Shown: piece by piece, positions 1-37,357 of the stretch
How positions within the stretch are numbered: position 1 is the stretch's first letter
Layout of the letters: each line of letters opens with the position of its first letter
Assembly: GCA_030040795.1 (NCBI GenBank)
Contig: JASHTA010000490.1
Span: 1-37,357, forward strand
DNA length: 37,357 bases
Direction of reading: 5' to 3'
From: Gammaproteobacteria bacterium
GTDB lineage: Bacteria > Pseudomonadota > Gammaproteobacteria > Steroidobacterales > Steroidobacteraceae
Made by a program: the position numbers and the translations under genes
The notes under the pieces: generated by a model
The model's database searches: none
Told to the model about the DNA's origin: nothing
The model's input: only the letters and a program-made list of their open reading frames with translations

Positions 1-318
1 AACCGGGATACGGCGTACGTCGTGTATCCTCATGTGCTCGATGGCCTGCGTGGCGTCTTCCTCGATCGAGGCAATGGCGACCGGCGCCCGCATGATGTCA
101 CGCACGGTCAGGGCCGCGGGGCTGCGCTCCTGGGCGAGCACCTCGACGACCAGGTCGCGGTCGGTGACGATTCCGAGCGGCGATCGGTCACCATCCGGAT
201 CGTCGACCACGACGAGATCTCCGACGTGGCGCTGGCGCATGAGCCGCGCCGCGGCGAGTACCGTCGTTTCGGGGCTGCAGCAGGCCGCGTCGGGCGTGCA
301 GATCTCTTTCAGCAACAT
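1..318 (-). CDS. CBS-domain pair protein (5' part; runs off the left window edge)
   Basis: Hand translation of the minus strand from ATG at 318-316 gives MLLKEICTPDAACCSPETTVLAAARLMRQRHVGDLVVVDDPDGDRSPLGIVTDRDLVVEVL...TVRDIMRAPVAIASIEEDATQAIEHMRIHDVRRIPV. These are typical tandem CBS motifs (hVGxLxVVD, GIVTDRDL, IHxVRRIPV). GGAGAG lies upstream of the ATG. It is not in the ORF track because no stop lies within the window. Confidence 0.8.
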   Translation of the reverse strand, partial: MLLKEICTPDAACCSPETTVLAAARLMRQRHVGDLVVVDDPDGDRSPLGIVTDRDLVVEVLAQERSPAALTVRDIMRAPVAIASIEEDATQAIEHMRIHDVRRIPV

Positions 319-379
319 GCTCGACTCTCCTCGACGAGGGGTTGTGCGCAACTTTCGCTGCCGATTGCGGTTCGCTCGC

Positions 380-1351
380 TCATTCGGCAAGCGCCTGAGC
401 GAGCCGAATCAGCCTCTCATCGAGAGGCTTGCGCCGGCCGATCACATCGCGAAGCGCCGTCGGCGTGACTTGTCCGTCGATCATTCCGAGCAATACTCCG
501 TGCCGTCCGGCTCGCAGCTGCTCGACGGCTGCCGTCCCGAGCAACGTCGCGGTCAAGCGGTCGAACGTGCAAGGGGAGCCCCCGCGCTGGACGTGTCCGA
601 GCTTGATCACGCGCAGCTCAAAGCCGAGACGCTCGGCGTGCTGGGTGAAATACTGCGAAAGGGCGTCGGCATTGCGCTCGGCGCCTTCCGCGATCACGAC
701 GATCGCGTGACTCTTGCCGCGCGCATAGGCCTCGCGAACGCTCGTGGCGATCTTCTCCGGGTCTTGCGGAATCTCGGGAATCACGATCGCCTCGGCGCCC
801 CCTGTGATTCCGGCGATGAGCGCGAGATACCCACACGTGCGTCCCATCAGCTCGACGAGGAATACTCGCCCGTGTGCCGATGCCGTGACGCGCAGCCGGT
901 CGATCGACTCGAGCGCAATATCGAGAGCGGTGGTCGCTCCAATCGTCACGTCGGAGCCGGGAAGATCGTTGTCGATCGTCGAGGCAACGCCGACCACCGC
1001 CACGCCGAGCGAGGCCAACGCATGCGCGCCCGCCTGCGAGCCGTTGCCGCCGATGACGACGAGGCCCGACACGTCCCGGTCGCGAAGTTGCCGCGCTGCC
1101 GCCTGCTGTCCCGGCTCGGTGAGAAAGGCGGGACAGCGGCTCGTGCCGAGCACGGTCCCTCCGCGCTGGATGATTCCGCCTACATCGCGTGCTCCGAGAG
1201 GGATGAAATCGCCCGCCATCAAGCCGGCGTAGCCGTGCCTCACGCCTAGCAGCTCGAATCCGAACGACACCCCGGTACGAACGACGGCTCGAATCGCCGC
1301 GTTCATTCCCGGCGCATCGCCGCCGCTCGTGAGGACTGCCACTCGCTTCAT
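380..1351 (-). CDS. pfkA: ATP-dependent 6-phosphofructokinase
   Basis: ORF 380..1444(-). Internal ATG at 1351 gives MKRVAVLTSGGDAPGMNAAIRAVVRTG. PFK motifs are GGDAPGMNAA, IGGNGS, TIDNDL and MGRTCGYLAL. The length of 323 aa is typical of PfkA. Confidence 0.9.
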   Translation of the reverse strand: MKRVAVLTSGGDAPGMNAAIRAVVRTGVSFGFELLGVRHGYAGLMAGDFIPLGARDVGGIIQRGGTVLGTSRCPAFLTEPGQQAAARQLRDRDVSGLVVIGGNGSQAGAHALASLGVAVVGVASTIDNDLPGSDVTIGATTALDIALESIDRLRVTASAHGRVFLVELMGRTCGYLALIAGITGGAEAIVIPEIPQDPEKIATSVREAYARGKSHAIVVIAEGAERNADALSQYFTQHAERLGFELRVIKLGHVQRGGSPCTFDRLTATLLGTAAVEQLRAGRHGVLLGMIDGQVTPTALRDVIGRRKPLDERLIRLAQALAE

Positions 1352-1367
1352 CGTCGAGCCTGCCGCC

Positions 1368-1670
1368 TCACCGGCTGTACCGGCGCGGCGCTGCACGTGT
1401 CGCAAGCCACTCGCGGATTTCGCGCTCGGCCGCGAGCCAGTCATCCATCTCGTGCCCGGCCTCGAATCCTCGTCGCTCGGCTTGGAAGTAGGCGGCCACG
1501 CGGATCATCTCCTCTTGCGCCTCGGCATCGATCGGTGCCTCTCCGTCGCGGAGCGCCGCCCCGCGTCCGCGTGCGCGATCCGATCCGGGTCGCGAGGAAG
1601 AGCGAGCCTGAGGGGCTGTCGAAGAAGAGTGAGCCTGAGAGGCTGTCATGTGGGGGGACGTCATGATCAT
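1368..1670 (-). CDS. Small DUF2934-type protein
   Basis: C-terminal part of ORF 1368..2024(-). ATG at 1670 gives MIMTSPHMTASQ. The core IRVAAYFQAERRGFEAGHEMDDWLAAEREI matches the DUF2934 signature (aYf.aE.RG...G...dDWl.AE.e). It lies 17 nt upstream of pfkA on the same strand. Confidence 0.6.
   Translation of the reverse strand: MIMTSPHMTASQAHSSSTAPQARSSSRPGSDRARGRGAALRDGEAPIDAEAQEEMIRVAAYFQAERRGFEAGHEMDDWLAAEREIREWLATRAAPRRYSR
1597..1647. repeat. In-frame 27-bp tandem duplication (two 24-bp cores separated by gaa)
   Basis: gaagagcgagcctgaggggctgtc / gaa / gaagagtgagcctgagaggctgtc. It encodes TA(S/P)QA(H/R)SSS twice in the N-terminal tail of the DUF2934 protein. Confidence 0.8.
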
Positions 1671-1743
1671 GATCTCCACCGGTACACATCGATGCGTCAA
1701 GATAGACTCGGCGCCGGATGCGCTGAATCGGGACTTGTGCGTA

Positions 1744-1766
1744 CCGTGCGGCCGAGATGTACGTAG
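1744..1766 (-). promoter_or_regulatory. Candidate shared regulatory box (CTACGTACAT-N6-CGCACGG read on the minus strand)
   Basis: Exact 10-mer plus downstream 7-mer also present upstream of ftsH (9637-9656). It sits about 90 nt upstream of the DUF2934-pfkA-CBS operon start, in the divergent region shared with the L,D-transpeptidase gene. Confidence 0.3.
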
Positions 1767-1824
1767 CGGGAAACGAGTGAGTGCCGATTCGATGCGGGGC
1801 GTGTGCAGGCATACTGCACGAGCG

Positions 1825-3555
1825 ATGATTCCCAAGGCGCTTCTCGCGATCCTGGCCGGCGTTTCCCTCACGGGCGCCTGCACCGCGAACTCGAGCCCCG
1901 TTCGCACGGCGATCGAGGCCGCAGTGGCGGACGCGGACATTTCCGGTTGCTCACGGGCCTCGCCGACTACGCTCGCAGCCGTGCCGCGCCGCGCGAAGCC
2001 CGATTGTCCGCGATCGCGAGACATCCACGGGTTGAGCGAGGCATTACGAAGAGTCTACGTCCGCAGCGGCGGCCATCCACTCTGGATCGACTCGCGCGGC
2101 CCCACACCGCAGGCGCTCGCTCTCCTTGCGAGATTGCGCGCCGCCGACGCCTACGGACTGCGACCGGAGGATTACCTGAGCCCGGCGCTGGCCAAGATCG
2201 CGGACCGTGCATCGGTCGACGCATCCGCGGGCACCGACCAGGCCGTTCGGCGGGCACAGTCCGATGTGGCGCTTTCCGCTGCGGCCCTGCGGATCGTGTC
2301 GGATCTGCATTTCGGACGCGTCGATCCGCGCGAGGCGGGCTTTCAGCTCGATACGCCGCGCCAACCCTTCGATCTCGCCGCCGCGGTGGAGCGGCTCTCC
2401 GTCGCGGAAGACGCCGGATCCGTCCTCGCAGCGATCGAGCCGCAGTTCTATCACTATCAGCTGCTCGAAGCGGCGCTCCGCCGCTATCGTGAGCTCTCGC
2501 AGCGGCCGGACCTCACGCGGCTTGCGCCGCTCGTCAGGCCCGTCAGGCGCGGTGAGATATACGCCGGCGCACCCGCGTTGCGAAGACTTCTCATCGCCGT
2601 AGGGGATCTGCCGGCGAGCGACGGCGCCGCCGCCGCGCCGAATCTGCGGTTCGACGCGCCCCTCGCCGGCGCGATCGCGAAGTTTCAGGCGCGCCACGGC
2701 CTTGCCCCGGACGGCGTCCTCGGAGAGGCGACGTACGCCGCGCTCACCACTCCCTTTGCGCATCGCGTGCGCCAGATCGAGCTCACGCTCGAGCGGTGGC
2801 GATGGCTGCCGGCCTTCGACAGCCCTCCGATCATCGTCAACATTCCGGAGTTTAGACTTTTCGCCTTCCGCTCCACCGCCGACCGAAAGGCGAGCATCCT
2901 GCAGATGGATGTGATCGTCGGGAAGAGCTACCCGAGATTTCAGACACCCGTCTTTGCGGCCGACATGACATACGTCGTCTTCCGCCCCTACTGGGACATT
3001 CCCTACAGCATCATGCGGCGCGAGATGCTTCCCTCGATTCGCGCGAACCCCGCGTACGTCGCCGAGCAGCACCTCGAGATCGTAGCGGGGCAGACCGATG
3101 CTGCGCCGGCACTACCGGTCACGGCGCAGAATATCGCGGCGCTCGCGGCCGGAAAGCTGCGCCTGCGGCAGCGGCCGGGTCCCGACAACGCACTCGGCCT
3201 CATCAAATTCATGCTTCCCAATCACTACAACGTCTATCTGCACTCGACGCCCGCGCATCAGCTGTTCAAGGAGCCGCGCCGCACCTTCAGTCATGGCTGC
3301 ATCCGGGTGAGCGATCCCGTCTCGCTCGCCGAGCACGTGTTGCGCAGTGCGGCCGGTGATTGGACCCGCGAGAAGATTCTCGCTGCGATGAACGGAGCCG
3401 CGACTCGGCGCGTGAGCCTGGCCAAACCCATCCGCGTGATGATCTTGTACGGCACGGTACTCGCCACCGAATCGGGCGACGTGCAGTTTTTCAACGACGT
3501 CTACGGCGGGGACAGGAAGCTAGAGGCGCTTCTTGGGCTCCCGCCGGAGAGTTAG
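1825..3555 (+). CDS. L,D-transpeptidase (YkuD domain) with peptidoglycan-binding domain, lipoprotein (YcbB/LdtD-like)
   Basis: ORF 1648..3555(+). MIPKALLAILAGVSLTGAC has a lipobox. The PG-binding motif is FQARHGLAPDGVLGEATYAAL. The YkuD catalytic motif is LHSTPAHQLF...FSHGCIRVSDP. An alternative in-frame ATG lies at 1792. Confidence 0.85.
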   Translation: MIPKALLAILAGVSLTGACTANSSPVRTAIEAAVADADISGCSRASPTTLAAVPRRAKPDCPRSRDIHGLSEALRRVYVRSGGHPLWIDSRGPTPQALALLARLRAADAYGLRPEDYLSPALAKIADRASVDASAGTDQAVRRAQSDVALSAAALRIVSDLHFGRVDPREAGFQLDTPRQPFDLAAAVERLSVAEDAGSVLAAIEPQFYHYQLLEAALRRYRELSQRPDLTRLAPLVRPVRRGEIYAGAPALRRLLIAVGDLPASDGAAAAPNLRFDAPLAGAIAKFQARHGLAPDGVLGEATYAALTTPFAHRVRQIELTLERWRWLPAFDSPPIIVNIPEFRLFAFRSTADRKASILQMDVIVGKSYPRFQTPVFAADMTYVVFRPYWDIPYSIMRREMLPSIRANPAYVAEQHLEIVAGQTDAAPALPVTAQNIAALAAGKLRLRQRPGPDNALGLIKFMLPNHYNVYLHSTPAHQLFKEPRRTFSHGCIRVSDPVSLAEHVLRSAAGDWTREKILAAMNGAATRRVSLAKPIRVMILYGTVLATESGDVQFFNDVYGGDRKLEALLGLPPES

Positions 3556-3556
3556 G

Positions 3557-3589
3557 GGGCGCTATATGGGCGCTATACGGGCTCTATAC
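3557..3589. repeat. 11-bp x3 tandem repeat GGGCGCTATAT/GGGCGCTATAC/GGGCTCTATAC
   Basis: Read directly. It fills the 28-nt gap between the convergent stop codons of the L,D-transpeptidase (3553-3555) and the BON gene (3584-3586), and overlaps the BON stop. Confidence 0.85.
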
Positions 3590-4237
3590 GCGGACCGTGA
3601 GCTCGTTTTTGACGCTGAGGACGCCAGGGGCCGCCCATGCCGCCTGCTGGGCCTGGTCGCGCTCGGCCCACGAGCGCACCTCTCCCCGCAATGTGACCTG
3701 CGAGCCGCTCGCATCGACATGAACGTGCTCTGCATCGATCACCGCATTGCGGCGAAAGGCTTCCTCGATCTTTTGCTTGACATCCGCACGCGTGCCTCTG
3801 TGCATGAGTTGAATGGAATTGCGCACGCTCACGACGCCGGCTACGCGGTGCACTGCGCTCTCGGCGCGCTCGCGCTGGTCGTGCCAATCGAGCGTACCCT
3901 CCAGGACGACTCTTCCGTCGTGGACGATCGGCTTGACGCGTTCCCAGCTCACCGGCAGCTCGAATTTGAGGGCTGCGACCGCATCGCGAGCGATTTCCGG
4001 ATCACTGCGGATCAAGTCCGTGGGCACGCGCACTTCGATGTCGTTCGCGACGGCAGCGACTCCTACGACGCGCTTGGCGGCTGCCTCGGCGCAGTACTTG
4101 TCGGGGTAGCGCGGCACGTAGCCCGTGAGCGTGACGACTCCTCCATTGACCTTCACGGCGATGTCCTTCTCATTCACGTCCGGCGTCCATCGAAGCTCGG
4201 TCTCCACGTCCCGCTGGGTATCGCTATCGGTTCTCAT
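3584..4237 (-). CDS. BON-domain protein (three BON domains, OsmY-like)
   Basis: C-terminal 217 aa of ORF 3584..4600(-). ATG at 4237 is preceded by AGGAGG. The BON pattern appears three times: DIAVKVNGGVVTLTGYV, VKPIVHDGRVVLEGTL and VHVDASGSQVTLRGEV. It lies 38 nt downstream of groEL on the same strand. Confidence 0.85.
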   Translation of the reverse strand: MRTDSDTQRDVETELRWTPDVNEKDIAVKVNGGVVTLTGYVPRYPDKYCAEAAAKRVVGVAAVANDIEVRVPTDLIRSDPEIARDAVAALKFELPVSWERVKPIVHDGRVVLEGTLDWHDQRERAESAVHRVAGVVSVRNSIQLMHRGTRADVKQKIEEAFRRNAVIDAEHVHVDASGSQVTLRGEVRSWAERDQAQQAAWAAPGVLSVKNELTVRV

Positions 4238-4275
4238 GGCTGGCAATCCTCCTGCACGTTCGAACTGGCATGTCC

Positions 4276-5895
4276 TCACATCTCCGCCTCGGCGGGCGTG
4301 TGCTCCTTCGGTCTCTCGGGCTTCTCCGTCATCGTGGCCTCGGTGAGCATCAGCGTGGTCGCGACCGAGACGGCGTTCTCGAGCGCGGTACGCACGACTT
4401 TGACGGGATCGATGATCCCCGCCTCGACGAGGTCGACGAACTGCTTGCGCGCCGCATCGAATCCGATGTTTCCGGTGCCGCTCACCATACGATCGACCAC
4501 CACGCCTCCGTCGGCCGCAGAGTTCTCCGCGATCTGCCGAGTGGGCGCCTCGAGCGCACGACGCAGGATCTGTAGGCCCGTGCGCTCGTCGCCGGAGCAC
4601 TCGGCCTCCACAGCGCTTACGGCGCCGATCGAGCGCAGCAGCGCGAGGCCGCCACCCGGCACGATGCCCTCTGCGACCGCCGCCTTGGTCGAGCTGATGG
4701 CATCGTCGAGCGCCTCCTTCTTGGCCTTCATCTCCGATTCGGAAGGAGCACCCACACGGATGACCGCGACACCGCCGGAGAGCTTCGCGAGGCGCTCCTC
4801 GAGCTTCTCGCGGTCGTAATCGCTCGTCGTCTTCTCGAGCTCCTTGCGGATCATCTGGATGCGCCCGTCGATGTCGCGCTTGTTGCCCGCCCCGCCGATG
4901 ATCGTCGTGTTGTCCTTGTCCACCACGATTCGCTTTGCGCGTCCGAGCTGCCCGAGCTCCACATCCTCGAGCTTCAGGCCGAGTTCTTCGGAGATGACCT
5001 GCGCGCCCGTGAGAATCGCGATGTCCTGCAACATGGCCTTGCGGCGATCGCCGAATCCGGGCGCCTTCACCGCCGCGCTTTTCAGCACGCCGCGGATCTG
5101 ATTGACGATGAGGGTCGCGAGCGCCTCACCTTCGATCTCCTCGGCGATGAAGAGGATCGGTTTGCCCGCCTTGGCCACCTGCTCGAGAAGCGGCAGGATG
5201 TCCTTGATGATGTTGAGCTTGCGATCGCACACCAGCACGTACGCCTCTTCCAGCACGGCCTCCATCGCGCCCGGGTCCGTCATGAAGTAGGGTGAGAGAT
5301 AACCACGGTCGAACTGCAAGCCCTCGACCACCTCGAGGGTCGTCTCGGTGGTCTTGGACTCCTCGACGGTAATGACCCCGTCGCCTCCGACCTTCTCCAT
5401 GGCATCGGCGACGAGATCGCCGATCACCGGATCGTTGTGCGCGGAGACGGTGGCGACCTGGGCCTTCTCCTTGCGGCTTGCGACCGGTTTGGCCATCGCC
5501 TTGAGGGCCTTGACGGCAGCCTCGAGTCCCCGATCGAGGCCGCGCTTCAGGTCGATCGCGCTCGCTCCGGCGGCGACATTCCGCACGCCATCCGAGTAGA
5601 GGGTCTGGGCGAGAATCGTCGCCGTGCTGGTGCCATCGCCAACGACATCTCCCGTCTTCTCCGCCGCTTGGCGCAGCATCTGGGCGCCGAGGTTCTCCTC
5701 CGGGTCCTCGAGCTCCATCTCCTTGGCGATGGTGACCCCGTCGTTGCAAACGATCGGAACGCCCCATTTCTTTTGAATGAGCACGGATTTTGATTTGGGT
5801 CCCAAGGTGATGCGCACCGCATCGGCGAGCTGCGCGGCCCCGCGCAGCACCTTCTCGCGCGCGGCGGATCTGAAAAGGACCTGTTTCGCGGTCAT
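4276..5895 (-). CDS. groEL: Chaperonin GroEL (Cpn60) paralogue
   Basis: [40 protein letters not shown]...[11 protein letters not shown]...[12 protein letters not shown]. Full length is 539 aa. The C terminus is ...[18 protein letters not shown] with no GGM repeats. Confidence 0.95.
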
Positions 5896-6172
5896 GGCAT
5901 TGCTCCGTCGTAGCTCGATCTCGACCGCCGTGGGCTCGAGCGGCTCGAGTCGTCCGAATTTTCATCGAGCGTCCCCGCCGGGCGCCATACGCACTTTTCG
6001 CAAGCCGCACGGCACGAAAGCGCTCGGCGGTGCGAGCGTCGCCGTGCTGGGACAATCCCCTATTGCGGTGCGGATGATGCGACTGCCGCAACGGTTCGGG
6101 GACTGAGAGCCTATCGCTCGGCGGAGTGTGTATCCGCAAGCGTTCGATGGAGGAGCCGCTCGCGGTTCAACA

Positions 6173-8059
6173 ATGTCTGAGGAGACCTTGCCGGATCTGT
6201 TGAGGAGGCGCATTGCGCTCACGCCGGCCGCCGAGGCCTACCGGCAGTTCGATTCTGCGTCGGGCCGCTGGGTCGGATACTCTTGGGCGCAGATTGGGGA
6301 ACGCGTCGCGGAGTACAAGAGGGCGCTCCGCGCAGAGGGATTGCCCGGTGGCGCACGCGTCGCGATGATGGTGGCGAACGGCGTCGAGCACGTCTGCATG
6401 GATCAGGCGGCGCTTGCGCTCGGACTCGTCCCTGTGCCACTCCACGTGATCGACAATACGGAGAGTGTGGCGTACGTGCTTGCCGACTGCGGCGCTTCAT
6501 TGCTCTTCGTCGGCTCGGCGACGCGCTGGCAGCTGCTCGAGCCCTTCAGGATGAGACTTCCGGCGCTCCGCCGCGTCATCTACCTCGGCGCGGCTCTTCA
6601 GGCGGAAGTCGAGGCAGAGCCGGAGTTACGGGCGGGCGCAGGTGGCATCGCACGATCTCTCGCGGAGTGGCTCGCTGCGACCCCGCGCGCCGACGATGGC
6701 GCGACGGACGCTTCTCTCGACGCCCATGCGCTGGCGGCGATCGTCTATACCTCCGGGACCACGGGGCGGCCGAAGGGGGTGATGCTCTCTCACCACAACG
6801 TCGTATCGAACGTCCAGTCCATTCTGGCCGCGATTCCCGTGCGCGAATCGGATGTGTTTCTGTCCTTCCTGCCGCTGTCTCATACGCTCGAGCGTACGAC
6901 CGGATACTATCTGCCGATCGCGGCGGGGGCCTGCGTCGCCTTTGTTCGCTCCATGCCGCATCTCATGGACGATCTCCTCGAGATGCGTCCGACGGTGCTC
7001 GTTTCCGTTCCCCGGATCTACGAGCGTGTCTATGCGGGAATCCGCGAATCGATGGAGCATCGCGTCGTTCGACGAGCGCTGTTCGCGCTTGCGGTCCACG
7101 TAGGCTGGTCGCGATTTGCGCGGTCTCAGGGCGGTCGCGCGTGGCTCCGGGGCGGCTTCGCGCAGGCTCGCGGCGCGCGCGCGCGAGCCTCGCGGCCGCT
7201 GGCCCCGCGTTTCCTCATGCGTTTTTTTGAGCCGGCCCTCGATCGCCGGGTCGGCGCACCGGTCCGCGCACGTTTCGGCGGTCGCCTGCGTGCCGCCGTC
7301 ACGGGTGGTGCGCCCATGTCGTCCGAGGTGGCGAGAGCGTTACTCGCGCTCGGTGTCCCGCTGCTTCAGGGTTACGGACTCACCGAGAGCGCCCCGGTCG
7401 TCGCCTGCAACACGCCTGCGGATAATCACCCCGACTCGGTCGGCAAGCCTCTGCCGGGCGTGGACACCCGGATCGGCGATCGTGACGAGCTGCTCGTCCG
7501 CGGGCCGAACGTGATGCTCGGCTATTGGGAGCGTCCGCGCGATACCGCCGAGGCGATCGATGCACAGGGATGGCTTCACACGGGCGATCAAGCCGAGATC
7601 ATCGATGGACGGATCGTCATCCGGGGCCGCCTCAAAGACATCATCGTCACCTCGACGGGCGAGAAGGTGGCGCCAAGCGATCTCGAGGCGGCAATCGGTG
7701 CGGATCGTGCGTTCGATCAAGTCATGGTGATCGGCGAGGGGCGCCCGTACATCGCGGCCCTTTGCGTACTGAATCGAAACTGCTGGAAAGAGGAGGTGAG
7801 CCGGCTCGGGCTCGACCCCGAGGAGGCCAAGGATCTCCGCTCGCCGGCGGCTCGCGAATGGGCCTTGGCACGCATCGCCGAGGCGGTCCGGGGTTTTCCG
7901 GCACACGCAAGGCCGCGCGCCGTGTATCTCACGATGGAGCCTTGGACGGTCGACGCCGGCCTCATCACTCCGACTCTCAAGCCGAAGCGGCCGGCGCTCG
8001 AGTCGCGTTTCGCCGAGGCGATCACTGAGCTCTACCGCGGCCACGCGATCCGCGCATAA
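6173..8059 (+). CDS. AMP-forming long-chain acyl-CoA synthetase (FadD/FACS-like)
   Basis: ORF 6128..8059(+). ATG at 6173 gives MSEETLPDLL. The AMP-binding motif is IVYTSGTTGRPKGVMLSHHN. Other motifs are GYGLTES, WLHTGD and a C-terminal ITPTLKPKR lysine motif. Confidence 0.85.
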   Translation: MSEETLPDLLRRRIALTPAAEAYRQFDSASGRWVGYSWAQIGERVAEYKRALRAEGLPGGARVAMMVANGVEHVCMDQAALALGLVPVPLHVIDNTESVAYVLADCGASLLFVGSATRWQLLEPFRMRLPALRRVIYLGAALQAEVEAEPELRAGAGGIARSLAEWLAATPRADDGATDASLDAHALAAIVYTSGTTGRPKGVMLSHHNVVSNVQSILAAIPVRESDVFLSFLPLSHTLERTTGYYLPIAAGACVAFVRSMPHLMDDLLEMRPTVLVSVPRIYERVYAGIRESMEHRVVRRALFALAVHVGWSRFARSQGGRAWLRGGFAQARGARARASRPLAPRFLMRFFEPALDRRVGAPVRARFGGRLRAAVTGGAPMSSEVARALLALGVPLLQGYGLTESAPVVACNTPADNHPDSVGKPLPGVDTRIGDRDELLVRGPNVMLGYWERPRDTAEAIDAQGWLHTGDQAEIIDGRIVIRGRLKDIIVTSTGEKVAPSDLEAAIGADRAFDQVMVIGEGRPYIAALCVLNRNCWKEEVSRLGLDPEEAKDLRSPAAREWALARIAEAVRGFPAHARPRAVYLTMEPWTVDAGLITPTLKPKRPALESRFAEAITELYRGHAIRA

Positions 8060-8095
8060 GGTCATTGCTCCCGCCAGGCGGCTACATTTGAGCGG

Positions 8096-8587
8096 TCACG
8101 TTTGGCGGTACATTCGAGCGGCGAACCCGAAAGTCTCTGGTGGCACGTAGCCGCGCACGGTACTTGGCGGTTCGTGCACGAGATCCTTGGCGATCTCCGC
8201 CGTGATGATCTGGCGAAGTGCGGCGGGCAGTGCTTCGCGTAGAAGACCGAGGAACGCCGGTGGGGCGATGAGGACCAGCCGGTCGAACCGGGCGGCGCGC
8301 TGCGCCGCCGCGATCTCATGGCCGATCCGGTGGGCGAAGAGAGCCGCCTCGTGCCGGCGCGGCTTGCGGTCGCTTCCGACTCCATGGTGGGCCGTGGAGC
8401 CTCGCCGTCCGGATCGGAGCGGAGCGCGATCGAACTTCCGGCCGGGGCGGTCGGATTGCATTTCGCGGTTGTGAAGATGCGCCAGCGGATCGGAGATCTC
8501 TCCCGCGGGCCGCAGCTCGCCATCGTAGCGTTCCACGTCGTAGAAGCGCGCTTCGCTCTGATCGGCGACAACGACTCTGACACGCAT
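8096..8587 (-). CDS. Host attachment protein family (Pfam Host_attach-like) protein
   Basis: ORF 8096..8626(-). ATG at 8587 is preceded by GAGGAG. MRVRVVVADQSEARFY...SDRPGRKFD...FAHRIGHEIAAAQRAARFDRLVLIAPPAFLGLLREAL...EIAKDLVH matches my memory of the family pattern (W.lVaDg..ARif, sDrpGr, fd.LvlvApP..LG.LR, KDl). Confidence 0.7.
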   Translation of the reverse strand: MRVRVVVADQSEARFYDVERYDGELRPAGEISDPLAHLHNREMQSDRPGRKFDRAPLRSGRRGSTAHHGVGSDRKPRRHEAALFAHRIGHEIAAAQRAARFDRLVLIAPPAFLGLLREALPAALRQIITAEIAKDLVHEPPSTVRGYVPPETFGFAARMYRQT

Positions 8588-8640
8588 CGTTCTGCTCCTC
8601 GGCCACCCAAGCCGATTGCAGCACACTCGGGGTGCCGCCC

Positions 8641-8660
8641 CATCCGTACCAATGCGGATG
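8641..8660. promoter_or_regulatory. 20-bp inverted repeat CATCCG-TACCAATG-CGGATG in a divergent promoter region
   Basis: Perfect 6-bp arms with an 8-nt spacer. It is centred in the 130-bp region between the Host_attach gene (start 8587, minus) and the tandem USP gene (start 8718, plus). Confidence 0.35.
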
Positions 8661-8717
8661 CGCGGCTCCGGCGAACCGGGTATCTATCCCGTGAGGATGG
8701 TTGAGACGGGAGCTCGG

Positions 8718-9596
8718 ATGAAGAAGATCCAATCGATTCTCGTCGCGGTCGAGCGCGGCGGCAATTCAAAACAGGTGGTTGGAAAGGCAGTCGTTCTCGC
8801 CCGCTGCTTCGGCGCGCGCCTCGAGCTGTTTCTCGGCAATGCCGAGTCCGCCTATGTGCAGCGCCATCAATACGAGGCGGGCGCGCTCGCGCGAGCGCGC
8901 GAATCGTGCATCGCCGAGTCGTGCGAGTATCTCGAGCGGCTCTGGAGCTCGCTCGCGATCCATGACGTGCCGGTCGCGATGAACGCCGCATGTGAGAGTC
9001 CCGGCTACGAGGGCATCGTCCACAAGGTGCAGCAATCCTCGCCGGATCTCGTGGTGCGCGGCATGGGCGAGGGAAATCACGGATCGGGGCGCGCGCTGGA
9101 TGCGAGCGACTGGGAGCTCGTGCGAACTTGCCCCGCTCCGCTCCTGCTCACGCGCGGGACGCCCTGGAATGAGCGTCCCGCCGTTGCGGCGGCCGTCGAT
9201 ATCGGGGGCGACGAGGCTGCGGCCGTCACGCGCTCGATTCTGCGTGCCGCCAAGCGCTTCTCCCTCGATTGCGACGGCACGCTGGATGTCGTGTATGCCC
9301 ACCACATGGAGCACGCCTCGCCCGAGACGATCGAGGCCGACCGAGCCGCCCTCGCCGAGCGCGCCCGTGAAGCGGACGTGCAACCGAGCGAGCTCTACGT
9401 CGTGATCGGCGAGCCGGCTGCATCGATCCCTCGGTTTGCGGAGAGGCACGCATACGACCTTCTGGTGCTCGGTGCGCTCACCCATCGAAAGGCGCTCACC
9501 GCGCTCGTCGGAACGCTCACCGGCCGGCTCATCGAGACGCTCGACTCCGACATCCTCCTGGTGAAGCCGCCCTTCTACCGATCGCCAGTGCGATGA
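8718..9596 (+). CDS. Universal stress protein, tandem-domain (UspE-like)
   Basis: ORF 8616..9596(+). ATG at 8718 gives MKKIQSILVAVERGGNS. There are two USP domains, the second ending LLVLGALTHRKALTALVGTLTGRLIETLDSDILLVK (G-x2-G-x9-G-T type nucleotide-binding motif). Confidence 0.8.
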   Translation: MKKIQSILVAVERGGNSKQVVGKAVVLARCFGARLELFLGNAESAYVQRHQYEAGALARARESCIAESCEYLERLWSSLAIHDVPVAMNAACESPGYEGIVHKVQQSSPDLVVRGMGEGNHGSGRALDASDWELVRTCPAPLLLTRGTPWNERPAVAAAVDIGGDEAAAVTRSILRAAKRFSLDCDGTLDVVYAHHMEHASPETIEADRAALAERAREADVQPSELYVVIGEPAASIPRFAERHAYDLLVLGALTHRKALTALVGTLTGRLIETLDSDILLVKPPFYRSPVR

Positions 9597-9636
9597 GACC
9601 CTGAAGGATCGCGCATCGGGCGGCCGGGGGACGCGC

Positions 9637-9656
9637 TCTACGTACATTCCCGCACG
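9637..9656 (+). promoter_or_regulatory. Candidate shared regulatory box CTACGTACAT-N3-CGCACGG
   Basis: It lies 46-55 nt upstream of the ftsH ATG. The 10-mer is identical to, and in the same gene-relative orientation as, the box upstream of the DUF2934-pfkA-CBS operon. Confidence 0.3.
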
Positions 9657-9691
9657 GCCATCGCGCCTCGACCGGCTTACTCTGATATGTC

Positions 9692-11719
9692 ATGGACGCT
9701 CCACAGAAGAAGGCCACGCTCGGGTACCTCATCGGAGCGCTGATCTTGGTTCTCCTCGTCCAGTGGCTCCTCAGCATTCCGGCCGCCGCGACCATCCCGT
9801 ACAGCGATTTCAAGGCGCTGCTGCGGGCCGGCAAGTTCCACGATGTGACCATCGGCAGCGAGACGGTCGAGGGCTCGGTGGACCTCACCGGAGCACAGGC
9901 ATTCCTGCCGGCGAGCACGATCGAGGCCATCAAGCGGCAGGGACTCGATGCGAATCCGCCTCCCGGCGCGAGCGTCTCTTCGCGCGCGAGTGCGTCTGCG
10001 GCCGCGACGCGGCCTCCCGGCCCGCCCCTTTATCGGGTAACGACGAGGCGCGTGGAGGATCCCCAGCTCACCGCCGAGCTCGACGCGGCCAAGGTGAGCT
10101 ACTCGGCGGCAAACGAGAATCACTGGCTGTCATCGCTACTGTCCTGGCTCGTGCCACTCGCCGTCATCATTGCGTTCTGGAGCTTCTTGCTCCGCAGGAG
10201 CGCGGGCGGCGGCGTCGGTTCGATGATGACGGTGGGACAGAGCAAGGCGAAGGTCTACGTTCAGTCCGAGACCGGGGTGCATTTCGGGGATATCGCAGGG
10301 ATCGACGAGGCGAAGGCGGAGCTCATGGAGATCGTCGAGTTCCTGCGCAACCCGGAGCGCTATCGCCGCCTCGGGGGCAAGATTCCGAAAGGCGTGCTGA
10401 TCGTCGGAGCGCCGGGCACCGGCAAGACGTTGCTCGCCAAGGCCGTCGCAGGGGAGGCGGGCGTCCCGTTCCTCTCGATCAGCGGGTCCGAGTTCGTCGA
10501 GATGTTCGTGGGGGTGGGCGCGGCTCGCGTCCGCGACCTCTTCGCGCAGGCCGAGCAGCGAGCCCCGTGCATCATCTTCATCGACGAGCTGGATGCGCTC
10601 GGCAAGGCCCGCGGCTTCAGCGGTCTCAGCGGCCACGACGAACGCGAGCAGACGCTCAATCAGCTGCTCGTGCAGATGGACGGTTTCGACACCCAGAGCG
10701 GCGTCATCATCATGGCGGCGACGAATCGCCCGGAGACCCTCGACCCGGCGCTCCTGCGGCCCGGACGGTTCGACCGGCACGTCGCTGTCGATCGCCCGGA
10801 CGTGAGAGGCCGCGAGCAGATCCTGAAGGTGCATACGCGTGGCGTGACACTCGCCCCGGACGTGAATCTCGCGGTCATCGCCGCCAAGACCGCCGGATTC
10901 GTCGGTGCGGACCTCGCGAACATCGTCAACGAGGCGGCCTTGCACGCGGCGCGGCTCGACAAGCCTGCCGTCGAGATGCGCGATTTCGACGAGGCCATCG
11001 ACCGCGTTGTCGGCGGCCTCGAGAAGCGCAACCGAGTGATGAATCCGGTCGAGAAGGAGACCGTGGCGTACCACGAGGCGGGACATGCGCTCATCGCGGA
11101 GTCGCGGCCTCATGCCGATCGCGTCAGCAAGATCTCGATCATCCCCCGCGGAATCGCCGCGCTCGGCTTCACCCAGCAGCTCCCGACCGAGGACCGATAC
11201 TTGCTCAAGCGCAGCGAGCTTCTCGATCGGTTGGACGTGCTCCTCGGCGGGCGCATCGCCGAGGAGCTCGTCTACGGCGATGTCTCGACGGGCGCTCAGA
11301 ACGATCTGCAGCGAGCGACCGACATGGCACGCCATATGGTCGCTCAATACGGTATGAGCGAGCGCCTCGGAACAGCCACATTGGAGGCGCCGCAACAGGC
11401 CTATCTCAACGTTCCCGATGGCCCAGCGACCCGCGGAGCATACAGCGAGCGAACCGCCCGCATCATCGACGAGGAAGTCTCGAAGCTCCTCGAGGAAGCG
11501 CACGGTCGAGTCCTGCGCACGCTTACTCAGAGGCGCTCTGCTCTGGATGAGCTCGCTCGCCTGTTGCTCAAGCAGGAGGTGGTGGAGCGGACGACATTGG
11601 ACGAGCTGCTCGCCCGGGCGAGCGACGGCGGCCGTTCGTCCGAAGACACTACGCCACGTCGCGACGTGGGGCTTCTGCCAGCTGCCGCTCGATCTCGAGC
11701 ACCTGAAGGTGTGTCTTGA
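9692..11719 (+). CDS. ftsH: ATP-dependent zinc metalloprotease FtsH (accessory paralogue)
   Basis: Two TM segments are present. Walker A is [22 protein letters not shown], Walker B is [12 protein letters not shown] is [20 protein letters not shown] and the zinc site is HEAGHAL. The periplasmic loop carries a Pro/Ser/Ala-rich insert ([26 protein letters not shown]). The last 71 nt overlap the convergent ppsA 3' end. Confidence 0.92.
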
Positions 11720-14081
11720 AGAGGGCATCCGGGTTGAGGCTGATGGAGTCGATTCCGAGCCGCACCAGGAATTCGGCGAGCTCCGGGTAATCGGACGGTG
11801 CCTGGCCGCAGATGCCGGAGTGGCGGTGATTGCGCCGGCAGCCTTCGACCGCGAGCTGAAGCATCTGCTTGACGCCAGGATCACGCTCGTCGAAGTCGAA
11901 CGCGACGATGGCCGAGTCGCGGTCGACGCCGAGGGTGAGCTGGGTGAGATCGTTGGACCCGATCGAGAAGCCGTCGAAGATCCGGCTGAACTCATCGATC
12001 AGGAGTACGTTGTTCGGGATCTCGCACATGACGTAGATCTCGAGTCCGTTCTTTCCCCGCTCGAGCCCGAGCTCCTGCATCCGCGCGACTACGCGTCTCG
12101 CCTCTTCCAGGCGCCGACAGAAGGGGATCATGAGCTTGATGTTCGCGAGCCCCATCGCCTCGCGTGCGTGCTTCATCGCCGCGCACTCCAGCGCGAAGCC
12201 CTCGGCGTAGGCGGGATGCGTGTAGCGCGAAGCGCCGCGAAAGCCGAGCATCGGATTCTCCTCGTGGGCCTCGAACCAGCGTCCGCCGAGCAGTCCTGCG
12301 TATTCGTTCGTCTTGAAGTCCGACATCCTCACGATCACGGGCTTCGGATGGAATGCCGCGGCGATGGTTCCCACGCCCTCCGCCAAGCGCTGGATGAAGA
12401 AGTCCGCCGGCCTCGCATAGTCCCGCGTCAGATCGAGCAGGGCACGGCGCTCGTCCTGGTCCTCGATGCGCTCCGGGTGAAGCAGAGCCATCGGATGAGC
12501 CTTGATGTACTCGGCGATGATGAACTCGATGCGCGCGAGGCCGACACCGTCGTTCGGAAGAAAGCTCGTCTGGAACGCGAGCTCGGGATTGCCGAGGATC
12601 ACCATGATCTTGGTGCGCGGGTGCGCGAGATTCGCGACATCCGTTCGATGGAGCTCGAACGGGATTGAGCCCTCGTAGACTTTCCCGATGTCACCTTCCA
12701 CGCAGGAGACCGTGACGGTCTCGCCCATCTTGAGGACCGAGGTCGCATTCTCGGTGCCCACCACGGCCGGGATGCCAAACTCACGGGCGACGATCGCGGC
12801 GTGGCACGTTCGGCCGCCACGGTTCGTGACGATTGCCGCGGCGCGCTTCATGATCGGTTCCCAGTCGGGCGTCGTGATGTCGGTTACGAGCACTTCGCCC
12901 GGCCTGAATTCGCCGAGGTGCGCCGCGCTCGCCACGACGTGCACCCTGCCGCTTCCGACGCGGGCGCCCACCGCATGCCCCGTGGTCAGCGTCTTGCCGG
13001 ATCCCTTCAGCGAGAACTCCTCGATCAGCGCGCCACGCTTCTGCGAGGCGACGGTCTCCGGACGCGCCTGCACGATGTAGAGCTGGCCGTCAACGCCGTC
13101 CTTGGCCCACTCGATGTCCATGGGCACCGCATGTCCGGCCTTCTCGGTGTAATGCCGCTCGATCTTCAAAGCGTAGTCGGCGAGCTGCAGTACATCCGCG
13201 TCCGTCAGGCAGAATCGGCCGCGATCGGCCTGTGGAGTCGGCACGTTGCGCGTGGCCTCGCGAGTGCCGCCCTGCGCGTAGACCATCTTGATCTTCTTGC
13301 CGCCGAGCGTGCGGCGCAGGACGGCCCGATGGCCGCTTTCGAAAGTCGGTTTGTGGACCAGAAACTCGTCCGGATCGACGGCGCCCTGGACGATGTTCTC
13401 ACCGAGGCCGTATGCGGCGCTCACGAGTACCACGTCGCGGAAACCCGTCTCGGTGTCGAGGGTGAACATCACACCGCTCGAGGCGAGGTCGGCGCGCACC
13501 ATCTTCATGACGCCGATCGAGAGGGCGACTTTGAAATGATCGAAGCCCTGATCGATCCGGTAGTGAATCGAGCGGTCGGTGTAGAGGCTCGCAAAGCAGC
13601 GCCGACAGGCATCGAGCAGCCGCTCGTCGCCGGACACGTTGAGGAACGTCTCCTGCTGCCCCGCGAAGCTCGCCGTCGGCAGATCCTCGGCGGTCGCGGA
13701 GCTGCGTACCGCGAGGGAGAGGTCCGGCCCGTACTCCTCCCGGAGCGCGCGGTAGGCTGCGAGGATCTCCTCCCTCAGGTCATCGGGCAACGGCGCGCCA
13801 TAGACGATCTCGCGGGCGCGATGCCCGCGGCGGGCGAGATCCTCCAGGTCGTCGCCCGTCAGGCCGTCGAGCGTCGTGTGCAGGGCGTCCCACGCATGAG
13901 CGTGGTCGAGCACGTACCGGTACGCCTCTGCGGTGATCGCAAAGCCGTTGGGCACTCTCACGCCCTGCGGGGTGAGCCGCCGGTACATCTCGCCAAGCGA
14001 CGCGTTCTTGCCACCGACGAGCCGAACGTCGCCGATTTCGATCTCGGCAAAGGAACGGATGTAGCGAGCTTTCGTTGGCAT
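11649..14081 (-). CDS. ppsA: Phosphoenolpyruvate synthase (pyruvate, water dikinase)
   Basis: ORF 11649..14798(-). ATG at 14081 gives MPTKARYIRSFAEIEIGDVRLVGGKNASLGEM. The phosphohistidine region is GGRTCHAAIVAREFGIPAVVG. A C-terminal PEP-utilising domain contains GICGQAPSD. The length of 810 aa is typical. The upstream 239 codons of the track ORF are Arg-rich junk. Confidence 0.92.
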   Translation of the reverse strand: MPTKARYIRSFAEIEIGDVRLVGGKNASLGEMYRRLTPQGVRVPNGFAITAEAYRYVLDHAHAWDALHTTLDGLTGDDLEDLARRGHRAREIVYGAPLPDDLREEILAAYRALREEYGPDLSLAVRSSATAEDLPTASFAGQQETFLNVSGDERLLDACRRCFASLYTDRSIHYRIDQGFDHFKVALSIGVMKMVRADLASSGVMFTLDTETGFRDVVLVSAAYGLGENIVQGAVDPDEFLVHKPTFESGHRAVLRRTLGGKKIKMVYAQGGTREATRNVPTPQADRGRFCLTDADVLQLADYALKIERHYTEKAGHAVPMDIEWAKDGVDGQLYIVQARPETVASQKRGALIEEFSLKGSGKTLTTGHAVGARVGSGRVHVVASAAHLGEFRPGEVLVTDITTPDWEPIMKRAAAIVTNRGGRTCHAAIVAREFGIPAVVGTENATSVLKMGETVTVSCVEGDIGKVYEGSIPFELHRTDVANLAHPRTKIMVILGNPELAFQTSFLPNDGVGLARIEFIIAEYIKAHPMALLHPERIEDQDERRALLDLTRDYARPADFFIQRLAEGVGTIAAAFHPKPVIVRMSDFKTNEYAGLLGGRWFEAHEENPMLGFRGASRYTHPAYAEGFALECAAMKHAREAMGLANIKLMIPFCRRLEEARRVVARMQELGLERGKNGLEIYVMCEIPNNVLLIDEFSRIFDGFSIGSNDLTQLTLGVDRDSAIVAFDFDERDPGVKQMLQLAVEGCRRNHRHSGICGQAPSDYPELAEFLVRLGIDSISLNPDALFKTHLQVLEIERQLAEAPRRDVA

Positions 14082-14218
14082 CGGTGTCTTCCACGTAGCG
14101 TTCGATCGGAGGCCCGCGGCACGGCGCATCGCGGAGGAACGCGATTTATTTATCGTTACATCGCTCGCCTGTGGACGGAATACGCAATTGTGCCTAAGTC
14201 CTCGGGCGACCCGCGCCA

Positions 14219-15265
14219 TCACCCGCGGCCGTTCGAGATGACCACCTTCAGCGCCCTGTTCTCGGCGGCCTGCGCGAACGTGTCGTAGGCCTTCATGAGC
14301 TCGCCGAGCGAGAAGTGGTGTGTGACGAGAGAGAGCGGCTGGAGCCGCCCCGAGAGGACGGTCTTGAGCAGCAAGGGCGTCGTGACCGTGTCGACCAGGC
14401 GGGTCGTGAGCGTGACGTTCTGGGACCACAGCTTCTCGAGGTGCAGCTCCACGCTCTTGCCGTGGACGCCGATGTTTGCGATCACGCCGCCCGGGGCAAC
14501 GATCGATTGGCAGAGCTCGAAGGTCTGAGGTACGCCGACCGCTTCGATCGCCGTATCGACGCCGCGGCCTCCGGATAGCTCGAGGATTCTCTCCGCCACG
14601 CGCCCGTCGCGGCTGTTCACCGACTGCGTCGCGCCGAGCCGCCTCGCCGTCTCGAGCCGATGATCGTCCATGTCGACCATGATGATCTCCGCCGGAGCGT
14701 AGAACTGCGCCGTGAGCAGCGTCGCGAGGCCGATTGGGCCGGCGCCGACGATCGCGACCGTATCGCCGGGGGAGACCTTGCCGTTGAGCACGCCGCACTC
14801 GTAGCCGGTCGGAAAGATGTCGCTCAACATCACAAACGGCTCGTCGTCGGCCGTCTCCGGGAGCCGATAGAGGCTCGTGTCGGCCCAGGGAGTGCGCACG
14901 AACTCAGCCTGCGTCCCATCGATCGTGTTGCCGAGAATCCAGCCGCCCTGGACGCAATGCGAATAGAGGCCCTTGCGGCAGCTCTCGCACTTCCCGCACG
15001 AGGTGATGCAGGAGATGAGCACCCGATCGCCAGGCTTGAAATGCGACACCGCGGAGCCGACCTGGTCGACGATTCCGACGCCCTCGTGCCCGAGGATGCG
15101 GCCCGTTGCGACGGTCGGCACATCGCCCTTGAGGATGTGCAGGTCCGTTCCGCAGATCGTCGTCTTGCCGATCTTCACGACCGCATCGGTCGGCAGCTCG
15201 ACAACCGGCTTGGGGCGCTCGGCGAGGACACGTTTTCCCGGACCGAGGTAAACGAGTGCTTTCAT
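14219..15265 (-). CDS. Zinc-dependent alcohol dehydrogenase (MDR family)
   Basis: ATG at 15265 gives MKALVYLGPGK and is preceded by AGGAG. The catalytic zinc motif is GHEGVGIV. Structural zinc cysteines are CGKCESCRKGLYSHC. The Rossmann motif is VGAGPIGL. The start overlaps the upstream OMP stop as ATGA. Confidence 0.88.
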   Translation of the reverse strand: MKALVYLGPGKRVLAERPKPVVELPTDAVVKIGKTTICGTDLHILKGDVPTVATGRILGHEGVGIVDQVGSAVSHFKPGDRVLISCITSCGKCESCRKGLYSHCVQGGWILGNTIDGTQAEFVRTPWADTSLYRLPETADDEPFVMLSDIFPTGYECGVLNGKVSPGDTVAIVGAGPIGLATLLTAQFYAPAEIIMVDMDDHRLETARRLGATQSVNSRDGRVAERILELSGGRGVDTAIEAVGVPQTFELCQSIVAPGGVIANIGVHGKSVELHLEKLWSQNVTLTTRLVDTVTTPLLLKTVLSGRLQPLSLVTHHFSLGELMKAYDTFAQAAENRALKVVISNGRG

Positions 15266-16770
15266 GGGGATGCTCCTGTGTGAGTTCGATCGTTCCACCA
15301 GCCTCCACCGAGCGCGACGTACAGCGCGACGGTGTCCTGGTATCGCACGGCAACCGCCTGCAGATCGCCAATCACCGCTTGGTGGTACTGGGCGTCGGCG
15401 CTCAAGACGTCGAGGTAGGTGTCGAGTCCCGCCTCGTAGTGGGTCTCGACGAGGTGCAGCGCCTGGCGGGCGGTGTCGAGCGCCTCGTCCTCGGCGCGCA
15501 GGGCCGAAGCATCGTGATCGAGCGCACGCAGCGCGTCGGCGACCTGCTCGAACGCACCGAGCACCGTTTGCCGGTACAGAGCCATCGCTTGGGTGTAATT
15601 CTCAACGGCGGCCTTGCGGTTGAACCACAGCGTGCCGCCCTCGAAGAGAGGCTGCCCCACGTCGGCCCCGAAGCTCCAGGCCTTGCCGTTCGCGGCGAAC
15701 AGGCGATTCGTCGCGGTGCCGGCCGCCGAGAACGATCCGTTCAGTGTCACGCTCGGCAAAAGGGCCGCGGTTGCGACCCCGACGTTGGCGCTCGCCGCGT
15801 GGGCCGTCGCCTCGGCCGCGAGGATGTCGGGGCGCTGGCGCAAGAGGTCGGAGGGCAGGCTCACCGGCAGGTCGCCCGGAAGCCGCAGATCCTTCAGGTC
15901 GATCGTGGGCGGGCTCCAGTCGGCCGGAACGTGGCCGACGAGCGTTGCGAGTAGATCGTCGCTCTCCGCAAGCTTCTGCTGTAGCTGCGGGATCGTCGCC
16001 TGGTAGGAGGCAAGCTGGCTTTCGAGCGACAGTACGTTCGAGTAGGGCTGAGTGCCGGAGTCGTACTGCACCCGGGCGAGCTTCACCTGCTCGCCCTGCA
16101 GCTCGATGAGCTGCCGGGTCGCATCGATTTCCGCACGGTATGCGGCCTCGGCGATAACCGTATTGACGATGTTCGAGAGCAGCGTGACGTAGGCAGCGTG
16201 CTCGGTGGCGCGCTGCACGTCGACCTGCGCCGCGAGTCCCTCGAGCTGCCGCCGCTCTCCGCCGAACACATCGAGCGCGTAGCTCGCCGAGGCGGAGAGC
16301 GTGAACAGATTGAAAAGGGTGGCGCGCGCGCTTTCTCCGAGCTGAACCAGCGAGAAACGCTCGCGCGTTGCGGCGGCGTCGGCATGGATCTGTGGGTAGA
16401 AGATGCCGTAGCCGGCCCGCAAGTCGTTCTCGCTCGCGCGCAGGCTCGCCTGCGCGGCGGCAAGGCCCGGATTGTTCGCGAGCGCTTCGCCGACGATGGA
16501 CTGAAGCTGCTTGGAGTTGAAGAGCCGCCACCAGTCTCCCGCGACATCTTTACCGGGATTGAAACGCTGCGCGACACCTTCCGCGGAGGAGGTCTCCCGC
16601 GGATCTTCCCCGAAACCGTAGTGCCTCACCGCAGGAGCGGCGGGGCTGTGAAAGCTCGGCCCGACGGCGCAGCCGGCAGCGCTGCACGCGAGCGCCGCCG
16701 CGAGGCAGGGTGCGAAGAGACGCCGAGTCGGCCTCCGGCACTCGAGCTCATTGTGATTTGACGTAGACAT
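15262..16770 (-). CDS. Efflux outer-membrane factor lipoprotein, NodT family
   Basis: The ORF 15262..17142(-) was trimmed to ATG 16770 (MSTSNHNELEC...). The lipobox is LACSAAGC. It has two OEP-type repeats and the characteristic C terminus ALYVALGGGWW. It overlaps the upstream adaptor gene by 23 nt. Confidence 0.85.
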   Translation of the reverse strand: MSTSNHNELECRRPTRRLFAPCLAAALACSAAGCAVGPSFHSPAAPAVRHYGFGEDPRETSSAEGVAQRFNPGKDVAGDWWRLFNSKQLQSIVGEALANNPGLAAAQASLRASENDLRAGYGIFYPQIHADAAATRERFSLVQLGESARATLFNLFTLSASASYALDVFGGERRQLEGLAAQVDVQRATEHAAYVTLLSNIVNTVIAEAAYRAEIDATRQLIELQGEQVKLARVQYDSGTQPYSNVLSLESQLASYQATIPQLQQKLAESDDLLATLVGHVPADWSPPTIDLKDLRLPGDLPVSLPSDLLRQRPDILAAEATAHAASANVGVATAALLPSVTLNGSFSAAGTATNRLFAANGKAWSFGADVGQPLFEGGTLWFNRKAAVENYTQAMALYRQTVLGAFEQVADALRALDHDASALRAEDEALDTARQALHLVETHYEAGLDTYLDVLSADAQYHQAVIGDLQAVAVRYQDTVALYVALGGGWWNDRTHTGASP

Positions 16771-17833
16771 CGACCAACTGTCCCGGATAAAGATGGAGGG
16801 TCTTCGGGTTCTGGAACCGGAAGATGACCGGCAGCACGCGCACGTCGACCAGCTCCTGGCGCTCGTTGGAGAGCTCGATCTTCGGGGAGATGTAGGGCTG
16901 CACGCGCACGAAGGTGAGCGGCACGCGATCGTTGGTGCCGCGAATGAACATCTCGGCCTGCACCTTCGGGGCGCTCGGCAGCTCGTGAACGAGGATCTCG
17001 TCGATATATGCCCGCACCTCGAGATGGCCTTGCGGCTTGCCCATGACGATGAGCGGATCGAGCCCTTGCGTGTACGAGTCGTACGCGCCCTGCGTCGAGA
17101 CGTAGCTGCCCGCGGTCGCCTCAACGGCGAGCACGACGCCATCGGAAGGCGCGCGGATGGTGTACTTGGCGAGCAGCGCGGCCGCCGCCAGATAGGACTT
17201 CTGCAGCGAAGTGTAGGTCCTCTCCTGGTTCTCGATGTCGTAAATCCACGCTCCCGCTTTCGTGAGCAGGTATTGCTTGTTGACGACCTCGAGGTTGGTG
17301 GCCGCGATGCGCTCCGCGTTGATGGCGTTGTCGAGATCGTTCTTGCTGACGGACTTCGGGTCCATCTCGTAGGAGCGCTGCTCTTTCGACAGCTGATCGC
17401 GCGCGTTCTTGAGCGTCGCGCGGGCGTTGTCCACCTGGGCCGCTGACACCGCGAGAGTCTCGGTACGCGGCTCGGCCTTCAGCTCGTGCAGCATCGTGAG
17501 AGCCGCCTCGGCCTGCGCTTGCAGCTGCTCGGCCGTGGCACGCTGAACGGAATCGTCGATCCTGACGAGCGGATCGCCCTGGTGCACCGCCTGACCCTCG
17601 GAGATGAGGACCTGTGTCACCGGGCCCGGCACCTCCGGGTAGATGTTGATGTTCTCGCCCTGATCCTGATCGCTCTCGATCATGCCTTCGGAGTAGATGC
17701 CGTGCGGATAGGGGCTGGCCGTCGGATTGAAGACCGGCGGTTGGGGTTTCGCCTGCCGGCTGAAGATGAAGGCGCTCACGAGCGCGAGCGTGAGTCCGAG
17801 ACCTGCGGCGATGAAGATGATCCTATTGTGCAT
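16748..17833 (-). CDS. HlyD-family periplasmic adaptor (membrane fusion protein, DevB-like)
   Basis: ATG at 17833 gives [24 protein letters not shown] (N-terminal TM). It has a lipoyl-like segment VTQVLISEGQAVHQGDPLVRID, a long coiled-coil and a beta-barrel tail. It overlaps the ATPase gene end by 11 nt. Confidence 0.8.
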   Translation of the reverse strand: MHNRIIFIAAGLGLTLALVSAFIFSRQAKPQPPVFNPTASPYPHGIYSEGMIESDQDQGENINIYPEVPGPVTQVLISEGQAVHQGDPLVRIDDSVQRATAEQLQAQAEAALTMLHELKAEPRTETLAVSAAQVDNARATLKNARDQLSKEQRSYEMDPKSVSKNDLDNAINAERIAATNLEVVNKQYLLTKAGAWIYDIENQERTYTSLQKSYLAAAALLAKYTIRAPSDGVVLAVEATAGSYVSTQGAYDSYTQGLDPLIVMGKPQGHLEVRAYIDEILVHELPSAPKVQAEMFIRGTNDRVPLTFVRVQPYISPKIELSNERQELVDVRVLPVIFRFQNPKTLHLYPGQLVDVYVKSQ

Positions 17834-18524
17834 CGAGCTCGCTCCGTTCAACGCCGGTTACCCGGCCGTCTTCCATTTTTAGGATGCGGTCGGCGAATTC
17901 GTAGATACGGCTGTCGTGTGTCACGATCACGATGCAGCGCTTGTCGGACAGCAGGTGCTCGCGGACGAACTGGACGATGGTGCGTCCGGTATCTCCGTCG
18001 AGCGAGGCGGTCGGCTCGTCGAAGATCATGATGTCGGGCCGGCTGATGATGGCGCGCGCGATCGCGACCCGCTGCTGTTCGCCGCCGCTCAGCTTGACCG
18101 GAGGAAGCCGGGCGCGGTTCTCGAGCCCCACCACTTCGAGGTCGCGCCGCGCCTCGGAGAGCGCCTCGTCCCAGTCCCGGTGCTGCAGAATGAGCGGAAG
18201 CGCGACATTCTCCGCGGTCGTCAGGCGCGGGAAGAGGTGATAGTCCTGAAACACGAAGCCGATCCTCCGCAGCCGGAACTCGGCGAGGGCGTCGGCGGCG
18301 AGGCTCCAGATGTCCGCGCCTTCGATCGTCACCGCGCCCGAATCGGGGCGCAGGATTCCGGAGATCATGCTAAGCAGGGTGGTCTTGCCGCTCCCGGAGG
18401 GGCCGACGACGTAGACCATCTCACCGAAGTTCGCCTCGAAGTTCACGTCCTTCACCGCATGGGTCCGAGCTTCACCCTCGCCGAACCACTTGTTGATGCT
18501 CGTCGCCTGGATCGCCGTCGTCAT
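17823..18524 (-). CDS. ABC transporter ATP-binding protein (DevA/MacB-ATPase-like)
   Basis: ATG at 18524 gives [24 protein letters not shown]. Walker A is GPSGSGKTT, the signature is [14 protein letters not shown] and Walker B is IMIFDEPT. It starts 2 nt after the permease stop (TGAccATG). Confidence 0.9.
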
Positions 18525-18526
18525 GG

Positions 18527-19678
18527 TCAGCCCCGGAAGATGTCGAACGGTTCGATGAGCAGGACCTTGCGGACGCCGAAGTAGCTCGAGGAGGCGGCGA
18601 TGATGACGACCATCACGAAGGCGAGTCCGAGGTTGAGGAACGTGATCATCGCCGCGTAGTCGGGCAGGTGAGCGCGCGCGAGCCAGATGAGGAGTGCGCA
18701 AAGGCCGACCCCGAATCCGTATCCCGTCAGGGCGACGAAGGTCGCCTGGAAGAGAATCATCGAGACGAGCTCTCGGGACTTCGCGCCGATCGCCTTCAGC
18801 GCCCCAAAGCGGTCGATGTTCTCGAGGATGAACGTATAGAACGTTTGGCCCGAGATCGAGAGCCCGACGATGAAGCTGATGAGCGTCATGAGCAGCATGT
18901 TGGTGCCGATCCCCGTCTGATACATGTAAAACCTCGAGATCTTGCTCATGAACTCGTCCTTGGTGAGGGCGAGGTAGCCGTCTGCGGCGACGCGCTCCTT
19001 GATTGCTGCCACGTCGGCCGGCGTTTTGGGCTCGACGAGGATGTAGGAGATCGTAAACCGCGTGTTCGGGATGTATTGGAGCGCCCGGTAGTAAGTCGTA
19101 TAGAGCGTCGGGACGCCGAACAGGGAGCTCGAGGAGACGCGCGCGAGTCCGACGATCTTGCCGCGATGGTCGTTCAGCTCGAACTCGGTGCCGATGTGCG
19201 GGCTCTCGAGCTTGTAGAACTCGGAATCCTCGATGGCGATGAAGGCGTTCTCCGCGAAGATGTCCTGGATATTCCCGGCGACCATCTGAGGGCTGCCGAT
19301 GAGGCTCGTGTCGTCGAGTCCGACGATGTTCGCAGCCTGGTAGCTGCCGTCGCGCAGCTTGAGCAGCGCGCTGCCGGAGTACAGCGGTACCGCATATTTG
19401 ACGCCCGGAAGACTGCGCACCTCATCGAGCACGTAATTGGGCAAGGGGATGGCATTTGCGACCGTCTGAACGGAAGGATCCATCACCCAGATCGAGGCGC
19501 CGATGTTGATGACCGTGGCGGACGAGCGCATCAGAATGCCGGCAAAGAGCGACGTCATTTCGATCATCAGGAAGACGGCGAAGGTGATCCCGACGAGCAG
19601 CGCCGCGAACTTCGTGCGGTCGTTGACCAGCAGCTTATAGGCGATGCGGAGGATCCCGCTCTGCAGCTCGAGAATCAT
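18527..19678 (-). CDS. ABC exporter permease, DevC/FtsX-MacB-type (4 TM with large periplasmic domain)
   Basis: ATG at 19678 gives MILELQSGILRIAYKLLVNDRTKFAALLVGITFAVFLM. TM1 is followed by about 200 aa of extracytoplasmic domain, then a three-TM FtsX-like C terminus. The alternative GTG at 19717 seems less likely. Confidence 0.8.
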   Translation of the reverse strand: MILELQSGILRIAYKLLVNDRTKFAALLVGITFAVFLMIEMTSLFAGILMRSSATVINIGASIWVMDPSVQTVANAIPLPNYVLDEVRSLPGVKYAVPLYSGSALLKLRDGSYQAANIVGLDDTSLIGSPQMVAGNIQDIFAENAFIAIEDSEFYKLESPHIGTEFELNDHRGKIVGLARVSSSSLFGVPTLYTTYYRALQYIPNTRFTISYILVEPKTPADVAAIKERVAADGYLALTKDEFMSKISRFYMYQTGIGTNMLLMTLISFIVGLSISGQTFYTFILENIDRFGALKAIGAKSRELVSMILFQATFVALTGYGFGVGLCALLIWLARAHLPDYAAMITFLNLGLAFVMVVIIAASSSYFGVRKVLLIEPFDIFRG

Positions 19679-19873
19679 TCGAAGCCCGCTCTTTCGATCG
19701 ATGTCAGGCGCGAGCACGCACGAGGCTCACGATGCCGGCGATGTTGGCAGTCGCAGCGGCGGCAGACGATACGAATTTGTGCGTAGCGAGCGGCGGAAAA
19801 TGCGGGCAATGTGCGGCAATCAGGGCATGTACGCATTCGGTGAGCCGGCGGGGACGGGTAGATTGCAGGATGC

Positions 19874-22591
19874 ATGAGCCGCCGCAACCTCGAGCACCTG
19901 TTCAACCCGCGCTCCATCGCGTTGATCGGAGCCTCCGATCGGCCGCATTCCGTCGGAGCGACGGTGATGCGCAATCTTCTCGGCGCCGGATTCGCAGGTC
20001 CTGTGTGGCCGGTCAACCTGCGGCATGCGGTCGTGGCAGGCCGGCGCGCCTATTCGAGCGTGGCGGAGCTGCCGGAAGCGCCGCAGCTTGCGGTCATTTG
20101 TACGCCGGCGCCCGGTATTCCGGCGCTCATTTCAGAGCTCGGAGCGCGCGGCACCCGTGCGGCGATCGTCATCAGCGCCGGCCTCGAGGAAAGGGTCGGC
20201 GGCACGACTCTTGCGACCGCGATGCTCGAGGCCGCGCGGCCGTTCACGCTGCGCATCCTCGGCCCGAACTGCATCGGGCTGCTCGTGCCCGGCATCGGCC
20301 TCAATGCAAGCTTCGCTCACGTCGGAGCCCGCAAGGGGCCTCTCGCGTTCATCGCCCAGTCGGGTGCGCTCACGACCGCGATGCTCGACTGGGCGGATGC
20401 GCAGGGCATCGGGTTCTCCCACTTCATCTCGCTCGGCAATGCCGCCGATGTGGATTTTGGAGATCTGCTCGACCATCTCGCTCGGGACGGCGAGACTCGG
20501 GCGATTCTGCTCTACATCGAGGCGGTGACCGCCGCGCGCAAGTTCCTCTCCGCCGCGCGGACCGCTGCGCGCAACAAGCCGGTGATCGTCGTGAAGTCCG
20601 GTCGGACGAGCGCATCCGCGCTTGCGGCGCGCTCGCACAGCGGGGCGCTCGCGGGAGCGGACGCGGTCTACGATGCGGCTTTCCGGCGGGCGGGCATTTT
20701 GCGGGTGGGCGCGACGCGAGAGCTCTTCGATGCGGCGGAGATCCTCGCGCGGCTGAAGCCCTACGCGGGTCCACGACTCGCCATCGTCGGAAACGGCGGC
20801 GGTCCGGGTGTGATGGCAACCGATGCGCTCACCGGCTGCGGCGGCCACCTCGCGGAGCTCGGCGCCGAGACGCTGCGGAGACTCGATGCGGTCTTGCCGG
20901 CCTCGGGGTCCCGTGCCAATCCGCTCGATCTCGGCGGCGATGCGCGACCGGAGCGATACGTCGCGGCGCTCGGCGCGGTGCTCGAGGACCCCGAGATCGA
21001 TGCCGTGCTCGTGATCCACGCGCCGACGGCGGTCGCGTCGGTGGAAGAGGTGGCTACCGCGTGTGTTCCGGTTCTTTCACGGGCTCGTCGGCCCGTCCTT
21101 GCTTGCTGGATGGGACGCGAGGGCGATGCCGCCGCGGCCTCCGTCGCGGCCGACGTGCCCGTCTATTCCACGCCGGAGGAAGCCGTCGGCGCCTTCGTGC
21201 ACGTGGCGCGCTACCACGAGAGTCAGGCGCTCCTTCTTGAGGCGCCCGCGTCGATCCCGGAGTTCGTGCGTGACGTCTCGGCAGCGCGTGCAATCTTGGC
21301 TGCCGCCTCGAAGGAAGGCCGTCCCGTGCTGACCGAGCCGGAGGCCAAGGGCGTTCTTGCCGCGTATGGCGTGCCGATCGTCGAGACCCGCATCGCGGGC
21401 GGTATCTCGGAGCTCGCGGACGCGGCGCAGAGCCTCGGCTACCCGATCGTGCTGAAGATTCTCTCCCCGGATATCTCTCATAAGTCCGATGTGGGCGGCG
21501 TCGCCCTCGACATCGAGACACCGGAGGCGCTCCAGCGCGCGGCTGCCGCCATGCTCGCGAGGTGTCGCGAGCTCGCGCCGGACGCGCGCATCGAGGGCTT
21601 CACGGTCCAGCAGATGATTCGCCGCGGCGGCGCGCACGAGCTCATCGTGGGTATGACTGTCGACTCCACGTTCGGCCCGACGATCGTGTTTGGACAAGGT
21701 GGAACGGCCGTCGAGGTCATCGCAGACCGAGCCCTCGCCCTGCCGCCGCTCAACGCCATACTCGCGCGCGATCTGATCTCCCGGACTCGCGTGTCCCGTG
21801 TGCTCACCGGTTACCGCGATCGACCCGCCGCCGACCGGGCTGCGCTCGAGCAGACACTCGTGAAGCTGTCGCAGCTTGTCGCCGATCTGCCCGAAGTGGC
21901 GGAGCTCGATATCAACCCGCTGCTCGCGGACGAGCACGGCGTGCTCGCGCTCGATGCGCGCATCCGTATCGATGCGGCCGCGGCCCCTGGCACGGAGCGC
22001 TTCGCGATCCGGCCGTACCCCTGCGAGCTCGAGGAACGCGCCGACTTCGGCGGCCGCAGGATTCTGCTGCGCCCCATTCGACCGGAGGACTTCGATCAGC
22101 ACCGCAGATTCCTCGGCGCGATCGCCGCAGAGGACCTTCGCGCGAGATTCTTCGCGGCCCTGCGGCAGGTGCCGCAGCGTGAGCTCGCCTACCTCACGCA
22201 GATCGACTACGACCGCGAGATGGCCTTCATCGCCGAGACTCCAGGGCAAAGCGCCGCCGCACTCGGCGAGAGCACGCGTAAGGAGACGCTGGGAGTGGCC
22301 CGGGCGTGCACCGATCCCGAGAATCTCGAGGCGGAGTTTGCGGTGCTCGTCCGCTCGGATCTGAAGGGCCGTGGCCTGGGAGCTCTGCTGCTCGATAAGC
22401 TGATTCGTTACTGTCGCGAGCGCGGCACACGGCGGATGGTCGGCCAGACGCTGAGCGCAAACGCCCGGATGCTGAAGCTTGCCTCGGCGGCGGGGTTCCG
22501 CATCGAGCAGAAAGAGGGCGGGCTCTGCGAACTGACTTGTGAACTGCGCGGTGCGGCTAGGCGTGACGTGCGCGGCACAGATATCCCTTAG
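19874..22591 (+). CDS. Pat/PatZ-type protein lysine acetyltransferase (ADP-forming acetyl-CoA synthetase-like domains fused to C-terminal GNAT)
   Basis: 905 aa. The N terminus is MSRRNLEHLFNPRSIALIGASDRPHSVGATVMRNL (CoA-binding). The central part is succinyl-CoA-synthetase-like plus ATP-grasp. The C-terminal GNAT has FAVLVRSDLKGRGLGALLLDKLIRYCRERG (acetyl-CoA binding R-x-x-G-x-G/A). Confidence 0.85.
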   Translation: MSRRNLEHLFNPRSIALIGASDRPHSVGATVMRNLLGAGFAGPVWPVNLRHAVVAGRRAYSSVAELPEAPQLAVICTPAPGIPALISELGARGTRAAIVISAGLEERVGGTTLATAMLEAARPFTLRILGPNCIGLLVPGIGLNASFAHVGARKGPLAFIAQSGALTTAMLDWADAQGIGFSHFISLGNAADVDFGDLLDHLARDGETRAILLYIEAVTAARKFLSAARTAARNKPVIVVKSGRTSASALAARSHSGALAGADAVYDAAFRRAGILRVGATRELFDAAEILARLKPYAGPRLAIVGNGGGPGVMATDALTGCGGHLAELGAETLRRLDAVLPASGSRANPLDLGGDARPERYVAALGAVLEDPEIDAVLVIHAPTAVASVEEVATACVPVLSRARRPVLACWMGREGDAAAASVAADVPVYSTPEEAVGAFVHVARYHESQALLLEAPASIPEFVRDVSAARAILAAASKEGRPVLTEPEAKGVLAAYGVPIVETRIAGGISELADAAQSLGYPIVLKILSPDISHKSDVGGVALDIETPEALQRAAAAMLARCRELAPDARIEGFTVQQMIRRGGAHELIVGMTVDSTFGPTIVFGQGGTAVEVIADRALALPPLNAILARDLISRTRVSRVLTGYRDRPAADRAALEQTLVKLSQLVADLPEVAELDINPLLADEHGVLALDARIRIDAAAAPGTERFAIRPYPCELEERADFGGRRILLRPIRPEDFDQHRRFLGAIAAEDLRARFFAALRQVPQRELAYLTQIDYDREMAFIAETPGQSAAALGESTRKETLGVARACTDPENLEAEFAVLVRSDLKGRGLGALLLDKLIRYCRERGTRRMVGQTLSANARMLKLASAAGFRIEQKEGGLCELTCELRGAARRDVRGTDIP

Positions 22592-23028
22592 GTCGCGATC
22601 GTCAGGTCGTTTCGCACGCCTACGACGCCGCCCACGCGGTGCACCGCGTTCTCCGCGGCTTCGCGCTGATATTGCCACTCGAGCGTACCCGCGAGGACGA
22701 CATAGCCGCTGTCCACAAGCACTTGCACCTTCTCCCACGCCGTGGGCAGTTCGCGCTTGAGAGCAGCAACCGTCTCCCGCGCGATCTGCGGATCGGTTGC
22801 GGTGCTCCCCGGAGGCGGTCGGACGGCGAGGTCGTTCGCCATGCCGCGCACGCCCTCGACGCGCTTCGCGACTGCTTCGGCTCTGTACTTCTGGACGTCG
22901 CTTGGCACGAAGCCGGTGAGCGTTGCCACACCGTCCGTGACCTTCACGGCGATGTCAGTGTGGTCCACGTCCGGTCTCCGTTGCAGCTCCGCTTGGATGT
23001 CGCGCTCGATTTCGTGATCGGCTCTCAT
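22588..23028 (-). CDS. BON-domain protein (two BON domains), paralogue of 3584-4237
   Basis: MRADHEIERDIQAELQRRPDVDHTDIAVKVTDGVATLTGFVPSDVQKYRAEAVAKRVEGV... aligns by eye along its whole length with the first two BON domains of the 3584-4237 protein. Its ATG overlaps the hpf stop (ATGA). Confidence 0.85.
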   Translation of the reverse strand: MRADHEIERDIQAELQRRPDVDHTDIAVKVTDGVATLTGFVPSDVQKYRAEAVAKRVEGVRGMANDLAVRPPPGSTATDPQIARETVAALKRELPTAWEKVQVLVDSGYVVLAGTLEWQYQREAAENAVHRVGGVVGVRNDLTIAT

Positions 23029-23399
23029 TGATCGATTCTCCCATATGGAGACCTGCGCACGCTGGCGTTGGGCTTTGGCCGCTGCTTGCGTACGTGATCC
23101 TCGAGCTTGCGGCGCGCGGCATCAAACGCGTCCCGCAGCGCCACGTAGGGATCCTCGTGCGCGTGATCGCGCGGTCGCACATTTCCGGTCGAGATCTCCC
23201 CGCGCGGGAGCGCGATGATGACTCGCACGCGAAAGAGCGTACCCTGATGCCGGCGATGCGACGATGACTCGACGACCACACGGCAGCTCGTGATGCGGGA
23301 GCTGAACTTCTCGAGCCGTTGAGCGAGCGCGCCGATGCGCGCCCCCATGGCAGCCGAAGGCTCGATGTTGCGGAACGTGATCTGCAGCGGCACCTTCAC
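23025..23399 (-). CDS. hpf: Ribosome hibernation promoting factor / RaiA-family ribosome-associated protein (short form)
   Basis: The start is GTG. MKVPLQITFRNIEPSAAMGARIGALAQRLEKFSSRITSCRVVVESSSHRRHQGTLFRVRVIIALPRGEI...DPYVALRDAFDAARRKLEDHVRKQR follows the HPF/YfiA pattern (l.itg.n.e.t.alr.y...k..kL.k....i....V.l). The start overlaps the USP stop (GTGA). Confidence 0.75.
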   Translation of the reverse strand: MKVPLQITFRNIEPSAAMGARIGALAQRLEKFSSRITSCRVVVESSSHRRHQGTLFRVRVIIALPRGEISTGNVRPRDHAHEDPYVALRDAFDAARRKLEDHVRKQRPKPNASVRRSPYGRIDQ

Positions 23400-23872
23400 T
23401 GGGTGCTTCCCGTTCCGGACAGTTGCGGTGGGGCCGCGCGAACCAACAGCACGGGCACAGGGCTATGTCTCACGATGTATTCCGCATCGCTGCCCATCAG
23501 CATCCGGCGCAGGCCGCGGCGGCCGTGAGTGCCGCAGACGATCAGTGACGCCGGCCAGGATATGGCTTCCTTCACGACGATCTCCCCCGCATCAGTGCCG
23601 ATCGCCTCGATCAGGCGGGAGTCGACATCGACACCCTCGTCGCGAGCGTCGGCAATGGCCTCGTGAATGAGGCTCTCGCCCGTGCCACGCAGTTCGTCGA
23701 CGAGGTGCTGAAGCACAGTGAGATCGACCGCTGGGGAGACCCACGGCGCCTTGTTGATGACGTGCACCAGGAGCATACGGCTGCCGAGACTGCGAGCGAG
23801 GCGGGTCGCTTCGGCGAGTCCCATGCGGGCGGCGTCGCTACCGTCGATCGCCACAAGAATGTTGGGGTACAT
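23396..23872 (-). CDS. Universal stress protein (single UspA domain)
   Basis: MYPNILVAIDGSDAARMGLAEATRLARSLGSRMLLVHV...LIVCGTHGRRGLRRMLMGSDAEYIVRHSPVPVLLV carries the canonical G-x2-G-x9-G-S ATP-binding motif. Confidence 0.9.
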   Translation of the reverse strand: MYPNILVAIDGSDAARMGLAEATRLARSLGSRMLLVHVINKAPWVSPAVDLTVLQHLVDELRGTGESLIHEAIADARDEGVDVDSRLIEAIGTDAGEIVVKEAISWPASLIVCGTHGRRGLRRMLMGSDAEYIVRHSPVPVLLVRAAPPQLSGTGSTQ

Positions 23873-24043
23873 CGGGATTCCGCGTCGCCGTTGGAGAAGT
23901 CGGTTTGGCCCGTGCCACTATCTAAACCGACAGCTTGCATGCCGGGAATACGCAGATGCCGCAACGATTCCTGCATCGTTCCGGGATACAGGCCCGGAAC
24001 GCGCAGCTGGGATCACGAGTGCCGGTCACGTCCGGCGCGGGCA

Positions 24044-24532
24044 CTAACCGCTGGCAGTTCCACGCCGCGCAGCTTCGATGGCGGCGATGTCGATCTTCTT
24101 CATTTTCATCATGGCCTCGAACGCACGCTTGGCAGCCGCCCGATCGGGATCGGTGACTGCGTCCCGCAACATCCGTGGGGTGATCTGCCAGGACAAGCCC
24201 CATCTGTCCTTGCACCATCCGCACGCATTCTCGGTGCCGCCGTTGTTGACGATCGCGTTCCAGTAGCGATCCGTCTCGGCCTGATTGTCAGTGACGATCT
24301 GAAATGAAAAGGCTTCGGAGTGCTTGAAGACCGGGCCGCCATTGAGGCCGAGGCAGCGCACCCCCAGTACCGTAAACTCGACCGTGAGCACCTGTCCTTG
24401 TTTGCCGCTCGGGTAGTCGCCCGGGGCGCGGTGCACCGCCGTCACGGCGCTGTCCGGAAAGGTCTGAGCGTAGAACTTCGCAGCGTCCTCCGCCGCACCG
24501 TCATACCAAAGGCAAATCACGTTTTTGGCCAT
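24044..24532 (-). CDS. VOC-superfamily protein (PhnB / 3-demethylubiquinone-9 3-methyltransferase-domain type)
   Basis: MAKNVICLWYDGAAEDAAKFYAQTFPDSAV...LTVEFTVLG..CLGLNGGP.FKHSEAFSFQI...ETDRYWNAIVNNGG.E..CGWCKDRWGLSWQI is the highly characteristic signature of this family. Confidence 0.8.
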   Translation of the reverse strand: MAKNVICLWYDGAAEDAAKFYAQTFPDSAVTAVHRAPGDYPSGKQGQVLTVEFTVLGVRCLGLNGGPVFKHSEAFSFQIVTDNQAETDRYWNAIVNNGGTENACGWCKDRWGLSWQITPRMLRDAVTDPDRAAAKRAFEAMMKMKKIDIAAIEAARRGTASG

Positions 24533-24660
24533 CGTTCGTCTCCGTTCACGGCACTACGCCCAACTGTACTCCATCGCCGCCCCACCACACGTCCGACGGC
24601 GCCGAACCGGGCCGTACGCGGTGGATGCCCGTACTCGCGGCCGAGATTACCGAAACGAGG

Positions 24661-25247
24661 CTAAGCACACAGATCCAAAAGACCTGTTCCCACGGTCGCG
24701 ATGAGATGCTGAAATGTTCCCGGCACGCTGCGGGCATCGACGCCGCTCGCGTGACTGCAGCGCGATGTATAGGCCACCGAGTAGGCGAACGCTGCGCTGC
24801 ACAGCGTGCGCTCTGCCGGTGTGAATTCTCTGTCCGCGGCAGCTTGATAGTCGGCAACGAATGCTCTCGCCTCCTCGAGGGTCGGCGCCTGCGCCACGTC
24901 CTCGCGGCTCCAATCGGCGCAGAACATGTGGGCCGTGATGCCTACGAGCGTGGGTTCCCGGTCCGGACGATTTCCTGGAGTCGCTCAAACGACCAATCGG
25001 GCTGATGTGCCTTGATGACGATCTCTCGGCCGTCGAGCAACCGCAGGCCCGTTACGGCGCCGACGCTCGAGCGGTAGAACAAGGTCTGAGCGGGAGCGCA
25101 CTTCAGCTCGCGGCTGCAGAACTCGTCCAGGGCACGCATGATGTACCGGGCATCAGCCGTGCCGTGGATTGCGAGTTCTACGTGAGCAATCTCCCACTCG
25201 GCGAGGTGTGCAGCGATCGGCGCAAGAGTTCGCTGATCCGCGTGCAT
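24661..25247 (-). pseudogene. Decayed phosphotransferase (APH-like kinase fold) gene: frameshift plus internal deletion
   Basis: The N-lobe fragment is MHADQRTLAPIAAHL...LFYRSSVGAVTGLRLLDGREIVIKAHQPDWSFERLQEIV (ORF 24942..25415). After a frame change near 24960-24985 the C-terminal fragment is EPTLVGITAHMFCADWSREDVAQAPTLEEARAFVADYQAAADREFTPAERTLCSAAFAYSVAYTSRCSHA (ORF 24661..24927). The catalytic-loop region expected between them is absent. Confidence 0.45.
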
Positions 25248-25455
25248 CAATTTGCGAGCCTGGACACGGGTTTCCCGATACCCTTCGCCAAGTCGATATC
25301 CGGCTTGCCGGCACCCCGCAATCCTGCTCCGGCCGCAAGAGCTACCGCCGCCGCTGCATGCTGCACTCGCACTTCCGCCACGTTCCGCTCCGCTCGATGC
25401 CGAGCATACAGCCACACTGCGCTGCTATACTTCTGAAAACGCAAAGGGGGGGCCT

Positions 25456-26187
25456 ATGCTGCGTCGAGCTGCCGGCATTCTCGCGATCGTTTCCCTCGGC
25501 GCCATCGCGGCGCTCGCCGGTGCGCAGGCACCGAGCGGACGCTCGAGACCCCGTGGCGCGAACGCACTCGAAAGGGCGGAGCGCCCGGCGATCTTGCGGC
25601 CGGGACTGTTCTTTAAAGAGGAGTGGAAGCAGACGGCGCAGGGAGGCGAGCACCCGGTCACTGCCGAGTCGAACAGTGATCCTCGCCTGGAGCTCAAACT
25701 ATATGTTCCCGCAGGCCAGATTCTGCTCACGGGCAGCGCTGGCGACGAGAACGTTCCGATACACGTTTGGACGGGGCTTTGCAGCACGCCGTGTGCGGTC
25801 GCTTTTCGCGACAAGAGCCGTTTCGCCGATCTGAGCGGCCTCGCTCGCATCCGATTGAACACCAAGATGTCCGGATTCCATCAGGTACGTCCGATCGTGA
25901 AGCTCGCCGACGGCACCTGGTGGATCGGTGACCTCGCTACCGGCACGACGCGCGATTGGCTCGTGAGTGAGATCTCGTACGCCGACTTGCACTGGCTCAA
26001 GCTCGATATCAAGCGGGTAGTCACCGTCGGGAATCTGGTCGACAAGCTCGATCTCACGAAGGTCGATGAGATCGGCTTCGCCGACTTGACGCCCGGCAGC
26101 GGGCACGGTCCGGGCGGCTGGTCCGACGTGGCGCAGATCGAAGTCTACGGGCGCTCCGTACCCAGGGCGGGGGCAAAGACGGAGTAG
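25456..26187 (+). CDS. Exported hypothetical protein (signal peptide; no recognised domain)
   Basis: ATG at 25456 follows AAAGGGGGGG. MLRRAAGILAIVSLGAIAALAGAQA has a signal-peptidase I type cleavage site. The codon third-position GC bias is consistent with coding. It sits directly upstream of the GH3 gene. Confidence 0.6.
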   Translation: MLRRAAGILAIVSLGAIAALAGAQAPSGRSRPRGANALERAERPAILRPGLFFKEEWKQTAQGGEHPVTAESNSDPRLELKLYVPAGQILLTGSAGDENVPIHVWTGLCSTPCAVAFRDKSRFADLSGLARIRLNTKMSGFHQVRPIVKLADGTWWIGDLATGTTRDWLVSEISYADLHWLKLDIKRVVTVGNLVDKLDLTKVDEIGFADLTPGSGHGPGGWSDVAQIEVYGRSVPRAGAKTE

Positions 26188-26239
26188 AGCCGGACGCTCG
26201 AGGGATCTCGGCGGCGATCCCATCATGAAGGGGAAGCGG

Positions 26240-28546
26240 ATGAACCGCCCTGCAATGAGTTTCGCGGCGACGCGCGTGTGCCCAGCGATGAGGGTCGCGA
26301 TGCGCGTGTACGCGATGATGTGTGTCGCGACGTGCGTGTGGGCGATGATGAGCGTCGCGACGATCGCGCGGGGGGATTCGGCCTCCGGATTCCGGAACGC
26401 TTCGCTGCCACCCGGCGAGCGCGCGAGCGACCTCGTGGCGCACATGACTCTCGAGGAAAAGGCGGCACAACTCGGACATACCGCGCCCGCCATCCCCCGG
26501 CTCGGAGTTCCTGAATACAACTGGTGGAACGAGGGTCTGCACGGCGTCGCGCGCGCCGGCATCGCGACCGTGTTTCCTCAAGCGATCGGCATGGCGTCGA
26601 CCTGGGACGTGCCGCTCATGCATCAGGCCGCAAGCGTCATCAGCACGGAGTTTCGCGCGAAGCACGCCGCGACCGTCCGGCCCGACGGCGGCTCGACGTG
26701 GTATCACGGCCTGACCGTGTGGTCTCCGAACATCAACATCTTTCGCGACCCGCGCTGGGGCCGCGGACAGGAGACCTACGGAGAGGATCCCTATCTTACC
26801 GGCCGCATGGCCGTCGCGTTCATCACGGGGCTGCAAGGCGACGATCCGCACTTCTTCAAGACGATCGCGACCGCCAAGCACTTTGCCGTCCACAGCGGTC
26901 CGGAATCGACTCGCCATCGCATCGACGTGCGGATATCTCGCCATGACCTGGAGGATACGTATCTGCCGGCATTTCGAGCGGCGGTCACTGAGGCCAAGGT
27001 GCAGTCGGTGATGTGCGCGTATAACGCCCTGGACGGTGCACCGGCGTGCGCCAATGACATGCTGCTCCGGCAGCACTTGCGCCGCGACTGGGGTTTCAAC
27101 GGCTACGTCGTGTCGGACTGCGGTGCCGCCGCCGACATCTACCTTCCACCGGGCGAGGGCCACCACTACGCGCCGACCCCGGAAGTTGCCGTCGCCGACG
27201 CATTGAAGGCCGGCATGGATCTCATCTGCGGCGACTACCGCAACAGCTGGAATACGGAGAAGGATGCGATCGTGGCAGCGGTCCGTCACGGGCTACTGCC
27301 GGAGTCGGTGCTCGATCGGTCGCTGCGCCGCCTGTTCGAAGCGCGCTTGAGGCTCGGCATGTTCGACCCGCCGGCGGCCAATCCGTACTCGCGCATCTCC
27401 GCGTCCGACAATGACACTCCAGCGCACCGCGATGTGGCACGGCGCATGGCGGAGGAATCGCTGGTGCTGCTGAAGAACGCGGACCATCTGCTGCCGCTGC
27501 GCCGGACACCCCGCTCCATCGTCGTGGTCGGTCCAAACGCGGACAGCGTCGATGCCCTGGTCGGCAACTACAACGGCACACCGTCTCATCCGGTCACCGT
27601 CCTGGCCGGCATTCGTGCCCGCTTTCCGCAATCGACCGTCACCTACGTGAAAGGCAGCGGGCTGATCGATGCCGGACCGGCAGGAGAGGATCCGGTCGCG
27701 GCCGCACGGCGCGCCGACTTGGTTGTGATCGTGGACGGTCTCTCGCCGCGCATCGAGGGCGAGGAGATGAAGCTCAATGCGCCCGGCTTCTCAGGCGGCG
27801 ATCGTACCAGCCTCGATCTACCGGCTCCGCAGAAGACCGTTCTCGAGCAGATCGCGGCGCTCGGCAAACCGACGGTGCTGGTTCTCATGAACGGCAGTGC
27901 CCTCGGCATCAACTGGGCCGATCAGCACGTTCCCGCCATCATCGAAGCCTGGTATCCCGGCGAGGAAGGCGGGACCGCCGTTGCAGGGCTGCTCGCGGGG
28001 GACTTCAGTCCCGCGGGCCGGCTTCCCGTGACGTTCTACCGGTCGGTCGATCAGCTGCCGCCGTTCGACGACTACTCCATGGCGAATCGGACCTACCGCT
28101 ATTTCAAAGGCGATCCGTTGTACCCGTTCGGGTACGGATTGAGCTACACGCGCTTCCGGTACGCGAATCCACGCATCAGTCGATCCGGTGTCGGCTCAGG
28201 CGAGGAAGTCGAGATCTCGGCCGATGTCACGAACACAGGAGCCATGGCCGGGGACGAAGTCGTACAACTCTACGTTACTCACCCCGGGGTCGGCGGCGCT
28301 CCGCTCCGCGCACTGAAGGGCTTCTCGCGCATTCATCTCGCACGTGGTGAACGGAAGACGGTCCGGTTCAGACTATCGAGCCGCGATCTCAGTGTCGTGG
28401 ATGAATCGGGAACGCGCCGCATCGTTCCCGGCAGGGTCCGTGTATGGATTGGCGGCGGGCAACCGCAGAGCCGCCCCGGCCTGCCACGCGCAGCCGGAGC
28501 ACAGACGCAGTTCTCGATCACGCGCGCAGCCGTCTTGCCCGATTGA
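26240..28546 (+). CDS. Glycoside hydrolase family 3 (beta-glucosidase/beta-xylosidase type), exported
   Basis: Motifs are MTLEEKAAQLG, WNEGLHG, NIFRDPRWGRGQETYGEDPYL, the nucleophile region GYVVSDCGA and a C-terminal Fn3-like domain. The start is set at ATG 26240 (RBS GAAGGGGAAG). In-frame ATG 26225 is the alternative. Confidence 0.9.
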   Translation: MNRPAMSFAATRVCPAMRVAMRVYAMMCVATCVWAMMSVATIARGDSASGFRNASLPPGERASDLVAHMTLEEKAAQLGHTAPAIPRLGVPEYNWWNEGLHGVARAGIATVFPQAIGMASTWDVPLMHQAASVISTEFRAKHAATVRPDGGSTWYHGLTVWSPNINIFRDPRWGRGQETYGEDPYLTGRMAVAFITGLQGDDPHFFKTIATAKHFAVHSGPESTRHRIDVRISRHDLEDTYLPAFRAAVTEAKVQSVMCAYNALDGAPACANDMLLRQHLRRDWGFNGYVVSDCGAAADIYLPPGEGHHYAPTPEVAVADALKAGMDLICGDYRNSWNTEKDAIVAAVRHGLLPESVLDRSLRRLFEARLRLGMFDPPAANPYSRISASDNDTPAHRDVARRMAEESLVLLKNADHLLPLRRTPRSIVVVGPNADSVDALVGNYNGTPSHPVTVLAGIRARFPQSTVTYVKGSGLIDAGPAGEDPVAAARRADLVVIVDGLSPRIEGEEMKLNAPGFSGGDRTSLDLPAPQKTVLEQIAALGKPTVLVLMNGSALGINWADQHVPAIIEAWYPGEEGGTAVAGLLAGDFSPAGRLPVTFYRSVDQLPPFDDYSMANRTYRYFKGDPLYPFGYGLSYTRFRYANPRISRSGVGSGEEVEISADVTNTGAMAGDEVVQLYVTHPGVGGAPLRALKGFSRIHLARGERKTVRFRLSSRDLSVVDESGTRRIVPGRVRVWIGGGQPQSRPGLPRAAGAQTQFSITRAAVLPD
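26264..26368. repeat. Imperfect 30-bp tandem repeat, about 3.5 copies, inside the GH3 signal-peptide coding region
   Basis: Units are gcggcgacgcgcgtgtgcccagcgatgagg / gtcgcgatgcgcgtgtacgcgatgatgtgt / gtcgcgacgtgcgtgtgggcgatgatgagc / gtcgcgacgatcgcg. Units 2 and 3 match at 24 of 30 positions by hand count. They encode ATRVCPAMR-VAMRVYAMMC-VATCVWAMMS-VATIA. Confidence 0.8.
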
Positions 28547-28699
28547 GCTCGGTTGAAGCCCATTCCTGCGGCACATGCCGCGCTCCCGGCCGATCTCCGG
28601 CAGCGGGTATTCCTGCGGAGCCATTCGGTGCCGTGGCATACTGGAGAGTGGGTAGCCTCGCATGAGCGAGGGGTTTGCACACAAACGGGAGACCACCCC

Positions 28700-29263
28700 A
28701 TGGCGTTCCTTGAATTCTCGGGGTTCAAAGGAGGGACGTTCCGACGCGCGGCGTTCGCCTTGTTGGCGGCTGCGCTGACCGTGTCGGCTGCGCCGGCGCT
28801 CGCGGAATATCCGGTGACCACGCTCGCGACGCTGCTCGATCGAGCGCAGATCGAGGATCTGCTCGTCAATTACTACGAGAACTTCGGCGTGACCGACGAT
28901 AATTTCGCGACGTACTATGTCGGCGATGGCGTGCTCGACGTGAACGGTCTCGTGGCCCGCGGCAGAGAGCAGATCGAGGACCTGTACAAAAAGACTGCGG
29001 AGGGAACGCCGAAGCGGCCCGGCAGGTTCCATATGCTCCTCACGAATCCCAGGGTCGTCATCCACGGCGATTCCGCAACGGCGGACGTCGTGTGGACAGG
29101 CATCATCTCGGAGACTCCCGTATCGACGCCCCGTTTCGTCGAGCAAGGCCGCGAGCACGATGAGCTCGTCAAACGGAACGGCCGCTGGTACTTCAAGCAT
29201 CGCATCATCACGAGCGATGGCGGGATGCCGGCGATGTTCGAGAAGTCGTACCAGAAGCGATAG
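28700..29263 (+). CDS. Exported SnoaL-like / NTF2-fold protein
   Basis: ATG at 28700 gives MAFLEFSGFKGGTFRRAAFALLAAALTVSAAPALA (signal peptide). It continues IEDLLVNYYENFG...DGVLDVNG...GREQIEDLY...TADVVWTGIIS...RNGRWYFKHR, as in SnoaL_4/NTF2-like proteins. It lies 12 nt upstream of the PQQ dehydrogenase gene. Confidence 0.55.
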   Translation: MAFLEFSGFKGGTFRRAAFALLAAALTVSAAPALAEYPVTTLATLLDRAQIEDLLVNYYENFGVTDDNFATYYVGDGVLDVNGLVARGREQIEDLYKKTAEGTPKRPGRFHMLLTNPRVVIHGDSATADVVWTGIISETPVSTPRFVEQGREHDELVKRNGRWYFKHRIITSDGGMPAMFEKSYQKR

Positions 29264-29275
29264 CGGGGAGCATCG

Positions 29276-31219
29276 ATGCGCGATCCGACCGCACGTCATC
29301 GAGTGACGCCCGGCGCCCTCGCGCTCGGCATCGGAGCGTTCGGCCTCGCAATGCTCGGCCTCGCAATGCAGGTGTCCGCTGCCGTGGGCACTGGGCCCGC
29401 GGCGCCGGCTTCGCGGGCCGTTCCCAAAGCCTCGTCCGAGCGCAATGCCACCGAGCTCGGATTTGCCGTCTTTCAGCAGCATTGTGTCGGCTGTCACGGC
29501 AACAAGGCGTACGCGCGCGCGCCCAGCCCGGCAGCGTTGCGAGCGATGACTCCGGAGCGCATCTACACGGCGCTCACCACCGGGATGATGAAGTCGGTCG
29601 GCGACACTCTGAGCGATCAGGATCGGCGCCGGGTGGCGGAGTCGCTCGCCGGCCAGCTGCTCGGGTCCGCGCGATCGGGCGATGCGAGCACCATGCCCAA
29701 TCGCTGCCGGCGCAATCCGCCGCTGCGCGGGATCTCCGGGGCGGGATGGAACGGCTGGGGGAATGGGCTCGCCAACTGGCGCTTTCAGAATGCCCGGGGC
29801 GCCGGGTTGACTGCGGCGTCGGTCGGACGGCTGGAGCTCAAGTGGGCATTCGGCTATCCGGGCGGCACGTCGGCGTTTGGACAGCCCACGGTCGTCGCCG
29901 GCCGAGTCTTTGTCGGCACCGACACGGGCTATATCTATTCGCTCGATTCCCGAACCGGATGCATCTACTGGTCGTACCGCACGCGCGCGGGCGTACGCAA
30001 CGCGATGACCATTGGGCCGATCGACACGCAAGGACACAGGTCGTATGCGGTCTTCTTCGGCGACCTCAAGTCCAATGCGTACGCGATCGATGCGCGGACG
30101 GGACGGCAACTCTGGGTCGCCCATGTGGACGATAACTTCGCCACCCGGGTCACGGCCGCGCCCGCGCTGTACCGAGGGCGTCTGTACGTGCCCGTTTCCG
30201 GGTGGGAAGGCTTCTCTGCGAAGGTGCTCGATTACCCCTGCTGCACGGAGGTCGGCAGTGTAGTCGCACTTGATGCGAACACCGGGAAAATGCTCTGGAA
30301 GCACTACAGCATCGCGGAGCGTCCTCATCCGACGCACAAGAACTCCCGCGGAATTCAGTTGTGGGCGCCTGCGGGGGTGCCGATCTGGAATACCCCGACC
30401 ATCGATGCGCGGCACCGGGCGCTCTACGTGGGCACCGGCGATGCTTCGACGTACCCGGCGCCGACAACGTCCGATGCGATCCTGGCGCTGGACTTGAATA
30501 CGGGACACTTGCTCTGGTCGAGACAGATCTACGCGAACGACTCCTTCATCGTCGGGTGCGCCGGCAAGGGCTTCACCGAGAATTGCCCGAAGGTCATCGG
30601 CCCGGATTGGGACATTCCGATGTCGCCGATGCTCACGCGCCTCGACGGCGGAGCGATGACCGCCATCATCTTCGGCACCAAGCCGGGCGACATTCTCGCG
30701 CTTGATCCAAACAAACGGGGCAAGCTGCTCTGGCGGGTGAACATCGCCCGCGACCTGGTTGAGACGCCGTCCGCCGGAGGTCGCGCCCGGAGCGGCCGCA
30801 GCAATCTCGGACCGCTCTGGGGTGGCGCACTCGACGGGCAGAACGCCTATTTCGGCCTCAATGCCGGCGGGGTGGTGGCTCTCAGCATCTCGGACGGCCA
30901 TCGTATCTGGTACACGCCTCTCGACACCAAGGCGAACCGCGGCGTGACGTATTCCGCCGCCACGACCGCCATTCCCGGTGTCGTGTTCGTCGGCGGCTCC
31001 GACGGCCGGTTGTGGGCATTGTCGAGCGCAGACGGTCATCCGCTGTGGTCGTACCAGACGGCTCGAGCGTTCAGCACGGTCAATGCCGTTCCGGCCCATG
31101 GCGGCTCGATCGAAGCGCCCGGGCCGACGGTGGCCGATGGAATGCTCTTCGTCGGCTCCGGGTATGGAGTGGTCACCGGTATACCCGGCAACGTCCTGCT
31201 CGCCTTCTCGGCGCACTGA
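29276..31219 (+). CDS. PQQ-dependent dehydrogenase with N-terminal cytochrome c domain (polyvinyl-alcohol-dehydrogenase-like quinohaemoprotein)
   Basis: A signal peptide is followed by the haem c motif FQQHCVGCHG with a downstream Met (TGMMKS). Beta-propeller repeats follow (GRVFVGTDTGYIYSLDSRTGCIYW, VVALDANTGKMLW, ILALDLNTGHLLWSRQ, GGSDGRLWALSSADGHPLW). GGGGAG precedes the ATG. Confidence 0.8.
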   Translation: MRDPTARHRVTPGALALGIGAFGLAMLGLAMQVSAAVGTGPAAPASRAVPKASSERNATELGFAVFQQHCVGCHGNKAYARAPSPAALRAMTPERIYTALTTGMMKSVGDTLSDQDRRRVAESLAGQLLGSARSGDASTMPNRCRRNPPLRGISGAGWNGWGNGLANWRFQNARGAGLTAASVGRLELKWAFGYPGGTSAFGQPTVVAGRVFVGTDTGYIYSLDSRTGCIYWSYRTRAGVRNAMTIGPIDTQGHRSYAVFFGDLKSNAYAIDARTGRQLWVAHVDDNFATRVTAAPALYRGRLYVPVSGWEGFSAKVLDYPCCTEVGSVVALDANTGKMLWKHYSIAERPHPTHKNSRGIQLWAPAGVPIWNTPTIDARHRALYVGTGDASTYPAPTTSDAILALDLNTGHLLWSRQIYANDSFIVGCAGKGFTENCPKVIGPDWDIPMSPMLTRLDGGAMTAIIFGTKPGDILALDPNKRGKLLWRVNIARDLVETPSAGGRARSGRSNLGPLWGGALDGQNAYFGLNAGGVVALSISDGHRIWYTPLDTKANRGVTYSAATTAIPGVVFVGGSDGRLWALSSADGHPLWSYQTARAFSTVNAVPAHGGSIEAPGPTVADGMLFVGSGYGVVTGIPGNVLLAFSAH

Positions 31220-31287
31220 GTCCGGCCGGATGCCGGGGCCGCGACGGCTTCGGCGATTCAATCCGCTCGCGATGCGGTGAGCAAGCG

Positions 31288-32865
31288 ATGAAGTTCATCA
31301 CTGCCCTTCTCGCTGCTTTCTGGGCCGCGGTTCTGCTGGCGCCGTTCGCCAGACCGAGTGCGGCACCCGCGGCCACGCACTGGGTCGGAAGCTGGGCCGC
31401 TTCACAGCAGATTCCGGAGCCGCGCAATGCTCTGCCGGCCGCGGTATTCCGCGACGCCACCCTGCGCCAGATCGTGCCTCTCTCACTCGGCGGCCACGTG
31501 CTTCGCGTGCATCTCTCCAATGCTTTTGGGACCGCGCCGCTTCACATCGCCGCAGCCCACATCGCGCGCGCCATCGCCCCGGGCTCATCCGCCATCGACG
31601 CCGCCACGGACACGGCTCTGACTTTCGGCGGCCGGCTGGATGTGGTCATTCCCGAGGGTACGGAATATGTCTCCGATCCCGTGCGCTTTGCGGCTGCTGA
31701 CGATTCGAGCCTTGCGATCTCGCTCTATCTGGACGACGCGCCGCAGGGAGAGACGAGCCATCCCGGCTCGCGGGCGACGTCGTACCTGGCGCACGGCGAT
31801 GTGGTGTCCTCGCCGGACTTGCCGCGCGCCACGACTTTCGATCATTGGTTTCAGATCGCCGAGGTCGATGTGAAGGCGCCGCGGGACGCCGCTGCCGTCG
31901 TGATCCTCGGCGACTCCATCGCGGACGGACACGCATCCACTACCAACGGAAACGATCGATGGAGCGACGATCTGGCGCGGCGCATCCGTGCTGCGGGGCT
32001 CGAGCTCGGAGTGCTCAATCACGGCATCGGCGGCAATCGCCTGCTGCAGGATGGCCTTGGCCCCAATGCGCTCGCGCGCTTCGACCGCGACGTACTGGCG
32101 CAGTCGGGAGTGCGCTACCTCATCGTGCACGAAGGGATCAACGACATCGGTACGTTCGATCCGCAGGGCAAGCTGTCCCGAGGCGCACACGAGGCTCTTG
32201 TGCAAGCCGTCGAAGGAGCCTTGGAGCAGATTATCGTGCGGGCCCACGCGGCCGGCATCGCCGTCTACGGCGGCACGCTGACTCCATTCGTCGGGTCATC
32301 CTATTACCGCCCCAAGCCGATCAGCGAGGCCGATCGCGAGGCGATCAATCGCTGGATCCGCCAGCCGGGGCATTTCGATGCCGTGATCGACTTCGACGCG
32401 GTGATGCGCGATCCCGCGCGCCCGGACCGTCTGCGGCCGAGCCTCGACAGTGGCGATCACCTGCATCCCTCGCCGGCCGGCTATCGCGCCATGGCGGATG
32501 CCGTCCCGCTATCGCTGCTCGTTTCGCGGCCGCCGGCTCTCGTCATGCGAATCACCCAGACCACGGCGATCGCGAGCGCGACACCATTCGCGATGATCTG
32601 CCAATCGAGCGCGCCGGCAAGCTTCGGCAGGAATCTCACCGCGAGGAGGAGGGCAACCGCGCCGGTGGTGCGATACAGGGGTACCTTGCGGGCGGCAGCG
32701 CGAGGCAGTCGGATATCGGATCGGAACGCAGCCGAGCGCGCCGCCAGGCGCCAACTTCGGTCCGCATTGGTCAGCGCGTCGAGCTCGGCCTGGAGAGCGG
32801 GCGAGCTTGCGAGTGCGCTCTCGACCTCGCGAGCGCGAGCAGGACTCAGTTCGCCGTCGAGATAG
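31288..32865 (+). CDS. SGNH/GDSL hydrolase, exported; has an atypical C-terminal tail of about 115 aa
   Basis: ATG at 31288 gives MKFITALLAAFWAAVLLAPFARPSAA. SGNH blocks are VVILGDSIADG (I), NHGIGGNRL (II) and DSGDHLHPSPAGYRAMADAV (V). Recognisable homology ends near 32520. The frame stays open to 32865 through Arg/Ala/Ser-rich sequence antisense to the anti-sigma gene. Confidence 0.75.
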   Translation: MKFITALLAAFWAAVLLAPFARPSAAPAATHWVGSWAASQQIPEPRNALPAAVFRDATLRQIVPLSLGGHVLRVHLSNAFGTAPLHIAAAHIARAIAPGSSAIDAATDTALTFGGRLDVVIPEGTEYVSDPVRFAAADDSSLAISLYLDDAPQGETSHPGSRATSYLAHGDVVSSPDLPRATTFDHWFQIAEVDVKAPRDAAAVVILGDSIADGHASTTNGNDRWSDDLARRIRAAGLELGVLNHGIGGNRLLQDGLGPNALARFDRDVLAQSGVRYLIVHEGINDIGTFDPQGKLSRGAHEALVQAVEGALEQIIVRAHAAGIAVYGGTLTPFVGSSYYRPKPISEADREAINRWIRQPGHFDAVIDFDAVMRDPARPDRLRPSLDSGDHLHPSPAGYRAMADAVPLSLLVSRPPALVMRITQTTAIASATPFAMICQSSAPASFGRNLTARRRATAPVVRYRGTLRAAARGSRISDRNAAERAARRQLRSALVSASSSAWRAGELASALSTSRARAGLSSPSR

Positions 32866-32897
32866 GCCGAGAGCTCGGCCGGATCGATGGGATTCAT
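32481..32897 (-). CDS. Anti-sigma factor (membrane-anchored, non-zinc ASD type)
   Basis: ATG at 32897 overlaps the sigma-factor stop (ATGA). MNPIDPAELSAYLDGELSPARAREVESAL is the classic anti-sigma N-terminal motif without Cys/His ligands. Two predicted TM segments follow (GAVALLLAVRFL, IIANGVALAIAVVWVI). Confidence 0.7.
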   Translation of the reverse strand: MNPIDPAELSAYLDGELSPARAREVESALASSPALQAELDALTNADRSWRLAARSAAFRSDIRLPRAAARKVPLYRTTGAVALLLAVRFLPKLAGALDWQIIANGVALAIAVVWVIRMTRAGGRETSSDSGTASAMAR

Positions 32898-33379
32898 GTC
32901 TCGTCCTGTGTCAATCGTGCCTGCAACGCCTTTCGCGCCAGATACAAGCGCGACATGACGGTGCCGAGTGGAATGCCCAAGCTTTCCGCGAGCTCGCGGT
33001 AGCTGAGGTCCGCGAAGTACCGCAGCTGCAGAATCTCCCGATGATGCTCCGGCAACCGGCTCATCGCCAGGCTCAGCTGCTCCCAGTCCCGGGCGTCGGG
33101 TGGAGAGTCTGCGGGGACGTCGAGATTCTCCAGGTTTTCGGTTTGGGCCGACCGCGATCGCCGGACCATGTCGATGCAGCAGTTCCGCAGGATGGCGAAC
33201 CACCATCCTTTGAACGGCCGCCCCACGTCGAAGGTATCCATCCGTTCCAGGCCTCGCATCGCGGCCTGCTGGACGGCATCCGCTGCATCGTCCCGATTGC
33301 GCAGAATCGAGCGCGCGTAGCCCGCCGCCTGAGGCAGCAAGGGCTCTAGCAGGAGCGCGTACTGCTCTTCGGACACCAC
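32894..33379 (-). CDS. ECF-type RNA polymerase sigma-70 factor
   Basis: The start is GTG. Region 2 is DAADAVQQAAMRGLERMDTFDVGRPFKGWWFAILRNCCIDMVR. Region 4 is LPEHHREILQLRYFADLSYRELAESLGIPLGTVMSRLYLARKAL. Confidence 0.88.
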   Translation of the reverse strand: MVSEEQYALLLEPLLPQAAGYARSILRNRDDAADAVQQAAMRGLERMDTFDVGRPFKGWWFAILRNCCIDMVRRSRSAQTENLENLDVPADSPPDARDWEQLSLAMSRLPEHHREILQLRYFADLSYRELAESLGIPLGTVMSRLYLARKALQARLTQDET

Positions 33380-33382
33380 GAG

Positions 33383-33694
33383 CTAGCCGAGTTTTTGCAG
33401 TAAGTGCAGCAACTGCAGCAGCTTGTCGTGGAACACGACGAGCAAGAAAATCACGGTCAGGATATGTACTACGGCGATTGCGAGGGCGATCCGACCCCGG
33501 CGGATGAGATCGGCCGCAGGCGCTGCCCCCTGCAGCGCAAGCAACGCGAGCACGCCAGCGAGGATGGACTTCTCCATTCCCAGCAGATTGACGAACGCCA
33601 CGACGCTCAGAGCCAGGGCTCCCGTTGCGAGACCCATGCGGCGACCCCGCTGGTACGCGGCATAAATGGGATCCGTCTGGGGCATAGTCGACAT
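33383..33694 (-). CDS. Small integral membrane protein (three predicted TM), first gene of the ECF operon
   Basis: MSTMPQTDPIYAAYQRGRRMGLATGALALSVVAFVNLLG...ILAGVLALLALQG...IALAIAVVHILTVIFLLVVF. GGAGAGGTGGA precedes the ATG. The stop lies 3 nt before the sigma-factor GTG. Confidence 0.6.
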   Translation of the reverse strand: MSTMPQTDPIYAAYQRGRRMGLATGALALSVVAFVNLLGMEKSILAGVLALLALQGAAPAADLIRRGRIALAIAVVHILTVIFLLVVFHDKLLQLLHLLQKLG

Positions 33695-33728
33695 GAGCGT
33701 CCACCTCTCCTATCACTCCTGCACCTGG

Positions 33729-33757
33729 TATACGGATGACGTGGACGATTTATTCAT
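33729..33757 (-). promoter_or_regulatory. Candidate ECF-type promoter TGAATA-N16-CGTATA
   Basis: The minus strand reads gaTGAATAaatcgtccacgtcatcCGTATAcc, 35 nt upstream of the small membrane protein ATG. It resembles the general ECF architecture (GAAY-type -35, CGTA-type -10, 16-nt spacer), consistent with autoregulation. Confidence 0.35.
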
Positions 33758-33805
33758 CCGCGACCCGGACCGTGACCGGCGGCGGCGGGGTGGACGGGAG
33801 GCGCC

Positions 33806-34195
33806 TTATTCGGCTCGAGAGATGCTCTGCGCAAAGTACCAGCGATGTCCGTAGGGATCCTCGACCGCGTACCGGCGGTCTCCATAAGGTTGGTCCGCCG
33901 GTCTCTCCAGGACGGCCGCGCCCGCCGCCACGGCGCGCTCGAAGTGCGCGTCCAGGTCCTCGATGCGGACGTACAGCTGCGCGAGTCTCTTCGGGACCCG
34001 GTTTTGCGGCGCCGGGCAGCCCATCATCACGAGCCCATCATCGCCGAGCGTCATCTCCGCGTGCACGGGTGCACCGTCGGGCCCTGCCTCCCGATGGCGC
34101 TCGCGCAAGCCGAAGGCTTTGGTGAGCCAATCCAAAGCCGCTCCCAGGTCGTCGTAGTAGAGGTAAGGGGTGATGCGGGGGGTCGAGTAGGGCAT
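33806..34195 (-). CDS. VOC family protein (glyoxalase/bleomycin-resistance fold)
   Basis: MPYSTPRITPYLYYDDLGAALDWLTKAFGLRERHRE...VHAEMTLGDDGLVMMG...LYVRIEDLDAHFERAVAAGAAVLERPADQPYGDRRYAVEDPYGHRWYF. The start is set at 34195 (GAGGA about 9 nt upstream). In-frame ATG 34204 is possible. Confidence 0.8.
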   Translation of the reverse strand: MPYSTPRITPYLYYDDLGAALDWLTKAFGLRERHREAGPDGAPVHAEMTLGDDGLVMMGCPAPQNRVPKRLAQLYVRIEDLDAHFERAVAAGAAVLERPADQPYGDRRYAVEDPYGHRWYFAQSISRAE

Positions 34196-34275
34196 GGGGG
34201 TCATCCTCGGTTGAGCGCCAAGCATCATCGCCCAGCCGGGAGGCCGGCGGATTGTAGAAAATTGACCGGACGACC

Positions 34276-35055
34276 TCAGTCGCCCGCGCGAACGTGATTC
34301 GGGTTTGCCGTTCGATGCCGCACGTAAGCGGATGGATTGATTCCGGCGAAGGCCCGGAAGTCGTGGATGAAATGAGCCTGATCGAAATATCCGCATCCGA
34401 GCGCGGTGTCGGCCCAGTCGACATCGCCTGCGCGTCCGATCGCGTCGATCGCGCGCCGAAAGCGCGAGATGCGGCAGAAGAGCTTCGGGGGCACGCCGAC
34501 CTGGTCACGGAATAGGGCGATGAAGCGCCGCGCGCCCAAGCCGGTTTGATCCACGACCGTGGCGATCCTCGGTACGTTCGCCGAGCCCTCGAATCGCCGG
34601 ACGGAGTGGGCGACCGCCGGATGCGGTTCCGCCGCCCCACCCAATCGGCCTATCAGAAACCGCTCGAGAACGCCGAGTCGTAGCGGCGCGTCGCCCGCTT
34701 CGAGCAGCTGTTCGCGCAGAAGCTGCGCGTCGCGTCCCCAGATCGCATCGAGCGGAACGCTCAAGTCCTGGAGCTCGCCCGCCGGCATCTTGAAGAATGG
34801 GAATCCGCCGCCCGGCCGGAAGCGGACACCGACGACGCTCAGCGGGCGCGAGGTGTCGAGGACAGTGGGGGCGGACTGTACGCCAGAGACGACATCGCTC
34901 ATCCGCCGGGAATCATTGAGGCTGACGACGAGATCCATGCGGCCTGTTGGAAGGATCCGTTCCGACGCATGGGGCTGGATGTAATCTTCCGAAAGCCACA
35001 GGAAGTCCACGAACTTCGCGAGTGGCGGGCAGGGTGCGCGATGAGCATGCGCCAT
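34276..35055 (-). CDS. AraC-family transcriptional regulator
   Basis: ATG at 35055 gives MAHAHRAPCPPLAKFVDFLWLSEDY. The C-terminal double HTH is RRFIALFRDQVGVPPKLFCRISRFRRAI...DWADTALGCGYFDQAHFIHDFRAFAGINPSAY. Confidence 0.85.
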   Translation of the reverse strand: MAHAHRAPCPPLAKFVDFLWLSEDYIQPHASERILPTGRMDLVVSLNDSRRMSDVVSGVQSAPTVLDTSRPLSVVGVRFRPGGGFPFFKMPAGELQDLSVPLDAIWGRDAQLLREQLLEAGDAPLRLGVLERFLIGRLGGAAEPHPAVAHSVRRFEGSANVPRIATVVDQTGLGARRFIALFRDQVGVPPKLFCRISRFRRAIDAIGRAGDVDWADTALGCGYFDQAHFIHDFRAFAGINPSAYVRHRTANPNHVRAGD

Positions 35056-35101
35056 GCGGGCGAGTGTACGGGTAGGTCCTCCAGCTCGCAAACGCCGGTG
35101 A

Positions 35102-35497
35102 CTATGCCTGGACGGAATCGTGCTGCTTGATGAGCTTTGCCGGCGCGACGAATCGCCACGCGCGCTCGGTCACATCCGTCAGCAAGTCTCGAGAGGCTTT
35201 CTCGATTCGCACGAGGATCCACGGATAGTTGAGGTAATGGTCTGTCACGAAGAACACATCCGACCGCGCCTGGAGCAGGATCTGCCGATCAAGAAAGTCG
35301 CTCCGGATGGCGAGCGCGCCCTCGGCTTCCGTGCGCCAGCGCGACAGAAGCTTTCCGCAGACTCTGACCGATGGCGTGTTCCAAACTTTGATGGCGCGAT
35401 GCCACGCCGAGCCGGGGCGAGGAGAAGCCTCCGTGCCCGGCAAGGCGAGAGCGATCTTGAGATAGCGCTCGTAGCTCCTCGCCAACGCCGCCGGCAT
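35102..35497 (-). CDS. MmcQ/YjbR-like protein (putative DNA-binding; assignment tentative)
   Basis: MPAALARSYERYLKIALALPGTEAS...AIKVWNTPSVRVCGKLLSRW...FFVTDHYLNYPWILVRIEKASRDLLTDVTERAWRFVAPAKL resembles the family pattern as I remember it (ALaLPg.ee, F.v.gK.FA, phY.gypwvlvrL, l.el...aw). In-frame ATG 35539 is the alternative start. Confidence 0.45.
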   Translation of the reverse strand: MPAALARSYERYLKIALALPGTEASPRPGSAWHRAIKVWNTPSVRVCGKLLSRWRTEAEGALAIRSDFLDRQILLQARSDVFFVTDHYLNYPWILVRIEKASRDLLTDVTERAWRFVAPAKLIKQHDSVQA

Positions 35498-35586
35498 TGC
35501 GCCGCCGTCGCGTGTCGCGCGCTTGCTTGTGGACCGCATGGCGCGCGGCGAAGGATTCAAGGGGGCCAGTCGTTGCCGGCGGCCGC

Positions 35587-36849
35587 TCAATCTGCCGGCT
35601 CGATCCTGAGCAGCGCACCATCGTCCTCGTCCGTTACGACGTAGAGCAAGCCGTCGTATCCTTGGCGGACATCGCGCATGCGCAGATGCAGCTGCGTGAA
35701 GAGCATCTCACGACGCAGCTCGCCCATGCTCGCATTCAGTACGACGCGCTCCAGCCCACCGGTGCCTGGAATCTCGCCCCAGCGGGCGCTCGTCACGAAC
35801 AGATTATTCTTCCAGGCCGGAAAGCGATTGCCTGTATAGACGACAAGATTGCCCGGAGCGATCGACGGAGTCCAGACGATGAGCGGAGGCTCGGTTCCCG
35901 GCGTGACCGGCAGGTTTGAAATGACCGACCCGTCGTAGTTGCGCCCGAAGCTGACGCTCGGCCAGCCGTAGTTGCGCCCGGGGAGGATCACATTGATCTT
36001 ATCGCCGCCGTTCGGGCCTTCCTCGGTGTCGAGCACCGCGCCGTTCAAGGGATCCACGATCAGACCGAGCTGGTCTCGATGTCCGTAGGAGAAGATCTCG
36101 GGCCGGGCGCCGGCACGTCCGACGAAGGGATTGCCGAGCGGGACCGTACCGTCGTCGCGCAGGCGGAGCACCTTCCCGTAGACGCTGTTGAGATGCTGGG
36201 CGCTGTCGTCGAAGGGCGCACCCGTCGTGATGTAGACCATCCCGTTTCGATCGAAAGCAATGCGCGAGCCGCCGGCGTATCCGGATTCCCGCGCGGAGAA
36301 CACTGTCTTGACGTGCGTGAGCGTGTGCCCCGAGAGCGTGCCGCGCATCAGCGTCACGATGCCCTGCCTGGACGCGGGCCGATTTCCGACCGCCGGCGCC
36401 AGCTTCCCGGGCTCGTTGAACGTGAAATACACGAGATGGTTCTGCGCGAACTGCGGATGCAGGGCCACGTCCTGCAGCCCGCCGTTACGGAAGGCGGGCA
36501 CGACCGGCGGAATGCCCGCGATGGGAGCCGGATCGAGAGCGGCGGACTTGCCGTCTTTGCCCGTCACCTCGTGGACGATTCGCAGTGCCCGGCTGCGCTC
36601 GGATACCAGTGCATCGCCATTCGGCAGCAATGCGAGACCGAAGGGATGCTTGAGGCCCGTGACGACGACGACCACGCGAACCTTGTGCTGCTCCGCCGTA
36701 TCGAAGACGTAGGAGCTCTGGGTCAGCGCGACGGGTGCGAAGCCCATTTTCGGCTGCTGAGCGCGGGCTCCGCTCGGCCACCACACGGCCGCCGCTGCGG
36801 CGAGACTCACCGATATGGATACGATCCCCTGCGCGCGCGGCATGGCCAT
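35587..36849 (-). CDS. PQQ-dependent sugar dehydrogenase (soluble glucose/sorbosone dehydrogenase family), exported
   Basis: The signal peptide is MAMPRAQGIVSISVSLAAAAAVWWPSGARA. Other motifs are LKHPFGLALLPNGDALVSER, FSYGHRDQLGLIVDP, GPNGGDKINVILPGRNYGWP and LRMRDVRQGYDGLLYVVTDE. Confidence 0.88.
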   Translation of the reverse strand: MAMPRAQGIVSISVSLAAAAAVWWPSGARAQQPKMGFAPVALTQSSYVFDTAEQHKVRVVVVVTGLKHPFGLALLPNGDALVSERSRALRIVHEVTGKDGKSAALDPAPIAGIPPVVPAFRNGGLQDVALHPQFAQNHLVYFTFNEPGKLAPAVGNRPASRQGIVTLMRGTLSGHTLTHVKTVFSARESGYAGGSRIAFDRNGMVYITTGAPFDDSAQHLNSVYGKVLRLRDDGTVPLGNPFVGRAGARPEIFSYGHRDQLGLIVDPLNGAVLDTEEGPNGGDKINVILPGRNYGWPSVSFGRNYDGSVISNLPVTPGTEPPLIVWTPSIAPGNLVVYTGNRFPAWKNNLFVTSARWGEIPGTGGLERVVLNASMGELRREMLFTQLHLRMRDVRQGYDGLLYVVTDEDDGALLRIEPAD

Positions 36850-37357
36850 CCCCCGGCTGTTCGTATTCTGGCCGCTATCTTATCTCACTCGTGGCCGTGG
36901 CACCGTGCGCCGTTCGATGTGGATCGATCTCCGGCCGGGACATTAACTAAGGCCGCGAGTCACTCCGAATCGGCGTCACCTCGAACCGATAGGGACGCGG
37001 TCCAGCGGAGGGGTGATCCGGGCTACTCACCTCGAGATCTGCAACATGACAGACTCGGCCGCGCCGGCGCGCGGCACCAGCGCCACGCTCAATGCCCCCA
37101 GGACTATGGCAGCCACACTCGATGCCGCGGCCATCGGCACCCAGCGTACACCTCGCGTCGATTTCTGCGACGACCTGTCCCTCCAGGCATACGGTGAGTT
37201 TCACCGTCCGCTCCGACGACGCTTGGACGTGGTGTGCGCTGCGATGATCTCGGAAAGGGAAACGTGTGGCGGCCCACGACCGGCGGGCTTGCGGCCGTTC
37301 CAGGGAGCAACGCCAGTCCGTAGCCGCACGCCGAGAAAGCCCAAGGCGCGCAGCACC

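Follow-up and report, generated by a model that had tools for sequence, protein, structure and literature searches.

Positions 1–23,872 of the window (the whole stretch of 37,357 nucleotides analyzed here, from an uncultured soil gammaproteobacterium whose closest named relatives are in the Steroidobacteraceae) are completely tiled by called genes. Gene families were assigned with Pfam, and with NCBIfam models and their cut-offs for selected proteins, in a scan of 30 proteins of the window. At the left edge, three genes on the minus strand encode a CBS-pair protein (1–318; CBS, E = 1e-17; start codon at 318, C-terminus cut by the window edge), a 323-aa PfkA-type ATP-dependent 6-phosphofructokinase (PFK; 380–1351; E = 4.5e-100; 376 bits against a cut-off of 253 for NF002872), and a 46-aa DUF2934 protein (1368–1508; E = 6e-14). 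On the full contig (L001/L015), the CBS-pair protein is 149 aa long and is followed by a second CBS protein; the operon is DUF2934-PFK-CBS-CBS, headed by the DUF2934 gene. A YcbB/LdtD-like L,D-transpeptidase with Scaffold, PG_binding_1, and YkuD domains is called on the plus strand (1648–3555); its true start is likely at 1828, at a predicted lipoprotein-type signal peptide, MIPKALLAILAGVSLTGAC. A 217-aa protein with three BON domains (3584–4237, minus; E = 2e-41 over three stretches) lacks an N-terminal signal peptide, and its gene lies 38 nt downstream of groEL (4276–5895, minus; Pfam and NCBIfam) in the same orientation. These are followed by genes for a 628-aa AMP-forming acyl-CoA ligase of long-chain or FadD11-like type (6173–8059, plus; AMP-binding and AMP-binding_C_3, with all NCBIfam matches under their cut-offs), a 163-aa Host_attach protein of baeRF family 12 (8096–8587, minus), a 292-aa tandem universal stress protein (USP; 8718–9596, plus; Usp in two stretches), and the 675-aa AAA+ Zn metalloprotease FtsH (9692–11719, plus).

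The 3′ end of ftsH overlaps by 71 bp with the convergent gene for an 810-aa PEP synthase (pyruvate, water dikinase; 11649–14081, minus; NCBIfam equivalog, 1153 bits against a cut-off of 598). A gene for a 348-aa Zn-dependent alcohol dehydrogenase (Zn-ADH; 14219–15265, minus; ADH_N and ADH_zinc_N) is the last of an operon that otherwise encodes, in four genes, a MacB-type tripartite exporter (15262–19717, minus): an FtsX/MacB_PCD permease (18527–19717), an ABC ATPase (17823–18524), an HlyD adaptor (16748–17851), and an OEP outer-membrane factor (15262–16770). The 905-aa Pat/PatZ-type protein lysine acetyltransferase (19874–22591, plus; CoA_binding_2, Succ_CoA_lig, ATP-grasp_5, and Acetyltransf_1) has an NDP-forming acyl-CoA synthetase-like region and then a C-terminal GNAT domain. 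On the minus strand, a final operon is headed by the gene for a single-domain USP (23396–23872; E = 3.7e-29) with the ATP-binding motif G-x2-G-x9-G-S, and continues with genes for a 124-aa short HPF/RaiA-family ribosome hibernation factor (23025–23399; Ribosomal_S30AE, E = 1.6e-13) and a 146-aa protein with two BON domains (22588–23028).

The per-protein HMM search bore out the families that a sequence-only reading had proposed for the CBS, PFK, both BON, groEL, acyl-CoA ligase, Host_attach, FtsH, PEP synthase, Zn-ADH, Pat-type acetyltransferase, HPF, and USP genes, and the BON/BON paralogue pair it had named is 57% identical by tblastn. That mostly correct list had missed six genes (about 6.5 kb), those for the L,D-transpeptidase, the DUF2934 protein, and the four-gene exporter, and it had counted three USP genes with four domains; positions 1–23,872 hold just two, with three domains, and tblastn revealed no third. 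The fermentative metabolism it had seen was read from PFK and Zn-ADH only, and no pyruvate-dissimilating enzyme is present at the locus. PEP synthase is as a rule gluconeogenic and is at odds with a fermentative reading.

The groEL gene was correctly described as lacking groES: no Cpn10 match occurs among the 30 window proteins, and the upstream neighbor is the divergent acyl-CoA ligase gene. The GroEL C-terminus has no GGM repeat tail, and the protein scores higher with GroEL of Thermus, Chlorobaculum, and Paracoccus than with that of E. coli; orthologues at 86–94% identity carry the name Steroidobacteraceae. FtsH reaches 775 bits with the NCBIfam FtsH_fam model and 587 bits, against a cut-off of 1008, with the E. 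coli-type model, and is 60% identical to copies on secondary replicons of Burkholderia and Cupriavidus. Judged from their sequences, neither GroEL nor FtsH is of the E. coli or gammaproteobacterial housekeeping type.

An AlphaFold model of the Host_attach protein (pLDDT 79) matches structures of Balon best (8v9l, 8v9j, and 8rd8), followed by aRF1, eRF1, and Pelota. As modeled, the protein is a single-domain relative of this ribosome hibernation factor, and its assignment to a baeRF family agrees. Balon homologues, hypoxia-induced Rv2629 among them, inhibit translation (Helena-Bueno et al. 2024, PMC10901736), and baeRF-1 genes show linkage to those for HPF (Burroughs and Aravind 2019, PMC6514570). 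The association described in these two studies is seen here in that an HPF/RaiA gene belongs to the same cluster, but it is 14.4 kb from the Host_attach gene and not adjacent. Unlike Balon (about 360–375 aa), the 163-aa protein consists of the central domain only. It has neither the N-terminal decoding-site domain nor the C-terminal domain, and therefore not all of Balon's contacts with the ribosome and EF-Tu are possible.

The cluster extends beyond the window. On contig JASIKP010000097.1 it continues for about 20 kb past the left edge, so the 24-kb extent first given to it reflects the window and its left boundary was the edge itself; positions 1–23,872 make up the right-hand half of a cluster that spans at least about 44 kb. 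On the right, the boundary near 23.9 kb stands, as genes at 24–37 kb have a different theme (VOC, GH3, SnoaL, PQQ dehydrogenase, GDSL lipase, ECF sigma, AraC, and GSDH). Leftward from the edge are genes for the second CBS protein, a methyltransferase, cytochrome c, hybrid kinase 1, and an AAA_33/APH kinase; then two tandem USPs, glycogen phosphorylase, phosphoglucomutase, a P-type ATPase, a CRP-family regulator, and hybrid kinase 2; and, leftmost, cytochrome c, a short kinase with a response regulator, HSP20, and PPK2. Genes for the FixL-type kinase, FixJ-like regulator, and CRP-family regulator are a few kb apart. The observation that no regulator or sensor lies in the window is literally true but stems from where the window ends: genes for sensors and regulators are located 5–17 kb past its left edge on the same contig. 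Control from outside, as had been concluded, misplaces regulators that belong to the cluster.

Both hybrid kinases have PAS domains that match the haem domains of FixL (E = 3e-17 and 9e-16) and of DosP. In both, the proximal His200 is aligned, as in the FixL-type PAS domain of the FixL-FixJ-FixK oxygen-response cascade of rhizobia and Caulobacter, including hybrid FixL variants; Arg206 is retained in the second kinase. In both, however, the distal, O2-binding Arg220 of FixL is Leu, and therefore NO, CO, or redox state could take the place of O2 as the ligand. They also differ from FixL in that they are hybrid kinases with a receiver at the C-terminus, and the C-terminal half of each is similar to the NahK/ErcS family, with scores under its cut-off. 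The response regulator has the receiver and GerE domains of FixJ and is nearer to FixJ (E = 8.5e-46) than to DevR (E = 1.5e-12). Like FixK, the CRP-family regulator lacks the FNR-type Cys cluster, but its recognition helix is RVVVGR instead of the E-x2-SR type. The intergenic regions of the window and of relatives contain no FNR/Anr/FixK box (TTGA-N6-TCAA, at most one mismatch), and the putative targets are stress genes rather than the cbb3 oxidase or nif/fix genes of FixLJ-FixK.

Six operons of the window share a hexamer, TGCGTA, 82–118 nt upstream of the start codon and in the orientation of the gene. It precedes groEL by 98 nt (5988–5993, minus; within a block, AAGTGCGTATGGCGC, that is also kept in L018 and L022), the PEP synthase gene by 105 nt (14181–14186, minus), the Pat-type gene by 94 nt (19780–19785, plus), the exporter operon by 118 nt (19830–19835, minus), and the USP-HPF-BON operon by 82 nt (23949–23954, minus). 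The sixth copy (1738–1743, plus) lies 90 nt ahead of the likely ykuD start, which was set to 1828 only after the motif had been noticed. TGCGTA is the top hexamer (nominal p = 2.8e-10, a value reached in 0 of 400 shuffles) with a frequency-normalized, position-restricted statistic, and only with that statistic is it significant; with two cruder tests, P was 0.21 and 0.53. The motif is short, has no recognizable partner element, and is absent from promoters of the left extension. Its confinement to six operons in the window half suggests that the cluster comprises more than one regulon.

Seven related metagenomic contigs (L017, L018/L019, L020, L021, L022, L025, and L026) carry the gene set again, around the orthologue of groEL or of the Host_attach gene. 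Conservation of the neighborhood applies to the set and not to gene order, which is shuffled and different in every relative. Small DUF2934 genes are in the clusters of L018, L020, L021, and L022, the L,D-transpeptidase gene in L018 and L022, and the Pat-type gene in L020; a BON gene adjoins or is near groEL in L017, L018, L021, and L022. The relatives add class II ribonucleotide reductase (RNR), a beta-CASP RNase, phosphoribosyltransferase, a P-type ATPase, and, as a pair, a CRP regulator and a FixL-like kinase. Similar sets are on a chromid of Cupriavidus oxalaticus (AAA_33/APH kinase, FtsH, erythromycin esterase, GroEL, NAPRTase, BON, nitroreductase, PhaC, USP, and PEP synthase) and a plasmid of Bosea (GroEL, host attachment proteins, three USPs, phosphoribosyltransferase, ADH, Pta, and BON). 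The clustering of these families is beyond chance, given that relatives have them together again.

Among known loci, content overlaps with lxa of Burkholderia cenocepacia J2315 (BCAM0275a–BCAM0323), which is induced by low oxygen and required for anoxic survival, and whose published inventory (Sass et al. 2013, PMC3721108) has the same categories: several USPs, a pair of BON proteins given as "phospholipid-binding", a Zn protease that depends on ATP, an exporter of ABC/HlyD/OMP type, Zn-ADH, and cytochrome c. Both are multioperon chromosomal clusters of about 45–50 kb with no compositional island signature, and share several single and tandem USPs, two BON proteins, an extra ATP-dependent Zn protease, an ABC/ABC/HlyD/OMP exporter (the MacB-type set here is of the same type as BCAM0302–0305; PMC3721108), Zn-ADH, cytochrome c, alpha-crystallin, a P-type ATPase, and a CRP-family regulator with two-component systems; class II RNR and a metallo-beta-lactamase RNase, which lxa also has, are here in the clusters of relatives. 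Orthologous synteny is absent, and the best Burkholderia match of FtsH (60% identity) adjoins PEPCK, phospholipase, and OsmC genes, not an lxa context. The cluster also differs in having no Anr-like TGA-N6-TCA motif and a PfkA-type instead of a PfkB/ribokinase PFK. GroEL, HPF, Host_attach, CBS proteins, Pat, PEP synthase, L,D-transpeptidase, and glycogen phosphorylase are not listed for lxa, whereas its PHA synthesis and acetate kinase/Pta genes are absent from the stretches read here.

The DosR (DevR) dormancy regulon of Mycobacterium tuberculosis includes tandem USPs, alpha-crystallin, the CBS-pair protein Hrp1, a P-type ATPase, phosphofructokinase, and class II RNR, and is controlled by haem-based sensor kinases. 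It also includes the HPF/RaiA homologue Rv0079 and the Balon homologue Rv2629 (PMC10901736) and the phosphotransferase Rv2004c (PMC8701281). All have functional parallels here: the AAA_33/APH protein is set against Rv2004c, class II RNR is found in relatives, and haem-based sensing is predicted from PAS similarity. Nevertheless, the phylum differs, the DosR regulon is scattered whereas these genes form a single cluster, the sensors DosS/DosT are GAF-haem kinases rather than PAS-haem hybrids, and no DosR box was found.

A competing explanation is a general stationary-phase, osmotic, or desiccation stress cluster, triggered in soil by starvation, drying, or heat instead of oxygen, with the haem-PAS kinases reading another signal (NO or redox state) or controlling only part of the cluster. 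USP, BON, HPF, GroEL, and FtsH also respond to heat, osmotic, and stationary-phase stress, and the OsmY-like BON proteins, USPs, HPF, HSP20, GroEL, and FtsH are classical general-stress proteins. Genes of the Balon family occur in heat, osmotic, and acid stress operons besides hypoxia ones (PMC10901736). The loss of Arg220, the absence of an FNR/FixK box, and the restriction of TGCGTA to one half fit as well. Against this are the two FixL/DosP-type PAS domains with haem-ligand His and the FixJ-like and CRP-family regulators within the cluster, its three cytochrome c genes, the oxygen-independent class II RNR of relatives, and the item-by-item overlap with low-oxygen-induced lxa. We regard this explanation as unlikely, though it is the strongest of those that compete.

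A horizontally acquired mobile island of the heat-resistance (tLST/LHR) type, serving against proteotoxic stress, is very improbable. Like tLST/LHR, the cluster has an accessory FtsH and small heat-shock proteins; accessory ftsH genes on plasmids of Shinella and Agrobacterium are about 71% identical in nucleotides over part of the gene, the Shinella copy, a weak nucleotide match, is in a transposase-flanked Hsp20/AAA ATPase/FtsH/TrxC/antiporter cluster, and related sets are on the Bosea plasmid and Cupriavidus chromid. But the window and contig stretches read lack a ClpK-type AAA protein, a triple sHSP array (or any sHSP array beside ftsH), and a thioredoxin/KefB/DegP module, and integrase, transposase, and tRNA genes are likewise absent; the remaining gene content is quite different, and G+C is 62–70% throughout, as in the flanks. 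The 86–94% identity of GroEL over many Steroidobacteraceae-type contigs indicates long vertical residence. Just as hard to credit is a chance neighborhood of unrelated, partly housekeeping genes with a theme only in the reader's eye: gene order varies among relatives, PFK, PEP synthase, ADH, and acyl-CoA ligase are ordinary metabolic enzymes, and groEL and ftsH may be housekeeping copies, but families co-recur at two independent anchors (groEL and Host_attach) in seven contigs and two other proteobacterial classes, GroEL lacks groES, a GGM tail, and gammaproteobacterial type, and six operons have an upstream element in common.

The gene cluster is real and is a fresh example of an already known kind of locus. 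We favor, at a probability of roughly 65%, a chromosomal low-oxygen or energy-limitation survival program of the same kind as lxa and the DosR and FixLJ-FixK regulons. The core of the sequence-only reading, a dedicated growth-arrest or low-oxygen module resembling lxa and DosR, is supported by the recurrence of the set, including in Cupriavidus and Bosea, by the lxa categories, by the FixL/FixJ/CRP-type genes, and by TGCGTA at six operons; its extent and its view of control did not hold, and the fermentative metabolism is doubtful.

From these similarities we infer a signal, regulatory wiring, and physiological roles for this survival program. The two hybrid kinases with FixL-like haem-PAS domains, encoded just left of the window, would respond to declining O2, or to some related signal (gas or redox), and the FixJ-like response regulator and CRP-family regulator would then switch the operons on. 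Translation may be shut down and protected by the short HPF and the single-domain Balon-like Host_attach protein, while USP and CBS proteins could tune metabolism through nucleotide binding. The groES-less GroEL, the FtsH paralogue, and the HSP20 that is encoded left of the window would keep the proteome usable, and the L,D-transpeptidase, BON proteins, and MacB-type exporter would remodel the envelope. Stored glycogen may provide a trickle of ATP and redox balance via glycogen phosphorylase, phosphoglucomutase, and PFK; Zn-ADH may serve as an NAD+ sink, and acyl-CoA ligases would be restrained by the Pat-type acetyltransferase.

The genes at 1-23872 of the window probably belong, judging from their predicted products, to a dedicated cluster for growth arrest and low-oxygen survival, and this cluster is larger than the sequence-only reading held, with its own sensors and regulators. 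Because G+C is ~65% along the entire window, genes were picked by codon-position G+C and then checked against Pfam; 20 genes fill the first 23.9 kb, with hardly any unused sequence. On the minus strand are a CBS-pair protein truncated by the window edge (1-318), a PfkA-type phosphofructokinase (380-1351), a 46-aa DUF2934 protein (1368-1508), a three-BON protein (3584-4237), GroEL (4276-5895), a Host_attach/baeRF12 protein (8096-8587), PEP synthase (11649-14081), a long operon for an FtsX/MacB permease, ABC ATPase, HlyD adaptor, outer-membrane factor and Zn-ADH (19717 down to 14219), and a USP-HPF-BON operon (23872 down to 22588). The plus strand has a YcbB-like L,D-transpeptidase (ykuD; 1648-3555), an AMP-forming acyl-CoA ligase (6173-8059), a tandem USP (8718-9596), FtsH (9692-11719) and a Pat-type acetyltransferase (19874-22591). 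The phosphofructokinase and PEP synthase also score above NCBIfam cut-offs. In the 905-aa Pat-type protein, the Pfam domain order is CoA_binding_2, Succ_CoA_lig, ATP-grasp_5 and Acetyltransf_1, which joins an NDP-forming acyl-CoA synthetase-like N-terminal region and a C-terminal GNAT domain in one protein, the arrangement that characterizes Pat/PatZ.

Nearly all families named from sequence alone are present by Pfam where they had been placed. The count of three USP genes with four domains in 1-23872 is too high, as there are two genes with three domains; tblastn with both USPs found nothing further and no untiled space is left. Six genes that suit the theme had been overlooked. Four encode the exporter, which is of the kind found in lxa, the low-oxygen-activated locus of Burkholderia cenocepacia; the others, for the L,D-transpeptidase and DUF2934, recur in the clusters of relatives. 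Genes ftsH and PEP synthase are convergent and their 3' ends overlap by 71 bp at 11649-11719, a segment encoding the low-complexity C-terminal tail of FtsH. Directly before the annotated start of the ykuD ORF, 1600-1647 holds two tandem copies with a 27-bp period (GAGCGAGCCTGAGGGGCTGTC GAAGAA GAGTGAGCCTGAGAGGCTGTC), and in MAGs the ykuD product exists in versions of 635 and 642 aa, set apart by a 7-aa indel. Beyond 24 kb the theme is different (VOC, GH3, SnoaL, PQQ dehydrogenase, GDSL lipase, an ECF sigma/anti-sigma pair, AraC and GSDH). A 311-aa ORF (25252-26187, plus strand) flanked by the VOC and GH3 glycosidase genes matches no Pfam family and probably carries a signal peptide. The ECF sigma and anti-sigma factors form an operon with a small membrane protein (32481-33694, minus strand) 9 kb right of the cluster, to which no link was found. 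Rfam detected no RNA families in the window.

Base 1, taken earlier as the left boundary, is merely the window edge, and the cluster runs further left on contig JASIKP010000097.1 (56.8 kb), one of the Gammaproteobacteria MAG contigs to which exact protein matches assign the window. Leftward, this contig encodes a second CBS protein, a methyltransferase and a cytochrome c, followed by a PAS-HisKA-HATPase-receiver hybrid kinase, an AAA_33/APH/Zeta-type kinase and two more tandem USPs. Next are glycogen phosphorylase, phosphoglucomutase and a P-type cation ATPase, then a CRP-family regulator with a second PAS hybrid kinase and a further cytochrome c; after these come a short histidine kinase and a receiver-GerE response regulator, then HSP20 and PPK2. 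These genes bring the cluster to at least about 44 kb. Control had been expected to come from outside the window or through shared upstream motifs; no dedicated sensor or regulator of the cluster is visible in the window, but both kinds are encoded in the left extension. Neither the window nor the contig stretches read contain a tRNA, integrase or transposase, and G+C is flat. The locus is a functional cluster and no recognisable mobile island. The AAA_33/APH/Zeta-type kinase is a recurrent 510-552-aa protein combining APH, Zeta_toxin-like and AAA_33 matches (L027:14748-16406, on the contig left of the window; L008:14858-16390; L020:5307-6911, near a groEL orthologue, where the copy has AAA_33 alone). 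It has no NCBIfam match and, by analogy, may parallel the phosphotransferase Rv2004c of the mycobacterial dormancy (DosR) regulon.

By similarity, the parts of a FixL-FixJ-FixK-like cascade are present. The PAS domains of both hybrid kinases match FixL haem domains of Bradyrhizobium and Sinorhizobium (phmmer, E 3e-17 and 9e-16) as well as E. coli DosP. His200, the proximal haem ligand, is aligned in both kinases, which are predicted to bind haem. Arg206 is retained in the second kinase, and distal Arg220, which couples O2 binding to kinase control in FixL, is Leu in both. The response regulator (L027:1064-1690) consists of Response_reg and GerE domains and matches FixJ (PDB 5xso, E 8.5e-46), StyR (E 7.5e-56) and DevR/DosR (E 1.5e-12), so that in sequence it is far nearer FixJ than DevR/DosR. 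The CRP-family protein has the recognition helix RVVVGR and lacks cysteine, and therefore cannot hold an FNR-type cluster. Its DNA targets must differ from those of FixK, FNR and Anr, since boxes of these regulators (TTGAT-N4-ATCAA or TTGA-N6-TCAA, at most one mismatch) are absent from intergenic regions of the window and six related loci. NtcA-type GTA-N8-TAC sites, suggested by the Val in the recognition helix, were not found either.

Six operons of the window (ykuD, groEL-BON, PEP synthase, Pat, exporter-ADH and USP-HPF-BON) share the hexamer TGCGTA, pointing gene-ward, 82-118 nt before their start codons. Two crude family-wise tests, in which GC-rich words dominate, failed for that reason to reach significance (P 0.21 and P 0.53). 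In a third test, with hexamers normalised by expected frequency and limited to a 40-nt positional window, TGCGTA ranked first of all hexamers (nominal p 2.8e-10) and 0 of 400 dinucleotide shuffles were as extreme. The ykuD start was moved to 1828 on signal-peptide grounds after the motif had already been seen. The hexamer is short, lacks a partner element and is absent from promoters of the left extension; its copy upstream of groEL is inside a block conserved in two relatives. Taken together, the case that at least these six operons are co-regulated is good but not conclusive.

Other upstream elements were considered. By eye, spacings around TGCGTA are unsuitable for sigma-54 or ECF-type -35/-10 readings. 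Generic palindromes with 5-bp arms common to intergenic regions were GC-rich noise only, and unnormalised k-mer sharing was dominated by GC-rich words. Exact copies of the word GTTGCGGCA are found only before groEL and USP1, overall not above chance. Between the VOC gene and USP-HPF-BON operon, ~30 nt upstream of the TGCGTA of that operon, is a perfect 21-bp palindrome (23979-23999; TTCCGGGATACAGGCCCGGAA) with 7-bp arms and a 7-bp spacer, whose outer bases are reminiscent of the DosR box; as a shared element, TTCCGGG-N7-CCCGGAA was rejected because it is single copy across the window and related loci. A second conserved block upstream of groEL, GCGGCAGTCGCATCATCCGCACCGCAATAGGGGATTGTCCC (about 6050-6092, minus strand), is common to one related groEL contig (L018) and in part to another (L022), precedes the TGCGTA block by a distance that varies, and holds a TTGCGG...CCGCAA inverted repeat and the near-palindrome GGGGATTGTCCC.

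Soil metagenomes contain many orthologues of GroEL with 86-94% identity, the named ones being Steroidobacteraceae. We compared the neighbourhoods of five GroEL and two Host_attach orthologues. Common to them, in varying order, are BON, DUF2934, USP, CBS, PFK, and PEP synthase or PPDK_N proteins; they also carry L,D-transpeptidase, a Pat-type enzyme, AAA_33 kinase, glycogen phosphorylase, Host_attach, FtsH, acyl-CoA ligase, cytochrome c and P-type ATPase, and the CRP regulator adjoins a FixL-like hybrid kinase. Extra genes encode class II ribonucleotide reductase, beta-CASP RNase, phosphoribosyltransferase and NAPRTase. More distantly, a Cupriavidus oxalaticus chromid has AAA_33/APH kinase, FtsH, erythromycin esterase, GroEL, NAPRTase, BON, nitroreductase, PhaC, USP and PEP synthase, and a Bosea plasmid has a lone groEL, host-attachment genes, three USPs, phosphoribosyltransferase, ADH, Pta and BON. 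Because families recur in differing orders, the expectation of a conserved neighbourhood holds for the gene set and not for gene order. A scan of a genome collection with Host_attach found only one near relative, the closest species representative there, which retains just the Host_attach and acyl-CoA-ligase pair, and megablast against plasmids and chromids found no close relative, only gene-sized matches at 70-77%. In one Steroidobacteraceae MAG (L025:8365-10477), a 539-aa groEL and Host_attach gene are adjacent and co-oriented with a 16-nt gap, the closest linkage seen for these two genes. In another relative (L026:11740-15078), the cluster PFK is cut to 174 aa beside an IS21-type IstB/transposase pair and phage-like genes.

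The cluster had been likened to lxa and to the DosR regulon. Locus lxa encodes six USPs, two phospholipid-binding (BON) proteins, an ATP-dependent Zn protease, an ABC/ABC/HlyD/OMP set, Zn-ADH, cytochrome c, alpha-crystallin, P-type ATPase, class II RNR, a metal-dependent RNase, CRP/Anr regulators and two-component systems (Table 4 of PMC3721108). The cluster likewise has USPs, BON proteins, an extra Zn protease, an ABC/HlyD/OMP exporter, ADH, cytochrome c and alpha-crystallin, and it too encodes a CRP regulator and two-component systems, so the overlap in kind, based on predicted families, is extensive. Among Burkholderia, too, the gene set of lxa is kept and its order is not (PMC3721108). However, the Anr/FNR-like lxa motif (TGA-N6-TCA inverted repeat) is missing from intergenic regions of the cluster, and several hallmark genes are of a different family, including PfkA here versus PfkB in lxa. 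When all window proteins were searched by tblastn against 41 kb around the best Burkholderia match, only FtsH (60%) and an ABC ATPase (41%) matched. That FtsH match, in B. multivorans, was rejected as a bridge to lxa because its neighbours (PEPCK, phospholipase, OsmC and OtsA) are unrelated. On these grounds, the predicted genes do not belong to lxa by orthology or synteny.

Resemblance to FixLJ-FixK extends to the proximal His in PAS and the FixJ-type response regulator, but not to distal Arg220, and the CRP-family protein is not accompanied by FixK boxes in promoters. Functional parallels of the same sort exist with the DosR regulon, but its kinases DosS/DosT have GAF-haem domains whereas those of the cluster have PAS domains, the regulators appear FixL/FixJ-like rather than DosS/DosR-like, and the only DosR-like palindrome (23979-23999) occurs once. 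A tLST/LHR heat-resistance locus is dismissed because the window and contig stretches read have no sHSP-ClpK-sHSP core, Trx, KefB, DegP or mobility genes, FtsH and one distant HSP20 being the only components seen. A weak nucleotide match to ftsH on a Shinella zoogloeoides plasmid (L024) is in a cluster with Tn3 and IS21 elements on its flanks that encodes three Hsp20 proteins, PsiE, MarR, FtsH, a large AAA ATPase, a sigma factor, HdeD, ClpP, TrxC and an antiporter; this island resembles a heat-resistance locus, and its content is unrelated to that of the window cluster.

Canonical GroEL ends in a Gly-Gly-Met tail. The GroEL of the cluster lacks this tail, its gene has no groES upstream, and in PDB it scores higher against GroEL of Thermus, Chlorobaculum and Paracoccus than against that of E. 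coli, even though it comes from a gammaproteobacterial host. In NCBIfam, FtsH satisfies the general FtsH model, is far under the cut-off of the E. coli-type model, and is encoded outside the usual ftsH context. Together, these features argue for GroEL and FtsH being paralogues or xenologues.

Two proteins would act on translation. HPF (Pfam PF02482, E 1.6e-13, residues 5-107 of 124) is the short S30AE form without the C-terminal dimerisation domain. The Host_attach protein belongs to baeRF family 12 (Pfam E 6e-26). Members of the baeRF-1 clade are linked to HPF genes and were proposed to inhibit translation noncatalytically (Burroughs and Aravind, PMC6514570); the hibernation factor Balon and its hypoxia-induced mycobacterial homologues Rv2629 and Msmeg1130 occupy the A-site and inhibit translation (Helena-Bueno et al., PMC10901736). 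An AlphaFold model of Host_attach (36 homologues, pLDDT 79, disordered loop at residues 39-75) has 8v9l, 8v9j and 8rd8 as best Foldseek matches (probability 1.00, query TM 0.56-0.62), structures of Msmeg1130 and of the Balon of P. urativorans; aRF1, eRF1 and Pelota rank below them. The model covers about 45% of the length of Balon (target TM 0.27-0.28). With 163 aa and the central domain only, the protein is modelled as a member of the aeRF1-like central-domain fold family and does not have the three-domain architecture with which Balon reaches the decoding centre and binds EF-Tu.

We tentatively propose, at a probability of roughly one in four for the whole, that Host_attach is a minimal Balon-type factor acting alongside a dormancy-specialised, groES-less GroEL, under a FixL-like relay that works via TGCGTA. 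The single-domain protein would occupy the ribosomal A-site/peptidyl-transferase region without decoding-site or EF-Tu-binding domains, with the short HPF of the cluster as its partner. The groES-less GroEL, which travels with Host_attach in clusters of Steroidobacteraceae, Bosea and Cupriavidus, would be the chaperonin of the dormant state. The hybrid-kinase relay would drive the whole set through TGCGTA, a hitherto undescribed promoter element, and not an FNR/FixK box.

Clusters of this type enable strict aerobes such as Burkholderia and Mycobacterium to survive anoxia. The main idea of the sequence-only reading, a dedicated growth-arrest and probably low-oxygen cluster, is supported by the recurrence of the gene set in relatives and by the regulators inside the cluster. 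The cluster is not new in kind and opens no new category. Its modest novelty lies in a groES-less GroEL, cytoplasmic BON proteins and a single-domain Balon relative that travel tightly together, in the apparent FixL-like hybrid-kinase wiring without FixK boxes, and in the TGCGTA element. The groES-less GroEL, BON proteins, Balon relative, HPF, Pat-type enzyme and L,D-transpeptidase make a compact, testable list of partners that could aid in assigning functions to Host_attach/baeRF12, DUF2934 and cytoplasmic BON proteins, families of which little is understood. Conservation across abundant uncultured soil Steroidobacteraceae suggests that the strategy is widespread in soils that alternate between oxic and anoxic conditions.
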